Notes under the pieces: model-generated | What the model was told of the DNA's origin: nothing | Databases searched by the model: none | The model's input: the letters and a program-made list of their open reading frames with translations, nothing else | Translations under genes and position numbers: made by a program | Shown: positions 1-64,000 of the stretch, one piece after another | Layout: every line of letters starts with the position of its first letter | Numbering within the stretch: position 1 is the first letter of the stretch | Source: an uncultured Candidatus Saccharibacteria bacterium | GTDB taxonomy: Bacteria > Patescibacteriota > Saccharimonadia > Saccharimonadales > EFPC-124 | Direction of reading: 5' to 3' | Assembly (NCBI GenBank): GCA_965225085.1 | Contig: CBDDBE010000002.1 | Location: 6,014-70,013 of the forward strand | DNA length: 64,000 bases

Positions 1-2
1 AC

Positions 3-680
3 TTCCGTGCGTTGATGTCCGCCATGGGCGAGCTCCACCAGGAGCTCCTCGTGCAGACTCCTCCGCCGGACGCCGTCCTCGCTTCGCTGCAGATGCTCAC
101 GAGCCCTCCGGCTCCCTCGACGCCGTCTATGCCGTACCCCACCAGTGTACAGCTGCCACCGGTCCCTCCGCAGTCGTTCGACGGCTACGGGCGCCATGGT
201 GGCGACTGGTCGGAGACCGGAGTGACCGCCACCTTCAGCTCGACTTCCAACGCGCCTTACGACGCCTACGGGCGGGATGCCTACTCGCAACCGCCGGCTG
301 CGTCGCAGTCGTCCACCTCGCAGTGGGACGACGAGCGAGAGGAGCCACGGCCTGGCCGTGATCGTCGCGATGACCGGGGTAACGGTGGCAACGGCCGTCG
401 TAACGAGCGTAACCGCAGTGACCGCCGCTACAGAGAAGACGAGGATCGTTCCAGCCGCGGCGGTCAGGGCGGAGGCTCCCAGCGAGGCTCCGGCTCCAAC
501 GATCGACGTGGTAGCGACCAGCCCTCAAGGCCGGCTCAGCCGCAGTCGAGCGGCAACAACCGTCTCGGCGACAGCGCTCAGCCCGGCACGAGGCCCGGCG
601 ACGCCGTCGTTGTTGACTCCACCGAAGAAGAATCGCGTGTCCAACCGGAGCGCCGGTCTTCCGGTCGCCCTCTCCTGTAG
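3..680 (+). CDS. 3' part of a CDS running off the left edge; Pro-rich then R/D/G/S/N-rich low-complexity tail (RDRRDDRGNGGNGRRNERNRSDRRYREDEDRSSRGGQGGG)
   Basis: Frame is open from nt 3 to the TAG at 678-680. Third codon positions are almost all G/C, as expected for coding in ~65% GC DNA. The next gene follows after 12 nt behind GGAGGA. No family recognised. Confidence 0.45.
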   Translation, partial: FRALMSAMGELHQELLVQTPPPDAVLASLQMLTSPPAPSTPSMPYPTSVQLPPVPPQSFDGYGRHGGDWSETGVTATFSSTSNAPYDAYGRDAYSQPPAASQSSTSQWDDEREEPRPGRDRRDDRGNGGNGRRNERNRSDRRYREDEDRSSRGGQGGGSQRGSGSNDRRGSDQPSRPAQPQSSGNNRLGDSAQPGTRPGDAVVVDSTEEESRVQPERRSSGRPLL

Positions 681-692
681 GAGGATTCAAAC

Positions 693-1532
693 ATGTCGTC
701 ATTCGTGATGATCATGCTCGTTTCGACGCTGCTTTTGTCGGGGCGGAGGCTCCGCAAGCACATGAGGAACGATGTCTTCGACGTGAAGAAGGACAAGAGC
801 GTCCGGTACGCCTGGATGGCGTTCCTGGGCGCTCTGTTCACGCTGACCTGCCTGTGGCTCGCTGGCAACATCCAGGGAGTCTTCGGACTCCTGGTGGTGG
901 TGCTCAGCATGGCGCTGGCATTCTCTATCGTCGTGATGCTCTTCACCTCAGTGTGGTGGCCGTCCGGTAGCTTCGGCGACTGGTCGTATAACCTGCTGTG
1001 GCTGGGCAAGCCTGACGGTAGTAAGCGAGTAACGTGGCTGCGGATGCCGCCGGTCGTGTGCGTCGAGGTCCTCCTGGGCTTCGTCGTACTCCCGGTGCTC
1101 ATCCTGGTGGCCGCGCCGTCGTCATCGAACACCGGCATGTCCGAGTTCGGCGACGGCTACTCATCGGCAGCTCCGTCACAGGCGTCGACTCCCTTGGGTG
1201 TCGTGTCTGTGGCACCCGTCACCACGGCTACGACCATGGCAGCGCCGCCGACGGCAACGTCGATTGCTCCTGCCACTTCCACCTCGACCGTCGCCGGATC
1301 CAAATTCTGCGACGCGCCGAACATGGAAGCCGCTCCGGGGACTAAGCTAACGGCAAGGTCTTCCGGGGTCGAGGAGTGCGTGAACGGCAGCTGGGTGCCC
1401 TTGTCGACCTTGCTCAAGAACGCGCCGGCCGTCGGTTCCGCTCGTCACGATGCCTACCAGTACTGGTTTATCCAGCAGCCTGGCAAGGATATCATCGTGG
1501 TCCGGTGGGTGACGTCCTCGCCGACTCCCTAG
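693..1532 (+). CDS. Membrane protein (several N-terminal TM segments, S/T/P/A-rich linker, small C-terminal Cys-containing domain), unknown function
   Basis: ATG preceded by GGAGGA at a 7-nt spacing. Hydrophobic stretches include LVSTLLLSG, WMAFLGALFTLTCLWLAG, LLVVVLSMALAFSIVVMLF and VLLGFVVLPVLILVAA. GC3-rich codons. Confidence 0.6.
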   Translation: MSSFVMIMLVSTLLLSGRRLRKHMRNDVFDVKKDKSVRYAWMAFLGALFTLTCLWLAGNIQGVFGLLVVVLSMALAFSIVVMLFTSVWWPSGSFGDWSYNLLWLGKPDGSKRVTWLRMPPVVCVEVLLGFVVLPVLILVAAPSSSNTGMSEFGDGYSSAAPSQASTPLGVVSVAPVTTATTMAAPPTATSIAPATSTSTVAGSKFCDAPNMEAAPGTKLTARSSGVEECVNGSWVPLSTLLKNAPAVGSARHDAYQYWFIQQPGKDIIVVRWVTSSPTP

Positions 1533-1568
1533 GTTACCGCGGAGCCAACTCTGCACGGCGCAGCACGC

Positions 1569-1696
1569 CCTCCTCGTCCAGGGGAGGACTCGCGTCCAGA
1601 TCGCGGGTTCGCGCTTACCATCTACACCCCCCAAGCGGTGCAGCACTCGTCGCGGGCTCCTCAAAAGAGCCCTCGAACCTGTGCTGCCCGCTGGGG
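1569..1696. other. GC-rich noncoding segment with nested hairpins at the compositional boundary
   Basis: Hairpin CCTCCTC(1569-75)/GGGGAGG(1581-87). Long helix CCCC-GCGG-GCAGCAC(1629-46)/GTGCTGC-CCGC-GGGG(1681-96) encloses GGGCTC(1654-59)/GAGCCC(1667-72) with a 7-nt loop. No known RNA family recognised. Confidence 0.3.
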
Positions 1697-1868
1697 CGCA
1701 CCACCCTTACGAGTAGCAACAGACTGTAATATGGTAGCTTGTTTTCAGGCACTGGCATGGGCTAGTGCTATTTTTGTGGTGTAGTAGGTGTTGCATTTAT
1801 TTCACGCTTATGCTATAAAGGATATATACAAAAGTACGAAAAATAAAAAAAGCAAAGGTAGCAAAAAC

Positions 1869-2297
1869 ATGTCAGCTGCAATTACACAAAGTTCTGTCAA
1901 TCACGTCTCGCTAGGGGACCTAAGTGCCACCGTGCAGCACGCTGTGCGGGCGTTTTTGGGCGGGCGACACATACCAACCGAGCTTTCGGTCGCAGCCGCA
2001 CATTATGAAGGACTTATCGACCGAATAGAGGGAGCGGGTTGGAGCTTTGACAAGCTAAACCAGGTGCGGCACGCATTTGACGCAACGGCGCGTAGCCTCA
2101 TGAGCGATCTGGAGGATAGTTATCCGGATATGTCCGAGGCAGAACAACGATCATTTTTGGCGCCATTTCTGACGGCTTTGCATCAATTTGCCGAATTGAC
2201 GCAGAAGGAGCGTGAAGCATTGCGCGCAGAGTATGAGCGCTTTACCCAGCTGCGCGCCGAGACTCTGCAAGAGTTCGCCGTCGAACAAGACGTGTAA
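1869..2297 (+). CDS. Hypothetical helical protein (142 aa from the MSAAITQ start)
   Basis: ORF 1788-2297. The internal ATG at 1869 follows an A-rich leader containing AAAGG. No motif recognised. Confidence 0.45.
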   Translation: MSAAITQSSVNHVSLGDLSATVQHAVRAFLGGRHIPTELSVAAAHYEGLIDRIEGAGWSFDKLNQVRHAFDATARSLMSDLEDSYPDMSEAEQRSFLAPFLTALHQFAELTQKEREALRAEYERFTQLRAETLQEFAVEQDV

Positions 2298-2360
2298 CGC
2301 GCCCCTTGGCGATTACGGAAATCTGATCTACTATAGGTGTAGTGAGGGTGTCACAACAAC

Positions 2361-2669
2361 ATGTTTCGACTTGATGACAGTTTTCTGGTGCGTCTGGGCC
2401 TCGGCGATATGCCGGCAGAGGATAAAGGGGCCTTCTTGATGTATGTCGGCGAAGAACTAGAAGCACGCGTGGGGGCTGAACTATCGAGGGATTTGAGTGA
2501 CGAACAGCTGGAAGAGTTCGAGAGATTGGCCAATGGCGACCAAGATGACGCTACGAAGTGGATGGAAGAGCACTGCCCAGGGTACAAGGATGTCGTGAAG
2601 AAGCAAATGCGAACACTCGAGGAAGAAATTATTGCTGGCAAAGACGTGCTACTAAACCCAGAAGGCTAG
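2361..2669 (+). CDS. Small acidic helical protein of a type common in CPR genomes (I recall it as DUF5663-like; unverified)
   Basis: 102-aa ORF containing LGLGDMPAEDKGAFLMYVGEELEARVGAELSRDLSDEQLEEFERL. Confidence 0.55.
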   Translation: MFRLDDSFLVRLGLGDMPAEDKGAFLMYVGEELEARVGAELSRDLSDEQLEEFERLANGDQDDATKWMEEHCPGYKDVVKKQMRTLEEEIIAGKDVLLNPEG

Positions 2670-3568
2670 GCGGTTTTGTTATTATAGCCGCGCAGAAAAT
2701 CTGCCGCGGTCATTTTTTTGCCACTCGGCGCGATGAGCTCGTCGATTTGCAGAAAACCAGGATGACAAGGAATAGTTAGGGGGTCCTGCATGGTTTGTGC
2801 GACATGGGCTTTGGTGACGATAACCGGGTGTCCAAGCACCTCCGTACGACTTTTGGGCCACACGGCGTAGGCACGAACCTGTCGCTCTAGCTGTTCGGCG
2901 CTCACTAGTGGATCTAATTGGCTGTCATCTTTTTGAATGAGATGAGTAAACGTCGCGTTTTGCTCATTCTGTAGTGTCGGCCGCGCAGTCCCAGATAACA
3001 CGCTTGGCAGTGCCTCTAGCAGTAGTTTACCGCCGAGTCGTAGAAGTGTCTCAGTTAAGGTTTGTTTGGTCTCAGTACCGGTCAGATCTATTGCTTGCTG
3101 GGCATAGATTGGCCCGGCGTCCATCTGCCGTACCAGTCCCATGACCGAGACGCCGGTCTGGCCCGCACCGTCCAAGATCGCTTGTTCGATTGGCGTCGAC
3201 CCGCGGTACATGGGCAGAAGAGATGGGTGAATGTTGAGGACGCCGTGGGGGAACATGTCGATGATGTCCTGGGGGACGATCCGCCCATATGCCACCAGCA
3301 CACCTATGTCCGCGTGCAGGTCGGCTAGTTCCTGTTTGATATCCTGTAGCTTGGCCGGGAGGAGAACGGGAATCTTGTGTGCATGGGCAACTTCCTCTAT
3401 CTCGAGCGCACGCGCCGAACGGGATTGGCCTCGTTCGTAGTTTGCAACGATAGCCTTTACGTCATATCCGGCCTCTATAAGGGCCGATAGCGTAGGTGCG
3501 CCATGGGGCTCAAACCCACTACTTAGACGCTCATTTCCAAAGAAAATCAGACTGTTTGATCTGTTCAT
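2666..3568 (-). CDS. fmt: Methionyl-tRNA formyltransferase
   Basis: LNIHPSLLPMYRGSTPIEQAILDG formyltransferase core. Lies downstream of def. Confidence 0.9.
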   Translation of the reverse strand: MNRSNSLIFFGNERLSSGFEPHGAPTLSALIEAGYDVKAIVANYERGQSRSARALEIEEVAHAHKIPVLLPAKLQDIKQELADLHADIGVLVAYGRIVPQDIIDMFPHGVLNIHPSLLPMYRGSTPIEQAILDGAGQTGVSVMGLVRQMDAGPIYAQQAIDLTGTETKQTLTETLLRLGGKLLLEALPSVLSGTARPTLQNEQNATFTHLIQKDDSQLDPLVSAEQLERQVRAYAVWPKSRTEVLGHPVIVTKAHVAQTMQDPLTIPCHPGFLQIDELIAPSGKKMTAADFLRGYNNKTA

Positions 3569-4100
3569 AAGGGAGTTTTTCTAGCTCGCCGTCTTCGTTC
3601 AGTCGGAAGAAAGCGTCGTTATCTTTGATATGGTCGATAAATAGCGTGCCATTCGTGTGGTCGATCTCGTGCTGAAGTACGCGTGCCAGAAAGCCGTCGG
3701 CTTTGAGCCGAACTTCGCGACCATCTTCGTCGAGGGCGCGGATGCGTACGCGGTGGTGTCTGGGGACGAGCCCATAGATATCCTTGACGCTCAGGCAGCC
3801 TTCGTGATCGTAGGTGACTGCACCCTCGAGCTTGACGATCTCTGGATTGATGAGCGCAAAAAACGTTCGATCATCCCGATCGTCGAAATTGCTACGAACA
3901 ACGACAATGCGGTATAGCTGGTCGACCTGCACCGCGGCAAGCGCGACGCCTAGCTCGTGCGGTCGGTGGTCCTCCCAATCGAGCGTCGCGGCTTCCATGT
4001 CCTGAATTATTTTTTTGACCTGGTCAGTTACGACGTGGACGCGTTTGGACTTTTGGCGTAAGTGCGGGTTGGGGAGTGTTATGATATCATCTCGTGTCAT
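3531..4100 (-). CDS. def: Peptide deformylase
   Basis: Motifs GVALAAVQV, EGCLS and HEIDH. Start trimmed to MTRDDIITLPNP (ATG at 4100, AGGAA upstream). Confidence 0.9.
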   Translation of the reverse strand: MTRDDIITLPNPHLRQKSKRVHVVTDQVKKIIQDMEAATLDWEDHRPHELGVALAAVQVDQLYRIVVVRSNFDDRDDRTFFALINPEIVKLEGAVTYDHEGCLSVKDIYGLVPRHHRVRIRALDEDGREVRLKADGFLARVLQHEIDHTNGTLFIDHIKDNDAFFRLNEDGELEKLPYEQIKQSDFLWK

Positions 4101-4144
4101 ATTGTTTCCTAGTATACGAGACATAACAGATGGTGCGCAATGCT

Positions 4145-6082
4145 TCAAAGAAGATTTGATGGGTCGAGGTCGACCTGCCAGCCGACCGGCATGTGCGCGG
4201 CTATGGCTGCCAGGTCTGCACGCCTGTTGCTCTTGAGCAGTAATTGCCAGCGATAATTACCGTGCAGGCGTTCGTAAAATGCCGGCGTTGGGCCTAGGAT
4301 GATTGGCGGGTTGGGAAGCTGCCGTAGCATGGATGCCATTTTTTGTGCTGCGCGGATTGCTCCAGCTTCTGTTTTGTAGCTGGTCGTAAGCTTCAGCAGG
4401 TGAACAAACGGCGGGAAGGCGCCGGTTCGGCGTTCACGAAGTTGTTCGTGATAAAAGGTGTCGTAGTCCCGCGCCAAGGCAAGTTTGATGGTCGGATGGT
4501 CGGGCAGGAATGTCTGAACAATGACATTGCCTTTGTGTTTGCCTCGGCCAACACGACCCGCTACCTGATACAAAAGCTGAAAAACTCGTTCCTCGGCCTG
4601 GTAGTCAGGCATGTGCAGGCCGTTATCTGCCTGGATGACACCGACGACGCTGAGGTTTGGCACGTCGAGCCCTTTGGCGAGTATCTGCGTCCCGATCATG
4701 ATGTCGATGTCGCCGTCGTAGATTTCTTGGTATCGTTTGTCGAGCGTTGCATCAGCGGCGCTATCTGCGTCGAAGCGAGCAATGTTTGCTTTGGGGAAGA
4801 TTTTGCGGATTTCATCCTCGATCATTTTGGTCCCGATGCCCCGAAATACAATGCTAGGGTTGCTGCACGAAGGGCAGTGCGGTGGGACACTTTGCTCCCG
4901 TCCGCAGATGTGGCAAAGGAGTCGGTGCTTATCGGCGTGCAGCGTCAACGGTACAAAGCAGGCTTCGCACAATGCCGACCAACCACATTCGCTGCACAGC
5001 GTGGTCGGTGCGGTGCCGCGGCGGTTATGAAAGATAAGCGCCTGCTGGTGGTCGTGCAGTGCCCCGCGCAGGGTAGTTAGCAGTGTATCGGATATGAATC
5101 GATGCTCGCGGAACAGGTCCTTGCGACGCAGGTCCACGACCGAGACGTCGGGCACCTCGGTTGCGATTGCTGGCTTCGGTAGCTTCAGGATGGGGCTTTT
5201 TGTTTGCTCAGCCAAATAGTAATCGGCGACTGCTGGCGTGGCGCTACCCAGCACAACCTTTGCGTGCTGGTGGTACTTCGCCAGCATACTGGCTGCTCGA
5301 AGGGCCGAATATCGTGGTGATTGCTCTTGTTTGTAACTTGGCTCGTGCGCTTCGTCGATGACGATAAGCCCGAGGTTTTTAGTGGGCATAAAAAGTGCCG
5401 AGCGAGGCCCAATAATGATAAGTGGGTGATCGGTTTCGAGCACTTGCAGCCAGGCCGCGTGCCGCTCTGGCTCTGTCATATGCGAGTGGGTGACGATAAT
5501 ATGCGGAAAGTGGTTTTGAAACTCTGCAACCAGCTGGGGCGTCAGGGCGATCTCGGGGACGAGTACGATGCAGGAACGACCTTGCTCAAGTTCGTGTTTT
5601 GCAGACTCAATGTACACCTGGGTCTTGCCTGAGCCGGGTACGCCGTGAAGGAGTATCGTACTGTTTTGGTGTTCGGTGATTGTGCGGATGGCGAGGGCTT
5701 GTTGCTGATTGAGTACAATTTGTGTTCTGGCTCGTAGCGCTCTAAAGGCGGGGGCGATTGTTTTCTGGCGACGCTGCTTCTGCAGCCCAGAGGGTAGCAG
5801 TGTTTGCAGGACGAGGGCAAGGTGGGTGGTGTAGTATTTGCTCATCCATTCGGCTAGAGAAAGGAGCGGTTCGGGTACTGGTGTGCTGGATATGATTCGC
5901 TCGATAGGTTTCGTTGCGAAGGTAGGCTTGGCGACTGAACGGAGCACAACACCAACTACTTTGCGTCTGCCGGCGCTGACGTACACAGTAGACCCGATAG
6001 CAAGTTTGGCGTCGTGTTGGTACGTAAAAGCGAACTCGTCATTGCGAATAATTGCAACAGGGGCAACAAGGTAGTAATACAT
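4145..6082 (-). CDS. priA: Primosomal replication restart helicase PriA
   Basis: Walker A GVPGSGKT, DEAHE box and the Cys-rich zinc insert CSECGW..C..C..CHICG..CPSC. Confidence 0.9.
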   Translation of the reverse strand: MYYYLVAPVAIIRNDEFAFTYQHDAKLAIGSTVYVSAGRRKVVGVVLRSVAKPTFATKPIERIISSTPVPEPLLSLAEWMSKYYTTHLALVLQTLLPSGLQKQRRQKTIAPAFRALRARTQIVLNQQQALAIRTITEHQNSTILLHGVPGSGKTQVYIESAKHELEQGRSCIVLVPEIALTPQLVAEFQNHFPHIIVTHSHMTEPERHAAWLQVLETDHPLIIIGPRSALFMPTKNLGLIVIDEAHEPSYKQEQSPRYSALRAASMLAKYHQHAKVVLGSATPAVADYYLAEQTKSPILKLPKPAIATEVPDVSVVDLRRKDLFREHRFISDTLLTTLRGALHDHQQALIFHNRRGTAPTTLCSECGWSALCEACFVPLTLHADKHRLLCHICGREQSVPPHCPSCSNPSIVFRGIGTKMIEDEIRKIFPKANIARFDADSAADATLDKRYQEIYDGDIDIMIGTQILAKGLDVPNLSVVGVIQADNGLHMPDYQAEERVFQLLYQVAGRVGRGKHKGNVIVQTFLPDHPTIKLALARDYDTFYHEQLRERRTGAFPPFVHLLKLTTSYKTEAGAIRAAQKMASMLRQLPNPPIILGPTPAFYERLHGNYRWQLLLKSNRRADLAAIAAHMPVGWQVDLDPSNLL

Positions 6083-6122
6083 GTGGTATTGATTATAAGG
6101 CGTCTGCTACACTTTAGTTAGT

Positions 6123-6809
6123 ATGTACTTCCATTCACGGGCCGAAGCTGGCCAAAAACTCGCCGAACAACTCCAACAGTTTAGATTTGAAAACACAGCC
6201 GTTGTGGCCTTGAGCGATGGTGCGGTCATGGTTGCTGAACAGATAGCCATCTCGCTTCATAGCGTCCTGACGATGCTGCTCAGCGAGAGTGTCCAGGTGC
6301 CCGGCGAGCACACAACTCTCGGATCGGTCACACAAGATGGCGGATTTGTGTATAACAACGCACTGTCTGGTGGTGAAGTCGATGAATACTACAGCGAATT
6401 TCACGGTTATATTGAGGACCAGAAGCGGGAAAAGTCCTCGCACCTTAATCGGCTGCTAGGGCAGGGCGGATTGGTGGACGCAGGCACGCTTCGCGAGCAT
6501 GTCATTATCTTGGTTTCTGACGGACTCAAACATGGCACTTCGTTGGATGCTGCGGCAGAGTTTTTCAAACGAATTAAGATTGAGAAGCTAGTAATTACCA
6601 CGCCAATCGCGTCCGTCCAGGCTGTGGACCGTATGCATATTGTGGCTGACGAGTTACACTGTCTAAGCGTGACTGATAATTATATCAGTACGAATCACTA
6701 TTACGACGTCAATGACATACCATCGCATGAAGAGATTGTCGCCAAGATTAACAACGTTGTGCAAAATTGGCAGCAGTCCGGTAGCGAAAGCGGACTTGCC
6801 GCTTCATGA
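6123..6809 (+). CDS. Phosphoribosyltransferase-like protein
   Basis: N-terminus F.SRAEAGQKLAEQL...VVALSDGAVMVAEQIA and the later ILVSDGLKHGTS resemble a PRTase fold. Assignment made from motif memory only. Confidence 0.5.
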   Translation: MYFHSRAEAGQKLAEQLQQFRFENTAVVALSDGAVMVAEQIAISLHSVLTMLLSESVQVPGEHTTLGSVTQDGGFVYNNALSGGEVDEYYSEFHGYIEDQKREKSSHLNRLLGQGGLVDAGTLREHVIILVSDGLKHGTSLDAAAEFFKRIKIEKLVITTPIASVQAVDRMHIVADELHCLSVTDNYISTNHYYDVNDIPSHEEIVAKINNVVQNWQQSGSESGLAAS

Positions 6810-6865
6810 TGATGAATGTAGAATTATTAGCAACAGGATAAAAAGACAGGTACGTAAGGGCGAAG

Positions 6866-7150
6866 ATGTTAGACATATTTATCACTTCTAGGGTGCGACG
6901 CAAAATTGTGGTCGTATATGCCAAATATCCTGATTTTAAGACGCATGTTCGTGGCCTCGCTAAGCTTATCAAGGAAGATCCAGGCAATATTCAGCGCGAA
7001 TTGAAGCGTCTCGAGAAGGTTGGGTTTCTTCACTCCGAAAAGCAGGGCAACACCAAGATATATTCGACCAATAAGCATTTTGCGATATTCAAAGAGCTTC
7101 AAAGTATTGTTCTAAAATCCCAACAAGCGCAGCAAAAGGCCAAGCGGTAG
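6866..7150 (+). CDS. Small winged-helix (ArsR/MarR-like) DNA-binding protein
   Basis: 94 aa. LAKLIKEDPGNIQRELKRLEKVGFLHSEKQGNTKIYS looks like a helix-turn-helix plus wing. Confidence 0.6.
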   Translation: MLDIFITSRVRRKIVVVYAKYPDFKTHVRGLAKLIKEDPGNIQRELKRLEKVGFLHSEKQGNTKIYSTNKHFAIFKELQSIVLKSQQAQQKAKR

Positions 7151-7159
7151 CATCGGCTC

Positions 7160-8797
7160 ATGGCGAGCCGTCTGTTCGAGGAATTGTTACGATCGCGCGG
7201 ACTTGATGACCCGGTCGTCCGAGCGGCTTTTCTGGCGCCTGATTACGATGCCGCGCGGCACGATCCGTTCCTACTGCCTGATATGGAGCAGGCTGTAGAG
7301 CGACTACTCATAGCCAAGCAGAAGCAGGAGCTAGTTTATATATACGGCGACTACGACATAGACGGGTTGACAGCAACGACGACGCTCCTCGAGGCCTTTA
7401 CTGCTTTTGGTATTCGCGTAGAGTCATTTATTCCAAACCGATTCGTCGAAGGCTATGGGCTGGTTAAATCGGCCGTGCAGCAGCTAAAAGAAAGAGGCGC
7501 GGACTTGATCGTGACAGTCGACTGTGGAAGTTTATCGCACGCCGAGATTGCGTTTGCTGCCGAGCTGGGCATGGACGTCATCGTGACCGATCACCACAGC
7601 GTTGCCGAAACAATGCCGGCGGCCGTAGCTACAATTAATCCCAAACGATCCGATCACAAGTATCCGTTTATTGATTTGGCCGGAGTGGGTGTGGCGTTCA
7701 AGCTCGTGCAAGCATTGCAACAGCGCACTGACGGCATGCCTGCGGGGCACGAGAAATGGCTGTTGGACCTGGTGTGCATGGGCACTGTGTGCGACGTCGT
7801 AACGCTGGTGGACGAGAACCGGGCGAATGTGTTCTGGGGCTTGCAGGTTATGCACAAGACTCGTCGTCTGGGCATCAGGGCGCTTGCGACAGTGGCGGGC
7901 CTGCGAGTGGAGGAGCTAACCGCGCGGCATTTGGGGTTTGTGCTGGGGCCGCACCTCAACGCCGCCGGTCGGTTAGAGACAGCTCAGCTGAGCCTCGACC
8001 TGTTGACCGCAACTGATCCGCAGAAGGCACTCGATATTGCAAATCAGCTGCACGCCATGAACCTGGCCCGACGTGCAGAGCAGGACCGTATCGTGGGCGA
8101 GGCTATTACTCAAGCTGCACAATTTGTGGACGATCCAGTCCTGATTTTGTCTGACCCCAGTTGGTCGCACGGTATTATTGGTATCGTCGCGGCAAAGATG
8201 TTGGAGCGGTATGCCAAGCCAACGTTTGTGCTGCAGGAGATGGGCGATGAAAGCAAAGGATCTGCTCGGAGCTACGGCGATTTTAGCGCTGTGGAAGGCA
8301 TCCGCGCATCAGAGGAATGGTTGACGCGTGGTGGCGGCCACAAGCTGGCGGCGGGCGTGACATTGCCGACGGCGAATATACCGAATTTTCGGCAAGCTAT
8401 CAATGATTTCTATCGTTCGCTTGCACTCAGCGACCAGGCTCGACACCTGCAGCCTAAGGCTGACGCCGCCATCGAGGACCTGCAATACGTTACTCCCGAC
8501 CTTATGCTAGAGCTCAAGCAGTTGGAGCCGTACGGGCACGGCAATCCGTCACCGGTCTTTCATATTCCACAGACGACAGTACTGGAGCGTCGCCTGATGG
8601 GTGCCGAGCGTCAGCATCTGAAGTTGCGATTGCAAGATCCACAGGGGCGGTCATTTGCCGTTGTCGGGTTCGGTATGGCCGACAAGGTAGTAGCCGATGC
8701 GGGGCAAGCTATAGAGGTGTGGGTTGAGTTGATCGAGAATGAATGGCGGGGTGTGGTGAGTATCGAAGGGCGGTTGCTGCGTGCTGAGCCGTTGTAG
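7160..8797 (+). CDS. recJ: Single-stranded-DNA exonuclease RecJ
   Basis: DHH motifs GDYDIDGLT, VDCG and VTDHH. DHHA1 region with GGHKLAAG. Confidence 0.9.
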   Translation: MASRLFEELLRSRGLDDPVVRAAFLAPDYDAARHDPFLLPDMEQAVERLLIAKQKQELVYIYGDYDIDGLTATTTLLEAFTAFGIRVESFIPNRFVEGYGLVKSAVQQLKERGADLIVTVDCGSLSHAEIAFAAELGMDVIVTDHHSVAETMPAAVATINPKRSDHKYPFIDLAGVGVAFKLVQALQQRTDGMPAGHEKWLLDLVCMGTVCDVVTLVDENRANVFWGLQVMHKTRRLGIRALATVAGLRVEELTARHLGFVLGPHLNAAGRLETAQLSLDLLTATDPQKALDIANQLHAMNLARRAEQDRIVGEAITQAAQFVDDPVLILSDPSWSHGIIGIVAAKMLERYAKPTFVLQEMGDESKGSARSYGDFSAVEGIRASEEWLTRGGGHKLAAGVTLPTANIPNFRQAINDFYRSLALSDQARHLQPKADAAIEDLQYVTPDLMLELKQLEPYGHGNPSPVFHIPQTTVLERRLMGAERQHLKLRLQDPQGRSFAVVGFGMADKVVADAGQAIEVWVELIENEWRGVVSIEGRLLRAEPL

Positions 8798-8838
8798 GTG
8801 ATGAGGTGGCGGCGTCTTGCTGGACGCCGCCACCGGGC

Positions 8839-9282
8839 TTAGGGGCGAGGCGGCTCGTGCGTGAATGTGTGTCCGTGCTGCTTGGCGTAGGCTACGATCT
8901 TTGGTGGAATATCGGGAAGCCGTCCGGGCAGGAATTCTACCTCCGAGCTAACCACGAATGCGATACCGCAGTGTTCGCAGGCCACGTTTGTCTTAAACCT
9001 CCGTCCGCATTGCGAGCAGTAGCGCAGGATCATTGTGAGCCCGCCCACTGCGGTTGCTGCTTTCATGACGGCAGCTGCGTGGGTCTTGTAGCGGGTCAGT
9101 TGAGACAAGCGCTGGTTCATGAGCTGCGAACCCGCGCGTGCAGTGAGACCATTCAGGTCAAATATACTTCCCTGAACAAGTCCCGTGACTGTCATGACGA
9201 CCGACTGTTCGACGCTGTGAGTCTCGGCCAGTTTGGTTGGATCGACTAGCATGAACTGCGCTGCGTATGCTGGTGCCGGCAT
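8839..9282 (-). CDS. Hypothetical protein with a C-terminal CxxC...CxxC zinc ribbon
   Basis: Start MPAPAY lies behind GAGGAG. Zinc ribbon CSQCGRRFKTNVACEHCG. The N-terminal part vaguely resembles YbjQ/UPF0145 (unverified). Confidence 0.5.
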   Translation of the reverse strand: MPAPAYAAQFMLVDPTKLAETHSVEQSVVMTVTGLVQGSIFDLNGLTARAGSQLMNQRLSQLTRYKTHAAAVMKAATAVGGLTMILRYCSQCGRRFKTNVACEHCGIAFVVSSEVEFLPGRLPDIPPKIVAYAKQHGHTFTHEPPRP

Positions 9283-9392
9283 GTAGTTCTCCTCAAAAGG
9301 TCTCGATGTCAGTAGCACGTCGCCTCGGGCTTATGCCCGCATCAAATGTAGGGGCTTTCTGTGATTCGGTCAAGATCGTACTCAGATGGTGG

Positions 9393-9421
9393 TTGCACAT
9401 CCGCCTCTGTTTTGGTACAAT
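9393..9421 (+). promoter_or_regulatory. Candidate sigma70-type promoter of rpsU (TTGCAC-N17-TACAAT)
   Basis: -35 at 9393-98 and -10 at 9416-21, with the ATG at 9432. No SD lies in between. Confidence 0.35.
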
Positions 9422-9431
9422 GACCTGCAGT

Positions 9432-9650
9432 ATGATCCAAGTAACTCGTAAAGACCCACAAGAAGCCAACGAAAACCTTATTCGTCGTTTTAACCGCAAA
9501 GTCCAGCAATCCGGCGTTGTCGCTCGGGTAAAGGCTCTTCAATATTTTGAAAAGCCTATCAGCAAGACAGAGCGACGCAAGAAAGCGATTATTCGTAAGG
9601 CTCGCAAAGCGGACAAGCTCAAGCGTATTCGCCTTGGTGTGGGGCGTTAA
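9432..9650 (+). CDS. rpsU: 30S ribosomal protein S21
   Basis: MIQVTRKDPQEANENLIRRFNRKVQQSGV...ERRKKAIIRKARK. The long upstream part of ORF 9267-9650 was rejected. Confidence 0.9.
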   Translation: MIQVTRKDPQEANENLIRRFNRKVQQSGVVARVKALQYFEKPISKTERRKKAIIRKARKADKLKRIRLGVGR

Positions 9651-10096
9651 TGCTCGAAGCCAAGCTTGACGCGGATATCAAGCAAGCACTCCTCGGCGGC
9701 GACAAGCCTCGCGCCGAGGTTTTGCGTGGTCTGAAGAGCGCCTTCCTGTACGAGAAGGTCGCAAAAGGCCTGCGCGAAGTAGGCCTCGACGACGAGCAGG
9801 CTCTTGTTATTATTACGCGCGAAGCCAAAAAACGCACCGAAAGCGCCGACCTATATGCCAAGGCTGGCGCCCAAGATCGAGCCGACAAAGAGCTAAGCGA
9901 GCGAGCAGTCCTTGAGGAATATTTGCCTCAGCAACTGAGCGATGAAGAACTTGATGCCGTTGTCGGGGAAGTTGTAGCTTCTATGGGTCAGGATGCACAG
10001 CTCGGTCGCGTGATCGGCGAAGTGCGCCAGAAAGTTGGCGTCAGCGCTAACGGTGGCCGCATAGCTGCAGCGGTAAAGGCTAGACTAGGGTCCTAA
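9650..10096 (+). CDS. GatB/YqeY domain protein
   Basis: LKSAFLYEKVAKG...ITREAKKRTESADLYAKAG..DRADKELSE..LEEYLPQQLS is the typical YqeY pattern. TAATG overlap with rpsU. Confidence 0.8.
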   Translation: MLEAKLDADIKQALLGGDKPRAEVLRGLKSAFLYEKVAKGLREVGLDDEQALVIITREAKKRTESADLYAKAGAQDRADKELSERAVLEEYLPQQLSDEELDAVVGEVVASMGQDAQLGRVIGEVRQKVGVSANGGRIAAAVKARLGS

Positions 10097-10111
10097 GGGT
10101 AGGGAAACGAT

Positions 10112-10657
10112 ATGATTATATTTTTTGGCCCTCCGGGATCGGGTAAAAGCGTACAGGGTCAGCTACTGGCTGCGCGCCATGGCTGGCGCTGGCTGAGCAC
10201 TGGCCAATTGCTACGCGAAACAAGCAACGTCGAGATCATCGCCAAAATGCGCAAAGGCACTATGGTCAATGATGATCTGGTGAATCATGTGGTCGACGAG
10301 GCGCTACATCGCGCCAAGGACCTCGACCATATTATTATCGACGGCTATCCGCGCCACGTCGAGCAAGCAAAATGGCTGCTCGACCTGCTGCCAAAACATC
10401 AGCGTGAGATAGAAGCCGTTATCATCCTCGACGTCGACGACAATGAAATACTGCACCGCCTAGAGATCCGAGGTCGGTTGGATGATGCGCCCGACATCGT
10501 ACGCAAACGACTGCAGGAATACCGCGAGAAAGCTCAGCCAGTTATTGATTTTTTGAAGTCCAAAGACATTCATGTCGAGAAAATTAATGGCGTGGGAAGT
10601 GTTGGCACGATCCACGATCGTATCCAAGAGGTGATCGAGAAGTGTTCACTCGCGTAA
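10112..10657 (+). CDS. adk: Adenylate kinase (short form)
   Basis: P-loop GPPGSGKS, followed by STGQLLRE and IIDGYPR. Confidence 0.9.
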   Translation: MIIFFGPPGSGKSVQGQLLAARHGWRWLSTGQLLRETSNVEIIAKMRKGTMVNDDLVNHVVDEALHRAKDLDHIIIDGYPRHVEQAKWLLDLLPKHQREIEAVIILDVDDNEILHRLEIRGRLDDAPDIVRKRLQEYREKAQPVIDFLKSKDIHVEKINGVGSVGTIHDRIQEVIEKCSLA

Positions 10658-11397
10658 AAACACCGCAAGAGATTGAGCGAATGCGCGTCGCCGGGGGGAT
10701 GCTCGCCCATGTCCTTCAGATGATTAGCCGCGATGTGCGTACGGGCATGAGCGGTAAAGATATATCCGACATGGCGAAGCGCGAGCTCAAATCCTTGGGT
10801 GGCGAGCCGAGCTTTTTGGGCTACGGCGGCTTCCCGGACATTATATGTATATCGGTCAATGATGAAGTAGTGCACGGGATTCCGACCAGCAAACCATTTA
10901 CCGCAGGCGACTTGGTTAGCTTTGACTTTGGCGTCACGTATGAGGGCATGGTAACTGACAGTGCATTTAGTATGTTCATTGGTGCTGCACCATCAAATAA
11001 TGCCGAACGATTGCTCCATGCGACTGAGCGATCGATGTACGCTGGTATAGATACACTGAAGAATGGCGTACGCGTTGGTGATATTGCATCTGCGATCGAG
11101 CAGGTGCTGAAGCGCGAGAGCCTAGGTATCATCCGTGAGTTAGTGGGGCATGGCGTGGGGCACAACCTGCACGAGGATCCAAACATCCCCAACTACGGCG
11201 TCGCAGGTACTGGACCAAAATTGAGTTCAGGCATGACAATCGCTATTGAGCCTATGGCGACGTTAGGTGCTCACGATATCAGTGTAGACGCCGACGGCTG
11301 GACTATCCGCACCCGGGATGGCAGCCTGAGCGCACACTTTGAACACACGATTTTGATCACCGATACTGGACATGAGATCCTGACTGCCTGGAAGTAA
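10642..11397 (+). CDS. map: Methionine aminopeptidase type I
   Basis: VHGIP, the FDFG..YEGMVTDSA metal ligands, HGVGH, EPM and EHT. GTG start overlaps the adk end. Confidence 0.9.
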   Translation: MFTRVKTPQEIERMRVAGGMLAHVLQMISRDVRTGMSGKDISDMAKRELKSLGGEPSFLGYGGFPDIICISVNDEVVHGIPTSKPFTAGDLVSFDFGVTYEGMVTDSAFSMFIGAAPSNNAERLLHATERSMYAGIDTLKNGVRVGDIASAIEQVLKRESLGIIRELVGHGVGHNLHEDPNIPNYGVAGTGPKLSSGMTIAIEPMATLGAHDISVDADGWTIRTRDGSLSAHFEHTILITDTGHEILTAWK

Positions 11398-11468
11398 CCT
11401 CCCTCAACTGACAGATTGAGCCCTCTGGGTGTTGCTCGATACCGACCGTAAGCGGTATACTTGTTCTT

Positions 11469-12731
11469 ATGCAGGAAATGTCTCGTTATGGCATCGGAAT
11501 CGATGTGGGTACGACCACGGTTCGTTGTGTGGTTGGTCATGTTGATGATAGCTCGATGACGCCGAATATTGTTGGGGTAGGCGAAGCGCCAAATACTGGG
11601 ATGCGCAAGGGTATCGTCGTTAATATTGTTAACGTTGCGCAGGCTATCGACAAGGCGTTGGAAGATGCCGAGCGAATGTCGGGCCACCAGGTTCACAACG
11701 CCTCCATCAATATTAATGGTGCGCATATTGCCGCCATGGCCTCGAGGGGCGTAGTTGCGGTAGGCGCCCAAAATCATGAAATTACCGAAGATGACCTGGC
11801 CAGAGCCGAAGAGGCTGCGACGGTCGTGCAACTGCCGGCAAATCGCGAGATTTTGCAGGTGACCCCGCGTAGTTACCAACTGGATGGGCAAGAGAATATC
11901 AAGGATCCACTCGGCATGAGTGGCATCCGGCTAGAGGTTGATACGCATGTCATCACGGCGCTGACCCCCCATGTGAAGAATTTGCTCAAAGCCATAGAGA
12001 TGACCGAAACCGCACCGCGCGTGGTGATGGTGTCCGGCTTGGCTTCGGCTCGAGCTGTGCTTACCCAGCAACAGATGGAAAACGGTGTTGCCGTTATCGA
12101 TCTTGGTGGTACAACGACCAGTATCGCCGTGTACGAGGAAGGCGACTTGCAGCATCTCTCTATTTTGCCCATTGGCAGCATGAATATCACCAATGATCTT
12201 GCGATTGGCCTTCGCACCGACCTGGATGTCGCCGAGGAAATAAAATTATCCCATGCGTCGGCTATTCCGCATAGCGGCAAAGACAAGCCGAAAGAGATCG
12301 AACTGACCCACAACGGCGAGAAGCTCACCTTTAAGGTGAAGGAAATCGATATGATTGTCGAGGCCAGGCTAGAGGAGATTATGGAGCTAGTCGACAAAGA
12401 GCTGAAGCAAATTGATCGATCCGGCAAATTGCCCGGCGGTATCGTGTTAGCTGGCGGTGGCGCCAACCTAAAGGGTATTGCTGATTTTGCGAAGGATGCG
12501 CTGCGGCTCCCGGTACGCATTGCCAAATTTGCAGAAATGAGTGGTGTCAGTGATAAGATCAGCCGACCTGAGTTTTCTGCCGCGCTAGGACTCATGATGC
12601 TCGACTTTGAAAAAGAACGCCAGGTGGTAGGCGGCGACCCAGCAAAGAAGAAGCCGGGTGCTTCGTCATCACAAGGCCTGGGTAATTTTGTTGAGCGGGC
12701 ACAATCGCTGTTCAAGAAGTTCAAAGCGTAG
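11469..12731 (+). CDS. ftsA: Cell division protein FtsA
   Basis: Actin-like GIDVGTTTVRCVVG, DLGGTTTSIAV and VLAGGGANLKGI. Adjacent to ftsZ. Confidence 0.9.
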   Translation: MQEMSRYGIGIDVGTTTVRCVVGHVDDSSMTPNIVGVGEAPNTGMRKGIVVNIVNVAQAIDKALEDAERMSGHQVHNASININGAHIAAMASRGVVAVGAQNHEITEDDLARAEEAATVVQLPANREILQVTPRSYQLDGQENIKDPLGMSGIRLEVDTHVITALTPHVKNLLKAIEMTETAPRVVMVSGLASARAVLTQQQMENGVAVIDLGGTTTSIAVYEEGDLQHLSILPIGSMNITNDLAIGLRTDLDVAEEIKLSHASAIPHSGKDKPKEIELTHNGEKLTFKVKEIDMIVEARLEEIMELVDKELKQIDRSGKLPGGIVLAGGGANLKGIADFAKDALRLPVRIAKFAEMSGVSDKISRPEFSAALGLMMLDFEKERQVVGGDPAKKKPGASSSQGLGNFVERAQSLFKKFKA

Positions 12732-12820
12732 GAAGCCCACTACTGATACCTTGCATAAGAGTTTGGCGCAGGCCAAAACTACGTGTATACTAATTGTGAA
12801 CAAGCAAGGAATATGAACGT

Positions 12821-14029
12821 ATGCCCGAAGTAAAACCAGCCGACATTCAGACATTTGCAACTATTAAGGTCGTTGGAGTTGGCGGCGCCGGTGGTGCTGC
12901 CATCAATCGCATGGTTGACGCGGGCGTTACTGGCGTTGAGTTTATTGCGGTTAACACTGACGCGCAGGCACTGCACAATTCCAAAGCACAACAAAAAATC
13001 CACATTGGCCGGGAAACTACTCGAGGCCTCGGTGCCGGCGCCGACCCATCTGTCGGGCAAAAGGCCGCCGAAGAATCTCGCGACGAAATTATGAAAGCGC
13101 TTCAGGGTGCCGACCTTGTCTTTATCACTATTGGCGCCGGTGGCGGCACGGGCAGCGGCGCTGGCCACGTCGTGGCTGAGGTTGCGAACGAGATGGGCAT
13201 ATTGGTTGTTGGCGTCGCGACCAAGCCGTTTAGCTTTGAAGGCGACAAGCGACGCAAGAATGCAGAGTGGGCCATTACCAAGCTTGGCCAATCTGTTGAC
13301 ACGCTTATCACCATCCCTAACGATCGGTTGCTTCAGACGATTGATCGCCGTACGCCACTCCTCGAAACGTTCAAGATCGCCGATGACGTCCTGCGTCAAG
13401 GCGTCCAAGGGATCTCTGAGCTCATTACCGAGCATGGGCTTATTAACCTCGATTTTGCTGACGTTAAAACGATTATGCAACACGCAGGCAGCGCACTGAT
13501 GGGTATCGGGCGGGCTAGCGGCGAGAATCGTGCCGTACAGGCAGCACAACAGGCTATTGAATCGCCGCTGCTCGAGGTGTCTATCGACGGCGCCAGGGGT
13601 GTGTTGTTCAATATAACCGGTGGTTACGACATGTCGATGCACGAAATCAACGAGGCTGCCGAGGTTATCACCAATGCGGTTGCTCCAGACGCCAACATTA
13701 TCTTTGGCGCAACGCTGAAGCCTGAGCTTGAGGACGAGCTAGTTATTACGGTTATTGCAACAGGGTTTGACTCGGCCTATTTCCAGGCACGCAATAGTGT
13801 CGAGCCTGACACCGTGGCGAACGTCCCGGCCGCCAACAACGCAACCGATGAAGTAAAAGAAGAAGACATCAAAACGTTCGACATGAACCTAGATGACGAA
13901 TCAAAGAAGCCCTCAGGCTTCACTGATGACGATGATCACCCCAAGAATATCTGGAATTACGACGACGAAGCTGACACACCTGCTTTTTTGCGCCGCCGCA
14001 AGAAGGAAGAAGAGCCCGAGACAGAGTAG
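12821..14029 (+). CDS. ftsZ: Cell division GTPase FtsZ
   Basis: [13 protein letters not shown] and the tubulin signature GGGTGSGA. Acidic C-terminal tail. Confidence 0.95.
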
Positions 14030-14085
14030 CCCGGTATTCTGGCTGAGGTGAACGAGCTACGGGAACTGCAGTTTGTATAGCGGCC

Positions 14086-14135
14086 CCACACTATATGTTG
14101 TACTAAGTACACTTGCGTCGGCCTATATATGGGGC
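14086..14135 (+). promoter_or_regulatory. Two tandem NrdR-box-like sites upstream of nrdR-nrdJ
   Basis: CCACACTATATGTTGT (14086-14101) and GCCTATATATGGGGC (14121-14135) resemble the NrdR box acaCwAtATaTwgtgt. Centres are about 32 bp apart. Confidence 0.5.
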
Positions 14136-14243
14136 TTATAGTACGTATTAGCTACATCGCACGTGGCGAGAGACGAGCGGGCGTGTAGAGGTCGGAGCTG
14201 GTTGTCAGCGTTAAAAATGTCGAAGGTAGGGTTACCACAACAA

Positions 14244-14735
14244 ATGAAGTGTCCAAACTGTCAGCAAATAGATACGAAAGTCATCGAATCTCGCGACGTG
14301 TCCAACGGCGAAAGCATTCGGCGACGGCGCGAATGTTTGAGCTGCCAGTATCGTTACACCACGTATGAGCGTTTGGAGCGTCCGTGCATCACTATTATTA
14401 AAAAGGATGGCACGCGCCAATTGTATGATCGGTCGAAGCTCGTCGCAGGTCTGCAGAAAGCTTGCGAAAAGACGACCATCACGGGGGTCGAGTTTGAAGA
14501 ATTGGTGTCACGAATAGAGAAGGCAATCTACGATGCAGGTGAGCTCGAGATGAGTTCGCACCACATTGGAACGATTGTCATGGACTCTTTGGCGGACGAA
14601 AACCAAATCGCCTACGTGCGGTTTGCCAGCGTCTACCGTAACTTTAGCGATATAGAAAGCTTCGAACGTGAACTTTCTCGTATCAAGACCCAGAACGCAC
14701 ACGAACCAAGCACCATAAAAAACAAAACTATTTAA
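14244..14735 (+). CDS. nrdR: Transcriptional repressor NrdR
   Basis: MKCPNCQQIDTKVIESR...RRRECLSC zinc ribbon plus an ATP-cone. Start trimmed to the conserved MKCP. Confidence 0.9.
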   Translation: MKCPNCQQIDTKVIESRDVSNGESIRRRRECLSCQYRYTTYERLERPCITIIKKDGTRQLYDRSKLVAGLQKACEKTTITGVEFEELVSRIEKAIYDAGELEMSSHHIGTIVMDSLADENQIAYVRFASVYRNFSDIESFERELSRIKTQNAHEPSTIKNKTI

Positions 14736-14744
14736 AATACATCC

Positions 14745-14835
14745 GGCGAGTACGAGCAGTTGTCACTATGAGGGTAGATTGACAACTGCGATATTCCTTA
14801 GCGCTGCTTTTGCGAGCGTTATTTGGGTACTCGTC
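14745..14835 (+). other. Structured 5' leader of nrdJ (three-helix arrangement)
   Basis: P1 GGCGAGTAC(14745-53)/GTACTCGTC(14827-35). P2 is a perfect 10-bp stem GCAGTTGTCA/TGACAACTGC (14756-89). P3 CGCTGC-UUUU-GCGAGCG (14802-18). SD AAGGAGGG follows. Confidence 0.3.
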
Positions 14836-14860
14836 GTAACCATTTAAGGAGGGTTTAGCA

Positions 14861-17629
14861 ATGGCGCAGAACACTGCGGCGTTATCTCTAACGCGTCATT
14901 TTACAGAGGCGGGCGTGCACCCGTACGACATGCTTGCGTGGGAGAGCCGGGATGCGGCTATCGTCAATCCGGTCACTGGCAAGACGGCTTTCGAGCAGAA
15001 GCAAGTTGAGTTTCCGGACACATGGTCGCTAAACGCAATCAATATTGTTTCGCAGAAGTATTTCACAGGTACGCCTGGTACCGCCCAGCGCGAAAAGTCG
15101 CTAAAACAGCTAATTGACCGTGTCGCGGACACTATTACGAAGTATGGCTATGAGCAAGGTTATTTCATTGGCGAGGCCGAGGCGGATATTTTCAACCACG
15201 AACTGAAGTACATCCTTGCTACTCAGCGTGCATCATTTAACTCACCGGTATGGTTTAACATTGGGGCGCTGCAGCGTGCACAACAGGCGAGTGCGTGTTT
15301 TATCCTTGAGGTGGAGGACACGATGCAGTCCATCCTGAACTGGTACCGCGAGGAGGGCATGATCTTCAAGGGCGGTTCTGGCGCTGGCCTAAATATCAGC
15401 ACTATTCGGAGCTCGTACGAGCCGCTTAGCAGCTCGGGCGGCAAGGCTTCTGGCCCCTTAAGCTTTATGCGCGGGGCAGACAGCTCGGCCGGTGCGATCA
15501 AGAGCGGCGGTAAGACACGCCGTGCTGCCAAGATGGTTATCCTGAATGTCGATCATCCCGACATTGAGGAGTTCATCCAGTCCAAAGCGCGCGAAGAGCG
15601 CAAGGCAAAAGTGTTGGTTGAAGCAGGCTTTGATATGGGCCTGAACGGTCAGGATTCTATCTCGATTCAGTATCAGAACGCCAACAATTCCGTTCGCGTA
15701 ACCGACGACTTTATGAAGGCCGTCGAAGACGACAAAGACTGGAAGCTGGTAGGCGTGCGTGACAAGAAGGTGTACAAGACCGTCAAAGCCCGCAAGCTGT
15801 GGCGCGAAATCGCCCAGGCAGCGTGGGAATGTGCTGACCCTGGCGTGCAGTACGACACGACTATCAACGACTGGCATACAACGCCAAAGGCGGGCCGCAT
15901 CGAAGGTAGTAACCCATGTTCGGAATACATGCACCTTAATAATTCGGCTTGTAACCTGGCCAGCATCAACCTGCTGAAGTTCCTGAACGATGACGGCACA
16001 TACGACATTGAAGCCTTCAAGCACACTGTCGAGGTTATCTTCCTGGCTCAGGAAATCCTCGTCGGCTACAGCGAATACCCAACCGAAGCTATCGACAAAA
16101 ATGCCAAAGCATATCGCGAGCTCGGCCTTGGCTACGCAAACCTCGGTGCGCTTTTGATGGCCCAGGGCCTGCCATACGATTCAGCGGAAGGTCGCGCTCA
16201 GGCGGCTGCCATTACCGCGCTGATGACCGGCTATGCCTACGCCACCAGCGCCAAAATTGCCAAGCGAGTCGGGCCATTTGCCGGCTATAACAAGGATCGC
16301 GACGGCATGAACCGCGTACTGCGCAAACACCGTGATGCCATCCGCGAGATTGACGCCAGCCTCGTCAGCGAAGACCTGTTGAGCGCTGCAGCTAGTTCGT
16401 GGGACGAGGCGGTTGAGCTGGGCGAGAAGTATGGCGTGCGTAATTCGCAGGCCAGCCTGTTGGCACCAACCGGCACCATTGGGTTTATGATGGACTGCGA
16501 CACGACAGGCATCGAGCCCGATTTTGCACTCACCAAATTCAAAACATTGGTGGGCGGTGGATCGATGGTCATTGTGAACCAGACAGTGCCTCGTGCGCTC
16601 AAGACGTTGGGCTACACCAAGGCTCAGGCTGACGAGATAGTAGCGTACATCCACGACAATTCTACCGTCGTTGGTGCGCCACATCTTCGCCCCGAGCACC
16701 TCGAGGTATTTGCCTGCGCAGTCGGCGAAAATGCCATTCATTACCTTGGCCACGTCAAGATGATGGGCGCGGTCCAACCGTTCCTGAGTGGTGCTATCAG
16801 CAAGACGGTCAACATGCCCGAGAACGTAACGGTGGAAGACGTCGAACAGTTGCACCTCGACTCATGGAAGCTCGGCCTCAAGGCGGTTGCCATCTACCGC
16901 GACAACTGCAAAGCCTGGCAGCCACTCAGCGACAAGAAGTCTACCGACGACAAAAAGTCAGCCGAAGCCGTCCCTCCAACGCAGGTTGTGGTGAAGGCCA
17001 TGAAGCGCGAGCTTCCCCGTACGCGTACCAGCCGAACATTCGAGTTCCACATTGCCGACCTCAAGGGATTTGTGACCGTAGGCGAATACGAGGACGGAAC
17101 CCCAGGTGAGCTATTTGTCCGCGTCGCCAAGCAGGGCTCAACCCTGAGCGGCCTAATGGACAGCTTTGCTATCAGCGTCAGCCACGGCTTGCAGTATGGT
17201 GTGCCGCTGAAGAGCTATGTTCGTACGCTCAGCAATATGAGCTTTGCACCGTCGGGCATTACCGATGACCCAGAGATTCGCACGGCCAGCAGCCTGGTTG
17301 ATTACATCTTCCGACGATTGGCGCGGGATTACCTGAGTTTTGATGATCGATTGGAGCTCGGCCTAGCTAGCTTTGACGACCTAGAGGCCGAGACGCAGGC
17401 CAATCAGCCAAGCCTGCTTGACCAGCCAAGCGTTGCATCAAAGATAGTCGATGAAGAACCCAAGGCCAGTGCCAAGCCCAAGGTTGTAGCGACTGAAGCG
17501 AGCAAGCCCCAGAAGTACATCATCAGCGAGACCACCGCACCGCTGTGCCACGCCTGTGGCAACCAAACCCAACGGGCTGGTAGCTGCTATGTATGCAGCT
17601 CGTGCGGGGCAACCAGCGGGTGTAGCTAA
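14861..17629 (+). CDS. nrdJ: Class II (adenosylcobalamin-dependent) ribonucleotide reductase
   Basis: 922 aa. Active-site NPCSEY, the typical class II N-terminus and a C-terminal CHACG...CYVCSSCG tail. Confidence 0.9.
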   Translation: MAQNTAALSLTRHFTEAGVHPYDMLAWESRDAAIVNPVTGKTAFEQKQVEFPDTWSLNAINIVSQKYFTGTPGTAQREKSLKQLIDRVADTITKYGYEQGYFIGEAEADIFNHELKYILATQRASFNSPVWFNIGALQRAQQASACFILEVEDTMQSILNWYREEGMIFKGGSGAGLNISTIRSSYEPLSSSGGKASGPLSFMRGADSSAGAIKSGGKTRRAAKMVILNVDHPDIEEFIQSKAREERKAKVLVEAGFDMGLNGQDSISIQYQNANNSVRVTDDFMKAVEDDKDWKLVGVRDKKVYKTVKARKLWREIAQAAWECADPGVQYDTTINDWHTTPKAGRIEGSNPCSEYMHLNNSACNLASINLLKFLNDDGTYDIEAFKHTVEVIFLAQEILVGYSEYPTEAIDKNAKAYRELGLGYANLGALLMAQGLPYDSAEGRAQAAAITALMTGYAYATSAKIAKRVGPFAGYNKDRDGMNRVLRKHRDAIREIDASLVSEDLLSAAASSWDEAVELGEKYGVRNSQASLLAPTGTIGFMMDCDTTGIEPDFALTKFKTLVGGGSMVIVNQTVPRALKTLGYTKAQADEIVAYIHDNSTVVGAPHLRPEHLEVFACAVGENAIHYLGHVKMMGAVQPFLSGAISKTVNMPENVTVEDVEQLHLDSWKLGLKAVAIYRDNCKAWQPLSDKKSTDDKKSAEAVPPTQVVVKAMKRELPRTRTSRTFEFHIADLKGFVTVGEYEDGTPGELFVRVAKQGSTLSGLMDSFAISVSHGLQYGVPLKSYVRTLSNMSFAPSGITDDPEIRTASSLVDYIFRRLARDYLSFDDRLELGLASFDDLEAETQANQPSLLDQPSVASKIVDEEPKASAKPKVVATEASKPQKYIISETTAPLCHACGNQTQRAGSCYVCSSCGATSGCS

Positions 17630-17650
17630 AAGCCCAGCCCCCTAAAAGCA

Positions 17651-17683
17651 AAAAACCTGCCCGCATTCCGCAAGCAGGTTTTT
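17651..17683. terminator. Bidirectional hairpin terminator between nrdJ and the convergent 92-aa gene
   Basis: AAAAACCTGC...GCAGGTTTTT, with A/T runs on both sides. Confidence 0.6.
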
Positions 17684-17711
17684 GCTTACAGCGGGATGGA
17701 GCAGGAATAAG

Positions 17712-17990
17712 CTACCGGATGACAAAGGTTGCGACGTACGGTTGTTCGTCGACGTCGACGGGTGGGTATGCGTAGCCGAATTGTACTCGAACGCTGCCGT
17801 CGATGTTGCACGCCTCTGGATCCTGTGCCAGCCCCATCGCTTGGCCCTCTCTGAGGCACGGCGTAGCTATAGTTGGGCCGAACTCCGTTCCGAGTTCATT
17901 GAAGCCCCAGAAAACCACAATCCATTTGTCGGGGTAGCTCTCGGGCCGTGGAGGGTGTTGGACGGCGCGTCCGAAGGTGACGGGTCTCAC
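17712..17990 (-). CDS. Hypothetical 92-aa protein
   Basis: GTG start behind AAGGAG. Predicted beta-rich. No family recognised. Sits alone on the opposite strand from its neighbours. Confidence 0.45.
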   Translation of the reverse strand: MRPVTFGRAVQHPPRPESYPDKWIVVFWGFNELGTEFGPTIATPCLREGQAMGLAQDPEACNIDGSVRVQFGYAYPPVDVDEQPYVATFVIR

Positions 17991-18078
17991 GCTGACTCCT
18001 TATCTCGATGCAGTCTGGATTGAAGCTGATTATACTGTTAGTTCTGTATCTGTCAACTGTACGGTATACTAGAGGGTA

Positions 18079-18342
18079 ATGAAAGCAATGCTCCTATACC
18101 GACCCAACTCCGAGCACGAGCGCATGGCGGAGGAATACGTTCGCGATTTTGCCAGGCATACGGGCAAGGAGCTGCCGACGGTTAATGTCGATACACCGGA
18201 CGGGTCCTACTTGGCGCAGGTATACGACATCGTGAAATTTCCGAGCATTGTCGCGACTGACGACGAAGGGAAGCTGCTGCAGTCGTGGAGCGATGATATG
18301 CTGCCACGGTTTGACGAAGTGAGCTTTTACGTCCAGGGTTAA
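18079..18342 (+). CDS. Small thioredoxin-fold-like protein without cysteines
   Basis: 87 aa with a KFPSIVATDDEGKLL pattern like Trx beta3-beta4. Contains no Cys. Fold call is tentative. Confidence 0.45.
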   Translation: MKAMLLYRPNSEHERMAEEYVRDFARHTGKELPTVNVDTPDGSYLAQVYDIVKFPSIVATDDEGKLLQSWSDDMLPRFDEVSFYVQG

Positions 18343-18345
18343 CGC

Positions 18346-18900
18346 ATGATTCAGACCGAGCTCGAACTGACATATCTGGCCCGCACGATACCGGATGGGC
18401 TGGCGGACTGCCCGTCAAAGTTGATCGTGGATGTGTATTATCCGGCTGCTGAATTACATCCACGCCTGCGTATTCGCCAACGTGGTGATCAATACGAAAT
18501 TACCAAAAAGGCCTTGGCGCACGGCACCGATTCATCGCACTTGATAGAGCACACTATTGAGCTGACTCGGGAAGAGTTCGAAGCGCTGACTCAGACTCCG
18601 GGCAGACGCGTGGCAAAACGTCGTTACCTATACGATTATCGTGGTCGCACTGCCGAGATTGATGTTTTCGAGGGTGACCTGGCGGGGCTGGTCGAAGTTG
18701 ATTTCGAATTCACTGACCGCGACGCGCAGTTGGCCTTTCAGATGCCGGATTTCTGCCTGGCCGACGTAACCCAAGAGGCCTTTGCGGCTGGCGGAAAGCT
18801 GGCAGGTAAGGCCTACGCCGACATCCAACAGGAGCTCGACCGATACGGATACACGCCATTATATTTGAAAGGGGAGCGTGATGACGCTCGGCATATTTAG
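18346..18900 (+). CDS. CYTH-domain protein (triphosphate tunnel family)
   Basis: N-terminal ELELTYL (ExExK-like), RIRQRGDQYEITKK and the acidic strand VEVDFEF. Confidence 0.6.
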   Translation: MIQTELELTYLARTIPDGLADCPSKLIVDVYYPAAELHPRLRIRQRGDQYEITKKALAHGTDSSHLIEHTIELTREEFEALTQTPGRRVAKRRYLYDYRGRTAEIDVFEGDLAGLVEVDFEFTDRDAQLAFQMPDFCLADVTQEAFAAGGKLAGKAYADIQQELDRYGYTPLYLKGERDDARHI

Positions 18901-19498
18901 CCGCGATAAAATCCGCCACGAGCATTGGATTTTTGGTGTGGTGGCAATTTTTGCGGTAGTTGGACTGGTTTGCTCGCTGGTGCTGTCGGTTGAGAAGCTG
19001 CGGCTGCTCGAGAACCCTCACGCTGTATTGCCGTGCTCGCTCAATGCTTTTTTGAACTGTGCGACTGTTATGAATACACCTGAGGCGTCACTTCTTGGCT
19101 TTCCGAACTCGTTTATTGGCATGATTGCGTATGCAGCGCTGCTAACTCTTGCCGTGGCGGGCCTGTTTGGTGCTCGTTTTCCTCGCAGTTTTATGGCGTT
19201 GGTGCAGATAGGGGTGACAGTCGAAATCATCTTTGCGTATTGGCTATTTTTCGATAGTGTCTATGCTGTTCGCGTCCTTTGCCCACTGTGTCTGTTGGTA
19301 ACATTCAGTAGCACCATGATTTTTGCGTCGATCACACGATATAACATCCTAGAGCAAAACCTCTACCTGGCACCCAGGATGCAAAATGCCGCGCGCAAGT
19401 GGATGGGCGGCCAGTACGACAAAGCGCTTGTCGCTGGGTGGATCGTGCTCATGATCGGGCTGGTCCTGGTAAAATTCCCAGGGATATTGAGCTCGTAA
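18878..19498 (+). CDS. Vitamin K epoxide reductase (VKOR) family membrane protein
   Basis: Loop cysteines C..SLNAFLNC and the CPLC active-site motif inside a TM helix. 4-5 TM segments. Confidence 0.75.
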   Translation: MMTLGIFSRDKIRHEHWIFGVVAIFAVVGLVCSLVLSVEKLRLLENPHAVLPCSLNAFLNCATVMNTPEASLLGFPNSFIGMIAYAALLTLAVAGLFGARFPRSFMALVQIGVTVEIIFAYWLFFDSVYAVRVLCPLCLLVTFSSTMIFASITRYNILEQNLYLAPRMQNAARKWMGGQYDKALVAGWIVLMIGLVLVKFPGILSS

Positions 19499-19599
19499 TG
19501 CGGTGTCCAGCCCGCTGGGTGGTTGCATTTTAACAGATAAGCCGTTACAATTGAGGCCGTACATGCATCTTGGAGTTCCAGGTAAGTGGCTATCAACCA

Positions 19600-19781
19600 C
19601 GAAGCAGCGGGAAGAAATCGCCTAAGCGACGGTAGAACCCGACGGACGAGCCCGTTAGACTCACCCCCCCAAAACAAGCGCAACATGAGTCACCTCATTT
19701 TGAAGCTGGATGGTACCGCCCGAAGCAAATCCAACACTCGGGTTCCAGCATCAATAGATTTAGAGGTGATTTTTATTTTTA
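19600..19781 (+). promoter_or_regulatory. T-box leader (tRNA-Ile sensing) upstream of ileS
   Basis: GCUGGAUGGUACCGCCCG (19705-22) matches the T-box core. Helices GCUGGA/UCCAGC and GCCCGA/UCGGGU flank a 7-nt UGGUACC bulge. Candidate AUC specifier at 19617-19. U-run at 19770-80. Confidence 0.6.
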
Positions 19782-19808
19782 ACGAGCCAGAAAGGACGCG
19801 CAAACAAC

Positions 19809-22670
19809 ATGGCAGAGCAACTACCGAGCAAATCGACACTCGCGACATGGGAAGAAGAGATGATCCAGACGTGGCTGAAGGAAAAAACCTTCGAGAAGAG
19901 CGTCGCTGGCCGCAAAGACAAGCCGCTTTTTAGCTTTTATGATGGGCCGCCATTTGCCAATGGGTTGCCGCATTGGGGCCACGCCTTGACGAGCGTACTG
20001 AAGGACGCAGTGCCTCGCTACAAGACTATGCGCGGCTATTATGTTCCGCGTCGTTTTGGGTGGGACTGCCATGGATTGCCACCAGAGCTGCTGGCCGAAA
20101 AAGAGTTGGGTGTCTCGGGCAAGAAGGCTATTCACGAATATGGCGTGGCTAAGTTCAATAATTACTGTCGTCAGTCAGTGCTACGATTTACGGACGATTG
20201 GCACGTTTTTGTGCGTCGTCTTGGGCGGTGGGTGGACTTTGACGATGACTATCGCACCATGGACACCAGCTATACCGAAAGCGTCATGTGGGCGTTCAAG
20301 GAGCTGCACCAGAAGGGTTTGGTATACGAAGGCGTGCGCGTTGTTCCCTATAGCTATGGCGCACAGACTGCGCTGAGCAACTCCGAAACTCGCCTGGACG
20401 ACAGCTATCGTGACCGCGAGGACATTACAGCCACTATCAAGTTCAATCTGCCTGATGGCCGCAAACTGCTCGGCTGGACCACGACGCCATGGACCCTGCC
20501 GGCCAACATGCTATTGGCGGTGGGGAGCAATATTGACTATGTACAGGTTGACAACGATGGCGAGCAGCTGATCTTGGCTGAGGCCGCACTCGAACGCTAT
20601 CCCGAGCTGGACGATGCCGATGTAGTTGCCCGCATGAAGGGTCACGAATTGGTCGGGTATACGTATGAGCCGTTGTTTGATTATTTTGCCGATACACCAG
20701 GCGCATTTCGGGTGGTTGCAGCTGATTTTGTAGAGACTGATGAGGGCGTTGGCATTGTCCATATTGCACCAGGCCACGGTGAGGATGATTTCTGGCTGGG
20801 CAAGCGTGAGGAAGTGCCGATCGTGAGCCCCGTTGATGACGAAGGGCGTTTTACCTCCCAGGTAAGCGACTATGCTGGCCGATTGGTGTTCGATGCCAAC
20901 AACGAAATCGTAGCCGACCTCGAGAAGCACCACAAGCTCTTCAAGTCCGCACTGTATACGCACAAGTACCCGCACTGTTGGCGCACTGATGTGCCGATCA
21001 TTTACCGTGCGATGAGTGCGTGGTTTATAGATGTGCCAAAGATCAAAGAGCAGCTGCTAAAGGCCAACCAAGAGATCAACTGGATTCCGGGGAATGTGAA
21101 GGACGGCGCCTTCGGAAAATGGCTCGAAAACGCCCGTGAATGGAATGTTAGCCGCAAGCGCTACTGGGGCGCGCCAATTCCGGTATGGAAGACCGACGAT
21201 GGCGAGACGATCGTCATTGGTAGCATCGCCGAGCTGAAGGAAATGGCAGTCGACCCGACCAAGGTGGGGGATGACCTGCACCGTCCATTCATCGACGACG
21301 TTGTACTGAAGACAAAGGACGGCAAGCTGGCTCACCGTGTCGAAGATGTGTTCGACTGCTGGTTCGAAAGCGGCAGCATGCCATTTGCGCAAATGCATTA
21401 TCCCTTCGAGAACAAGAAGCTATTTGACGAAGGGTTCCCGGCCGATTTCATCACCGAGTATATTGGCCAAACGCGTGGTTGGTTCTATGTGCTGCATGTG
21501 TTGTCGGTGGCGTTATTTGGTAAGCCCGCGTTCAAGAACGATGTGTCTCACGGGATTATCCTTGGCATCGACGGACGTAAAATGAGCAAGCGGCTCCAGA
21601 ATTATCCGGACCTGAGTGAAGTCTTCGATTCGGTTGGTGCCGATTCGGTGCGTTTTTACCTGTTGAGCAGCTCGCTGTTTAGCGGCGAGACTGCAATTTT
21701 TGATAACAAGGCGCTCATCGAAGCTCAGCGTAATGTCATCCAACGCCTCAACAACGTCCAGAGTTTTTTCAAGATGTATGCCGATGTCGATGGCTGGAAA
21801 CCGCCGCGCGAACTCGCCGAACCGAGTGCCAGCAATGTCCTCGACAAATGGATGCTGGCGCGCCTAAACCAGACAATCCGCGAAGTCACCGAGGATGCTG
21901 ATGCCTACAGGACCCCACGCCTGACCAAAAACCTGACGCTTCTCATCGACGACCTCAGTAACTGGTTTGTACGCCGTTCTCGCCGTCGGTTCTGGAAGGG
22001 CGAGGATGACGGCGACAAGCAGGACGCGTATGCGACACTTCACTATACAATGGTCCGCCTGACCCAGCTGCTCGCTCCGTGGACGCCATTTATTAGCGAT
22101 CGCCTGTGGCGTGAGCTGACCGTGGGCATGGAATTGCCAAAATCCGTTCATCTGAGTGATTGGCCGGAGCCGGGGAGGGTGAGCCAGAAAACCATCCAGG
22201 ATATGGCCGCAGTTCGTGAGGTTATCACCATTGGTTTGGGCCAACGTGCAAGCGCCAAGGTGAAGGTCCGCCAACCGCTCCCCAGTGTAGTAGTCGGCGA
22301 CTTGCCAGAGGCGTATAGCGATATCATTGCCGAGGAGCTCAACGTCAAAACCGTGAAGTTCGGTGGCAAGGCCGTCGTGCTGAATACTAAGATCACTCGC
22401 GAATTGAAGCGTGAGGGACTGATGCGCGACGTTGTCCGCCAGGTGCAAAATGCGCGCAAGAACGCTGGTTTGCAGGTGGATGATCGCATCCGGCTGAGCT
22501 TGCAGGCGGAAGCCAAGGACTTGGCAGCTGCGGTCGACGCGCACCGCGAGATGATCATGGCCGAGACATTAGCTGTCGAGCTGGTTGACCAGGCAGACTT
22601 TGAACATACGCAAGAGGTAAAAATCGAAGGCGATGTGCTACGCATTTCGCTTGAGCGGACTGCGAAGTAG
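19809..22670 (+). CDS. ileS: Isoleucyl-tRNA synthetase
   Basis: HIGH-type PHWGH and a KMSKR loop. 953 aa with the editing-domain region. Confidence 0.95.
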
Positions 22671-22695
22671 TTTCTACGAAAAGTAAAACCCCGCC

Positions 22696-22737
22696 GGGTG
22701 CACCACACCCCTCGAAACAAGGAGGGGAGGTGCACCC
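22696..22737. terminator. Strong hairpin between ileS and a convergent small ORF
   Basis: GGGTGCACC(22696-704)/GGTGCACCC(22729-37) with inner CCCCTC/GAGGGG. GGGGTTTT follows on the minus strand. Confidence 0.55.
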
Positions 22738-22760
22738 ATGCGGGCGGCTAGCCATTGTGG

Positions 22761-22841
22761 TCATAGGGTGGTGAGGACGTAGAAGATGACGAGGAGCAAG
22801 ACGACCGCAGCTACTGCGGTAAATATTTCTTCCGTGTTCAC
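22761..22841 (-). CDS. Candidate 26-aa hydrophobic micro-protein (MNTEEIFTAVAAVVLLLVIFYVLTTL)
   Basis: GTG start 7 nt after AAAGGA. Single TM helix. Followed by the hairpin at 22696-22737. Below the ORF-track length cutoff. Confidence 0.3.
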   Translation of the reverse strand: MNTEEIFTAVAAVVLLLVIFYVLTTL

Positions 22842-22939
22842 AGTACGATCCTTTCGGACAGGGAATGGCGCGGCTATCTGTAGTTATAGTACCAATTTGT
22901 TGTTTTGTCTAATATATCTAGCATATAGATACACTATCA

Positions 22940-22968
22940 TTGACTTTTGTGCATATTAATGCTAATGT
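22940..22968 (+). promoter_or_regulatory. Candidate promoter TTGACT-N17-TAATGT
   Basis: -35 at 22940-45 and -10 at 22963-68, 25 nt upstream of the ATG at 22994. Confidence 0.3.
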
Positions 22969-22993
22969 TAATAATACAAAGGCAAAAACAAAC

Positions 22994-23221
22994 ATGACCA
23001 AAAAACAACTTCTCGAAACAATTGCTAACCTCGGATACAAACCAGTCGCGTTTGAGCCAATTCCGGTCGAACAAGACAACGATGAACTGGCTATGGCTGT
23101 CGACGATCCAATTTACCACGATAACGAATGGGACCTGCGCGACGATGTCGATGGTGAAGCGCTGGAAAAGTTCTGGGATGACGCAACCAAAGAGCTCGAG
23201 TCTGACTCCTTTACAGATTAG
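22994..23221 (+). CDS. Small, very acidic hypothetical protein (75 aa)
   Basis: Start MTKKQLLETI. About 22 D/E against about 6 K/R by my count. No family recognised. Confidence 0.5.
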   Translation: MTKKQLLETIANLGYKPVAFEPIPVEQDNDELAMAVDDPIYHDNEWDLRDDVDGEALEKFWDDATKELESDSFTD

Positions 23222-23273
23222 TTCCAATCTGTTACGATTATCACGATATAAGTAATAAAGAGATTTTCAAAAG

Positions 23274-23579
23274 ATGAAAGCAGTCATTCAAGTTGGCGGC
23301 AAGCAATACCTTGTCGTCAAGGACGAGACCCTCTTGGTGGACCGCCTCCAAGATGGCACAGAAGAGCTCACGCTTGAACCGCTGATGGTTATTGACGACA
23401 AAGACATCAAGATCGGCACTCCTGTCGTATCTGGCGTAACGGTCAAGGCCAAAGTTGACGAGCCAGAGGTAAAGGGCGACAAAATTCGTATTGCTCACTT
23501 CGAATCAAAGAAGCGCGTTAAGAATATCAATGGTCACCGCCAGAAGTATAGCCGTATTTCGATCGCAAGCATCGACTAG
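23274..23579 (+). CDS. rplU: 50S ribosomal protein L21
   Basis: MKAVIQVGGKQYLVVKDE...GDKIRIAHFESKKRVKNINGHRQ. Confidence 0.9.
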   Translation: MKAVIQVGGKQYLVVKDETLLVDRLQDGTEELTLEPLMVIDDKDIKIGTPVVSGVTVKAKVDEPEVKGDKIRIAHFESKKRVKNINGHRQKYSRISIASID

Positions 23580-23602
23580 CTTACTAAATAGCGCAATCAT
23601 AA

Positions 23603-23639
23603 AGAAGCTTCCCGGAAAACGGAAGCTTCTTTTGTTTTC
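23603..23639 (+). terminator. Rho-independent terminator after rplU
   Basis: AGAAGCTTCC-loop-GGAAGCTTCT followed by TTTGTTTT. Confidence 0.7.
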
Positions 23640-23700
23640 ACGCGGGCCCAAGCTCTGCTACAATAGACCTGACACAACGAGAGAGGGAAACAATAACATT

Positions 23701-24462
23701 ATGGCTGCAATTATTGCCGTCACAAATCAAAAAGGTGGGGTAGGGAAGACGACGACGTCTGTAAATTTGGCGTACTATCTGTCCAAGCTGGGCCGCACGG
23801 TGCTGTTGGTCGACTTCGATCCGCAAGGGAACGCCACGAGTGGTCTGGGCATCGACAAGTACGGCGTTGACTTGACGGTTATCGACCTAGTGCAGGAAAA
23901 GGCCAAGCTAGAGGACTGCGCAGTCGAGACAAAACACAAGAAACTATTTTGCGTGGTTGCAACGCCGCAGCTTGCAAACGCCGAGGCCGAGCTTGCCAAG
24001 GAGCAACATCGGTTTACGCGTCTGAAGAATGCGCTTGCTGACGCACCATACGATTATGTGCTGATAGACTGTCCGCCGTCGTTGAGCCTGCTGACGGTGA
24101 ATGGCCTGATCGCCGCGCATTATGTTTTGTTGCCCGTGCAGGCGGAATTCTATGCACTGGAGGGGCTCGGGCAATTGCTCGAAACCATGCAGTTGGTGCG
24201 TAAGGGCCTGAACCCGACACTCGAGCTCCTAGGGGTAGTCCTGACGATGGTAGATAGCCGTACGACGCTGTCTGGCCAGGTCCATGAAGAGGTCAAGAAG
24301 CATTTTCCTGGAAAAGTCTTTACCACAGTTATCCCGCGCAATGTGCGCCTGGCCGAAGCGCCAAGCCATGGGTTGCCAGTCGGCGCGTATGATCGGTGGT
24401 CAAAGGGCGCTCGTGCGTATAAGGTACTCGCAAAGGAGGTATCGCAGCGTGTCGAAAAATAA
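23701..24462 (+). CDS. parA: Chromosome partitioning ATPase ParA/Soj
   Basis: Deviant Walker A NQKGGVGKTTT. Start trimmed to MAAIIAVTNQ. Confidence 0.9.
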   Translation: MAAIIAVTNQKGGVGKTTTSVNLAYYLSKLGRTVLLVDFDPQGNATSGLGIDKYGVDLTVIDLVQEKAKLEDCAVETKHKKLFCVVATPQLANAEAELAKEQHRFTRLKNALADAPYDYVLIDCPPSLSLLTVNGLIAAHYVLLPVQAEFYALEGLGQLLETMQLVRKGLNPTLELLGVVLTMVDSRTTLSGQVHEEVKKHFPGKVFTTVIPRNVRLAEAPSHGLPVGAYDRWSKGARAYKVLAKEVSQRVEK

Positions 24463-24463
24463 T

Positions 24464-25339
24464 ATGACCAAGCGCGGCCTCGGCCGTGGCTTTGATACGC
24501 TTATCCCGACGCAACTTCTCGATGACGAGTTTGACCCGACGGCTCAGCAGGACGAGCAAGTTTCGCAGCTACGCCATATAAAGGTCTTGTCTATAAAACC
24601 CGACCCTCAGCAGCCGCGTCGGCATTTTGATGAAGCTGCCCTGGGCGAATTGGCACAGTCCATCAAGGAGCACGGTATTTTGCAGCCGATTGTGGTGATT
24701 GCCAAGGGTGATACCTATGAGATTGTCGCCGGTGAGCGCCGCTGGAGAGCTGCCCAATTGGCCGGGATCGAGAAGATTCCAGCCTTGGTACGCACGCTTA
24801 CGAATCAACATCGCCTCGAGATCGCGTTGATCGAGAATTTGCAGCGTGAAGACCTCAACCCGCTCGAGACCGCCACAGCATACTACAAACTGCAGCAACA
24901 GTTTAACCTGACGCTCGATGAGATTGGTAAACGAGTCGGCGGCAAAGCCGTGAGCACTATCAGTAATATTTTGCGCCTGCTCGGATTGCCCAAGGAAGCT
25001 AAGGAAGCATTGGTCTCGGGCGCAATTAGTGAGGGGCATGCCCGCCAGATACTCGCTATCAAGGAGCCTGATGTACAGCTGGAGCTGCTCGATCTGATCG
25101 TGCGCGGTGATTGGTCTGTCCGCAAGGCTGAACAGTTCGTCGTGGGGTACAAAGAGGGCCAAAAGAGTAAGGACAAGGCTGTGGCCAAGGTGCAAACCGA
25201 GACCGTCGAAACTCAAGCCCTGGGCAAACGGCTGGGAGCGGATGTCAGCGTCAAGAATATGGCCAAAGGTGGTCGCCTGGTAATTCGATTTAGAAACCAA
25301 GATGATTTTGAACGTATCACGGGTCTGTTGCTAGGGTAA
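24464..25339 (+). CDS. parB: Chromosome partitioning protein ParB/Spo0J
   Basis: RGLGRGFDTLIP, the ParB box GERRWRAA and an HTH region. Start trimmed to MTKRGLG. Confidence 0.9.
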   Translation: MTKRGLGRGFDTLIPTQLLDDEFDPTAQQDEQVSQLRHIKVLSIKPDPQQPRRHFDEAALGELAQSIKEHGILQPIVVIAKGDTYEIVAGERRWRAAQLAGIEKIPALVRTLTNQHRLEIALIENLQREDLNPLETATAYYKLQQQFNLTLDEIGKRVGGKAVSTISNILRLLGLPKEAKEALVSGAISEGHARQILAIKEPDVQLELLDLIVRGDWSVRKAEQFVVGYKEGQKSKDKAVAKVQTETVETQALGKRLGADVSVKNMAKGGRLVIRFRNQDDFERITGLLLG

Positions 25340-25353
25340 GGCCTACAACACTT

Positions 25354-25950
25354 TTAGAATAGACGAACATTTTGGAGCGGCCATATGCGTAGTATAACCA
25401 CACCCTGGATGTCTTTGAGGGGTACTGTGCTCATGCCGTTGCGCGAATCGAGCGAGTTGCTGCCTAGTCGGTTGTCGCCAGCTACAAATATTTCACCGTC
25501 TGGCACAGTACGATCGACGTTGCCACTGGTTGGGGATTGTGGGCCGTCGATGTCCTTATCGGGGTCGAAGTTGCTGGTGCCATTGCCGGGATAGACCGTA
25601 ATGCGCCCGTCGCTCACCACGACTCGGTCGCCAGGTAGGCCAATGACGCGTTTGATAACGAAGGCATTTGGATCGCCTTGATTGTAGAAGGGATTGTCGA
25701 AGACCGCTAACGTGCCGCGAGCTGGGACGAATGGTTTGCCCTGTACGTCAGCTAGAGTGCGCCCTAGCTTATTGGCGAAGACGATGTCGCCGGTGTGAAG
25801 CGTAGGCTCCATGCTGATGCCGTGGACTATGTAGCTGCGTGCGGCGAAGGTTATGAACCCAATAGCCACAACGAGTGCCGCGGCAGTCCACAAGCCCAGA
25901 CGCAACCAACTGCGAGCCTGGGGTGATAGCCGAGCGAGCATCGTGTCCAC
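25354..25950 (-). CDS. lepB: Signal peptidase I (copy 2)
   Basis: GISMEPTLHTGD (catalytic Ser box), IKRVIGLPGD (Lys box) and GDNRLGSNSLDSR. Confidence 0.85.
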   Translation of the reverse strand: MDTMLARLSPQARSWLRLGLWTAAALVVAIGFITFAARSYIVHGISMEPTLHTGDIVFANKLGRTLADVQGKPFVPARGTLAVFDNPFYNQGDPNAFVIKRVIGLPGDRVVVSDGRITVYPGNGTSNFDPDKDIDGPQSPTSGNVDRTVPDGEIFVAGDNRLGSNSLDSRNGMSTVPLKDIQGVVILRIWPLQNVRLF

Positions 25951-25952
25951 GT

Positions 25953-26696
25953 CTAGAAAAATCCGGTTCGGTTCAGTGGGAAAATGCGCGCCAGCAATCG
26001 CCCTTCGATCTTGCTAGTGTCGATTGGGCCAAATGATCGAGAATCGAATGACCCACCTGGACCTCTGTTGTCACCCATCACAAAGACTTCATTGCTGGGG
26101 ATAACGAGGTCGATCGGCGTATCAACATAGGCGGGCGCTAAGTGCAAACCGAGCGCGTCGTTAGCGTTAAATCCGTTTGGATTGTCTTTGTTTTTTATCA
26201 TAACGGCGCCGTCGCTTCCGATGATGATGTGTTCGCCCGGCAGGCCAATGACGCGCTTGATCAGCTGCTCATTATGGCCCGACTGATCGATGAGCGAGCT
26301 ATCCAGGACGACAATCTGGCCACGGGTCGGGACGTAGGCGCGGCTTTGGGCGCGTGCGACGCTGCGTTCGACTTTATCGATGATGAGTCGGTCGTTGTTT
26401 TGGAGGGTAGGGGTCATGCTGGTGCCATCGACGTAGTAGGACTGAAAGACGAATTGGTTGATAAGTGTAGCCGCGACGATAACGCCAGCGACAAACAGAA
26501 TAATGGACGAAAATGCCCATATCCCACTACGACGAGAGTCGGATGTAATTGGGGCAATTGGAGACTGTTGATCAGAACCGACAGGCGATTCTGGCAATGG
26601 CTTTGACGCTGGCGGCGCAGCTGGTGGTGTTGGAGTGTCTGACCCTTCCATAGCTAGTATCATAGCATGCTTTCTGGTGGGGTTCATGAATTGCAC
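25953..26696 (-). CDS. lepB: Signal peptidase I (copy 1); start codon ambiguous (GTG 26696 or ATG 26687)
   Basis: GTSMTPTL, IKRVIGLPGE and GDNRGPGGSFDSR. Confidence 0.85.
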   Translation of the reverse strand: MQFMNPTRKHAMILAMEGSDTPTPPAAPPASKPLPESPVGSDQQSPIAPITSDSRRSGIWAFSSIILFVAGVIVAATLINQFVFQSYYVDGTSMTPTLQNNDRLIIDKVERSVARAQSRAYVPTRGQIVVLDSSLIDQSGHNEQLIKRVIGLPGEHIIIGSDGAVMIKNKDNPNGFNANDALGLHLAPAYVDTPIDLVIPSNEVFVMGDNRGPGGSFDSRSFGPIDTSKIEGRLLARIFPLNRTGFF

Positions 26697-26848
26697 TTCG
26701 GTAGCGGCTCAGGTTTTCATAAGGTTAATGATGTAATTTCATGGCGGCACTAAGGCAGGAGCACTAATCGGTCGAAGTAGTATTAAATGATCGTAGAATG
26801 GTTTACGGCCAAGCATAAACACGATATAGTGTGAAGCATTGCGTTGTT

Positions 26849-28546
26849 ATGACAAATTCACCCACCGAAAAAAACAATGATGGTATGTTCGTGAGGCGTT
26901 CAAGCCCACGACCCGCGTCTCGGCCTAGTATCGATGGTATGCGCGTGCCTGCTCATTTTCTAAATGACGCACAGACGGCCCGCCGTGGTGCTCAGCTAGC
27001 ATCGAGCGCACCCAAGAAAGATCTACCGCCGACGCTCCAAAGTCGGCATGTAGGCGATAAGGTTGCTGCGCAATTGCAGCACAACAAAGCCGCTACAACG
27101 CCGCCCACCGCATCGTCGTCGAAAAAGCCAATCGACATCGACCTAACCCTTGACGACGAAGATAAGAAAGGCAAGAAGAAGCGGCGTTTTCGTATTTCGC
27201 GCAAGGCTGCTCGGCGCATCGTCATCGTACTTATCCTGCTGATCCTGGCAGGGGCTGGGTTCTTTGCGTATCGAATTCTTGTCGCCTCCAGTCATATATT
27301 TAAGGGTAATGTCCTAACGGCAGTTTTCAGCAACGATAAGCCGCTCAAGAGCGATTCGTACGGGCGGACCAATCTGCTAGTATTCGGCACGTCCGAAAGC
27401 GATCCGGGGCACCCCGGCGCACAGCTGACCGACTCGATCATGATGGTTAGCATTAACCAAAAGGACAAGACTGCTTTCCTGGCGAGCGTGCCGCGAGACT
27501 TGTGGGTAAAATATGATAGTCCTTGTACATTTGGCTATCAGGGCAAGATTAACACCGTCTATGAGTGCGCTTCGGACTCTGGAAAGAACGAAGATGCTGG
27601 CGAGCAAGCTTTGGCCTCGAAAGTGGGAGAGGCCTTTGGCGTTGATTTTCAGTACACCGTGCATTTGAATCTGGCCGTTTTGAAGGACGCTGTTAACGCG
27701 TTGGGCGGAATCGACATTACCATCGAGAGTCCTGACCCACGTGGTATTCTGGACCGCAACTTTGACTGGCGCTGTAACTACAAGTGCTACTTGGTGAAGT
27801 ACCCCAATGGTCCCGCACATCTGGATGGTGAGCACGCTATGTGGCTGGCGCAGGCACGCAATGACGCGGGCGGATACGGCTTGCCACGAAGCAACTTCGA
27901 CCGCGAAGCCAACCAGCGCAAGATCGTTATTGCCATGAAGGACAAAGCAACCGGCATTGGGTTCCTGGCTAATCCCGTGGCGGTGACTAACTTTATCGAA
28001 TCGCTTGGCAGTAACATTCACAGCAGCATCGACGCCAGCGAGATAAAGACATTCCTGAAGGTTGCCAAAGAGATAGACTCGAGTAATATCCAGTCCATTA
28101 GCCTGATCGACCAAGTACCGGCTATCCTGACGACTGGTCGTGGCGCGGATGGGTCGTCTGATGTTGAGCCGGTTGGCGGCACGTACAATTATGAAGTCCT
28201 AAAGCAGTTCATGAAACTGCAACTCCAGGGCTTGGGCCAGCTGATCGCCGAGAATGCCAAGGTTGATGTGCTGAACGCCAGCGGCATCGAGGGTGCGGCT
28301 ATGACTGAAGCGAACAAGCTCCAGGACGCAGGTCTATCTATCGGCAATGTTGCGAGCGCGCCGAGTGCCAAGGGTAAATATCTGCTGTATGACCTGAGCG
28401 CCGGCAAGAAGCCCGCGACACTCAAGAAGCTCGAGAACGAGCTAGGCCTCAGCGCACCGACTGCAACAACGCTTCCGAGCGGCGTCACCAGCACCGCACC
28501 ATTCGTTGTGATCGTTGGCGCAACCACAAGCTCGTCGAATCAATAA
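26849..28546 (+). CDS. LytR-CpsA-Psr (LCP) family cell-envelope phosphotransferase
   Basis: N-terminal TM, then TNLLVFGTSE...QLTDSIMMVSIN...LASVPRDLWV, which is typical of LCP. Confidence 0.8.
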   Translation: MTNSPTEKNNDGMFVRRSSPRPASRPSIDGMRVPAHFLNDAQTARRGAQLASSAPKKDLPPTLQSRHVGDKVAAQLQHNKAATTPPTASSSKKPIDIDLTLDDEDKKGKKKRRFRISRKAARRIVIVLILLILAGAGFFAYRILVASSHIFKGNVLTAVFSNDKPLKSDSYGRTNLLVFGTSESDPGHPGAQLTDSIMMVSINQKDKTAFLASVPRDLWVKYDSPCTFGYQGKINTVYECASDSGKNEDAGEQALASKVGEAFGVDFQYTVHLNLAVLKDAVNALGGIDITIESPDPRGILDRNFDWRCNYKCYLVKYPNGPAHLDGEHAMWLAQARNDAGGYGLPRSNFDREANQRKIVIAMKDKATGIGFLANPVAVTNFIESLGSNIHSSIDASEIKTFLKVAKEIDSSNIQSISLIDQVPAILTTGRGADGSSDVEPVGGTYNYEVLKQFMKLQLQGLGQLIAENAKVDVLNASGIEGAAMTEANKLQDAGLSIGNVASAPSAKGKYLLYDLSAGKKPATLKKLENELGLSAPTATTLPSGVTSTAPFVVIVGATTSSSNQ

Positions 28547-28605
28547 ACCCGAGGGGTAATATACGGCTAGCACCCATGGGCGGCATTGAGTATAATAAGT
28601 AGTAT

Positions 28606-29370
28606 ATGGAGCTGCTCAAAACAGGCATTCGTCGCACGAAAGTAGGCGAACTAGCCTACATTGCTATCAACGCCGTGCTACCGGTGGTTCTGCTGCTACT
28701 GGTGCTGAGCTTTAACTCGGCTTATCCGGCATTGGCATTGGTTTTGCTCAGTAAATGGCGTGTTTTTGCGCTGCGGCCGCGGTTTTGGTGGGCTAACATC
28801 AAGGCCAATCTAGTTGATTTTTTGGTTGGGGTTAGCTATATCGGGTTGCTCTTTTTTTCTAATAGCTCATTGCCCGTCATGATCGCCTTGGCGGCAGGGT
28901 ACGGTGTATGGCTGCTATATCTCAAGCCTCGATCAGACCACGCGTCTATTATGCTGCAGGCTGGAGTTGCCCAGTTTGTCGCGCTGGTGGTGCTATTTAG
29001 CCTCTCGGTTGTTACGAATGAGCTCCTCGTTATCCTCGGATGTTTTTGCATAGGGTACATTGCCGCACGCCACGTGCTGATCAACTTCGAGGAAGACCTA
29101 GCCGAGTTTATGAGCTACGCGTGGGGCTTAGCAATTTCTCAGATTGGATGGATACTATTCAGGTGGACCATAACATATGATTTGCAACTACCGTTTAGGA
29201 TCCCGCAGGTAGCGCTTGTCGTGTTAGTAATGTCGATGGCTGCCGGTCGATTGTATGCAGCGGCAAAAGGCCATCGGCTAACAAAGGCGCTCGTGCGCTC
29301 GACGATGATATTCAGCGCGGTGTTGATCTCTTTTATCCTTATCTTTGCGCGGTGGGACGTAACGGTTTAG
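28606..29370 (+). CDS. Polytopic membrane protein, unknown function
   Basis: 254 aa with about 7 hydrophobic segments. No motif recognised. Confidence 0.55.
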   Translation: MELLKTGIRRTKVGELAYIAINAVLPVVLLLLVLSFNSAYPALALVLLSKWRVFALRPRFWWANIKANLVDFLVGVSYIGLLFFSNSSLPVMIALAAGYGVWLLYLKPRSDHASIMLQAGVAQFVALVVLFSLSVVTNELLVILGCFCIGYIAARHVLINFEEDLAEFMSYAWGLAISQIGWILFRWTITYDLQLPFRIPQVALVVLVMSMAAGRLYAAAKGHRLTKALVRSTMIFSAVLISFILIFARWDVTV

Positions 29371-29406
29371 CAGAGAGTTGCATGTAGAAAGAAAGGGTGT
29401 GCTTTT

Positions 29407-30627
29407 GTGGACGAACATATTCAGGATGACATCACCAAAGTTACTGAGGATGAATCGGTAGCCAAGCCGGCTGCAAGCCCCAGGCAAAACAAACCAGGAT
29501 TCAAGCAATTTCTACGCAGGAGCGGCATTGTGGCCCTGTGTATTGCCAGCAGCGCTCTGACGACGTGGCTGCTATTGGTCACGGGCCTCGTAAGACCAGG
29601 TACGGCGCAGATTGTTGAGCAGAATCGCCAGTCAATTGTCCTGCAACAGGGTGAGGTAGTTGCCGATGTGTTTAAGAAGGTGAGTCCCAGCACCGTTGCT
29701 ATTACGACGCAAATGCAGGCGCCGCGGCGTTCCCTGCTAGGTACGGCATCCGTCGAGGAGGGCGCAGGGAGCGGCATTATTATATCGGCAGACGGCTACG
29801 TAATGACCAACAAGCACGTTGTGCCCGATGGGACAACCACCGTAAGCGTGGTATTAGCCGATGGAACAACCTACAGTAACGTCAACGTCGTAGGGCGAGA
29901 TCCACTGAACGACATTGCCTTTTTAAAGATTGGTGGCGTCAAGAACCTACCAGCGGTTGAACTGGGCGATTCAGATGCGGCGCAGGTTGGCCAGCAGGTA
30001 GTGGCGATCGGTAACGCGTTGGGGCAGTTCCGCAACAGCGTCACGTCAGGGATTATTTCTGGCAAAGGTCGGCCTATTCAGGCGTCCGATGGCGGTGCTG
30101 GGAGCAGCGAGCAGCTAGAGAATCTGCTCCAGACGGATGCCGCGATCAATCCCGGCAACTCCGGCGGTCCGCTCGTTACGCTTGATGGCAAGGTTGTGGG
30201 GATGAACACGGCTGTATCACAGGACGGGCAGGCAATTGGTTTTGCCATACCTATTAACGATGCGAAGTCACTTATTGCCAGCATCCTAAAGCAAGGGAAA
30301 CTCGCTCGACCATATCTTGGCGTGCGATACGTCAGCCTCGACCCTGACACGGCCACGCAGCTTCATCTTACTCAGACGCAGGGCGCATATATCGCACTAG
30401 GAACGACTACTAATCCGGCCATTATTCCGGGTAGCCCCGCGGCAAAGGCCGGCCTGCAAGTTGGGGATGTTATCTCGAAGGTTAACTCAGTGACGGTCGA
30501 CGACACACATTCGCTTGCGAGTGCGTTATCGCAATTTTCCCCAGGTGATACAGTAAGTCTCACCATCATTCGGTCGGGCAAAACCCAGACCGTGAAGGTT
30601 ACACTCGATCCATATCCTGGTAGCTAG
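29407..30627 (+). CDS. HtrA/DegP-type serine protease with PDZ domain
   Basis: TNKHV (His), DIAFLK (Asp) and GNSGGPLV (Ser). C-terminal PDZ with PAAKAGLQVGDVI. Confidence 0.85.
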   Translation: MDEHIQDDITKVTEDESVAKPAASPRQNKPGFKQFLRRSGIVALCIASSALTTWLLLVTGLVRPGTAQIVEQNRQSIVLQQGEVVADVFKKVSPSTVAITTQMQAPRRSLLGTASVEEGAGSGIIISADGYVMTNKHVVPDGTTTVSVVLADGTTYSNVNVVGRDPLNDIAFLKIGGVKNLPAVELGDSDAAQVGQQVVAIGNALGQFRNSVTSGIISGKGRPIQASDGGAGSSEQLENLLQTDAAINPGNSGGPLVTLDGKVVGMNTAVSQDGQAIGFAIPINDAKSLIASILKQGKLARPYLGVRYVSLDPDTATQLHLTQTQGAYIALGTTTNPAIIPGSPAAKAGLQVGDVISKVNSVTVDDTHSLASALSQFSPGDTVSLTIIRSGKTQTVKVTLDPYPGS

Positions 30628-31436
30628 TTTTTCTGAAAGATAATTGCGTAATCTTTGCGCGATATTTCCCGGTAGCCTGCACCTTGCGCTTGCGTAGCTA
30701 TTCGGTCATGTTGCTCGGGGTCGGCCTCGAGCGCAAGGTAGCTTCTGCTTACCTGGGCGGTACTGGCCTGAGCGATGAGTCGTAGAATTAGCGAGAGCCC
30801 TCCATCGTCAGCAAAAAGCGCCAGAGCTGGCTCGAAATTAGTCTCGGGCGAGCGGTCCCATACTGGATCGACGTAGGGAAGGTTTGCGACAATACAGCTT
30901 GGTGAAGTGATCGGACTGCTAGCCAGCAGATCACTTTCAGCAAAGGTTATTTTTGCGCCAAGATTGGTTGCGTTCTGCCGGGCGACCTTCAGGGCGGCGG
31001 GGCTAATGTCTGTCGCATAAACTTTCAGATCCGGCCTGGTAAGTTGGATAGAGGCGGCAATCGGAGCGCTGCCCGTGCCGACGTCCAGCACCGAGTCGCC
31101 GGGCTGCAGCGGCAGGAAGAGCACTTGCTCGACGAGTGTTTCGGTCTCGGGCCGAGGGATCAGCGTATCTGGCGTGACGATAAAGCTATGACCATAAAAC
31201 TCTTTGCGGCCCAGGAGGTAGGAGATGGGGCGGCGCTGGCTACGTTGCTCGACCAGCGTTTGGTAGAATGTTGTCATTTTATCGTCGCTTACGATTTTTT
31301 CGCCATGCGCGTGGAGGTAGATTCGCTCGCGGCCGAGTACGAAGGCGAGGAGTATTTCGGCGTCCAAGCGGTGCGATTTGATGCCGGCATTTCGTAGCAT
31401 TGCCGATGCGTGCCGAAGTAATTGTTCGATGGTCAT
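30624..31436 (-). CDS. prmC: Release-factor glutamine N5-methyltransferase PrmC/HemK
   Basis: VLDVGTGSAPIA SAM motif and an NLPYV (NPPY-type) motif. Start trimmed to MTIEQLL so it does not overlap the upstream gene. Confidence 0.85.
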   Translation of the reverse strand: MTIEQLLRHASAMLRNAGIKSHRLDAEILLAFVLGRERIYLHAHGEKIVSDDKMTTFYQTLVEQRSQRRPISYLLGRKEFYGHSFIVTPDTLIPRPETETLVEQVLFLPLQPGDSVLDVGTGSAPIAASIQLTRPDLKVYATDISPAALKVARQNATNLGAKITFAESDLLASSPITSPSCIVANLPYVDPVWDRSPETNFEPALALFADDGGLSLILRLIAQASTAQVSRSYLALEADPEQHDRIATQAQGAGYREISRKDYAIIFQKN

Positions 31437-31440
31437 CTGG

Positions 31441-32286
31441 CTATACCTTGTGGCGCTGGCGGACGACTTCGTAGGCAATGGCGACAGTGGCCGCGCTGAC
31501 ATTCAGCGAATCGGCAACGCCGGCCATCGGTAGGCGTACGGGCAAATCGCAGCCTTTTATCCATTGGTCGGTCAGGCCAAATTGTTCGCTGCCCATCACA
31601 ATGGCGACTGGTGTGGTCAGGTCGACATCGGTGTAGAGTTTGTCGGCAGCCGGTGTGGCGGCAAGCGACCGGATGTTGTGTTTTTTCAGGAATTCAATGG
31701 CCGATTTGCTATCAGCGATGACAGTTGGTGTCGTAAAAACAACGCCTGTTGAGGCGCGCACAACATTCGGATTGAACAGGTCCGTCACGGCGTCGCAGAC
31801 GATAACAGCTTCGGCGCCTGTTGCGTCGGCAGAACGGAGGATGGTGCCAAGGTTACCTGGCTTCTCGATAGCTTCGACGACGATCAGAAAAGGATTCTTT
31901 GATAAGACCAGCTGGTCGAGCGTTGTGTGCCATTGTTTGCCGATGCCTAGCAATCCTTCAGGACGCTCACGATAGGCAACTTTGGCAAAAGCGTCTCGGC
32001 CAAGGCGGGTGAGAACTGCACCGGCTTTCTCGGCGTCGTCGAGCACCTGTTGCTCGTTTGTTCCCAGGAACCACTCGGGACTATAGTAGATCTCGTCAAA
32101 ATGAAATCCTGCCGCCAGTGCACGCGTGATCGGACGGTAGCCTTCGGTCACGAATACGCCTTGTTCATCGCGCTCACTGCGTTTGCGCAGTTTGGCTAGC
32201 GCACGAACGCGTGGGTTGTGAACGCTGGTGATTGAATCGCTTGAAGGAGCAGCGGGGGCGAAGCTATCCATGCTTGCCTCGAACAA
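31441..32286 (-). CDS. SpoU/TrmH-family RNA 2'-O-methyltransferase
   Basis: KPGNLGTILRSADATGA, MGSEQFGL and the LNVSAATVAIAYEV SPOUT motifs. Confidence 0.8.
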   Translation of the reverse strand: MFEASMDSFAPAAPSSDSITSVHNPRVRALAKLRKRSERDEQGVFVTEGYRPITRALAAGFHFDEIYYSPEWFLGTNEQQVLDDAEKAGAVLTRLGRDAFAKVAYRERPEGLLGIGKQWHTTLDQLVLSKNPFLIVVEAIEKPGNLGTILRSADATGAEAVIVCDAVTDLFNPNVVRASTGVVFTTPTVIADSKSAIEFLKKHNIRSLAATPAADKLYTDVDLTTPVAIVMGSEQFGLTDQWIKGCDLPVRLPMAGVADSLNVSAATVAIAYEVVRQRHKV

Positions 32287-32379
32287 CCTCGACCTTCCCG
32301 GGAGGAAGGCAGCGAGCTGTTTGCGAGCGGACTGTAGTTGTGAGCGGCAAGCATGGATAGCTTCGCGACATATGATTAA

Positions 32380-33465
32380 TTACCCCTCCTGGCCCTGCTC
32401 TGCCTCGTGGGCGCGCAATGTGCTTTCGGCCTTTTGGAGCTCCAGAATGACATCTTCGAAGTCACCGTCGAGCATTCGTGGCAAATTAGAGCGGCTATAG
32501 CCGATGCGGTGATCGGTTACGCGGTCTTGCGGGAAGTTGTAGGTGCGGATTTTCTCGGAACGGTCGCCGGAGCCGATGAGATTGCGGCGCTCGGCACTTT
32601 GTTTGGCCTGTTCCTGTTCAATCTTCATCGTCAGCAGGCGCGAACGCAGTACGCCCATGGCTTTTTCTTTGTTTTTGAGCTGAGATTTTTCATCTTGGCA
32701 GGTCACCACGATGCCGGTAGGCAGGTGAGTGATACGAACGGCCGAATCTGTTGTATTGACCGACTGGCCGCCGTGGCCGCTACTGCGATATACATCTATG
32801 CGCAGATCATTTGGGTTGATTTCGATATCGGTTTCCTCAGCTTCGGGCATGACGGCAACGGTGACGGTTGAAGTGTGAATGCGACCAGAGCTTTCGGTGG
32901 TAGGCACACGTTGGACGCGGTGAACGCCCGATTCGAACTTGAATGTGCGGTATGCGTCGGCGCCCTTTATGCCAAAGATAACTTCCTTGTAGCCGCCCAC
33001 GTCACTTGGGCTATCGCTGATGGATTCTACGCGAAAATCGTGTGTCTCGCAGTAGCGAAGGTACATTCGGTACAATTCGGCCGCAAAGAGCGATGCTTCG
33101 TCACCACCAGCACCGGCGCGGATTTCGATGATAATATCTTTTTCGTCGTTGGGGTCCTTTGGCGTGAGTAAGATAAACAAATCCTCGGCAATTCGTGCAA
33201 GTTCATCCTCGAGTTCAGGGATTTCTAGCTTTGCCAGATCGGCCAGTTCGCCATCGTCCGAGCTAACCAGCTCGTGCGCGTCGGCCAATTGTTTCTTGAG
33301 CTCGACCTGGCGGGTAGCGATGTCGATAATTTTTTCGAGTTCGCCAAGGCGACGAGTTTTTTGGGCGTAACTGGGGTCCGAGAAAGCATTCGGAGTACTC
33401 AAGAAAGCCTCGAGCTCATCTTTCTCGGTTTGGAGTGCCTCTAGATTGAGGTTGATCGTAGCCAT
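32380..33465 (-). CDS. prfA: Peptide chain release factor 1
   Basis: GGQ ([11 protein letters not shown]) and a PxT-type tripeptide (VPTTE). Confidence 0.95.
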
Positions 33466-33501
33466 TTACCGTATACCCCCGGAGTCGGCGTCCGCCTGAA
33501 G

Positions 33502-33828
33502 TTATTCTTCGCTTGTGTCGGCTTTTTTGGCTGCTTTGGAAGGGGTAGCAGCTTTCTTGGTGAGCGCAGCGCGGCGAGTCTTTGCAGCTTCGGCTCGAGC
33601 TTTAAAGCGGTCAACGCGACCTTCGGTGTCGAGAAGTTTTTCTTTGCCTGTGTAGAAAGGATGAGAGGCGCTGCTAATATGCATTTGGACAACTGGGTAC
33701 TCGTTGCCATCTTCCCATTTGATTTTTTGGTCAGTTTTGACGGTCGAATTTGTGAGGAACGCAAAATCAGCGGCAGCGTCCTGGAAGACGACAGGTCGAT
33801 AATCGGTTGGATGTAGATCTTTTTTCAT
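33502..33828 (-). CDS. rpmE: 50S ribosomal protein L31 (non-zinc type B-like, with a K/A-rich tail)
   Basis: [17 protein letters not shown]...HPFYTGK. Upstream extension of ORF 33502-34149 rejected. Confidence 0.9.
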
Positions 33829-33967
33829 AACTTGATGAGTATTGTATCTGTTTTTGGCGCAATTGTAAAGAGGTAGGGCGGTTTTGGATGTTGACAGTGT
33901 ATATTGTATAATATGTAAAGCTCGTGAGAGACACTCGCGAGAGTTCACCGACCAAAAGAGGTGAGAC

Positions 33968-34666
33968 GTGAGCCAAGGGATGTTCGTTGGCTTGTCGCTT
34001 CTGTATGGCGCTGTAATGTTCTTCGCCTTGATCGCCGCGATCATGGCGGGAAAGGCAAAGACATCAGCAGCGCTCGTGCAGGTGATCAGCCCGGTCGTCG
34101 GGTTGATCTTTATCTGGGGGGGAATGCAGCACTTCCACCCCGCGATCAACGTCGGGAGCGCTAGCTGGGCTGGGCTCTTTGGCGACGCGCTGCCGCTGCC
34201 AGTGATGGCGTATTTCCTTGCACGGGCCTGGGCCGAGGGCTACGATGTGCTGCATGGCACGCGCTGGACGGGATGGCGATGGCGCATGATCTGTCTGGCA
34301 TCCGGCCTCGCCGGCGGGGTAGCCTTCCATCGGGTGCTCGGTGGCAGCTGGGGCGATAGCGGCTCGTTGGATGTCAACGTGCGCATGCATGCCTCGCCGA
34401 CGGCGATCTTCCACGACTATGGAGTCGTCTCGTCGCTTTTGGCTGGGTTGTTGCTTGCGGGTTTCATCCCTGTAGTGGTCAAGTATCACGAGTTGAATGC
34501 TTCAGCTAAGAGGTACGTCTGGCTGGCTTTCTGGTTGGGCCTTATGCCATTTCTGGGCCTGTTTTTTCTTGACGGGCTGCGCGGATTTAACCCGCACTGG
34601 CTCGACGACGACACGCTCGGCCTGTGGCCGTTCCATTGGCGCAACTTCCTGTGGTTCTGGCGGTAG
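33968..34666 (+). CDS. GC-rich polytopic membrane protein, unknown function
   Basis: GTG start behind AGAGGTG. About 6 TM segments and W-rich loops. A spot count on line 34141 gives 43/60 G+C. Followed by a terminator. Confidence 0.5.
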
Positions 34667-34676
34667 CGGCACGGTG

Positions 34677-34722
34677 ACGGGTTGCCCGGGGGGCTTTATA
34701 GCTCAGGGCAACCCGTTTTTTC
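34677..34722 (+). terminator. Rho-independent terminator
   Basis: ACGGGTTGCCC...GGGCAACCCGT followed by TTTTTTCTT. Confidence 0.7.
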
Positions 34723-34842
34723 TTGTGTATGATCTGTAATTATGATAAAATACCCCAGTAAACAATTTTTAAACGAAACACCCTGACGCGCGTACACAAT
34801 CCTCCCATTTTGGGACAAGCGCAGGGGAAGGAGAAGGATTTT

Positions 34843-35565
34843 ATGGCTACAGCCGTAGATATTAAAGCACTGCTCGCGAGTGGCGCGCATTTTGGCCACA
34901 AGACCAGTCGCTGGCACCCTAAGATGGCGCCCTACATTCACAGTAAGCGAGATGGCACACATATTATTGACCTGACCAAAACCGTCGAAGGCTTGGACAA
35001 GGCGTTGGCTTTCCTGGAAAAGGCCGCTACTGACGGCAAGCAAATTTTGTTCGTCGGTACCAAGCGCCAGGCGAAGGACATTCTGAAGGCTGCTGCCGAA
35101 GAAGCCAAGATGCCATATGTTACCGAGCGCTGGATGGGCGGCATGCTGACTAACGTCAAGACTATTGGCGAGCGTGTTAAGCGCCTCAAGAACCTCGAGA
35201 CTCGCATGGCCTCTGGCGAACTTGCCAGCCGTTACAACAAGCTGGAGGTGCAGCGGTTCCAAGAGGAAATTGACAGCCTTAACTTCAAATACAGTGGTAT
35301 CAAGGACATGAACGGGCAGCCTGGTGCGCTGTTTGTTGTTGATGTTGTCAACGAAGAAAATGCCATCAAGGAAGCACGTCGGCTTAACATCCCGGTTGTC
35401 GCTATTGTCGACACAAACGCTAACCCCGACATGATCGACTACGTTATTCCGGCAAACGACGACGCTATCAAGAGCGTGCAGCTTATTACGGATTACATCA
35501 AGCAAGCCGTTATGGCGGGCGTTGGTGCACGCAAGACTGCTCCTGCTACCAAAGAGGAGAAATAG
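34843..35565 (+). CDS. rpsB: 30S ribosomal protein S2
   Basis: LLASGAHFGHKTSRWHPKM. Start trimmed to MATAVDIK behind GGGGAAGGAGAAGG. Confidence 0.95.
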   Translation: MATAVDIKALLASGAHFGHKTSRWHPKMAPYIHSKRDGTHIIDLTKTVEGLDKALAFLEKAATDGKQILFVGTKRQAKDILKAAAEEAKMPYVTERWMGGMLTNVKTIGERVKRLKNLETRMASGELASRYNKLEVQRFQEEIDSLNFKYSGIKDMNGQPGALFVVDVVNEENAIKEARRLNIPVVAIVDTNANPDMIDYVIPANDDAIKSVQLITDYIKQAVMAGVGARKTAPATKEEK

Positions 35566-35567
35566 TC

Positions 35568-36164
35568 ATGGCGATTTCACTCGAAGAGATCAAGAAGCTA
35601 AAAGAGTTGACCGGTGTCGGCCTGACCGATGCCAAGAATGCCCTGACCGAAGCCGACGGCGACTTTGACAAGGCACTTGAGGCTATGCGCAAAAAAGGCT
35701 TGACCCGGGCCGAGAAAAAAGGCGAGCGCGAAGCACGTGAAGGCCTGGTAGATAGCTACGTGCACGGTGGCCGTATTGGTGTTGTCGTGGAAGTAAACTG
35801 CGAGACTGATTTTGTGGCTCGCACCGATGATTTCAAGAACCTGGTGCACGACGTCGCAATGCATATTGCTGCGAGTAACCCAGAGTATGCCAGCATGGAC
35901 GACATCGCTGCTGATGCGCGCGAGGCCAAAAAAGCCGAGTTCACCGAGAAGGTAAAGGCTGAGGGCAAGCCCGAGAACATCGCTGAGCAAATCGTTGAAG
36001 GTATGCTGAAGAAGTATTTTGCCGAGAAGACATTGACCGAGCAACCATTCATCAAGAACCCCGATGTGACGGTGGGCGGATACGTCAAAGAGCACATCGC
36101 ACGTCTGGGCGAGAACATTGTGGTGCGCCAGTTCAAGCGTATTGAATTGGGCGTCAGCGAATAA
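35568..36164 (+). CDS. tsf: Elongation factor Ts (short form)
   Basis: IKKLKELTGVGLTDAKNALTEADGDFDKALEAMRKKG UBA-like N-terminus. VEVNCETDFVART. Confidence 0.9.
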   Translation: MAISLEEIKKLKELTGVGLTDAKNALTEADGDFDKALEAMRKKGLTRAEKKGEREAREGLVDSYVHGGRIGVVVEVNCETDFVARTDDFKNLVHDVAMHIAASNPEYASMDDIAADAREAKKAEFTEKVKAEGKPENIAEQIVEGMLKKYFAEKTLTEQPFIKNPDVTVGGYVKEHIARLGENIVVRQFKRIELGVSE

Positions 36165-36191
36165 AATCGTCAGACTCTAGGTATATGAAAC

Positions 36192-36220
36192 AGCCCCGCT
36201 TTTGAAGGCGGGGCTTTTTG
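36192..36220 (+). terminator. Rho-independent terminator after tsf
   Basis: AGCCCCGC-TTTTGAAG-GCGGGGCT followed by TTTTTGG. Confidence 0.7.
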
Positions 36221-36261
36221 GTGCACGCGTGGGCATGTAGCACCCTGGGCGCAGTGATGTG

Positions 36262-36801
36262 TCAGGCCAGCAACAGCCGAGCCACAGGGTCGATGGGCGT
36301 GCCGTCAAATGCCGTTCCGCGTTCGATTTCCGGCTGCGTGACGAACCTGAATGCACTATCTCGCCCGCCCGCCGCAGTCAGCTGCTGCGGCACCCCGCCC
36401 ACGAATTCCACGGTGACGACCAGTGCCAGGTGGCGGATGCCGGTGGGCGCGTCCAGCTTGGCCATTCTGGAGCCCCGAACGGCGGACGTGGCCCTTGATA
36501 GCGCGCCGGTCATGTACGTCCCCAGCATTTGGCTGATAGCCAATTGAGGGACCGACTGCCGCTTCAGCCACTCGGCGATTCGGTCGGGGCTGTTAGTATC
36601 GAAAACGCAGGCCTCCTTTCCGAAGTTTGTCGCCCCGAGTTCGGTCAGCTGGCTGCGCGTCCTTTCATTCAGCTCCAACGGGTCGGCCATGGGCGCGTAG
36701 AATTTTCTATCTTGCCTGCCGACGCCCGACTCGTAAAGGTACAGAAGATAGCCGCTCGGGCTATCGACGTTCAACACGATTTCACAGCTTACTTTCACCA
36801 C
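36262..36801 (-). CDS. Hypothetical protein; degenerate paralog of the gene at 36949-37551
   Basis: GTG start behind GGAGG. Aligns with its neighbour at LTELGATNF, IAEWLKRQ and RFVTQPEI..DG. The acidic Nudix-like residues are replaced (SQMLGTYMTGAL). Confidence 0.5.
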   Translation of the reverse strand: MVKVSCEIVLNVDSPSGYLLYLYESGVGRQDRKFYAPMADPLELNERTRSQLTELGATNFGKEACVFDTNSPDRIAEWLKRQSVPQLAISQMLGTYMTGALSRATSAVRGSRMAKLDAPTGIRHLALVVTVEFVGGVPQQLTAAGGRDSAFRFVTQPEIERGTAFDGTPIDPVARLLLA

Positions 36802-36862
36802 GGTAGCCTCCAAGGCTCGTTGGTCGGATGACTGATTGATTATCAAACAAAGTGGAATATAT

Positions 36863-36878
36863 TGCAATAGCTATTGCA
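36863..36878. promoter_or_regulatory. Perfect 16-bp palindrome TGCAATAGCTATTGCA upstream of 36262-36801
   Basis: Read directly from the sequence. Roughly one such palindrome is expected by chance per 64 kb, so the location is the only support. Confidence 0.2.
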
Positions 36879-36899
36879 GAATTGGATAGGTTTGTATTG

Positions 36900-36942
36900 C
36901 TAGATGCCGCTACCTCTAATACGGGAGGGCGGCGGCATCTAG
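36900..36942 (-). terminator. Hairpin between the two paralogs
   Basis: CTAGATGCCGC(36900-10)/GCGGCATCTAG(36932-42), an 11-bp perfect stem immediately after the stop of 36949-37551. Confidence 0.5.
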
Positions 36943-36948
36943 CGCGCT

Positions 36949-37551
36949 CTAGGCTTGAGCCACAAAGTGCGAGATGGCTGCGATGGATATTCCGTCGTGG
37001 GTGACACCGTTCAGAATTTCCTGTTTGGTGACGAAGTACACCCATCGATCTTCCGGTGCCAGAAGCTGATGATACAGTAGCTTGCTCTGCGCCTCTGGGC
37101 TCATTCTGACATCGAACACCTCGATGAGGTATGTCGTCAATCTTTCGGGTATATCACGGCGTGGCGTCGTCGCTTCGTACTGGAAAAAAAGGTCGAATCG
37201 AGAGCGGGTATCGTGGAGGTCTTGCTCGACCAGAACGCCGGTCTCGCGCACGAGTTCTTCCAACATCTCGCGCATGATCGATGTTTCACGACCGATGCGC
37301 CGCCTGAACCACTCTACAACTGCCGGTACTTGGTTGTTTGGGACTCGGCAACGAAGGTCCATGCCTTGCTCGAAATCTGTCGCGCCCAGCTTGGTCAGGA
37401 ACTGTTTGCCGGCTACATCCAGTTCGAATGCCCCACCAATGGGCGAGAGGACGCGTCCGTTGCCACGATCCAGCTGACTTTGGTTGACAAGGAGCCCGTA
37501 GCGCCCATGATGGTCCCGGATCCGAGCGAAACACGTACCGCTGATTCTCAT
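36949..37551 (-). CDS. Hypothetical protein with a Nudix-box-like motif (divergent Nudix-fold candidate)
   Basis: ATG behind AAGGGAG. LSPIGGAFE ... RETSIMREMLEELVRETGVL compared with the Nudix box GX5EX7REUXEEXGU. Fold not verified. Confidence 0.5.
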   Translation of the reverse strand: MRISGTCFARIRDHHGRYGLLVNQSQLDRGNGRVLSPIGGAFELDVAGKQFLTKLGATDFEQGMDLRCRVPNNQVPAVVEWFRRRIGRETSIMREMLEELVRETGVLVEQDLHDTRSRFDLFFQYEATTPRRDIPERLTTYLIEVFDVRMSPEAQSKLLYHQLLAPEDRWVYFVTKQEILNGVTHDGISIAAISHFVAQA

Positions 37552-37670
37552 TTGTCATACTCCCTTGATTTGGGCCCAGCAGAACAGGGAGCTATTATTA
37601 ATCAGTTTCCCGCACATGGCAATAGCGCGGGTTTGATATGATAAAGATGTAGAAAATAGTTAGGAGCCCC

Positions 37671-38225
37671 ATGTTCGATACCAAACCATTTGAAGAGAAG
37701 ATGAACCAAGCGTACATACATTTCGAGGATGATCTGAAGAAGGTCCGTACTGGCCGTGCCCATCCCGGGATGCTCGATGGCGTCATGGTCGAGGCGTATG
37801 GTGCCAAAATGCCGCTTAACCAAGTCGCGAATGTTATTGCACCTGAGGCGCAGCTGTTGCAGCTAACCCCATTTGACCCAAGTACTTTGCAAGCGATTGT
37901 CAGCGCGATCCGCGACGACCAGTCTTTGGGATTTAATCCGAGCGATGACGGCCGCGTGGTGCGCGTCCCTGTGCCGCCGCTCACGACCGAACGCCGTCAG
38001 CAGATTGCCAAGCAGCTGAACGAAAAGGTCGAGGATTGCCGTATTGCTCTGCGAAATATCCGACACGATGCGCTCAAGGCCGCCAAAAAAGCCAAAGACG
38101 ACAAGACTATTCCCGAAAATGAAGTTCAGCGTGTCGAGCGTAGTATCGACCAGCTGATGGGCGCCATGCAGGCCAAGTTGGACGCCGCCGCCAAGGCCAA
38201 AGAAGCCGAAGTGATGACTATCTAG
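37671..38225 (+). CDS. frr: Ribosome recycling factor
   Basis: LKKVRTGRAHPGMLD...IRDDQSLGFNPSDDG..VRVPVPPLTTERR. Confidence 0.95.
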   Translation: MFDTKPFEEKMNQAYIHFEDDLKKVRTGRAHPGMLDGVMVEAYGAKMPLNQVANVIAPEAQLLQLTPFDPSTLQAIVSAIRDDQSLGFNPSDDGRVVRVPVPPLTTERRQQIAKQLNEKVEDCRIALRNIRHDALKAAKKAKDDKTIPENEVQRVERSIDQLMGAMQAKLDAAAKAKEAEVMTI

Positions 38226-38250
38226 CCAATCGGCGGTATAATACTATCTC

Positions 38251-38955
38251 ATGCAGCAGGAATCTATAGCAGTTTTGCCGACACATTTGGGGTTTATCGT
38301 GGACGGCAATCGCCGTTGGGCGCGCGAACATGGTCTTCCAACTTACGAAGGCCACTTGGCTGGTTATAACGCGCTGAAGGATGTGCTATACGAGGCGATT
38401 GACCAGGGTGTAAAGTACGCTTCGGTCTATGCCTTCTCAACAGAGAACTGGAAGCGAGCCGAAGACGAAGTCGGTTATCTCATGAAGCTAACCCTTCGGA
38501 TGGTCAAGGCCGACCTGCACGAGCTCATCGAGAGGGGTATCAGGTTTCGCCATCTTGGTTCCAAAGCCGGACTGTCGCCCAAAGTTGCTCGGGCGCTCGA
38601 AGAAGCCGAGCAAAAGACGCAGCACCTGACGCGCGGTACTGTGTGTGCCTGCTTTAATTATGGTGGTCAGCGCGAAATCGTAGACGCCGTACGTCAATGC
38701 ATGGAGGATGGCCTGGGCGCTGATGAGATGACCGAGGAAGCCCTTGCCGCTCGGTTGTACGCGCCCGACGTGCCGCCTGTTGACATGATGGTTCGCACTT
38801 CTGGAGAGCGGCGAATCAGCAACTTTATGCTGTGGCGTATTGCCTATGCCGAGCTATTATTCTTGGACAAATTTTGGCCATCAATGACAAAGGATGACGT
38901 TGTCGGTATCATAGAGGAATACGGCAAGCGTAATCGCCGCTACGGAGGGAACTGA
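38251..38955 (+). CDS. uppS: Undecaprenyl-diphosphate synthase
   Basis: HLGFIVDGNRRWA, FSTENWKR and RTSGERRISNFMLWR. Confidence 0.95.
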   Translation: MQQESIAVLPTHLGFIVDGNRRWAREHGLPTYEGHLAGYNALKDVLYEAIDQGVKYASVYAFSTENWKRAEDEVGYLMKLTLRMVKADLHELIERGIRFRHLGSKAGLSPKVARALEEAEQKTQHLTRGTVCACFNYGGQREIVDAVRQCMEDGLGADEMTEEALAARLYAPDVPPVDMMVRTSGERRISNFMLWRIAYAELLFLDKFWPSMTKDDVVGIIEEYGKRNRRYGGN

Positions 38956-38959
38956 TATT

Positions 38960-40054
38960 TTGGCAACGGTGTATTTTATCATAGGTATTATCTTGTTTAT
39001 CGCGTTGGTGGTGGTGCACGAACTGGGGCACGCTATCGTTGCACGTCGCAATGGTATCGAGGTCGAGGAGTTCGGTATCGGCTTTCCACCGCGCGCCTGG
39101 AAACGAAAACTCAAAAATGGCACGCTTTTTACGCTCAATTGGCTACCGCTCGGTGGTTTTGTGCGGCTAAAGGGTGAACATGATGCCGCAACGGGTCCAG
39201 GAACATATGGGGGAGCAAGTACGTGGGTAAAGGCGAAAGTCCTACTGGCGGGTGTGGTCATGAATTGGCTGACTGCTGTGGTGATTTTTACTATTTTGGC
39301 ACTAACGGGCATGCCCCAGCTGGTGGCCAATCAGTTCAGCATCCCTAGCGATACAAAGGTAACGACCCAGCAGGTTATGGCCGTTGATGTGTTGAAAGGC
39401 TCGCCCGCGGACCGCGCCGGGATGGCGTCTCGCGATGTTATTACCGCGTTGAACCACGTAGCCCTGACAAATGCCAAGCAGCTGACTGATTTTACGGCTG
39501 CGCATGCGGGCCAGAAGGTAACCATGACCGTACGGCACAATGGTCGGGTGGCTGATCTACAGGTTACGCTTAACAAAATTCGGGATAACAACCAAGGTTA
39601 CGCTGGCATAGCACCACTCGACAATACGCAGCAGCGTTCCACGTGGTCGGCGCCAATTGTTGGAGTGGGGCTCACTGCTCAGCTAACCTGGGAAACCTTG
39701 CAAGGACTTGGCGCAACCATTTCGGAGTTAGCGCATCAGCAATATTCCCAGGCAGGGCAGAATGTGGCCGGGCCGGTGGGGATATTCAGCATCCTGAAGA
39801 ACAGTAGCGAGATTGGTTTTACGCCAGTGCTATTTTTGATCGGGATTATCTCGTTGACGCTTGCCGTTATGAACGTCCTGCCCATTCCTGCCCTCGACGG
39901 AGGCCGTTTGTTTGTAACGCTATTATACCGAGCGATCAAGCGTCCACTCACCAAACAGCGCGAAGAAGCCATTCAGACAGTAGGATTCCTAACGCTTATG
40001 GCTCTAGTTGTGCTAGTGACGGTGGTGGACATCGGCCGATTAGTGGGGCGATGA
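38960..40054 (+). CDS. rseP: Site-2 (M50) zinc metalloprotease RseP with PDZ
   Basis: HELGH in TM1, a PDZ with GSPADRAGM, and the C-terminal NVLPIPALDGG. Confidence 0.85.
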   Translation: MATVYFIIGIILFIALVVVHELGHAIVARRNGIEVEEFGIGFPPRAWKRKLKNGTLFTLNWLPLGGFVRLKGEHDAATGPGTYGGASTWVKAKVLLAGVVMNWLTAVVIFTILALTGMPQLVANQFSIPSDTKVTTQQVMAVDVLKGSPADRAGMASRDVITALNHVALTNAKQLTDFTAAHAGQKVTMTVRHNGRVADLQVTLNKIRDNNQGYAGIAPLDNTQQRSTWSAPIVGVGLTAQLTWETLQGLGATISELAHQQYSQAGQNVAGPVGIFSILKNSSEIGFTPVLFLIGIISLTLAVMNVLPIPALDGGRLFVTLLYRAIKRPLTKQREEAIQTVGFLTLMALVVLVTVVDIGRLVGR

Positions 40055-40055
40055 C

Positions 40056-40772
40056 GTGAGCGAAGAGGGCCATAGCGCAGCACGCCAACCAAGGCAGCAG
40101 TGGGGGATACTCAGCGGCACGCTTTTTGCCTTTGCCGCATTCCTGTTGCCGCAGTTCGGGCTGTATCCCATCCTCGGGTTGGTTGTGGCGCTGCCGATCG
40201 ATGACAATGCCAAACAGTTTTTGCTACAGGGGATTGCCGAGCTTGGCGCTGTGGGGCTGCTGTGGCTGTTAGTCCACTACCATTATCGGACAGATTTTAA
40301 GGCGTTGGGGTTGGGCAAGCTTGATCCGGGGCTGCTCGGTTGGTCGGTTTTGGCGTTGCCATTTTATATGGCCAGCTCGATCATTGTTACCGTCGTCGCG
40401 GCGGCTCTGTCTCCGAGCATAGACCTGCAGCAAGTACAGAATATTGGGTATGCCAATCCGGGCGGCTTCGTCATCGTGCTCGTCTTTGTGGCATTGGTGC
40501 TCTTGGCGCCGTTTGTGGAAGAGCTGATCTTTCGCGGATTTCTGTTCAATGCTTTCCGGCGAACGTTTGGATTCTGGATTGGCGCAATAGTCGTAAGCCT
40601 GCTTTTTGCCGTAGCACATAGGCAGCTCAACGTTGGCTTGGACGTCTTTGTGCTGAGTATGTTCCTCTGCTATTTGCGCGAGAAGACCGCCAGTCTATGG
40701 CCATCCATAGCTCTGCACGCGCTGAAAAATTTGGTAGCTTTCGTAACTCTGTTTATAATACATGCCAGATAG
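40056..40772 (+). CDS. CPBP (CAAX) family intramembrane protease
   Basis: EELIFRGFLF, followed by FAVAH and HALKN. Confidence 0.8.
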   Translation: MSEEGHSAARQPRQQWGILSGTLFAFAAFLLPQFGLYPILGLVVALPIDDNAKQFLLQGIAELGAVGLLWLLVHYHYRTDFKALGLGKLDPGLLGWSVLALPFYMASSIIVTVVAAALSPSIDLQQVQNIGYANPGGFVIVLVFVALVLLAPFVEELIFRGFLFNAFRRTFGFWIGAIVVSLLFAVAHRQLNVGLDVFVLSMFLCYLREKTASLWPSIALHALKNLVAFVTLFIIHAR

Positions 40773-40896
40773 AGTACATTGTTTGTCATGAAATACGTAT
40801 CGATTACACCCTTACATACGCCGTCTCCGGCCACTCGGCCGTTATTTTTGTTTAATTAAGTGTTTTTCTAAATAATCTAAGTAGGGATAGTAATCA

Positions 40897-42156
40897 ATGA
40901 GAGTTTCAACGTTATATACCAAAACGCGCAAAAACGCGCCTGCGGATGAAGCCGCCAAGAACGCGCAGCTACTGATACGTGCTGGATACGTCTATAAGGT
41001 AATGGCTGGCGTGTACGCATACACACCACTCGGTCTGCGAGTGCTAGAGAATATCAAGCGAATCGTCCGCGAAGAGATGAATGCAGTGAACGGCCAAGAG
41101 CTGATCATGACTAATCTCCAGTCCAAAGAAGTCTGGGAGACCACCTCACGCTGGAGCGATGACGTCGTCGATATCTGGTTCAAGACTCGGCTGAAGGACG
41201 GGACGGATATCGGACTGGCTTGGTCGCACGAAGAAGCGATTATGGAAATGATGCGTCAGTTTGTCGAGAGCTACAGGGACCTGCCCGTCAGCGTGTATCA
41301 GTTCCAGACCAAACTTCGCAACGAACTCCGCGCCAAAAGCGGCATTATGCGCGGTCGAGAATTTGTGATGAAAGACATGTATTCGTTGCATGCCAGCGCC
41401 GAGGATTTGGACGAGTATTATGCTAAGGTCACCGAGGCGTACAAGCGCATTTATGACCGTCTGGGCATCGGGGCCGACACGTACGTCACATTTGCCAGCG
41501 GCGGTGCGTTTACCAAGTTTAGTCATGAGTTCCAGACAATCTGCGACGCAGGCGAGGATATTTTGTATCTACATCGTGGCAAAAATATCGCCGTGAACGA
41601 GGAAGTTCTGGATGACGCCATTAAGGAGCTGGGCCTTCAGAAGGACGAGCTGGAGAAGGTCAAGAGCGCCGAAGTCGGCAATATCTTCAATTTTGGCACT
41701 GAAAAATCCGAGCAAATGGGCATTTATATTACCGGCCCCGATGGCGATCAGCAACCTATCTATCTGGCCTCGTATGGTATTGGTATTACCCGCGTCATGG
41801 GCGTGATCGTCGAGAAATTTGCCGACGATCGTGGGCTTGTCTGGCCGGAAAATGTGGCGCCATTTAGGGTATACTTGGTACGGATTGGTGACAAGGACGA
41901 CGTCGTGCGGCAAGCTGATGCGCTATACCAACGGCTGCAAGATGCTGGCATCGATGTGCTATACGATGATCGCGACGCGCGCCCTGGCGAGAAATTTGCC
42001 GACGCCGACCTACTGGGCATCCCACACCGTATTGTCATCAGCGAAAAAACAGTTGCAGCGGGCAAAATCGAGTACAAGGCACGGTCGGCCAGCGAAAGCG
42101 AGGAGCTTGCCGAGGATCTCTTACTTGTCAAAATATCGAAGCCTGCTATACTGTAG
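40897..42156 (+). CDS. proS: Prolyl-tRNA synthetase (short form without the bacterial insertion editing domain)
   Basis: Class II motifs FRNELRAKSGIMRGREFVMKD and GIGITRVMG. 419 aa. Confidence 0.9.
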   Translation: MRVSTLYTKTRKNAPADEAAKNAQLLIRAGYVYKVMAGVYAYTPLGLRVLENIKRIVREEMNAVNGQELIMTNLQSKEVWETTSRWSDDVVDIWFKTRLKDGTDIGLAWSHEEAIMEMMRQFVESYRDLPVSVYQFQTKLRNELRAKSGIMRGREFVMKDMYSLHASAEDLDEYYAKVTEAYKRIYDRLGIGADTYVTFASGGAFTKFSHEFQTICDAGEDILYLHRGKNIAVNEEVLDDAIKELGLQKDELEKVKSAEVGNIFNFGTEKSEQMGIYITGPDGDQQPIYLASYGIGITRVMGVIVEKFADDRGLVWPENVAPFRVYLVRIGDKDDVVRQADALYQRLQDAGIDVLYDDRDARPGEKFADADLLGIPHRIVISEKTVAAGKIEYKARSASESEELAEDLLLVKISKPAIL

Positions 42157-42267
42157 CGTACGAACAGACACGGTAGTTATTCAGGGGTAGACGTACATTT
42201 CAAAACCGAGAAATCTGTTTTCATTATGTTAAAGAACAAGCCTAACGATAGAAAGGGGTAATAGAAC

Positions 42268-42726
42268 ATGAAGAAGGTATATCAGCTGACCCCAGCTGGC
42301 AAAGTAGAACTAGAAAAAGAGCTTGAGGAATTAAAGTCTCAGCGTGCCGTGATGGCACAAAAGATTGCCGACGCTCGCGATTATGGTGACCTCAGCGAAA
42401 ATGCCGAGTACGACACCGCTCGTACTGAGCAGGCTCAGCTGGAGACTCGCATCGCCGAGATCGAAGACATACTACAGAATGCAAGCATTATCGAGAACAC
42501 TAAGACATCTGCTGTTGCTGTCGGTGTGACTGTCGTTCTGCAAGATGCTACAGGTAAGAGTGTAAGCTACGTGATCGTGGGCTCAGTCGAGGCCGACCCG
42601 CTAGAAGGCAAAATCTCTGATGAATCGCCAATTGGCCAGGCTCTGCTTGGCAAGAAAGTTGGCGATGAAGCGGTCATCAAGACTCCTCGTGGCGATGTAA
42701 GCTACAAAGTCATCGAGATTAAGTAG
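42268..42726 (+). CDS. greA: Transcription elongation factor GreA
   Basis: YGDLSENAEYDTAR and the C-terminal ISDESPIGQALLGKKVGD. Confidence 0.95.
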   Translation: MKKVYQLTPAGKVELEKELEELKSQRAVMAQKIADARDYGDLSENAEYDTARTEQAQLETRIAEIEDILQNASIIENTKTSAVAVGVTVVLQDATGKSVSYVIVGSVEADPLEGKISDESPIGQALLGKKVGDEAVIKTPRGDVSYKVIEIK

Positions 42727-42751
42727 GCATTAGCTACTGAAAACAAAAAAT

Positions 42752-42778
42752 CCGGCGCAGGTAGCGTCGGGTTTTTTT
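42752..42778 (+). terminator. Rho-independent terminator after greA
   Basis: CCGGCGC-AGGTA-GCGTCGG followed by GTTTTTTT. Confidence 0.6.
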
Positions 42779-42790
42779 GGATAAGTTCAT

Positions 42791-42840
42791 GGGTTCGGAC
42801 TCGCCCTTGCGCTACAAAGCGCAGGGCGAGTCGTACCCGA
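42791..42840 (-). terminator. Long GC-rich hairpin after the minus-strand membrane gene
   Basis: GACTCGCCCT(T)GCGC/GCGCAGGGCGAGTC with outer GGGT/ACCC. No U-run. Confidence 0.45.
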
Positions 42841-42855
42841 CATTGTGAGGAGCTG

Positions 42856-43206
42856 CTACGCGGGCGTCCTCCTGTTGATGAAGGCGGGCGCCATGATGAT
42901 CATGTAGGTGAACAAGGTCACGACGATCTCGTCCCGGGTGTTCGGCTGAGCGGCGCACCAGTCCCGCAAGATCAGGACGGTGGCGACGCTGAGCAGCGTG
43001 ACCGGGAAGGCCAGTGCGACGATCTTGTCGTTCCCGCTCAGGTTGGCGCTGAACGTGATGCTGTAGCTGAAGGTGGCCAACCCGTAGAGGCAGCATTCGG
43101 CCACCGTCAGATTGAAGCCACCCAGAGCGTACAGGCACATGATCGTCAGCGTTGCCGCCAGGCCATCGATGACCGCGCGCTTCAGGATGGGGAGAGTCGT
43201 GTTCAT
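42856..43206 (-). CDS. Small four-TM membrane protein (116 aa), unknown function; holin-like size and topology only
   Basis: ATG behind TGGAG. Four hydrophobic helices. Spot counts give 36/60 and 37/60 G+C on lines 42841 and 42901. Confidence 0.55.
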   Translation of the reverse strand: MNTTLPILKRAVIDGLAATLTIMCLYALGGFNLTVAECCLYGLATFSYSITFSANLSGNDKIVALAFPVTLLSVATVLILRDWCAAQPNTRDEIVVTLFTYMIIMAPAFINRRTPA

Positions 43207-43334
43207 CAGAACTCCAGGTTGTCGGGTACGCGGCACAAGGCTGTGCCGACTTATACTATATTAACACATAATTAATATAAAGTCAATAATGCTACTAGTT
43301 TAGGACGCGCGAATAGGGTATACTATATCAGATT

Positions 43335-44864
43335 ATGCAGTGGCTTAACGACATCGTAGAGTTGGCTATGCGCCAGCATCCCGAAGGCGAGATTATCGTT
43401 AGTTCTGGCGTGTCGCCCTCAGGAAAGTATCACCTGGGGACGCTTCGGGAGATTTTAACCGCCGAAGTGATTATGCGTGAACTGCAGCGCCGTGGTCGCA
43501 TCGCGCGGCATATCCATGTTGTTGATGACCTCGATCCATTTCGGAAGGTGCCGGCTGGGCTACCTGATGACTATGCGCAGTATCTGGGGTCGCCGCTGTG
43601 CGATGTGCCTGCGCCCGATGGCAGCAATCGTAGCTACGCCGATTATTTCCTGGACGATATGCTCGGTGCGGCCAAGAAGTTACGTCTGAGTATGGAAGTG
43701 GTGCGTTCACACCAAAATTATCGTGATGGGTTTTATGTACCGGCTATCGAACAGGCTTTGGCGCACATCGACGATATCAGGCGAATTTTGAGCGAGGTAT
43801 CGGGCCGGGCGCTGGACGATCAGTGGTCGCCCATTCAGGTTGTAGAGGATGGCAAGTTAAAAAATCGTCAGTTCAAGTCGATCGATACGCAGGCAAAGAC
43901 GCTCGTGTACGCCGATGCCGACGGCAATGATCGCGAAGCGAGCTATGCGCACGGTGACGTCAAGCTGAACTGGCGTATTGACTGGCCGGCGCGGTGGCAG
44001 GCGCTCGGCGTAAATGTTGAGCCATTTGGCCGGGACCATGCCACTAAAGGCGGCAGCTACGATACGGGCATGCTATTGGTACGGCAGATTTTTGATGCTG
44101 AGCCACCCATTCCCGTCCCGTATGATTTTATAAATCGCACTGGCGAGACCAAAAAGATGAGCAAAAGCGCCGGAAACACCATTACGGCAGCGGAGTTGCT
44201 GGACATGCTACCGCCAGAAATCGTGTGGTATTTCATCTTGCGCGCCGCGCCGAGCAAGCTGCTATTCTTCGACGAGGGCGATATATTTATGCGACTTGTC
44301 GATAGCTTTGCGGAGCTACTGGCTCGGCCCGACAAAACTGATTCTGAACGCCAACTGATCGAACTTTGCACTCAGGATGTTGAGCCGACGGTCAGCAACA
44401 TTCCATTTACGCATTTGGTTGCCAGTTATCAGGCGTCACTCAAGGACGCCGACCAGACCGTAGAGGTAATTAAGCGGACAGAGCATGCCGCAACAGCCGA
44501 GCGGGATGCGGTCATCATTACGCGGGAGCTCAAGTTTATCGACAATTGGCTGGTCAGCCGAGCGCCAGAGGATGTGAAGTTTGAGCTAGCCGCAGATGTG
44601 AGACCGGATGATTTTAGCGCAGACCAACGACATTTTCTGCAGCGATTGGGCGAGAAGGCAGCCACCGCCCCCGAGGATGCCGACGGCCAGTGGTTTCACA
44701 ATGCTATGTACGAGCTGAAGGACGAGCTAGGGCTCGCGCCAAAGGATATGTTTAGCACTCTGTACCAAGCATTGATCGGCAGGACCAGCGGTCCGCGTGC
44801 CGGATGGTTTCTGAGTATCTTGCCTCGCGATTGGCTAATTGCACGCCTGCAACTTACAAAGTAA
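43335..44864 (+). CDS. lysK: Lysyl-tRNA synthetase, class I
   Basis: Class I architecture: SPSGKYHLGTLRE (HIGH-type) and KMSKS. About 509 aa. Confidence 0.9.
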   Translation: MQWLNDIVELAMRQHPEGEIIVSSGVSPSGKYHLGTLREILTAEVIMRELQRRGRIARHIHVVDDLDPFRKVPAGLPDDYAQYLGSPLCDVPAPDGSNRSYADYFLDDMLGAAKKLRLSMEVVRSHQNYRDGFYVPAIEQALAHIDDIRRILSEVSGRALDDQWSPIQVVEDGKLKNRQFKSIDTQAKTLVYADADGNDREASYAHGDVKLNWRIDWPARWQALGVNVEPFGRDHATKGGSYDTGMLLVRQIFDAEPPIPVPYDFINRTGETKKMSKSAGNTITAAELLDMLPPEIVWYFILRAAPSKLLFFDEGDIFMRLVDSFAELLARPDKTDSERQLIELCTQDVEPTVSNIPFTHLVASYQASLKDADQTVEVIKRTEHAATAERDAVIITRELKFIDNWLVSRAPEDVKFELAADVRPDDFSADQRHFLQRLGEKAATAPEDADGQWFHNAMYELKDELGLAPKDMFSTLYQALIGRTSGPRAGWFLSILPRDWLIARLQLTK

Positions 44865-44925
44865 TTTAAAGCTCGGCTACTCTCAAACCTTTTTAACAGA
44901 TGGCATACGCTGTATACTATAAAGC

Positions 44926-46221
44926 ATGTTAGATATCAAATTCATCCGGGAGAACGCCGATCGTGTTCAGCAGGCCAGCGAGCAAAAGGGCTACAAAGTC
45001 GATGTTGCTCATCTGCTAAGCCGCGATCAAGAGCGGCGCGAGCTACTCGGCAAAGTCGAGGCACTGCGCAAAGAGCGCAACGAACTATCTGGCAGCATGC
45101 AGAACCAGAAACCAAATGACGATCAGCTGAAGCGCGGCCGCGAGATCAAGACTGAAATTGCCGAACTAGAGGACCGCCTGCGGGTGGTCGAGGAAGAGTG
45201 CCTCAGCCTTCTCAAAAAAATCCCGAACGTGCCGCTGGATTACGTGCCGATTGGCTCCAGCGAAGACCAAAACGTCGTTGCCAAAACAGTTGGCGAGCCT
45301 CCAAAATTTGACTTTGAACCCAAGAACCATTGGGAAATAGCCGTTGCACGTGACTGGATCGACAAGGAGCGGGCGGCCAAAGTCGCCGGCGCGCGCTTTG
45401 CCTATGTAAAGGGCGAACTGGCTCGTTTGCACTTTGCGCTGATGAGCTTTGGGATGGACGTACTGAGCGACGAGAAGGTGATTGCTGGCATTATTCAGGA
45501 CGCAGGCCTAAGCCTCTCGACCAGGCCATTTACGCTAGTCATGCCACCAGCTGTTGCTCGCACCGACGTTTACGACGCCACCGGCCGCCTCAACAAAGAG
45601 GAGCAAACGTACAAGCTGGCCGACGATGATTTGTGGCTGAACGCCAGCGCCGAACACGTGATGGCCCCAATGTACATGGGCGAGATCTTGGACGAAGCGC
45701 AGCTACCAATTCGCTTGGTTGGCTACACGACGGCCTTCCGACGTGAAGCCGGCACCTATGGTAAGGACATGGAGGGCATTCTCAGGATGCACCAGTTCGA
45801 CAAGCTCGAAATGGAAAGCTTCACGACTGCCGAGACTGGCCTGGAAGAACACAAGCTGATGGTTGCCGTTCAAGAATATTTGATGAGCCAGTTGGGGATT
45901 CCGTACCGGGTAATGCAGAAGTGCACTGCTGACATTGGAGGCCCAAATGCTGCCGGCATCGACATTGACGCGTGGCTGCCTGGCCAGCAGAAATACCGCG
46001 AAACGCATACGGCCGATTACATCACCGACTACCAAGCCAGGCGGATGCAGACTCGCGTACGCCGAGCGAATGGTGAGATTGAACTGGTGCACACCAATGA
46101 CGCAACAGCATTTTCGCAGCGTCCGCTGGTCGCGATCATCGAGAATTACCAGCAAGCCGACGGAACAATCGTTGTGCCTGACGTATTGCGCCCATATCTC
46201 GGGGGCCGAGAAGTACTGTAG
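44926..46221 (+). CDS. serS: Seryl-tRNA synthetase
   Basis: N-terminal coiled-coil MLDIKFIREN. FRREAGTYGKD and the class II motif 3 region. Confidence 0.95.
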   Translation: MLDIKFIRENADRVQQASEQKGYKVDVAHLLSRDQERRELLGKVEALRKERNELSGSMQNQKPNDDQLKRGREIKTEIAELEDRLRVVEEECLSLLKKIPNVPLDYVPIGSSEDQNVVAKTVGEPPKFDFEPKNHWEIAVARDWIDKERAAKVAGARFAYVKGELARLHFALMSFGMDVLSDEKVIAGIIQDAGLSLSTRPFTLVMPPAVARTDVYDATGRLNKEEQTYKLADDDLWLNASAEHVMAPMYMGEILDEAQLPIRLVGYTTAFRREAGTYGKDMEGILRMHQFDKLEMESFTTAETGLEEHKLMVAVQEYLMSQLGIPYRVMQKCTADIGGPNAAGIDIDAWLPGQQKYRETHTADYITDYQARRMQTRVRRANGEIELVHTNDATAFSQRPLVAIIENYQQADGTIVVPDVLRPYLGGREVL

Positions 46222-46222
46222 T

Positions 46223-46738
46223 ATGCGAGCTGTCGATCCTGAGCGGTTCGCGGTCGTCATGGCCGTGTCGGGTCTGAAGCCGCGGTTTTTGCGCGAGTTG
46301 CGGCCACATTTGAACGATGAGATCGATTGGAAAACGAAGGATTTTGCGGTAATGAGCGACCGCAGTGGTAACAACGGCGTGTTGTGGATCGAAAACGATC
46401 AGGGCCTCTATATAGTGCCATATGCGCTCAGTCGTGGCATCATCGACAAAGCGTCGGGCCGTGCGCGGCCGGTTATCTGTGATTTTTGTTGTACGCAGCA
46501 GATTGGTACGCTTGCGGCCCGTATTAGCTTGAAGCCAGCCAAAAGCGATCATAGCCGTAGCCTTTTGTGCTGTGCTGACCTGGCATGTAGCGATCACGTA
46601 CGTGGTAAAACCGACGCCAGCCTTCGGTCGCGAGCGCAACTGCGGGAAGATATTACCCAAGAGGGGCGAGTTGATCGACTGCGCCGGCGCCTCGGCGAGG
46701 TAATTCAATCGTTAGAACTCGAGCCCATCGCCTTGTAA
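46223..46738 (+). CDS. FBP/EF-G-binding-protein-like protein with a C-terminal treble-clef Cys cluster (tentative)
   Basis: ICDFCCTQQ...LLCCADLACSDHVRGK resembles what I recall of the FBP_C zinc finger. Start trimmed to MRAVDPER. Confidence 0.5.
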   Translation: MRAVDPERFAVVMAVSGLKPRFLRELRPHLNDEIDWKTKDFAVMSDRSGNNGVLWIENDQGLYIVPYALSRGIIDKASGRARPVICDFCCTQQIGTLAARISLKPAKSDHSRSLLCCADLACSDHVRGKTDASLRSRAQLREDITQEGRVDRLRRRLGEVIQSLELEPIAL

Positions 46739-46844
46739 TCACGTTGCTCATTATGGCGCGGCTGGATTGATGTTGCTATAATAAAAGTCAGCCAAATCAA
46801 GCCAAGTTTCGTTTCTATACGTAAAGGGGAAAGGTGCAAAGAGC

Positions 46845-47237
46845 ATGATTGCTCACATTGACAAATCAGCTATCAAATTGGAATTGGATGATGACGTTGC
46901 GAAGTATATCGATCGCAAGATCGGCCGATTAGACCGCTATGTACCGCGAGCTGCACGCAAATCGATGCGCGCCGTCGTGACCATACGAGAGACTGGCAAT
47001 CAAGATGGCAACAAATACGAATGCGAAGCGATTTTGCACTTGCCGAGCGAGCTAGTAACAGCCAAGGAAGCGACATTGAACAAATTCGCGGCGATTGATA
47101 TTGTCGAAGCAAAGCTCAAGAACCAGCTCCGTAAGTACAAAGAGACGCACGGCACAAACGCCCAACCAAGGCGACATGGGATAGTGCGCCGTGTACGCGA
47201 ACGACTTTTTGCAGGGCCCGCCCAGCCTAAAGCTTAG
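46845..47237 (+). CDS. hpf: Ribosome hibernation factor HPF/RaiA (short form)
   Basis: YIDRKIGRLDRY...ECEAILHLP...AKEATLNKFAAIDIVEAKLKNQLRKYKE. Confidence 0.8.
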   Translation: MIAHIDKSAIKLELDDDVAKYIDRKIGRLDRYVPRAARKSMRAVVTIRETGNQDGNKYECEAILHLPSELVTAKEATLNKFAAIDIVEAKLKNQLRKYKETHGTNAQPRRHGIVRRVRERLFAGPAQPKA

Positions 47238-47266
47238 ATGACAAGAAAAACTACAGAAGAGGACGC

Positions 47267-49864
47267 ATGAGACAGATTTTGACAAAGATTTTCGGTGACC
47301 CGCAGGCCAAGATTTTAAAAAGGCTCAAGAAGCGTGTCGGATCCATCAACAGCTTGGCAGAGCACTACAAGGCTATGAATACGACCGAGCTGAAGAAGCA
47401 AACGCAACTGCTGAAGGACCGGTTGGGCAAGAAAGCAACGCTGGACGATGTCCTGCCAGATGCCTTTGCGCTTGTCCGTGAAGCGGCAGACCGCCAGCTA
47501 AAGATGCGGCATTTTGACGTGCAGCTGATCGGCGGAATGGCCTTGCACGAAGGAAATGTGGCCGAAATGAAGACCGGCGAGGGCAAAACCCTAGTCGCAA
47601 CACTGCCAATCTACCTGAATGCCTTGGAAGGCAAGGGCGTACATTTCGTCACCGTCAACGATTACCTGGCGCAGCGCGACGCTGGATGGATGGGCCCAGT
47701 GTACCATTTCCTAGGAATGAGCGTCGGCGTGGTTGTGGCCGACAAGTCGTTTATTTTTGACCCGAATCATCACAACGAAGAGCACGAAGATCCTCGCATG
47801 CAAAAGCTCAAGCCTTGCACGCGCAAGGAAGCCTATGCCGCCGACATCACATATGGCACAAACAACGAGTTTGGGTTTGATTACCTGCGAGACAACATGG
47901 TTGACCAGACCGATTTGCTGCGCCAGCGTGATTTGCACTTTGCCATCGTGGACGAGGCTGACTCTATTCTTATTGACGAAGCTCGCACGCCGCTTATTAT
48001 TAGCGCACCAGCCAGCGACAGTGGTCAGAGCTACGCCACATTTGCTGGCATTGCTCGCAAACTCGTGCCAGACGATTACATTCTGGACGAGAAGCGCAAA
48101 GCCGTTAGCTTGACGGACGAAGGCGTCGAAAAAGTCCAAAAGATGCTGGGTATTCAGAACCTCTATGCGCCCGACCATGTTCGCTCGGTGTACCACATGG
48201 ACCAGGCACTGCGAGCCGAGACGCTGTTCAAGCGCGATCATGACTACGTGGTGACCTCTGACAAAGAAGTCATCATTGTGGACGAATTTACTGGACGCCT
48301 CATGCACGGTCGCCGTTACAACGAAGGCCTACACCAGGCTATCGAGGCCAAGGAAGGCGTGCCTGTCTTGCAGGAAAGCATGACGCTGGCGACTATTTCG
48401 TTCCAGAACTATTTCCGATTGTACAAGAAGCTGAGCGGTATGACGGGAACGGCATTTACCGAGGCGGAGGAGTTCCAGCAAATTTACGGCCTCGATGTCA
48501 TTCAGATTCCGTCGAACAAGCCGATTATTCGTGAAGACAGGCCAGATATGATCTTCAAGACCGAGGCTGGCAAAATTCGTGCGATCGTCAGCGATGTGGC
48601 TGAGTTTCAGAAGAAGGGTCGCCCGGTATTGATCGGCAGCGCCTCTATCGAGAAGAATGAGCTCATCAGCCGGGCACTGACTAAGGCTGGCATCAAACAT
48701 GAGCTACTGAACGCCAAAAATAACGAGCGCGAGGCGTCAATCGTGGCACAGGCCGGCCAAAAGGGCGCGGTCACGCTCGCGACAAACATCGCTGGTCGTG
48801 GTACGGACATCGTACTGGGCGAGGGCGTGCGTGAACTTGGCGGCCTGGTTGTTATTGGTTCGGAGCGGCACGAAGCCAGGCGTATCGACAATCAGTTGCG
48901 TGGTCGTGGTGGCCGTCAGGGTGACCCGGGTTTGACGCAGTTTTATGTCAGTACTCACGACGATCTGATGCGTATTTTTCAAGGTGAACGCATCGCTGGG
49001 CTCATGGACCGGCTGGGCGTCGACGAGGAAACACCTATCCAGAACAGGGCTGTTAGTCGTACACTCGAGAGCGCACAGAAGAAGGTCGAGGGTTACAACT
49101 TTGACACACGCAAAAATGTGGTCCAGTACGACAATGTCATGAATCGACATCGTCGCGCTGTGTATGCCATGCGTCGGCAGATTTTGGAGCGCGATGACAT
49201 TAGCGCCGAGGTCAAGGAGCTGGTTGAGGAAGAGGTTCGCCAGCTGACTATCTTTGCACCAGAGAACCAGGCCGAATTTGCGGCCCAGTTCGAGCCCATC
49301 ATTCCGCTACAGAAGAAAGTACTCGAGAAGCTATCTGGTCAAACCAAAGAGAAAGAGCGCTTTGCGGCTGCGCTAAAGGCCACAACCAAGCTATACAAAG
49401 AACGCGAGAAAGACTTTACGCCAGAAATCGTCAGAAAACTTGAGCGCGAGATTTACCTGCAAGTACTCGACACGTTGTGGATGCAGCACCTCGAGAATAT
49501 GCAACATCTGCGCGATGGAATTCATTGGCGCAGCGTTGGTCAGCGTGATCCACTAGTCGAGTATCGTCAGGAATCGCAGCGGCTGTTCGAGCAATTGCAG
49601 GCAACACTACGCGAGGAAGTCGTGCGTGCCATCTTCCACGTATCGCGTCAGGATGTTTCCGGCCAGGACCAAAAGGAAGAAGAGTTTGATACTGAGTTGA
49701 CCCGTGCAGCCGAGAAGTCGGTCGAGCAAGGCGTCAACGAGATCGCCGATATGGATCGGCAAGTCAGCTTCGAGAAAAAGAATGAGAATTTGGCCAAAAA
49801 GAAAAAGGCCGAAACGCGCAAAAAGCACAAGCAGCAGCGCCAGAATCGCAAGAAACACAAGTAA
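47267..49864 (+). CDS. secA: Preprotein translocase ATPase SecA
   Basis: MKTGEGKTL Walker A, DEADSILIDEARTPLIIS and TNIAGRGTDI. K-rich C-terminal tail with no Cys/His zinc motif. Confidence 0.95.
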   Translation: MRQILTKIFGDPQAKILKRLKKRVGSINSLAEHYKAMNTTELKKQTQLLKDRLGKKATLDDVLPDAFALVREAADRQLKMRHFDVQLIGGMALHEGNVAEMKTGEGKTLVATLPIYLNALEGKGVHFVTVNDYLAQRDAGWMGPVYHFLGMSVGVVVADKSFIFDPNHHNEEHEDPRMQKLKPCTRKEAYAADITYGTNNEFGFDYLRDNMVDQTDLLRQRDLHFAIVDEADSILIDEARTPLIISAPASDSGQSYATFAGIARKLVPDDYILDEKRKAVSLTDEGVEKVQKMLGIQNLYAPDHVRSVYHMDQALRAETLFKRDHDYVVTSDKEVIIVDEFTGRLMHGRRYNEGLHQAIEAKEGVPVLQESMTLATISFQNYFRLYKKLSGMTGTAFTEAEEFQQIYGLDVIQIPSNKPIIREDRPDMIFKTEAGKIRAIVSDVAEFQKKGRPVLIGSASIEKNELISRALTKAGIKHELLNAKNNEREASIVAQAGQKGAVTLATNIAGRGTDIVLGEGVRELGGLVVIGSERHEARRIDNQLRGRGGRQGDPGLTQFYVSTHDDLMRIFQGERIAGLMDRLGVDEETPIQNRAVSRTLESAQKKVEGYNFDTRKNVVQYDNVMNRHRRAVYAMRRQILERDDISAEVKELVEEEVRQLTIFAPENQAEFAAQFEPIIPLQKKVLEKLSGQTKEKERFAAALKATTKLYKEREKDFTPEIVRKLEREIYLQVLDTLWMQHLENMQHLRDGIHWRSVGQRDPLVEYRQESQRLFEQLQATLREEVVRAIFHVSRQDVSGQDQKEEEFDTELTRAAEKSVEQGVNEIADMDRQVSFEKKNENLAKKKKAETRKKHKQQRQNRKKHK

Positions 49865-49872
49865 CCAGAAAT

Positions 49873-49899
49873 GAGAACGCCCCTAGCCCGGGCGTTCTC
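49873..49899. terminator. Hairpin between convergent secA and the GC-rich 153-aa gene
   Basis: GAGAACGCCC(49873-82)/GGGCGTTCTC(49890-99). Confidence 0.55.
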
Positions 49900-49949
49900 T
49901 TGTATCTGCAGAGAAGTGTGCCCAGGTAGGGGCTTGTCGTAGCGCGTGG

Positions 49950-50411
49950 CTACCTGTGCCACTCGCCGGTCAGGTTCTTGTCGAACCAACCGATGATCAG
50001 GCCGGCCAGCTCGCTGCTTGGGACGGCCACGACCTCCACGTTCTGGAAGTCGCAGGTGTTGTTGCAGGCCGTCACGCATCGGGGGCAGATCGGCCGGCGA
50101 CTGGTCGGGCTCGGTTGCTCGGAGTTGGTCAACGTCCAGACGCGCTCCGGCGTTCGTCCCTTGCCCTTGACGACCCTGAACGCGCGCACGATCATCCACA
50201 AGTGCTCGGACGTGTCGTTGACGTCGACGCAGTCGTAGCTGACGTACAGGGTGACACCGTCGCCGGCCATCGCGGCCAGTGGGGCTGCGTCGGACGGGGT
50301 CATCTTGTATGCGGCGATACTGTTCAGCTGGTCGTTCAGGTCGTACAGGAGCGTCGAGATCTCGACGAGTCGGATGGGCTGCGGGGTCGTGTCCGAGGGT
50401 GCGTTGCTCAT
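49950..50411 (-). CDS. GC-rich hypothetical protein (153 aa) with a Cys cluster CPRCVTACNNTC
   Basis: ATG 50411 behind GGAGGA. A spot count on line 50101 gives 41/60 G+C. No family recognised. Confidence 0.55.
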   Translation of the reverse strand: MSNAPSDTTPQPIRLVEISTLLYDLNDQLNSIAAYKMTPSDAAPLAAMAGDGVTLYVSYDCVDVNDTSEHLWMIVRAFRVVKGKGRTPERVWTLTNSEQPSPTSRRPICPRCVTACNNTCDFQNVEVVAVPSSELAGLIIGWFDKNLTGEWHR

Positions 50412-50565
50412 GGTTCCTCCAGGGAAGCTTGGGAGCGAATGCATTTACTATATCATAAAAATATAGTTTATGCAATATACAAAAATATGAAACGTGGCAG
50501 TTATATGTTCCGCCAGGGAGTGATATGATAGTTGGAAGAAGATTAACCTGGATACTTTTTGCCCT

Positions 50566-51852
50566 ATGAAACATTCCGTCGAAGAAGTTGTTCTTCAAAA
50601 TGGCAGTCGCGGCCTGTTGATCCACGTGCCAAATGCCACTGTTATGAGCTTTGATTTTGAGTTTCGCGCTGGGTATGAATATGCGCGTAGCGAGGACATT
50701 TACGAAACGCCGCACATCATGGAGCACATGGTGCTGGGTGCGAACGAGCAATTTCCGAATGCCAGGTTGTACAATGCCGAGCTCGAGAAAAATGGCGCAT
50801 ACAGCAACGCCAGCACTAGCACGGTTAGCCTAAAGTACGTCGCGGACTGCGCAGATTTTGAATGGGATCGCGTGCTCGGGCTCCTCCGTTTGGCCATAAC
50901 TAAGCCGCTATTCCTGCAGACCGAGTTCAAAGCCGAATACGGCAACGTGAAGGAAGAATTGACCGGGTATCTCAACAACCATGGCCGAGTGCTGTGGCAG
51001 CGCATAGGTCGCGAAAGTGGCGAGCGATTCCTGAGCGATGAGGCCCGTATGAAGACCATGCCAAATGTGAAGTTGCGTGATATCAAGGAGCACTACGAGC
51101 GAACTCACACCTCTGATAATCTGCGATTTGTGTTGGCCGGCAACATCAACACCGAGCGACGCGATCGAGTAGTTGCATCACTGGAGAAGTGGGAGCTCTC
51201 GCGTGGCGAGCGGTTTGCCATGAAGCGCGAAGAGCTAGTGGGCGCACCCGAGCCTATACACATTCTGCGCAAGGATGTCGAGAATTTGATTTTTGGTATG
51301 GCTATTGAGGCAAACTGGCGTTTTAGCGATGCCGAGCACGATGCTATGAAGGCGCTCAACCACATATTGACTGGAACGCTGCACTCGTTGATCTTGGGGC
51401 GAGCCCGCGAGCAAGGGCTAGTGTATGGTATGTGGTCGGATTTTCTGGTCAGTGACAGCACCAGCGAGTGGGATTTTGGTGGGCAGGTGAGCCTGAAGAA
51501 CGCACCAAAGCTCTTCGAGATCATAACCGAAGAAGTCGCGCGCGTGCTTAGCGGCGACATCAAGGCTAAAGACCTGGAGGCTTCGAAGCAGTTCGCGCTC
51601 GGTAAGCACCAGATGGGTTGCCAGACGGTTGGGTCAATTGCACATTGGTATGGCGACCGCTATTTCTTTGACGGCTACATCGATGACTATGCCAAGAGGC
51701 CAAAAGCGATTGAGGCCATCACCAAAGAAACCATCATTGGCGCAGCCAATAACCTGGTGAATGGCAAGCGTTGGGCATTTGGCGCGCTGGGGCAGTGCAA
51801 GCCGAGCGATTTGGGTGCGCTTCACAACCAGCTGGGCGGCCTATTTGTATGA
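50566..51852 (+). CDS. M16 (pitrilysin) family zinc peptidase
   Basis: Inverted zinc motif HIMEH with a downstream E. Length consistent with two domains. Confidence 0.8.
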   Translation: MKHSVEEVVLQNGSRGLLIHVPNATVMSFDFEFRAGYEYARSEDIYETPHIMEHMVLGANEQFPNARLYNAELEKNGAYSNASTSTVSLKYVADCADFEWDRVLGLLRLAITKPLFLQTEFKAEYGNVKEELTGYLNNHGRVLWQRIGRESGERFLSDEARMKTMPNVKLRDIKEHYERTHTSDNLRFVLAGNINTERRDRVVASLEKWELSRGERFAMKREELVGAPEPIHILRKDVENLIFGMAIEANWRFSDAEHDAMKALNHILTGTLHSLILGRAREQGLVYGMWSDFLVSDSTSEWDFGGQVSLKNAPKLFEIITEEVARVLSGDIKAKDLEASKQFALGKHQMGCQTVGSIAHWYGDRYFFDGYIDDYAKRPKAIEAITKETIIGAANNLVNGKRWAFGALGQCKPSDLGALHNQLGGLFV

Positions 51853-53159
51853 GCGAAAAGGTAGCGATTGTCGGCTATGGCGATGAAGGCCAAGCGGCCT
51901 ATCGCTATTTTGCGGCTCGGGGCGCAGACATTACGATTTTCTATAAACGGCGGCCGCTAGACTTGCCCGACGACGTCAAAGTTATTTTGGACGCGCACGT
52001 GACCGAGCTGCAGGGTTACGACGTGGTTGTGCGATCGCCGGCAGTCAGACCGGATAGTTTGCACACCGAGGGCCGAGTCACCTCTGTTACCAAGGAGTTC
52101 CTGTCTGTTTTTGGGACCGACAGGGTGATCGGCGTAACGGGCAGCAAGGGCAAAGGAACGACGTCGACGCTTATATACGAGATGCTCAGGGCTGCCGGTA
52201 TCCGCACACATCTGGCTGGCAACATTGGCGTGGCGGCACTGGACGTGCTGACGCAGCTTGAAGGCGGTGATGATTATGTAGTGCTCGAGCTGTCGAGCTT
52301 TCAGCTTTGGGATCTCGAGATGAGCCCGCATATCGCCGTACTGCTCATGATCGAGCCTGACCATATGGATGTGCATGCAACCATGGATGAATACGTTAAG
52401 GCAAAATCACAGATTGCAGCCCACCAAAAGGCAGATGACGTGTTAGTTTATTTACCGTCAAATCCCTTAACAGTTCGCGCTGCCACAGTATCAAAGGGCC
52501 ATAAAATACCGTACAGCGAAGCGCCGGGCGCACATATTGAGGATGATTTTATCGTGATTGACGGGCAGCGAATTATCGAAGTAAATCAGTTGGGGCTGAT
52601 TGGGCGGCATAACCTGGACAATGCTTGCGCTGCCGTAACCGCTACATGGCAGATAACGCAGGATATTCCAGCCATGCAACGCGCGCTTAGGGATTTCAAG
52701 GGCTTGCCGCATCGATTGCAGTTAGTGGGTGAGGTGAGTGGGGTGAGGTTTTATGATGACAGCATTGCCACAACGCCCGGCTCTGCCATTGCTGCACTTT
52801 GGGCGCTGGAGCAACCCAAAGTCATGATCCTGGGCGGTTCTGATAAGGGTGCTGACTTCACTGAGCTTGCCGGTGAAGTGAAGCGGCAGGGGGATGGCGT
52901 ACGCAAAGTCGTGCTAGTTGGCGATATGGCCGCCAAGATCCAAACTGCGCTTCATGTTGCTGGGGTAAACGACAAAGATTTGCTCTTACCCGGCAAGCCA
53001 AGCATGGACGAGATCGTTCGTCGGGCCATGGGCTATGTACAGGAAGGGGATGCGGTGGTGCTTTCTCCAGCCTGCGCTAGCTATGATATGTTCGCTAGCT
53101 ACCAGGACCGCGGAAACCAATTTATCGCCGCGATGAAGCGCCTGCCAGCACATGAGTAA
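51849..53159 (+). CDS. murD: UDP-N-acetylmuramoyl-L-alanine--D-glutamate ligase
   Basis: GVTGSKGKGTTS P-loop and the Mur ligase middle and C-terminal domains. ATGA overlap with the M16 gene. Confidence 0.9.
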   Translation: MSEKVAIVGYGDEGQAAYRYFAARGADITIFYKRRPLDLPDDVKVILDAHVTELQGYDVVVRSPAVRPDSLHTEGRVTSVTKEFLSVFGTDRVIGVTGSKGKGTTSTLIYEMLRAAGIRTHLAGNIGVAALDVLTQLEGGDDYVVLELSSFQLWDLEMSPHIAVLLMIEPDHMDVHATMDEYVKAKSQIAAHQKADDVLVYLPSNPLTVRAATVSKGHKIPYSEAPGAHIEDDFIVIDGQRIIEVNQLGLIGRHNLDNACAAVTATWQITQDIPAMQRALRDFKGLPHRLQLVGEVSGVRFYDDSIATTPGSAIAALWALEQPKVMILGGSDKGADFTELAGEVKRQGDGVRKVVLVGDMAAKIQTALHVAGVNDKDLLLPGKPSMDEIVRRAMGYVQEGDAVVLSPACASYDMFASYQDRGNQFIAAMKRLPAHE

Positions 53160-53781
53160 TCTGGGCATTTATGGCCCGAATTGGATTCAGTACGGTAACG
53201 GACTGACCAACAGCTTGCGAAATGGCATTCTCTAGGTATAAGTAGTGCGTGCAGGCCAGCGAAATAACGTCGATGCCGTCGTGCGCGAGCCGTTCGGCCA
53301 GGCCCACAGCTTCGCTTTCGTCGAAATCATGCGTTTCAATCTGGCCAGCCCAGGTAGAGCAGTCCGGTTCGGCAACGTGCAGATCGCCAGCCCATGTGCG
53401 CTTAAGCAATTTGTACCGACGGCTTCGTAGGGTGGCAGGCGTGGCCAGAACGGCAATTCGGCCATTTGTTGTCAGTGCGGCGGCAGTTTTGACCATTGGT
53501 TCAAAGCCAATAAATGGTAGATGCGGGTGCTTATCGCGCAGACTGCGTATGGCGACGGTCGTTGCGGTGTTGCACGCAATCACCACGACGTCGCAAGCAG
53601 AAACGAGCGGTAGGACCGCATCATGAGTAAGCCGCGTGATATCATCATCTGACCGCGACCCATACGGCGCGTTTAGGAGGTCATCGACAATCATAAATGT
53701 GTCCTGAGGGCGGAGTAAACGCAGCTGTTCTGCGACATAGCGCCCGCCAAAGCCTGTGTCGAATATGCCGATATGTGCCAT
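53122..53781 (-). CDS. murI: Glutamate racemase
   Basis: IGIFDTGFGG, VIACNTAT and LACTHY. Start trimmed to MAHIGIF. The 3' end overlaps the murD 3' end by 38 nt. Confidence 0.85.
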   Translation of the reverse strand: MAHIGIFDTGFGGRYVAEQLRLLRPQDTFMIVDDLLNAPYGSRSDDDITRLTHDAVLPLVSACDVVVIACNTATTVAIRSLRDKHPHLPFIGFEPMVKTAAALTTNGRIAVLATPATLRSRRYKLLKRTWAGDLHVAEPDCSTWAGQIETHDFDESEAVGLAERLAHDGIDVISLACTHYLYLENAISQAVGQSVTVLNPIRAINAQITHVLAGASSRR

Positions 53782-53835
53782 GACTACAATTATAGCGAAT
53801 AAGTTTGCGAGCGGCGCAATGGTATAGTAGTAGCA

Positions 53836-54921
53836 ATGGAAAAGATATTGCAACGTATAAAAGCGCTTAGTGCGCAATTGGACCAGGCTTGGCAAAAGCT
53901 TCGCGGCGACGATTTGGATCACGAGCGAGCAGCTTTGCAGGCGCAGATGGCCGCGCCGGATTTTTGGAATGACAATCAGCAGGCGCAAGTGGTTGCGAAG
54001 CAAGAGGCAAAGCTGCAGGCATTACTGACCCCGTGGATCGATATGCGTCGCGAGCTGGACGACCTGCGTGAACTTGCCGCGGATGGCGATAGCTCGCTGG
54101 AGGCAGAGCTGGGCGCACAGTTATCGAAAGTGGAGCAAGAATTTGAAGTGCGCAAGCGCGATCTGCTGTTCTCGGGCAAATATGATGACCACGATGCGAT
54201 TCTGCGGCTGAGCGCTGGTGCTGGAGGCACCGACGCGCAGGATTGGGCCAGCATGCTGCTGCGCATGTACACGCGTTGGGCGGAGCAAGCGGGTATGAAA
54301 GCTGAACTGCTGGAGCAGTCGACCGGGGAAGAGGCCGGAATCAAGAGCGCCGTACTGAGCGTAAGTGGCCCGTATGCCTATGGCAAGCTTCGCGGTGAAC
54401 ACGGTGTACATCGTTTGGTCCGATTGAGCCCATTCAACGCTGACAATTTACGCCAAACGTCATTTGCCCTGGTAGAGGTGCTGCCGCAAATCGATGCACC
54501 TGATGAGGTACAAATTGACGATAAGGATCTGAGGATCGACGTGTTTCGCGCAGGCGGTCACGGTGGGCAGTCGGTCAACACGACGGATTCTGCTGTTCGT
54601 ATTACGCACCTGCCGACCAATATAACCGTCAGCATCCAGAACGAACGTAGCCAGCTACAAAACAAAGAAACGGCTATGAAGGTGCTGCGTTCCAAGTTAG
54701 CGCAGCTGGCAGTCGAACAGCACCAAGAGCGCATCGACAAGCTGAAAGGCCCAACCAAATCGGCAGAATGGGGCGCCCAAATTCGCAACTATGTCCTGCA
54801 TCCGTACACGATGGTGAAAGATGCCCGTACTCGTCACGAGGAGCGTGACGCGCAGGCTGTGCTAGATGGCCGATTGGACGGATTCATTGGGGCGTATTTG
54901 GAGGCAGTGATTGCCGCATAG
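53836..54921 (+). CDS. prfB: Peptide chain release factor 2, encoded in one continuous frame
   Basis: SPF tripeptide (RLSPFNA) and GGQ ([11 protein letters not shown]). No in-frame TGA or frameshift site near codon 25. Confidence 0.95.
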   Translation: MEKILQRIKALSAQLDQAWQKLRGDDLDHERAALQAQMAAPDFWNDNQQAQVVAKQEAKLQALLTPWIDMRRELDDLRELAADGDSSLEAELGAQLSKVEQEFEVRKRDLLFSGKYDDHDAILRLSAGAGGTDAQDWASMLLRMYTRWAEQAGMKAELLEQSTGEEAGIKSAVLSVSGPYAYGKLRGEHGVHRLVRLSPFNADNLRQTSFALVEVLPQIDAPDEVQIDDKDLRIDVFRAGGHGGQSVNTTDSAVRITHLPTNITVSIQNERSQLQNKETAMKVLRSKLAQLAVEQHQERIDKLKGPTKSAEWGAQIRNYVLHPYTMVKDARTRHEERDAQAVLDGRLDGFIGAYLEAVIAA

Positions 54922-54950
54922 GTCGGTTGTTGTGTAAAACTAAAAGTTGA

Positions 54951-54988
54951 AGCCCCCGTTCACACCTTTTTAGGAGGCAACGGGGGCT
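54951..54988. terminator. Hairpin between prfB and the convergent RHH remnant
   Basis: AGCCCCCGTT(54951-60)/AACGGGGGCT(54979-88). Confidence 0.5.
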
Positions 54989-55042
54989 GCTATCGGCTGA
55001 CTCTAGCTGGAGGGGGTAAGAGTGTCTGTTCGGCGGTCGAGA

Positions 55043-55272
55043 TCAGACGAAGAATACTCGCACAAACTCACCGTCGGGTTGCCTGAAGTACACGGTGCCA
55101 CCGGATGCTTGAAGCTCAAGGACTTCATCGTAGAAATATACGGCATTGTTGATGGCGGTGGTCTGGTTGATGCCTCTGCGCCTTATCCTCGCTAAGGCCT
55201 TTGTGTCCTTTGGGACAGGTTGAGGCTGATCTTTTTCAGCCCGGAGGGCGCTGCATCATCGGGTTGACTCAT
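55043..55272 (-). pseudogene. Frameshifted ribbon-helix-helix (CopG/antitoxin-like) gene
   Basis: ATG 55272...KKISLNLSQRTQR then an in-frame TAG. The -1 frame continues ALARIRRRGINQTTAINNAVYFYDEVLELQASGGTVYFRQPDGEFVRVFFV to the TGA at 55043-45. The span is 230 nt, not a multiple of 3. Confidence 0.5.
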
Positions 55273-55452
55273 CGATTTGCCGCTCCAAACGGTACTCATG
55301 AGCTCTGTAGCTGGCAAAGGCCTAACGACTACAGTGATTGCCAAAGTCGGACGATACTATTTTACGATTATATTTGTTATAAGTCAATATTCTGGTGTTG
55401 TATCGCTATCGATCGTTGGGGTAATGCGCGTACCATATGCTACAATTGAAAG

Positions 55453-56139
55453 GTGATTTTACTCGACCGCGTGACAAAAATTTACGGAAAAGACAACAAG
55501 CCCGCACTCAATAGAGTTAGTCTACACGTCGAACCCGAAGAGTTCGTGATTTTGGTAGGGACGTCAGGGGCTGGCAAGTCGACATTGCTCAAGATCCTCA
55601 CGCGCGAGGAGCGACCAACTAGTGGCAAAATCGTCGTGGGCGGCATCGATTATGACACGCTAAAGGACCGCCACATTCCATTACTACGACGCAAGATTGG
55701 CGTGGTGTTTCAGGATTTCAAGCTTTTGCCACAACGCACCGTGTTCGAGAATATTGCCTTTGCGCTGGAGATTGTGGGGATGAGTAATCGCGAGATTCGC
55801 CACACGGTGCCAAAAGTGATCGAGCTCGTGGGTCTAACTGGCAAGGAAGACAAATTTCCCAGCGAGCTTTCTGGTGGTGAACAGCAACGCGTGGCGATTG
55901 CGCGTGCAGTTGTGCGCCAGCCCAAGATTCTGATCGCCGACGAGCCAACTGGCAACCTCGACCCCAAACACAGCTGGGATATCGTGCGCTTGCTGGAGAA
56001 GATCAATCGCTACGGAACGACCGTCCTACTTACCACGCACAACCAAGATATCGTGAACAAATTAAAACGCCGGGTGATTACCATCGACCACGGCAAGCTT
56101 ATTGCAGATGTCGCGCAAGGAAGTTATCAACAGGGATAG
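55453..56139 (+). CDS. ftsE: Cell division ABC ATPase FtsE
   Basis: [23 protein letters not shown] and [12 protein letters not shown]. Confidence 0.95.
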
Positions 56140-56143
56140 GTCA

Positions 56144-57079
56144 ATGAAACGAGCGTGGATTACATTACTCCGAGTATTCAAGTATGGCCTGAGCAACTTT
56201 ACGCGCAACGCGTGGTTGACAACCGCCGCGACGATTGTCATGACTATTACGCTGCTTATTATCATGACAACGGTGTTTACGCGGTTTGTTTTTAATGACA
56301 CCATCGATCAGGTTCGCCAAAAGATCGACGTTTCGGTTTACCTTAGCGACAATGACACGCCAGATCAGATTCTGCAGTTCGTGACGCAGGTCAAGGCTGT
56401 GCCGGTCGTTACCTCCGTAGAATATGTGTCTAAGGACCAAGCGCGAACCATCTTCGAGCAGCAGAACAAGGCCGAGATTCAGCAGCTGCAGGCGCTTGCC
56501 GAACTTGGGTCAGACAATCCATTTCCGGCTAGCCTCAAAATCAAGACCAAGGATCCCAATAAACTCCAGGCTCTCAACGCCGTCATAAATGATCCACAGA
56601 ATAAGAAGCTGTTGGATTCCTCCACGCCTACGTCATATTCGGGTGACCGCAAAGTAGCGATCGACCGCATCGCCAGCGTCTCACAGTTTTCGGAGACAGC
56701 GGGGCTGGTAGCGGCTGGAGTTTTTGTGGTGATTTCGATCATGATAGTCTTCAACACTATCCGCATGACCATCTTTAACCGGCGCGACGAGATTGAAATG
56801 ATGAAGCTGATCGGGGCCGAGAAGAGCTTTATCAAAGGGCCATTTGTGGTTGAGGCAGCGCTGTACGGCGTGCTGGCAGCGGCCGTATCAGTTATACTGG
56901 TATACGCTGTTCTGCTGCCGCGCGTGAATGCCCTGGCGCAGTACGAGATTGTGGTGAATAGTACTGTGCATTTCTTTCAGACGTGGCCGGTGGTTATCGT
57001 GCTTGCGCAGCTATTTGTGGGCGTGATGATCGGGGTTTTGTCTGCGCAGCTAGCCATCCGTCGCTATCTGAAATTGTAA
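56144..57079 (+). CDS. ftsX: Cell division permease-like protein FtsX
   Basis: One TM, a large extracytoplasmic loop, then three TMs. Follows ftsE. Start trimmed to MKRAWITLL. Confidence 0.9.
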   Translation: MKRAWITLLRVFKYGLSNFTRNAWLTTAATIVMTITLLIIMTTVFTRFVFNDTIDQVRQKIDVSVYLSDNDTPDQILQFVTQVKAVPVVTSVEYVSKDQARTIFEQQNKAEIQQLQALAELGSDNPFPASLKIKTKDPNKLQALNAVINDPQNKKLLDSSTPTSYSGDRKVAIDRIASVSQFSETAGLVAAGVFVVISIMIVFNTIRMTIFNRRDEIEMMKLIGAEKSFIKGPFVVEAALYGVLAAAVSVILVYAVLLPRVNALAQYEIVVNSTVHFFQTWPVVIVLAQLFVGVMIGVLSAQLAIRRYLKL

Positions 57080-57133
57080 GCATAAGCAACATTGACAGGG
57101 CACAAAGATCAGGATATTATGTTATTTACATAC

Positions 57134-58243
57134 ATGCGTAAGACAAAAACCATTGGTTCCGCGCCTTCTTACCGCACGCTGAGTGCGTTATTCCTCGCTG
57201 TTTTTATGGCGCTCATGCCAGTTGCAAGTACGCGGGCAGACTCGTTTGATGACCAGATTAACGCGTTGAAACAGCAGGTTGCTGGCTACCAGGCCCAGGC
57301 GGGCCAGCTGCGCGCCCAAGTAGATGACCTGCAGTCGCAGCTAAACGCTCTCGATGTTCAGGCCCAGGCAATCCAAGCCCAGATTTCAGCCAACGAGCTC
57401 AAGAAGCAACAGCTAAATCAACAGATTCAACGAACGTCCGACCAAATCGTCCAGCAAAAACAAGGCCTAGCCCAGACCCTCAAGTCGATGTATGTCGAGA
57501 GCAATATATCACCGCTTGAAATGGTCGCTTCCAGCAAAAATATCAGTGATTTTATAGACAAACAGGAGTACCGCGACAAGATTCGTGATTCCATCCAAAA
57601 AGGGCTGCAGCAGATTAAGGACCTGCAGGCGGAGCTAACCAAACAGCGTGCCGACGTCGAGCACGTGCTGGCTGATCAAAAAGCCATGCAGACGCAACTA
57701 AGCGCACAGGCTGATCAGAAGAACCAACTGCTTGCGCAAACGCAAGGCCAGGAAGACGCCTATAAGCAGCTCGTTTCTAGCCAGAACAGCAAGATTGATG
57801 ATTTGCGAGCCCAGCAGCGCGCCGCGAACGCCAGACTATTTGGCGGGCAGGCCGGCACGGGCCCAGCATGCGGTGGTGGATACCCTGGGGCTTACTGTAA
57901 CGTGCCGATGGATAGTGTCGTCGACAACTGGGGAATGTACAACCGTGAGTGCGTTAGCTACACCGCTTGGAAAGTGGCGAGCACCGGCCGATACATTCCG
58001 TATGGGCTGGGCAACGCCAACATGTGGCCAGATGGTGCACGCGCTGCCGGCATCTCTGTCGATAGCTCGCCGCGGGCAGGTGATGTCGCAATCTGGGATA
58101 TTGGCCCATATGGTCACGCAATGTACGTCGAGTCGGTCAACAATAACGGCACGATCACCGTCAGCCAGTATAATGCTGATTATTACGGACACTTTAGCAC
58201 CGCGACGATTAGCTCGAGCGGCTTCCAATATATTCATTTCTAG
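57134..58243 (+). CDS. Secreted coiled-coil + CHAP-domain peptidoglycan hydrolase (PcsB-like architecture)
   Basis: Signal peptide ...MPVASTRA/DS. About 230 aa of Q/L/A-rich heptads. C-terminal CHAP domain (NRECVSYTAWKV ... GHAMYVESV). Confidence 0.75.
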   Translation: MRKTKTIGSAPSYRTLSALFLAVFMALMPVASTRADSFDDQINALKQQVAGYQAQAGQLRAQVDDLQSQLNALDVQAQAIQAQISANELKKQQLNQQIQRTSDQIVQQKQGLAQTLKSMYVESNISPLEMVASSKNISDFIDKQEYRDKIRDSIQKGLQQIKDLQAELTKQRADVEHVLADQKAMQTQLSAQADQKNQLLAQTQGQEDAYKQLVSSQNSKIDDLRAQQRAANARLFGGQAGTGPACGGGYPGAYCNVPMDSVVDNWGMYNRECVSYTAWKVASTGRYIPYGLGNANMWPDGARAAGISVDSSPRAGDVAIWDIGPYGHAMYVESVNNNGTITVSQYNADYYGHFSTATISSSGFQYIHF

Positions 58244-58285
58244 TTGACGAGCTTCATTGATGCGCTTGTAGTATCATAGAACCAC

Positions 58286-58798
58286 ATGGAGAAAATATTT
58301 CCTGGTTTCGGTGCATTGTCACGGAAAATGCAGCGCAGAGTCGGCGGTACGCTTGTAATAGTAGTCGTTGGGCTATCGTTGCTTATTGCGGTCGTAGCCG
58401 TCGTAGGTGCTGGCCCAGCCTGCGGTGGCGGATACCCGGATCGATTTTGCAAGAAGTCACTAGATACGATAGTCGACAACTGGGGCATGTACAATCGCGA
58501 GTGCGTTAGCTACACCGCATACCGCGTTGCTGTATCGGGCAGAAAAATGCCATTTGGATTTGGTGACGCCAACCAATGGCCAACTGCGGCACGTGCGCAC
58601 GGTATTCCTGTCGATGCAATACCTCGAGCTGGCGACGTCGCGATACGGCCCGGCGGCAGCCACGGGCATTCGATGTACGTCGAGTCAGTCAACAGCAACG
58701 GCACGATCAACGTTAGCGAGTACAATACGAATAAGCTGGGCACGTACAGCGAAGAAACAATTGGCACTGAGGGTCTGCAATTTATTCACTTCTTCTAA
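58286..58798 (+). CDS. Membrane-anchored CHAP-domain hydrolase; paralog of the CHAP domain upstream
   Basis: N-terminal TM, then GPACGGGYPDRFC...NRECVSYTAYRV...GHSMYVESV. Long near-identical nucleotide stretches shared with 57860-58240. Confidence 0.75.
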   Translation: MEKIFPGFGALSRKMQRRVGGTLVIVVVGLSLLIAVVAVVGAGPACGGGYPDRFCKKSLDTIVDNWGMYNRECVSYTAYRVAVSGRKMPFGFGDANQWPTAARAHGIPVDAIPRAGDVAIRPGGSHGHSMYVESVNSNGTINVSEYNTNKLGTYSEETIGTEGLQFIHFF

Positions 58799-58866
58799 GC
58801 CCGCTCACAGATTGGGTGTACATACTAAAAGTGCTCGTGGTTGGCTGTAACCCATGGTAGTATCAA

Positions 58867-60135
58867 ATGAGTAATAAGTTGGGTAGTTTTATGAAAAGCA
58901 AAGGAACAGACGTGGCTGAACACGACGTTATGCCTCGTCCTCGTGGCAAACAGAGGCGAGTAGTGCGACTGAGCACGACAATTTTGATAGTAGTTATTGT
59001 GGGCGTAGTAACCTTCGTGGGCGGTATGCGCGCGAATGATCTGGTGATGCTATTTGCCAATAGCCAGAACAAGAACACGCCGTCGCAGCTGAACTTTGCG
59101 AGCTTGCAAGAGGTCTACGCCAAGCTTCGACAAGAGTTTGACGGCACCCTAGACACCCAGAAACTCATTGACGGGGCCAAAAAGGGAATGGCCGAAGCCG
59201 CTGGTGACCCGTACACGGTATACTTTACTGATGCCGAGGCCAAGCAATTCTTTGGCGACCTGGAAGGAACCTTTCAGGGCATAGGTGCGCAGCTAGACAA
59301 ACGCAACAATCAGCTGGTCATCGTCACGACACTCGACAATTCGCCAGCGCAGAAGGCGGGGCTCCTTGCTGGTGACGCTATCGCTCGAGTGAACGACGAG
59401 GATACGTCTACCTGGAGCGTCGACCAGGCTGTCGCTAAAATCCGTGGTGATAAGGGAACGACTGTAAAACTGACAATCGTTCGCAATAATCAGCCTCAGG
59501 TTATTTCGATTGTGCGCGACGAGATTACCAGCCCGAGCGTGACATTTAGCGAGACAAGTGACAACATCGGCTACATGCGTATCTCACGCTTTGACCAAGG
59601 CGATACTACCTCGCTGAGCGCTAAGGCTGCACAAGAGTTCAAGGACAAAGGGGTAAAGGGTGTCGTGCTTGATCTCCGCGGCGATGGTGGTGGCTACCTG
59701 ACTGCCGCTCAGGACGTAGCAAGCCTGTGGCTGCCTGCTGGCAAGACGATCGTGCAGGAGCGACGAGGTGACGTCGTAGAGGAGACGCTAAAGGCCAACG
59801 GCACCGCACCGTTGCAAGGTATTCCGACCATCGTGCTGGTAGACGGTGGCAGCGCGAGCGCCAGCGAGATTGTTTCGGGCGCACTCCACGACAACAATGC
59901 CGCCAAACTAGTGGGTGTTACGACATTTGGCAAGGGAAGCGTGCAGAATATCGATAACTTGCCCAGTGGCGGCGAGTTAAAGGTGACAATTGCCAAATGG
60001 TACACTCCAAATGGCAAGAACATCAACAAACAGGGTATTCAGCCCGACGTCGTCGTGGCCCTCAGCGAGGATGACATCAAGAACGGTCGCGACCCGCAGA
60101 AGGACAAAGCGCTGGAGCTGGTCAAGACACCCTAA
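58867..60135 (+). CDS. ctpA: S41 C-terminal processing peptidase with PDZ
   Basis: PDZ SPAQKAGLLAGDAI, DLRGDGGGYL, GGSASASEI and TFGKGSVQ. Confidence 0.85.
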   Translation: MSNKLGSFMKSKGTDVAEHDVMPRPRGKQRRVVRLSTTILIVVIVGVVTFVGGMRANDLVMLFANSQNKNTPSQLNFASLQEVYAKLRQEFDGTLDTQKLIDGAKKGMAEAAGDPYTVYFTDAEAKQFFGDLEGTFQGIGAQLDKRNNQLVIVTTLDNSPAQKAGLLAGDAIARVNDEDTSTWSVDQAVAKIRGDKGTTVKLTIVRNNQPQVISIVRDEITSPSVTFSETSDNIGYMRISRFDQGDTTSLSAKAAQEFKDKGVKGVVLDLRGDGGGYLTAAQDVASLWLPAGKTIVQERRGDVVEETLKANGTAPLQGIPTIVLVDGGSASASEIVSGALHDNNAAKLVGVTTFGKGSVQNIDNLPSGGELKVTIAKWYTPNGKNINKQGIQPDVVVALSEDDIKNGRDPQKDKALELVKTP

Positions 60136-60155
60136 GTCGAGTACACTAACATTGT

Positions 60156-60536
60156 ATGGATGCCAAAAAGAAAATTCTTCTTGTCGAAGATGATACTGCC
60201 CTCGCAAGCGTCTATGTGTCGCGCTTGCAGCTAGAGGGTTTTGACGTAAAACATGTAAGCAACGGCGAGGATGCGCTGAGCACAGCCGTTGCTTACAGGC
60301 CAGATTTGATCGTTCTTGATGCGATGATGCCCAAGATTAGCGGCTTTGATGTTTTGGATATTTTGCGCAACACCGCCCAGACGGCTAACGTGCGCATTAT
60401 GATGCTAACTGCGCTGAGTCAGGCGAAGGACCGTGAGCGTGCCCAGCAGCTCGGCGTGGACGACTATTTGGTCAAGTCGCAAGTCGTAATCGGTGATGTC
60501 GTTGCTCGTATAAAGCACCATTTAGGCGTTAAGTAG
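60156..60536 (+). CDS. Stand-alone response-regulator receiver domain (CheY-like)
   Basis: KILLVEDD, DLIVLDAMMPKISG and the LTA...K pattern. No output domain and no adjacent kinase. Confidence 0.85.
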   Translation: MDAKKKILLVEDDTALASVYVSRLQLEGFDVKHVSNGEDALSTAVAYRPDLIVLDAMMPKISGFDVLDILRNTAQTANVRIMMLTALSQAKDRERAQQLGVDDYLVKSQVVIGDVVARIKHHLGVK

Positions 60537-60553
60537 TCTCCTTTACGGAAATC

Positions 60554-60583
60554 AAAAACTCCGCGAGAATGTGCGGAGTTTTT
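60554..60583. terminator. Bidirectional rho-independent terminator
   Basis: AAAAACTCCGC-GAGAATGT-GCGGAGTTTTT between the convergent receiver gene and rpmA. Confidence 0.75.
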
Positions 60584-60601
60584 GGGTTTGCTAGGCTGTA
60601 T

Positions 60602-60910
60602 TTATTTTTTCTTGGCGACAGCTTGTGCTGGTGCTTCGTCGATAATGATCACCTGAGTGCGCATAGTTGTTTTGCCGGTGAAGCGCTTGATCTTCACGTG
60701 CTTGAAGGCGACGATGCCGTCGCGAGCTGCGTGGATGGTAAAGTTACGAGCCATAAAGGTGCCTGGACCAGGAATTTTGGTGCGGCCTACCTGACGAACT
60801 AATACTTCGCCTTCGTTGACTTTTTGGCCACCAAAACGCTTAACGCCAAGGCGCTGGCCGGGTGAATCGTGGACGTTTTTGGCGGTACCGCCTGCTTTAA
60901 CGTGTGACAT
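60602..60910 (-). CDS. rpmA: 50S ribosomal protein L27
   Basis: MSHVKAGGTAKNVHDSPGQRLGVKRFGGQKV. Confidence 0.95.
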   Translation of the reverse strand: MSHVKAGGTAKNVHDSPGQRLGVKRFGGQKVNEGEVLVRQVGRTKIPGPGTFMARNFTIHAARDGIVAFKHVKIKRFTGKTTMRTQVIIIDEAPAQAVAKKK

Positions 60911-60913
60911 AAA

Positions 60914-62089
60914 TTAGTGTGACTCCTTGGCTGTTAAAACCAGTAATTCGCGGGCAACAATTTGATCCTCGCGGTGATATATGAGGTCTTGCGCGCGTAT
61001 GTGTTTAAAACTTACTCGATTATAGCCGATTTTCTCGAGGTCGTCAATAACATCCAGATGACGATAGCCTTGGCCGGTAAACCAAGCTGGCACGGCGACA
61101 CAAAGGCGTGTGCCTGGGGCTATCTGAGGGCGGAGGTTTTGCAAAAAAGCCTTGGCAATATCGTTGCATTCGCTGGCTATGCGGGCCAGATGTACTGGGG
61201 CGGGTAGGGTATGCAACGGTTTGCCCAAGTACCCCTCACACACGACGCTATCGATTGGCTGTTGCCACGTGGCGGTCGTGGCATCGAGGGTATCCAGCGA
61301 GAGGGCAAAATCAATGCCGTATGTATCCTTCAGCCACTGGATGTTCTGGCCAGTGTAATCGACCATTCGTCCACTTATGTCTGTTCCGTATACGTCGCAG
61401 CCCATCAGCGCGGCTTCTTGTAGCACGACGCCGGTGCCACAAAACGGGTCGAGCACGCGCTGGCCGGGTCGGACTTGTGCCAGGTTGAGCATGGTCTGCG
61501 CAAGTTTGGGCGGTAGCATTCCCACGAACGCATCGCGGCGGGGGCGAGTAAAGTCACGTCGGGCGTAATCGTCGATGTCTTGGACGTGCACGGTGCGGGC
61601 GATGTGCGTACGCGCGCCATCGCGGATGAAGAGAAGCTCGCACCCGAGGTCGCTCGTGAGCTGGTTGTGCAGGATCTGAGCGCTGTTAAGTTCGAGTGCA
61701 CTGTTGGGTACAACGCGAGCAGATCGTCCATTAGCACGAAGAGCCTTCTTGAGTTCAAGTCCGCTACGTTGGAGCGATTTGAGACTGACGTTTAGACCGT
61801 AGGTGCTGAGGCCAAGCTTTATTTTGCCCTCGGTCGGCATGTCGGCAAAGTGACGGGGTAGAAGCGTCCGGCAGGCGTCCAGAATCTGCGACCAATCGGT
61901 CCTGTCCAAGGTTGCTAACGGGGTGCCTATCTTGATGACGCTGCCCAGCAAGTGGGCCGGGACATCCTGAACCTCGACGTCAACCTGCGCGGCAATGTCG
62001 CCCAGTGGCAGGATGCGTTCAGCGCCAAAACGGCTTTCGAGCTCGGCCAGGCCGAATGCAGGCTGGCGGCCTAAAATACAGATAATCAT
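60914..62089 (-). CDS. SAM-dependent methyltransferase (RNA/UPF0020-like; target unknown)
   Basis: Motif I VLDPFCGTGVVLQEAALMG..VYGTDIS. Start trimmed to MIICILGRQP. Confidence 0.65.
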   Translation of the reverse strand: MIICILGRQPAFGLAELESRFGAERILPLGDIAAQVDVEVQDVPAHLLGSVIKIGTPLATLDRTDWSQILDACRTLLPRHFADMPTEGKIKLGLSTYGLNVSLKSLQRSGLELKKALRANGRSARVVPNSALELNSAQILHNQLTSDLGCELLFIRDGARTHIARTVHVQDIDDYARRDFTRPRRDAFVGMLPPKLAQTMLNLAQVRPGQRVLDPFCGTGVVLQEAALMGCDVYGTDISGRMVDYTGQNIQWLKDTYGIDFALSLDTLDATTATWQQPIDSVVCEGYLGKPLHTLPAPVHLARIASECNDIAKAFLQNLRPQIAPGTRLCVAVPAWFTGQGYRHLDVIDDLEKIGYNRVSFKHIRAQDLIYHREDQIVARELLVLTAKESH

Positions 62090-62163
62090 ATAATCTTCAG
62101 TATAGCGTTTTTGTGGCTCTCCCGCCATGCGCCTGGGGGTGGGGCGGGCGGGAGAGCCACTGT

Positions 62164-62802
62164 TCATGTTTCCATGCCAGGGATGCTTGGTTCCTTGACG
62201 TGCTTCGCTTGGGCGATTTCGTATATCGTTTGGCCTGCCGCGTTGGGCTCGACGCGGATGAGAGTATTCCTTGTCGGAGCCCAGCCGGGATCATCGGCTA
62301 GCGTGACATACCAGCCAAGGTTGCCGGTCTCCATCATCCATTCCGCGGTTGCGAGCCCAACGCCTTTTCCGATCCGGTTGAACAAGGTCACGAGCTTGTA
62401 GCACGGCCTCCGCGGGTTTTCAATCTCCAGCCTCAGGCGGCTGGGCCCCCAGTACCACACATCGCTTGTACGCGCGATTTGCTCATTGGCATAGGCGCCA
62501 CTCACGAGCAAGTTCTCGCCGAATGTCAGGCCGAGCTCGGCAAGCCGGTCCGGGGCGGTTCCGAAGGCTTCAGCCCACCGAATGTACTGGGTGATGGGCA
62601 GGACATAAACGGCCTTCTTGGGGCCGCCATGTACCCTGAGGTCCGCTTGCGCGTCACCTCGTAGACCTGCCTGGGTAACCCAAATGCGGCTGTCTGACAC
62701 GGGTCGCTTCAGGAAGCAGCTCATTATTTCTGCGCCACTATTCCTGTGACCGATGACCTCAGGCGCGCCGAGAACGCGTGTATCAAGGAGTGAAATGTCC
62801 AT
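62164..62802 (-). CDS. MOSC-domain protein (YiiM-like)
   Basis: GDAQADLRVHGGPKKAVYV and the conserved-Cys segment NPRRPCYKL. A spot count on line 62401 gives 41/60 G+C. SD is AGAGGAAA. Confidence 0.8.
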   Translation of the reverse strand: MDISLLDTRVLGAPEVIGHRNSGAEIMSCFLKRPVSDSRIWVTQAGLRGDAQADLRVHGGPKKAVYVLPITQYIRWAEAFGTAPDRLAELGLTFGENLLVSGAYANEQIARTSDVWYWGPSRLRLEIENPRRPCYKLVTLFNRIGKGVGLATAEWMMETGNLGWYVTLADDPGWAPTRNTLIRVEPNAAGQTIYEIAQAKHVKEPSIPGMET

Positions 62803-62911
62803 GATTTCCTCTCGTCTGGGATGAACAAAAAGGAGTATGCATCATCGTGGCGGTTTTTGCAAACAATTGCAGCGTTGCGGTCGGCCGAGCAAATAGTCTA
62901 AGATAAAGCGT

Positions 62912-63943
62912 ATGAGATTTAAATTCTGGCTCAATATTGTGACCTTTGCCGCCATTGCTGTTGTGGTTGTGTTTGCTCGTCACGACATTATTATGGCGTT
63001 CCAGAAGATGCAACATCTGAACATTTGGGTGCTGGCACTGATGGTGCCGGCGCAGTTTTTTGCGTTTTATGCGGTCGCACGGGTGTATTTTCATTTCTTT
63101 AAGGCCACGGGGACGCCGCTTTCTATGAAGGTGTTGCTACCGGCTGCGATTGAGCTGAACTTCGTGAATCATATCTTCCCAAGCGGTGGCGTCTCGGGTT
63201 TTTCGTACCTGACTATTCGCCTGCGGCACGAAGACATCTCGACGGCCAAGGCGACGCTGGCTCAGCTGGTGCGATTTATGATGGTGTTTGTAACGTTTAT
63301 TGGCTTACTGTTGTTAGCGGTGATTTTGTTAGCCCTACAGGACCAAGTGAATCGGTTTATTATCCTGATGGCAACAGCGTTGACCGTGAGTATTCTGTTT
63401 GCGACGCTAACTGTGCTGTACGTTATTGGGACAGAGTATCGTATACGCGATTTTACGCGTGGTATGAGCCGGCTTCTGAATCGCTTGATCCATATTGTCA
63501 GGCCGGGCCATCCGGAGACCATTGACCTGGGGCAGGTGGAGAAGACATTTACCGAGCTCCACAACGATTATGTGCTCCTGCGGCGCGATCTTCGTAAAAT
63601 GTGGCCGGCGATTACGTGGGCGCTTATCGCAAATGTTGCAGAGATCGGTTTGATATATATTGCCTTCGTGGCACATGGTGCATGGATAAACCCCGGCGCA
63701 CTCATTATCGCGTACGCGATCGCAACGGTGGCTGGGCTTCTTGCAATCCTGCCTGGCGGACTAGGCGTGTATGAGCCGCTAATGGCCGCCGTGCTACTAA
63801 GTGCTGGCGTCTCGGGCACGGTTGCACTGAGCGCTACGCTGGTTTCGCGTGTGGTGATGCTGGGGCTAGCCCTTGGTACGGGATATGTGCTCTATCAACG
63901 AGCGCTGAGGCGGTATGGAGACGTTGACGTTACGCGTCAGTGA
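62912..63943 (+). CDS. Flippase-like / lysylphosphatidylglycerol-synthase-TM-region family membrane protein (UPF0104-like)
   Basis: 343 aa with about 8 TMs and the central basic loop typical of this family. Assignment made from topology memory. Confidence 0.6.
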   Translation: MRFKFWLNIVTFAAIAVVVVFARHDIIMAFQKMQHLNIWVLALMVPAQFFAFYAVARVYFHFFKATGTPLSMKVLLPAAIELNFVNHIFPSGGVSGFSYLTIRLRHEDISTAKATLAQLVRFMMVFVTFIGLLLLAVILLALQDQVNRFIILMATALTVSILFATLTVLYVIGTEYRIRDFTRGMSRLLNRLIHIVRPGHPETIDLGQVEKTFTELHNDYVLLRRDLRKMWPAITWALIANVAEIGLIYIAFVAHGAWINPGALIIAYAIATVAGLLAILPGGLGVYEPLMAAVLLSAGVSGTVALSATLVSRVVMLGLALGTGYVLYQRALRRYGDVDVTRQ

Positions 63944-64000
63944 ACTCATTGCGCTGGTCAACCAGACGCTTGAGTATGCCTACCCGACAGTCGAGGTCGA
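63915..64000 (+). CDS. xseA: 5' end of exodeoxyribonuclease VII large subunit (runs off the right edge)
   Basis: METLTLRVSELIALVNQTLEYAYPTVEVE matches the usual XseA N-terminus (..SVSEL...I...LE..F..V.V.GE). Confidence 0.55.
   Translation, partial: METLTLRVSELIALVNQTLEYAYPTVEV

Follow-up and report, generated by a model that had tools for sequence, protein, structure and literature searches.

At extended -10 promoters of E. coli and Gram-positive bacteria (TGnTATAAT), a TG placed one base before the hexamer offsets a weak or absent -35 element, and transcription starts about 7 nt downstream. Frequent leaderless transcription marks 'group C' of the GeneMarkS-2 classification, which comprises Actinobacteria and Deinococcus-Thermus. 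As described in PMC6028130, the first genes of operons in this group have a Pribnow box at 6-8 nt from their start codon, leadered and internal genes of the same genomes have canonical SD sites, and roughly 25-50% of operons are leaderless. In M. tuberculosis, TANNNT is found 7-12 bp before leaderless TSSs with no -35 consensus, and about a quarter of the genes are leaderless; tRNA synthetase genes are often among them, whereas those for elongation factors and for most of the ribosomal proteins are not (Cortes et al. 2013, PMC3898074). The non-SD motif of Bacteroidetes (group B) is also an AT-rich signal near the starts of SD-less genes; however, group B motifs lie within the mRNA and precede all genes, including operon-internal ones.

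The window analysed here, a stretch of 64,000 nt, comes from the genome of an uncultured Candidatus Saccharibacteria (TM7; Patescibacteria/CPR), a lineage not named in the main text of PMC6028130. Its arrangement resembles that of group C and of M. tuberculosis. The 65 curated genes comprise 20 that are promoter-proximal, with a TANNNT hexamer just upstream of the start codon (Table 1), 32 that are SD-led, and 13 with neither motif. The hexamers at these roughly 20 of 65 genes are very probably -10 promoter elements placed for leaderless or near-leaderless mRNAs.

Table 1. Promoter-proximal -10 motifs, further candidates and leadered comparators in the window
Gene	Coordinates	Strand	Motif	Gap	Start	Remark
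ftsA	11456..11471	+	TATACT	7 nt	ATG	FtsA by Pfam
serS	44913..44928	+	TATACT	7 nt	ATG	
prfB	53823..53838	+	TGgTATAGT	7 nt	ATG	
murI	53779..53794	-	TATAAT	7 nt	ATG	
LPG_synthase_TM ('flippase-like') gene	62899..62914	+	TAAGAT	7 nt	ATG	
uppS	38237..38253	+	TATAAT	8 nt	ATG	within 25-nt frr-uppS spacer
'Trx-like' gene	18065..18081	+	TATACT	8 nt	ATG	87 aa
response-regulator receiver gene	60142..60158	+	TACACT	8 nt	ATG	
priA	6080..6097	-	TATAAT	9 nt	ATG	
PRTase gene	6108..6125	+	TGcTACACT	9 nt	ATG	
membrane protein gene	28591..28608	+	TATAAT	9 nt	ATG	
ftsE	55441..55455	+	TGcTACAAT	6 nt	GTG	
lysK	43319..43337	+	TATACT	10 nt	ATG	class I LysRS
rpsU	9416..9434	+	TGgTACAAT	10 nt	ATG	
def	4098..4116	-	TATACT	10 nt	ATG	additional case
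signal peptidase I paralog	26649..26664	-	TGcTATGAT	7 nt	ATG	candidate; candidate start
164-aa hypothetical	50442..50457	-	TATGAT	7 nt	ATG	candidate, ambiguous
CHAP-domain protein 2 (CHAP2)	58272..58288	+	TATCAT	8 nt	ATG	candidate
rpmE	33826..33846	-	TTTACA, 17-nt spacer, TACAAT	12 nt	ATG	two-hexamer scan
ftsZ	12786..12823	+	TATACT	29 nt	ATG	comparator; AAGGA SD in leader
parA	23656..23703	+	TGcTACAAT	36-nt leader	ATG (23701)	comparator; GAGGGA in leader

An earlier note had listed the first 14 of these genes, and when the window sequence was read again every hexamer, gap length and start codon was exact in position and strand. Pfam upheld 11 of its gene names (serS, class I lysK, uppS, priA, PRTase, the receiver domain, the ftsE ABC ATPase, S21, FtsA, the RF-2-type PCRF/RF-1 and the Asp/Glu racemase). 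The 'flippase-like' gene matches LPG_synthase_TM, and the name 'Trx-like' stays putative, as that protein has no CxxC motif and no Pfam match even at E<=0.1. A Pfam search likewise gave no match for the membrane gene product, which is clearly multi-pass hydrophobic. At 12 of the 14 genes, no earlier start codon follows the in-frame stop. The two internal starts, murI 53781 and rpsU 9432, are implied by the beginnings of their Pfam domains; for murI the Asp_Glu_race profile extrapolates to 53781, where an independent gene call of 219 aa also begins. N-terminal Pfam alignments further back the starts of lysK, serS, whose Seryl_tRNA_N alignment begins at residue 1, and def, whose N-terminus is placed at the listed ATG by the Pep_deformylase profile. 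The start of rpmE is set by an L31 match, and the ambiguous 164-aa hypothetical has another possible ATG at 50411, which is SD-led.

About 1% of positions carry TANNNT, and in AT-richer intergenic DNA such a motif could in principle arise by chance, with starts then picked to fit it. Enrichment is, however, present without curation: TANNNT stands at a gap of 6-10 nt before 16 of 62 longest-ORF starts in the window, as compared with 5.1% of all ATGs (p=6.6e-8). With curated starts the count is 21 of 63 versus 5.75 +/- 2.24 in shuffles (maximum 15 in 5000), and the enrichment holds against neighbouring gap windows as well. When TATAAT, TATACT, TACAAT, TACACT and TATAGT are counted on both strands of the window, 14 of 99 copies fall 6-10 nt before starts, with 0.24 expected. 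Enrichment of the hexamer-to-start distance recurs in a comparison set of 1204 ORFs drawn from 80 related Saccharibacteria loci, for which the pipeline was blind to the motif and included genes as negative controls. There the gap histogram has 132 ORFs at gap 6, 89 at gap 7 and 68 at gap 8, compared with a background of about 33, and this sharp 6-8 nt peak, which matches the known distance from a -10 to the TSS, is common to the window and the relatives. The negative controls were rarely promoter-proximal (greA 0/31, hpf 5/75, M16 2/70). For the class as a whole, chance or an annotation artefact is scarcely credible, effectively refuted by the enrichment and by the Pfam-fixed starts; weak single cases such as recJ (TAGCAT), M16 (TACTTT) and the LPG_synthase_TM gene, whose TAAGAT is the weakest hexamer among the 14, are excepted.

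What kind of signal the hexamer represents is indicated by its surroundings. An unbiased search for 5-mers enriched just upstream of starts returned only two motif families, SD (AGGAG, GGAGG) and -10 (TATAA, ATAAT, GTATA, ATACT). When 173 upstream regions are aligned on the hexamer, the pattern T-TG-n-TATAAT-A emerges, which is that of an extended -10 promoter, and there is no -35 consensus. G at -14 (126/173, 73%) and T at -15 (96/173, 55%) occupy positions that were not used in selection, which marks the hexamers as sites of RNA polymerase and not as unspecific AT-rich DNA. A recognisable -35 is seen in a few promoters (ftsA, rpsU, rpmE and a 92-aa ORF at 18056-18029).

The rpsU promoter was also found by the two-hexamer scan, and the same -10 type is located 29-115 nt upstream of the SD-leadered ftsZ, parA, hpf and greA. 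The parA promoter follows the rplU terminator. As a separate observation, rplU, CHAP1 and lytR have apparent A-rich leaders with no SD. These leaders, together with the position of an AT-rich motif where a ribosome-binding site would be, favor a Bacteroidetes-type (GeneMarkS-2 group B) reading, in which the motif is a non-SD ribosome-binding or unstructured-leader signal within a longer 5' UTR. Yet the invariant T-A-n-n-n-T with TGn is the recognition signature of sigma-bearing RNA polymerase, the same motif occurs far upstream of SD-led genes, and, unlike a general ribosome-binding site, it is missing from operon-internal and SD genes; canonical SD sites are strongly used elsewhere. This reading is therefore very improbable, and the motif is better taken as a -10 element.

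Among relatives, each gene keeps its motif and spacing, whereas flanks and gap sequence change. In close relatives the gap is 7 nt for ftsA, 9 for the PRTase gene and 8-11 for rpsU, priA and def; at ftsA, def and rpsU its sequence varies freely. TATACT with a 7-nt gap is present upstream of ftsA in 13/13 close relatives, with a -35-like GTTGC farther upstream. All 8 close relatives at rpsU have TTGCAC/TTGCGC, a 17-nt spacer, TGnTAGAAT or TGnTAAAAT and a gap of 10-11. Small sets of close relatives agree for priA (TTATAAT or TTACAAT at gap 9-10, 4/4), the PRTase gene (TACACT or TAAACT at gap 9, 4/4), def (TATACT at gap 8-10, 4/4) and the Trx-like gene (TACAGT or TACGCT at gap 7-10, 3/3), and rpmE has cTTTACt...TGaTATAAT at gap 11 in 7 relatives. 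Broader comparisons found TANNNT at gap 5-10 in 67/79 serS orthologs (mostly TATAAT or TACAAT, gap 6-7) and promoter-proximal motifs in 35/51 orthologs of prfB, 46/57 of ftsE (ATG in nearly all), 9/11 of lysK (gap 6-10) and 3/4 of murI, no start codon being found in the fourth; these ortholog counts concern phylogenetically related sequences, not independent events. The uppS motif was absent from the 5 distant orthologs compared, in 4 of which uppS is coupled to the frr stop codon. The loci compared contain no relatives of the LPG_synthase_TM, receiver and membrane protein genes, whose motifs are known from the window.

Promoter-proximal and SD-led genes form separate classes. In the window the -10 motif and SD sites exclude each other, an SD being present in 1/20 promoter-proximal and 32/45 other genes (Fisher p=4e-7). 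The earlier note held that none of its 14 gaps contains an SD; this is so for 13, and the Trx-like gap holds GAGGG 2-3 nt before the ATG. The gap of def, like that of the Trx-like gene, has an SD-like purine run. The note's assignment of SD sites to nrdJ, rpsB, frr, greA and the GC-rich ORFs was correct. SD-led genes, about half of the genes in the window, also include tsf, hpf and ftsZ, and the relatives keep SD sites in place of the -10 motif at greA, hpf, tsf and rpsB; the distant TATACT with an SD leader at ftsZ is kept in about 10 relatives. Promoter-proximal genes include aminoacyl-tRNA synthetases, release factor 2, and cell-division and replication genes. The class begins with ATG in 189/192 cases and GTG in 3, versus 83% ATG for other genes (p=1.6e-9). 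GTG is disfavored in E. coli-type leaderless translation, and the GTG start of ftsE in the window counts against a leaderless reading of that gene. In a few ftsE relatives, TACAAT/TATAAT lies farther upstream with an SD leader after it; GTG is the start codon in three of them.

We infer that the hexamers function as housekeeping (sigma-70-type) -10 elements, many of them extended (TGnTAYAMT) and most with little or no -35. Transcription begins about 7 bp past a -10 (PMC12641261). The only TSS set found in the literature for Saccharibacteria, that of N. lyticus, was derived from RNA-seq coverage and is called imprecise, as cited in PMC12641261. At gaps of 6-8 nt, RNA polymerase would start on the A of the ATG, and at 9-12 nt the transcript would begin 1-5 nt before it. 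Thus, priA, the PRTase gene, the membrane gene, lysK and rpsU, with gaps of 9-10 nt, are predicted to have leaders of 2-4 nt and not to be strictly leaderless; rpsU is predicted to be near-leaderless (3-4 nt), and rpmE to have a short leader of about 5 nt without an SD. A pyrimidine precedes the ATG in 87% of gap-6 cases (a Y-1/R+1 start site), and at gap 7 an A stands in that position in 47%. The back-to-back promoters of priA and the PRTase gene share a 40-nt intergenic region, and the start codons of the divergent pair murI/prfB are 54 nt apart, so that neither pair has room for leaders. Messages with neither a 5' UTR nor an SD must use the leaderless route, in which the ribosome and initiator tRNA would bind the 5'-terminal AUG directly. 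SD leaders would be driven by the same -10 type, set farther upstream. The earlier proposal that a -10 adjoining the start implies leaderless mRNA is supported, in that every sequence-level prediction open to examination was borne out. An rRNA gene, and with it the 16S anti-SD sequence, is absent from both the window and the relatives' loci examined.

Some of these genes lie close behind a co-directional one (serS, uppS, the receiver gene, which begins 20 nt past the ctpA stop, ftsA, the membrane gene and CHAP2). Their promoters could be real and yet much of their mRNA polycistronic read-through, leaderless only in part, and the internal start codon, lacking an SD, would be reached by re-initiation or 70S scanning. 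In the scans, the 20-71 nt spacers between co-directional genes showed no terminator-like hairpin; in relatives, the uppS start is coupled to the frr stop; and the 13 window genes with neither motif are mostly overlapping or translationally coupled. However, at least eight promoter-proximal genes (priA, PRTase, murI, prfB, lysK, Trx-like, LPG-synthase and rpsU) head divergent units, which no upstream transcript can supply, and read-through alone explains neither why the spacing between -10 and ATG is conserved nor the exclusive use of ATG. Mixed transcription is thus an unlikely account of the whole, and -10 elements placed for leaderless mRNAs remain the preferred one; because serS, uppS, the receiver gene and ftsA lie 20-70 nt behind a co-directional gene without a terminator, read-through transcripts may also exist.

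The Saccharibacteria arrangement differs from the known systems in several respects. Compared with group C, the genome is tiny and of moderate GC, and many promoters are squeezed into co-directional spacers of 20-70 nt. TGn is found on only 7% of M. tuberculosis TANNNT promoters, as against G at -14 in 73% and T at -15 in 55% of the conserved cases here, and the mycobacterial case has mapped TSSs, whereas the present one is known from sequence (PMC3898074 for M. tuberculosis). GTG is common at mycobacterial leaderless starts, as opposed to 98% ATG here, and two ribosomal protein genes, rpsU and rpmE, have very short predicted leaders. Unlike extended -10 promoters of E. coli and Gram-positives, those described here would be placed such that the transcript begins at the start codon itself, and unlike the group B motif, theirs excludes SD genes and bears the -10/TGn signature of RNA polymerase. 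Our literature search found no report of leaderless gene expression in Saccharibacteria. The mode of expression itself is a known one, as in mycobacteria; an architecture of Actinobacteria and Deinococcus would thus be present in Saccharibacteria.

All 14 pairs of a -10-like hexamer (TANNNT) and a start codon that the earlier note had listed are present in the sequence, with their coordinates, strands and gap lengths as claimed, where the gap is the number of nucleotides between hexamer and start codon. Pfam agrees with the names serS, class I lysK, uppS, priA, phosphoribosyltransferase (PRTase), receiver domain and FtsE-type ABC ATPase, and with S21 (rpsU), FtsA, the PCRF/RF-1 release factor (prfB) and the Asp/Glu racemase (murI). 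For the gene termed 'flippase-like', the Pfam match is to the LPG_synthase_TM family; the name 'Trx-like' is unverified, since that product lacks a CxxC motif and has no Pfam match even with the threshold at E<=0.1. The claim that the gaps contain no Shine-Dalgarno (SD) sequence holds for all but the Trx-like gene, where GAGGG is separated from the ATG by 2-3 nt. In 12 of the 14 genes, no earlier start codon follows the in-frame stop. The starts of murI (53781) and rpsU (9432) are internal, and both are those expected from the N-terminal ends of the Pfam profiles; the murI start, which yields a product of 219 aa, is also found in an independent gene call. Longest-ORF starts are wrong in the window for murI, rpsU, def, parA and rpmE. 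prfB (53836-54921), a gene that in many bacteria is regulated by a programmed +1 frameshift site, is a single uninterrupted ORF with RF2-type PCRF and RF-1 domains. The GC content of the window is ~54%, Rfam and tRNA scans reveal no rRNA, tRNA or Rfam family within it, and the best relatives of its SerRS are found only in Candidatus Saccharibacteria/Saccharimonadales MAGs (top match, 82% identity). Logan contigs encoding the proteins of the window are no longer than 2.5-5 kb, and runs SRR9179560 and SRR9179562 contain contigs identical to parts of it.

The motif lies close to start codons above background, with gap maxima of 7-8 nt in the window and 6-8 nt in relatives. Among 62 uncurated ORFs, chosen by a six-frame codon test and taken with their longest-ORF starts, 16 have TANNNT at a gap of 6-10 nt versus 5.1% of all window ATGs (binomial p=6.6e-8), and the gap histogram has its maxima at 7 and 8. 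A shuffled control upholds the enrichment: 21 of 63 curated starts carry the motif, whereas 5000 rounds of shuffling their upstream regions give 5.75 +/- 2.24 and never more than 15, and adjoining 5-nt gap windows of the curated starts give counts of 2-11. When TATAAT, TATACT, TACAAT, TACACT and TATAGT are located on both strands, 14 of the 99 copies fall 6-10 nt before a start codon, where 0.24 would be expected.

For the serS neighbourhood, 80 loci of Saccharibacteria relatives, with 57-82% identity in SerRS, were processed motif-blind. In their 1204 long ORFs, TANNNT occurs at gaps of 6, 7, 8 and 9 nt in 132, 89, 68 and 52 cases, respectively, versus a background of ~33; SD 4-mers have their maximum at gaps of 5-9. 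An unbiased analysis of 5-mers enriched directly upstream of these starts yields two motif families only, AGGAG/GGAGG/AAGGA and TATAA/ATAAT/GTATA/ATACT, with the SD 5-mers ranking top. Membership of the short-gap, or promoter-proximal, class is gene-specific and conserved among relatives. With orthologs assigned by tblastn and the start codon closest to the aligned N-terminus chosen, serS is promoter-proximal in 67/79 cases, ftsE in 46/57, prfB in 35/51, lysK in 9/11 and murI in 3/4. Internal negative controls passed through the same pipeline give 0/31 for greA (27 with SD), 5/75 for hpf (61 with SD), 2/23 for a class II aaRS (16 with SD) and 2/70 for M16. A second, independent neighbourhood consists of 13 metagenome contigs with 82-87% FtsA identity. 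In all 13, ftsA has TATACT and a 7-nt gap whose sequence varies, while rpsU has TGnTAGAAT or TGnTAAAAT at a gap of 10-11 in 8/8 close relatives. The -10 boxes of priA, the PRTase gene, def and the Trx-like gene are also conserved in these contigs, and SD leaders are kept at ftsZ, nrdJ, map and nrdR. The pattern is present in two separate neighbourhoods (80 and 13 related genomes), with the organism's own genome sampled over 64 kb.

Individual genes differ in how far this extends. None of 5 distant uppS orthologs is promoter-proximal, and in 4 of them the gene shows coupling to the stop codon of frr; for the receiver, membrane and LPG-synthase genes, the support comes from the window sequence. 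The hexamer matches of the LPG-synthase gene (TAAGAT), M16 (TACTTT) and recJ (TAGCAT) are weak. The recJ hexamer overlaps the stop codon of the preceding gene; with only 9 nt between the end of that gene and its own ATG, recJ is probably coupled and was dropped. In five of the serS-neighbourhood loci (L046, L047, L044, L054 and L034), promoter-proximal starts make up 0-11% of long ORFs versus 20-50% elsewhere; given these very low numbers, the trait may be reduced in some Saccharibacteria sublineages.

Within the window, the signal near the start and the SD signal are mutually exclusive. The 65 curated genes divide into 20 in the promoter-proximal class, 32 with an SD-like site and 13 with neither signal, the majority of the last being overlapping or stop-start coupled; an SD-like 4-mer is present in 1/20 promoter-proximal genes versus 32/45 others (Fisher p=4e-7). 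The promoter-proximal class also uses ATG almost exclusively (19 ATG and 1 GTG, that of ftsE, in the window; 189 ATG, 3 GTG and 0 TTG among 192 orthologs), compared with 83% ATG in the other classes (p=1.6e-9). A hexamer near the start could serve translation instead, as in the Bacteroidetes-type (group B) non-SD ribosome binding site, where one motif precedes every gene, operon-internal ones included, and is part of the transcribed leader. However, the motif is absent from the starts of SD-led and coupled genes, and it turns up again as the promoter of SD-led genes at distances of 29-115 nt, which also disfavours group B: the same type of -10 lies 29 nt upstream of ftsZ and 36 nt upstream of parA (TGcTACAAT), and at the greater distances of 62 nt for hpf (TGcTATAAT) and 115 nt for greA (TGcTATACT). 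The hexamers are read here as promoter elements. The anti-SD sequence is inferred solely from the GGAGG/AGGAG enrichment, because the 16S 3' region had no match in the relatives' loci searched.

The anatomy of these promoters is seen in 173 conserved cases aligned on the hexamer and selected by T1, A2 and T6 only, whose consensus is T.TG.TATAATA. The TG at -15/-14, separated from the hexamer by one base, marks the extended -10 element of sigma-70-type promoters, which is present in relatives and window alike. In the relatives, G is present at -14 in 126/173 cases and T at -15 in 96/173; among window promoter-proximal hexamers, counted by hand, G at -14 occurs in 11/19 and TGn in 5/19, versus 31.5% and 8%, respectively, of all window TANNNT. 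The -35 region of the 173-sequence logo carries no information. Among the promoter-proximal genes, a classical two-hexamer -35/-10 scan passes only rpmE and 2 of the 14 noted genes, rpsU and uppS, in keeping with promoters predicted to be -35-independent; ftsA and rpsU retain a conserved TTGC-type -35. Start sites usually have the context Y-1/R+1. A pyrimidine directly precedes the ATG in 87% of gap-6 cases and an A in 47% of gap-7 cases, and both preferences would fit a transcription start site (TSS) fixed at the 7th base past the hexamer. This distance is established across bacteria (PMC12641261) and is shared by the leaderless TSSs of M. tuberculosis (PMC3898074). A pyrimidine at -1 is not a general signature of the class, since it is found in 63-67% across classes and differs only after splitting by gap length.

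Together, the enrichment, conservation, promoter signature, SD exclusivity and ATG bias support, at the level of sequence, the interpretation of the earlier note that these genes are leaderless or nearly so. RNA polymerase holoenzyme would recognise the (extended) -10 box, transcription would start at the first base of the start codon or, where the gap is 9-12 nt, 1-5 nt upstream of it, and the SD-less mRNA would be translated by the leaderless route, in which the 5'-terminal AUG is bound directly. Leaders of 3-6 nt would be predicted for lysK and rpsU (gap 10) and rpmE (gap 12). Two divergent pairs with back-to-back -10 boxes, priA/PRTase and murI/prfB, leave no room for 5' UTRs, since their start codons are only 40 and 54 nt apart. 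Co-directional genes without intervening terminators may also receive read-through from upstream. This TSS position and mode of translation are the most likely ones by analogy with established promoter geometry and with mycobacterial and Deinococcus precedents; no new mechanism is revealed.

Relatives in which serS, ftsE or frr is not promoter-proximal usually retain the -10 box and have a short SD-containing leader inserted, indicating that genes toggle between the two designs. Such SD-leader versions occur in loci L012, L016, L025, L030, L054, L060 and L063, and ftsE with an inserted leader starts with GTG in three of them (L012, L016 and L060). This suggests that evolutionary toggling between initiation modes is frequent, a leader segment of ~10-20 nt being gained or lost between an unchanged -10 and the start.

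Several other features of the window were recorded (Table). A perfect consensus promoter stands back to back with the leaderless one of the Trx-like gene. Downstream of it come a 38-nt leader containing an AAGGAG SD and then GTG 17990, the start of a 92-aa ORF with no Pfam match and no relatives in the loci compared; this ORF ends at a terminator that it shares with nrdJ. Positions 1-1700 have a GC content of 58% versus ~54%. They hold two ORFs with a strong GGAGG SD that have no Pfam match and no homolog in any locus compared, so this segment may be acquired DNA. The SMODS-associated NUDIX (Sa_NUDIX) gene adjoins an unannotated 201-aa ORF in this minus-strand region, and the two could be a defence-related pair. 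What appeared as a gap between recJ and rpsU contains a conserved gene of ~147 aa, with a Zn-ribbon-like CxxC...CxxC pattern and a GAGGAG SD, in 5/13 close relatives; a plus-strand ORF (8806-9249) across this gene is spurious. For the first CHAP gene, the probable start is TTG 57092, preceded by an A-rich, SD-less leader conserved in relatives; as the homology of this leader points to that TTG, ATG 57134 was dropped as a near-leaderless start.

Table. Positions of additional features in the window
Feature	Coordinates	Strand
Segment of higher GC content	1-1700	
ORF in this segment	12-680	
ORF in this segment	693-1532	
Zn-ribbon-like gene between recJ and rpsU	8839-9282	minus
Bidirectional terminator	17651-17683	both
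92-aa ORF	17712-17990	minus
Consensus promoter, TTGACA-16-TATAAT	18056-18029	minus
Two signal peptidase I genes, tandem paralogs	25354-26696	minus
201-aa ORF	36262-36867	
Sa_NUDIX gene	36949-37551	minus
Two CHAP-domain (cell-wall hydrolase) genes, tandem paralogs	57092-58798	plus

At the level of sequence, and with predicted TSSs, the architecture is that of GeneMarkS-2 group C, in which the first gene of an operon has a Pribnow box 6-8 nt from its start and 25-50% of operons are leaderless, and which is typical of Actinobacteria and Deinococcus-Thermus (PMC6028130). Shared with M. tuberculosis are the TANNNT -10 and the lack of a -35 consensus, together with aaRS genes that are leaderless and translation factors that are SD-led; unlike M. 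tuberculosis, this lineage has much higher TGn usage and near-exclusive ATG (PMC3898074). Within the literature searched, nothing was found on leaderless genes, the use of SD sites or TSS mapping in Saccharibacteria, Patescibacteria or CPR, and a TM7x transcriptome preprint makes no mention of promoters or UTRs. The sole Saccharibacteria TSS list found, for N. lyticus, is derived from RNA-seq coverage (PMC12641261).

A broader reading, which we regard as improbable, is that leaderless initiation constitutes an ancient second mode of translation that is tied to particular genes and class-wide in Saccharibacteria, and that other CPR bacteria may share. A fixed set of housekeeping genes (aaRS, RF2, FtsA/FtsE and PriA) would then have remained leaderless through deep divergence and the translation apparatus SD-led, the split would be a putative growth-state or host-attachment switch, and expression signals might be shared with leaderless-rich actinobacterial hosts. 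The evidence covers two parts of this, the conservation by gene and the leaderless/SD partition. For gene-start calling in CPR and Saccharibacteria MAGs, it matters that about one third of genes would be without a ribosome binding site; the -10-to-ATG rule, combined with domain alignments, corrects the wrong longest-ORF starts. TGnTATAAT followed by 6-7 nt and an ATG is a minimal expression cassette to try in new Saccharibacteria genetic systems. Finally, the range of abundant leaderless translation would now extend beyond Actinobacteria and Deinococcus to a symbiont lineage with ultrasmall genomes.

Follow-up and report, generated by a model that had tools for sequence, protein, structure and literature searches.

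Seven intergenic loci in a 64,000-nt segment of a Saccharimonadales chromosome (the window) are probably replacement-type flexible loci, each holding a single gene (in one case two) in a fixed slot between core operons of a soil-type Saccharimonadales subclade with 52–56% GC. The eight genes at these loci (I1, I2, I3, I4a, I4b, I5, I6 and I7; the flagged genes) form a distinct accessory class, supported by a composition, translation signals and an evolutionary rate unlike those of the core. Judging from sequence comparison with relatives, most of them would have been resident for a long time while diverging fast, and would not be recent imports peculiar to the strain.

The window, a soil-type Saccharimonadales chromosome segment with 53.9% GC, was assigned to Saccharibacteria through 80 RRF-anchored loci, the nearest of which showed 82–85% RRF identity. 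Its gene order is kept in L001–L003 and L081–L088. Three to five sister genomes, all of them MAGs or metagenome contigs, were compared for each slot; homologues were searched for among 88 fetched loci, and the 59 other genes of the window served as natives. Core proteins of the window and the sister genomes are 77–88% identical, and proteins flanking the slots 67–96%. The loci had been picked in the initial annotation for having the features analyzed here, and this selection inflates all p-values below. When genes were instead picked independently, for being poorly conserved relative to the sister genomes, the same eight came up together with three replaced natives of native composition (lysS, a racemase and FBP_C).

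A canonical Shine-Dalgarno (SD) site precedes all eight flagged genes, as against 3 of 37 native operon-first genes under a strict definition (Fisher p = 8e-7) and 9 of 37 under a relaxed one (p = 1e-4). The SD strings first listed for the loci (GAGGAG, AAGGAG, AGAGGTG, GGAGG, AAGGGAG, TGGAG, GGAGGA and AGAGGAAA), their coordinates and the 60-nt GC counts (43, 41, 41, 36/37 and 35) were reproduced exactly, and the statement that each locus starts behind a clear SD holds. The suggestion that many native genes are leaderless was likewise borne out: 17 of the 37 operon-first natives carry a TANNNT -10 box 3–12 nt before the start codon, whereas the same box precedes only 5.6% of control ATGs (p = 3e-12). 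Among operon-internal core genes, adk, map, parB, an rseP-like gene, tsf and rpmA carry an SD. In the relatives, too, an SD and an upstream -10 box precede the slot genes, and rpsU, the methyltransferase (MTase) gene, prfB and lysS are leaderless. Seven of the eight flagged genes lie on the minus strand, compared with 12 of the 59 natives (p = 4e-4), and both neighbors are on the opposite strand at five of the seven loci, in line with the initial description of most loci. The GC-rich hairpins described there, mostly without U-runs, were found in strong form 3' of every flagged gene, with a U-run only at I2 and I3 (weakly at I4a); their sequences are unrelated and thus do not constitute a family of flanking repeats.

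I1 (8839..9282, minus strand; SD GAGGAG at 9289-9294) lies between recJ and rpsU and encodes a protein of 147 aa that contains a CxxC-x9-CxxC zinc ribbon; its zinc-ribbon matches in Pfam were sub-threshold only, and the family alignment contains invariant Cys residues. A 12-bp perfect, GC-rich hairpin (8805..8834), with a U-run on neither side, is common to recJ and I1, which are convergent. Homologues at the corresponding position were found in L082 (146 aa, 51% identity, GC3 0.82), L081 (147 aa, 31–33%, GC3 0.88) and L086 (146 aa, 24%). The I1 tree disagrees with that of the core: the window and L082 proteins share that 51% although the window is the outgroup (85% vs. 88% core identity), and the I1 proteins of L082 and L086, whose cores are closest, are only 29% identical. 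The 92-aa protein I2 (17712..17990, minus strand; SD AAGGAG at 17996-18001) is encoded between the class II ribonucleotide reductase (RNR) gene and a conserved 87-aa gene, and shares with the former a bidirectional intrinsic terminator (17645..17690; A-run, hairpin, T-run). Its positional homologue L081_10177 (88 aa, 30% identity, E = 4e-10, GC3 0.84) has a paralogue, L081_9813; another, L082_15402 (91 aa, 26%, GC3 0.86), matches weakly (E = 1e-5), and the slot is vacant in L087. I3 (33968..34666, plus strand; SD AGAGGTG at 33957-33963, canonical terminator at ~34676-34725), a 232-aa Trp-rich membrane protein (GC3 0.76, z = 3.5) in the divergent rpmE|rpsB gap, had no family match and no homologue among the 88 loci or in a metagenome scan. 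L002 has nothing in this slot, and L001 has an unrelated ORF of 396 aa there.

The tsf|frr slot holds the paralogous pair. I4b (36949..37551, minus strand; SD AAGGGAG at 37560-37566, terminator hairpin at 36899-36943) encodes a 200-aa protein with a SMODS-associated NUDIX (Sa_NUDIX) domain, which matches Pfam PF18167 (E = 9e-17) as well as the PADLOC RTasNUDIX and CBASS 2TM-effector models. L001, L002 (a pair) and L003 carry homologues at this position, 33–38% identical and with GC3 of 0.70–0.84. I4a (36262..36801, minus strand; SD GGAGG at 36807-36811) is a divergent Sa_NUDIX-like paralogue (BLASTP against I4b: 27% identity over 73 aa, E = 8e-7) with no homologue in any sampled relative. The true start of ORF 36262-36867 is the GTG at 36801, behind GGAGG, giving a protein of 179 aa; I4a has its own promoter (TTGCAA/GATAAT, ~36838-36866) and shares a hairpin (36188..36219) with the convergent tsf. 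I5 (42856..43206, minus strand; SD TGGAG at 43212-43216), between greA and the class I lysS, encodes a 116-aa multi-pass membrane protein (GC3 0.92, z = 6.8), with a TATAGT promoter ~45 nt upstream and a hairpin at ~42791-42838. It had no homologue in any search, including that of the 88 fetched loci; its slot is empty in L003, carries a TerC gene (GC3 0.85) in L001 and two unrelated minus-strand membrane ORFs (GC3 0.92 and ~0.87) in L002.

I6 (49950..50411, minus strand; SD GGAGGA at 50415-50420), a 153-aa Cys-cluster protein (GC3 0.91, z = 6.5), is encoded between secA and an M16 peptidase gene and shares a hairpin (~49879-49933) with secA. A word-indexed search returned the self match only; the positional homologue is L088_5275 (156 aa, 29% identity over 96 aa, E = 4e-9, GC3 0.83), which is 35% identical to L085_4532, the match between I6 and L085 itself being marginal (E = 0.004). 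I7 (62164..62802, minus strand; SD GAGAGGAAA at 62805-62813) encodes a 212-aa YiiM-like MOSC protein (Pfam MOSC, E = 1e-14; 65 bits against NCBIfam 6-hydroxyaminopurine reductase, under the 294-bit cut-off). A 14-bp perfect hairpin (62113-62160) separates it from the leaderless MTase gene starting at 62089, whose product is 67% identical. The positional homologues in L083 (198 aa, GC3 0.86) and L088 (209 aa, GC3 0.82) show 35% and 33% identity, and the L083 MOSC is closer to relatives elsewhere (66%, 57%) than to that of the window. The MOSC tree agrees with that of the core and fits plain vertical descent; the one named near match of this protein is from Saccharibacteria.

Five of the seven loci (I1, I2, I4, I6 and I7) have sister homologues that occupy the matching slot and strand and are only 24–51% identical, and these five are therefore older than the strain. 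Repeated piecemeal acquisition, as the initial annotation had proposed, agrees with the distinctness of the accessory class, the variable slots and the absence of homologues for I3 and I5; it does not account for the five loci conserved in position. Positional conservation across the lineage is what that annotation had itself regarded as arguing against its proposal. Since I3, I5 and I4a have no homologue in any relative, these three may have been acquired recently. Lower-GC, more distant relatives have the slots empty or otherwise filled (L084 and L087 are without these families), and slot contents vary even among genomes with cores 86–88% identical. Over 80 Saccharibacteria loci the tsf|frr gap measures between 10 bp and 4 kb, with recF located there in Nanosynbacter-type genomes; the rpmE|rpsB gap spans 175 bp to 4.7 kb.

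The GC3 of the natives (n = 59) has a mean of 0.592 (SD 0.049, range 0.45–0.69). All eight flagged genes lie above this mean (I1 0.64, I2 0.68, I4a 0.72, I4b 0.64 and I7 0.69, besides I3, I5 and I6; Mann-Whitney p = 3e-7) and four exceed the native maximum, I5 and I6 being extreme (z = 6.5–6.8). The first description of the loci as GC-rich is thereby substantiated, along with its caveat that only the strongest cases stand out: I1, I4b, I2 and I7 stay within the native range and are not individual outliers on GC3 alone. GC2 is also higher in flagged genes (0.45–0.48 vs. ~0.39). Accessory GC3 exceeds core GC3 in six of seven related genomes (e.g., 0.78 vs. 0.59 and 0.70 vs. 0.61) and climbs roughly with genome GC, from 0.47 at 44.5% GC to 0.70–0.78 at 54–56% GC. 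Slot homologues only 29–66% identical to one another, with synonymous sites saturated, retain a GC3 of 0.70–0.88, and those of the sisters are often richer (0.82–0.88) than the window genes. Because it is kept at saturating divergence, high GC3 is no mark of recent arrival and looks like a maintained state of the gene class, not an unameliorated relic.

Such a state could arise if the slot genes were purely vertical and weakly constrained, their composition drifting to an equilibrium, mutational or set by gene conversion, that is GC-rich and closed to the core by selection. The rise of accessory GC3 with genome GC, the raised GC2, the strand-appropriate GC3 skew of minus-strand islets (-0.16), the position of ribosomal-protein genes as lowest among natives (0.45–0.54) and the congruent MOSC tree all agree with this reading, which we nevertheless consider unlikely. 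Conservation and GC3 are uncorrelated among 40 natives (rho 0.09, p = 0.57), and poorly conserved natives such as prmC (49% identity) and a Mur ligase gene (54%) have normal GC3, as do priA and recJ (0.61–0.63), which are assumed to be weakly expressed. Intergenic DNA is only 47% GC, and in the core genes beside the slots GC3 neither climbs nor falls as the slot is approached, a sharp boundary that argues against regional gene conversion. Vertical drift is also at odds with the I1 tree and leaves the SD-led state of this class alone unexplained. Strand and regional effects were ruled out as causes of the high GC3, as were evolutionary rate (among natives) and neutral drift (by the intergenic GC of 0.47); with these four checked, no positive cause was found for resident genes at GC3 0.8–0.9.

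Positional conservation refutes, as a general account, separate recent horizontal acquisition of each islet from a GC-rich donor, with actinobacterial hosts of Saccharibacteria as a candidate, into an intergenic gap and still unameliorated. This rather improbable scenario draws on a GC3 of up to 0.92 against 0.59 in the core with raised GC2, on SD-led signals that look foreign beside a leaderless core, on the absence of I3 and I5 from sister slots, on slot variation across the order and on the lower-GC L084 and L087 lacking these families. However, amelioration does not predict homologues with equal or higher GC3 despite 50–75% protein divergence. No homologue of the slot genes was identified outside Saccharibacteria or metagenomes; the slot loci yielded neither a foreign donor nor a mobility gene, tRNA or flanking repeat, no phage family matched, and no viral contig was found in a search covering I5 and I6 only. 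For TM7x, a published study detected no strong transfer signal from Actinomyces (PMC7427843). An artefactual origin, as spurious ORFs or as chimeric assembly in spacer DNA whose high GC yields long ORFs by chance, is highly improbable for these genes and is rejected for I1, I2, I4, I6 and I7, since the lack of a family match in six of the eight proteins and very poor single-sequence structure models (pLDDT 36 and 40) stand against five families with conserved protein motifs in independent NCBI, JGI, ENA and Logan assemblies, strong codon periodicity (GC1 0.5, GC2 0.46, GC3 0.9) absent from chance ORFs, SD, promoter and terminator in register at each locus, and Pfam domains in two of the proteins.

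If the loci are replacement-type slots, each would be a self-contained leadered transcription unit, with a sigma-70-like -10 box ~30–45 nt upstream, a 5' UTR bearing a canonical SD 5–8 nt before the start and, after the stop, a GC-rich hairpin often common to the convergent core operon. Core operons would mostly open with leaderless mRNAs, their SD sites belonging chiefly to internal genes, and opposite-strand placement would insulate slot genes from core-operon read-through. Five of the seven loci would date back at least to the ancestor that the window genome shares with its sisters, later changing by very fast divergence, duplication and loss; in at least one family (I1) deeply diverged alleles may have been exchanged between lineages. 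I3 and I5 would be lineage-specific occupants of slots that in the sisters are empty or otherwise filled. Extreme divergence, together with one defense-associated domain (Sa_NUDIX), points to possible conflict or host-interaction roles under diversifying selection.

Replacement-type flexible islands occur in streamlined genomes, as in the hypervariable regions of SAR11 and Prochlorococcus, and at O-antigen and pilin loci; hypervariable islands of this type are multi-gene and usually AT-richer than the core. The slot loci resemble them in their fixed, core-bracketed positions, in contents that differ or are extremely diverged at 86–88% core identity and in at least one family tree that conflicts with the core tree, but comprise one or two genes (0.3–1.3 kb) and are GC-richer than the core. 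In the Lawrence–Ochman amelioration framework, horizontally acquired islets are reportedly recognized by atypical composition. The slot loci share atypical GC3 and codon usage, sharp boundaries, differing translation signals and genes of unknown function with such islets, but most are positionally conserved, keep high GC3 after saturating divergence and come without the donor, mobility, tRNA or repeat signatures.

Leaderless and SD-led initiation coexist in Actinobacteria, Deinococcus and crenarchaeal operons, with a leaderless first gene and an SD on internal ones. Operon-first core genes of the window likewise have a -10 box 6–10 nt before the start, with SD sites on internal genes, but the SD-led mode in first genes, as predicted from sequence, is almost exclusive to the accessory class. 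I4b matches the same models as the Sa_NUDIX modules of CBASS 2TM effectors and the DRT-associated NUDIX, whereas I4 is a standalone tandem pair without a transmembrane segment, keeping its place between tsf and frr throughout the clade, with no CD-NTase/SMODS or reverse transcriptase partner near its lone Sa_NUDIX domain. I7 has the MOSC domain, length and architecture of YiiM (6-hydroxyaminopurine reductase) but scores far under the equivalog cut-off, and its nearest representative is only 40–44% identical. G1 Saccharibacteria are described as highly syntenic, with gain and loss gene by gene (McLean et al. 2020, PMC7427843); the portion of that study considered here does not describe a core/inserted dichotomy in composition and translation signals, and the window clade is a higher-GC environmental lineage, but both groups share a strongly conserved gene order with differences limited to individual genes.

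Eight genes at seven loci, numbered I1–I7 in window order, were examined against 59 other genes of the window, referred to here as native or core genes: I1 (8839–9282), I2 (17712–17990), I3 (33968–34666), the paralogue pair I4a and I4b (36262–37551), I5 (42856–43206), I6 (49950–50411) and the MOSC gene I7 (62164–62802). I1 encodes a zinc-ribbon protein, and I3 and I5 encode membrane proteins. The coordinates, SD strings and 60-nt GC counts of the initial annotation were reproduced exactly, and NCBI gene calls match six of the eight proposed proteins; for the gene placed at 36262–36867, a plausible start is the GTG at 36801, with GGAGG five nucleotides upstream. Codon-position composition was computed for the 59 curated natives, whose GC at the third codon position (GC3) has a mean of 0.592 (standard deviation 0.049, maximum 0.69). 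The flagged genes reach 0.64 (I1), 0.68 (I2), 0.76 (I3), 0.72 (I4a), 0.64 (I4b), 0.92 (I5), 0.91 (I6) and 0.69 (I7), so that four of them exceed every native, with I5 and I6 being extreme. Taken together, they are distinct from the natives (Mann–Whitney p = 3e-7), although such p-values are optimistic because the loci were chosen for these very features. GC2 is likewise raised, and the host-atypical composition suspected from spot counts is borne out for the set taken together (GC3 0.64–0.92 against 0.592). Poor conservation relative to a sister genome, an independent criterion, recovered the same eight genes together with three replaced, compositionally native genes.

The most GC-rich part of the window lies outside the flagged range, at positions 1–1700 (62–68% GC). 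Two plus-strand ORFs at 12–680 and 693–1532 have GC3 values of 0.75 and 0.82 there and match nothing in Pfam, PHROGs or NCBIfam; they are probably further GC3-rich members of the same accessory class.

A canonical SD lies 5–8 nt upstream of the start codon in all eight flagged genes, as compared to between 3 (strict definition) and 9 (relaxed definition) of the 37 native operon-first genes; native SD sites belong chiefly to operon-internal genes. A TANNNT box is located 3–12 nt upstream of the start in 17 of these 37 genes against 5.6% of control ATGs, so the earlier impression that many natives look leaderless appears well founded. Many operon-first core genes are predicted to be leaderless in that a −10 element lies where transcription would begin at or beside the start codon and an SD is missing, a pattern kept in the relatives, where rpsU, the methyltransferase gene, prfB and lysS are also predicted to be leaderless. 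The genes occupying the equivalent intergenic positions of sister genomes are SD-led too, with a −10 box 30–40 nt upstream. The minus strand carries seven of the eight flagged genes and 12 of the 59 natives, and at five of the seven loci both neighbouring genes run in the opposite direction. Strong GC-rich hairpins end all eight genes, with a U-run only at I2, I3 and, weakly, I4a; both features agree with the initial description. Four terminal hairpins are common to a flagged gene and the convergent core operon. The hairpin sequences are unrelated, and no attC/REP-like shared repeat was found among them.

The window has a GC content of 53.9% and a positive GC skew that is steady across the 64 kb. 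Pfam annotation revealed a dense array of bacterial housekeeping genes: fmt-def-priA, recJ, rpsU, adk, map, ftsA, ftsZ, nrdR, a class II ribonucleotide reductase, ileS, parAB, signal peptidases, prmC, prfA, rpmE, rpsB-tsf, frr-uppS-rseP, proS, greA, class I lysS, serS, a hibernation factor, secA, an M16 peptidase, a Mur ligase, prfB, ftsEX, CHAP hydrolases, ctpA, rpmA and an LPG-synthase-like membrane protein. No tRNA or Rfam family was detected in the 64 kb. Saccharibacteria live as obligate epibionts; their genomes are very small, and no function is known for most of the lineage-specific genes. When RRF was used to scan GTDB at one genome per species, 80 loci were obtained, of which 76 come from Saccharibacteria/TM7, Saccharimonadales or Nanosynbacter. 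The nearest were uncultured Saccharimonadales MAGs (82–85% RRF identity), and the databases searched held no relative above 90% identity, RRF included. Related complete-looking contigs measure 1.09–1.18 Mb, which indicates that the window comes from a reduced genome. Sister DNA was fetched around RRF (loci L001–L003), FtsZ (L081, L082, L086 and L087) and RF2 (L083–L085 and L088); its core proteins are 77–88% identical to those of the window (72% in L087), with almost perfect conservation of gene order.

Five of the intergenic gaps between core operons, hereafter slots, are bracketed by core genes in two to four sister genomes each: recJ|rpsU, RNR|87-aa gene, tsf|frr, secA|M16 and MTase|LPG-synthase. 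The recJ|rpsU slot, which holds I1, contains minus-strand homologues of 146–147 aa in L082 (51% identity), L081 (31%) and L086 (24%), and this family shows no variation in the zinc-ribbon cysteines or at either terminus. Minus-strand homologues of I2 (84–91 aa, 26–30% identity) occupy the RNR slot of L081, in two copies, and of L082. At secA|M16, the I6 homologue of L088 is 156 aa long (29% identity, E 4e-9) and is itself 35% identical to a 160-aa gene of L085; a second small family at this slot is common to L083 and L088. MOSC genes 33–35% identical to I7 lie in L083 and L088 upstream of the same methyltransferase-rpmA unit, whose methyltransferase is 67% identical. That enzyme (60914–62089 in the window; 391 aa, UPF0020/N6_N4 MTase, PADLOC mad2-like match at 1.5e-18) is co-oriented with rpmA and conserved in both relatives; its predicted leaderless start is at 62089 and not at 62167, where a longer ORF that overlaps the MOSC gene begins.

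At tsf|frr, where I4 resides, Sa_NUDIX genes with 33–38% identity to I4b are present once in L001 (9283–9864), as a pair in L002 (8486–9888) and once in L003 (1006–1647), the last with a small Cys-rich ORF in place of the frr-proximal copy. These genes are standalone, fixed across the subclade and ancestrally a tandem pair. In about 60 distant Saccharibacteria (L004–L080; Nanosynbacter and others), the same slot holds a minus-strand gene, read as recF from Walker-type motifs, often accompanied by genes for a coiled-coil protein and for a protein of 111 aa. Such an occupant implies that a solo antisense gene at tsf|frr is an old arrangement in which the occupant has changed.

Homologues of I3, I5 and the very divergent I4a were undetected among the 88 loci. 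Absence from the same position in close relatives holds only for I3 and I5, whose slots are each empty in one sister and elsewhere contain unrelated GC3-rich genes, namely one for a TerC protein and two for small membrane proteins. No similarity was detected between I5 and a 168-aa ORF of L002, or between the two membrane ORFs of L002. The RNR slot of L087 (44.5% GC) is empty and its recJ slot carries a plus-strand gene, while L084 (48% GC) has a plus-strand NT5C gene beside secA. A scan of the window for decayed remnants of the relatives' accessory genes found none. The empty or differently filled slots of L087, L084 and Nanosynbacter-type genomes mark the slots as old points of variability, and the present occupants date to the 52–56% GC subclade. 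Position is thus conserved within the lineage for I1, I2, I4, I6 and I7, with no homologue detected for I3 and I5, so that at five of the seven loci the outcome is the one that the initial annotation itself had named as refuting its acquisition model.

Further differences between the window and its relatives were observed outside the slots. A Mur ligase gene is followed by a plus-strand MurL epimerase gene (446–449 aa) in all four relatives with this region (L083, 6281–8913; L084, 7342–9977; L085, 6901–9548; L088, 7180–9806). In the window (51849–53781), MurL is absent and a minus-strand Asp/Glu racemase gene, predicted to be leaderless, lies at 53122–53781; the Mur ligase is 54% identical to that of L083, the second-lowest value among the core genes compared. 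It looks like the MurD2-MurL route to D-glutamate was swapped for a MurI-MurD route. Downstream of the greA slot, LysRS is of class I in the window (43335–44864), L002 and L003, whereas the synthetase at a comparable position of L001 (17615–19135) is of class II and Asp/Lys/Asn type, with an N-terminus resembling that of LysRS, apparently a non-orthologous displacement between sister genomes. The 531-nt prfB-ftsE spacer (54922–55452) contains no convincing ORF, and relaxing the Rfam threshold to E = 1 gave no match; a minus-strand gene of 130–133 aa sits in this slot in L085 and L088, but the window has no detectable remnant of it. Two other spacers, 19499–19808 (310 nt, upstream of ileS) and 22671–22939 (269 nt), are unusually long for this compact genome and match no Rfam family at the gathering threshold.

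Slot alleles are only 24–51% identical, as compared to 77–88% for core proteins, and even L083 and L085, with 86% identity between their cores, differ in what their slots contain. The window I1 is closest to that of L082 (51%), although core proteins place the window outside L081, L082 and L086, and the L082 and L086 copies are 29% identical against 88.6% for the core, all on pairwise identities only. On the same type of evidence, the three-taxon pattern of I7 is congruent with the core; several proteins from elsewhere (66% and 57%) are closer to the L083 MOSC protein than the window copy is. As judged from the conflict between I1 and core identities, descent does not appear to be simply vertical. 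The initial observations are confirmed, and the earlier proposal of piecemeal horizontal acquisition holds in part: a distinct accessory class does reside in variable slots, but most of its members (five of seven loci) are old occupants within the subclade, positionally conserved and fast-diverging rather than recent, strain-specific arrivals.

No donor came to light in the searches with I6 and I7. A word-indexed search of 5.8 billion proteins for a donor of I6 returned I6 itself only. For I7, an exhaustive HMMER search gave a best non-self representative of 44% identity, and the sole named protein among the ten nearest matches is from Saccharibacteria. No relative of I3 and no match to the I1 alignment was found in metagenome contigs, nor any relative of I5 or I6 in viral contigs.

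Taking the atypical composition as a sign of recent arrival does not hold up, since positional homologues keep it at 24–51% identity. In six of seven related genomes, genes without a counterpart in the window core have a higher GC3 than the core (databases' own gene calls). Homologues of I1, I2, I4b and I7 lie at about 0.82–0.88, above the window copies, and in homologue pairs 35–66% identical both members have GC3 of 0.70–0.88. Synonymous sites must be saturated at such identities, and we infer from this that the high GC3 is maintained and is not a leftover yet to be ameliorated. Minus-strand islets have a strand-appropriate GC3 skew of intermediate size (−0.16; −0.33 in minus-strand natives), which fits a long residence without proving it.

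Biased gene conversion or another regional effect is an unlikely cause of the raised GC3, as flanking core genes display no GC3 gradient toward the slots, and neutral drift is also unlikely with intergenic DNA at 47% GC. A high evolutionary rate does not explain it, given that identity to L001 and GC3 are uncorrelated among 40 natives (rho 0.09); prmC and the Mur ligase gene are poorly conserved yet compositionally normal. Minus-strand or lagging-strand position is dismissed by the minus-strand natives, whose GC3 is 0.47–0.63.

The orphan proteins had no match in PHROGs, NCBIfam, PADLOC or PDB sequences, and single-sequence AlphaFold2 models of I1 and I6 were unusable (pLDDT 36 and 40). I4b carries an Sa_NUDIX domain (PF18167, E 9e-17), with PADLOC matches to RTasNUDIX (4e-13, a DRT-associated NUDIX) and to CBASS 2TM-effector models (~1e-11). 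The rate of divergence, together with this one defence-associated domain, suggests a conflict or host-interaction role for the slot genes.

The most unusual features are the persistence of GC3 at 0.8–0.9 and a leadered SD initiation that is near-exclusive to the accessory class in a genome otherwise predicted to be leaderless. A more far-reaching interpretation, which we consider rather improbable, would describe a two-tier genome in this Saccharimonadales subclade: a leaderless, moderate-GC core, and fixed antisense slot genes that are leadered, SD-dependent, extremely fast-evolving and long kept at GC3 0.8–0.9 by a sustained process, serving as a conflict or host-interaction toolkit. In that process, deeply diverged alleles could be imported or exchanged again and again from a pool of GC-rich partners, perhaps in connection with life on an actinobacterial host; alternatively, selection could act on the codon content of this class alone, in step with a separate mode of translation initiation. 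If the result holds, the clade's fast-evolving accessory genes could be found by a simple rule of position and composition, namely as single genes that lie antisense between core operons, are preceded by an SD and a 5′ UTR, and have high GC3; the genes so found would be natural candidates for host-interaction or defence roles. Atypical GC3 would then not date a gene as recent in such genomes, as follows from the persistence of the signature in the diverged positional homologues.

Compared with known systems, I7 shares the MOSC domain of YiiM-type proteins (Pfam 54.6 bits, gathering cut-off 22.7) but scores 65.4 bits, far below the cut-off of 294, against the NCBIfam 6-hydroxyaminopurine reductase equivalog. 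I4b has the Sa_NUDIX domain in common with CBASS and DRT systems, whereas a same-operon CD-NTase/SMODS or reverse transcriptase is absent: neither was found near the pair in the window or in L001–L003, which argues that I4b is not a member of either system. The pair is neighboured by tsf and frr and flanked by its own promoters and terminators. The loci resemble horizontal-transfer islets in composition and differ from them in mobility signatures, as no mobility genes, tRNA targets, shared flanking repeats or PHROGs phage families were found and all neighbours are housekeeping genes. A comparative genomic study of Saccharibacteria reports very high synteny, broken by gains and losses of single genes, and no strong Actinomyces-host transfer signal in TM7x (PMC7427843); both are consistent with the results for the window. 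Replacement-type flexible loci share with these slots a constant, core-bracketed position in several genomes and alleles far more diverged than the core; the conflict with the core that marks such loci is suggested, on pairwise identities only, at I1, with I7 congruent. As far as sequence comparison can tell, the combination resembles small flexible loci of this replacement type, with deep allelic lineages and occasional exchange.
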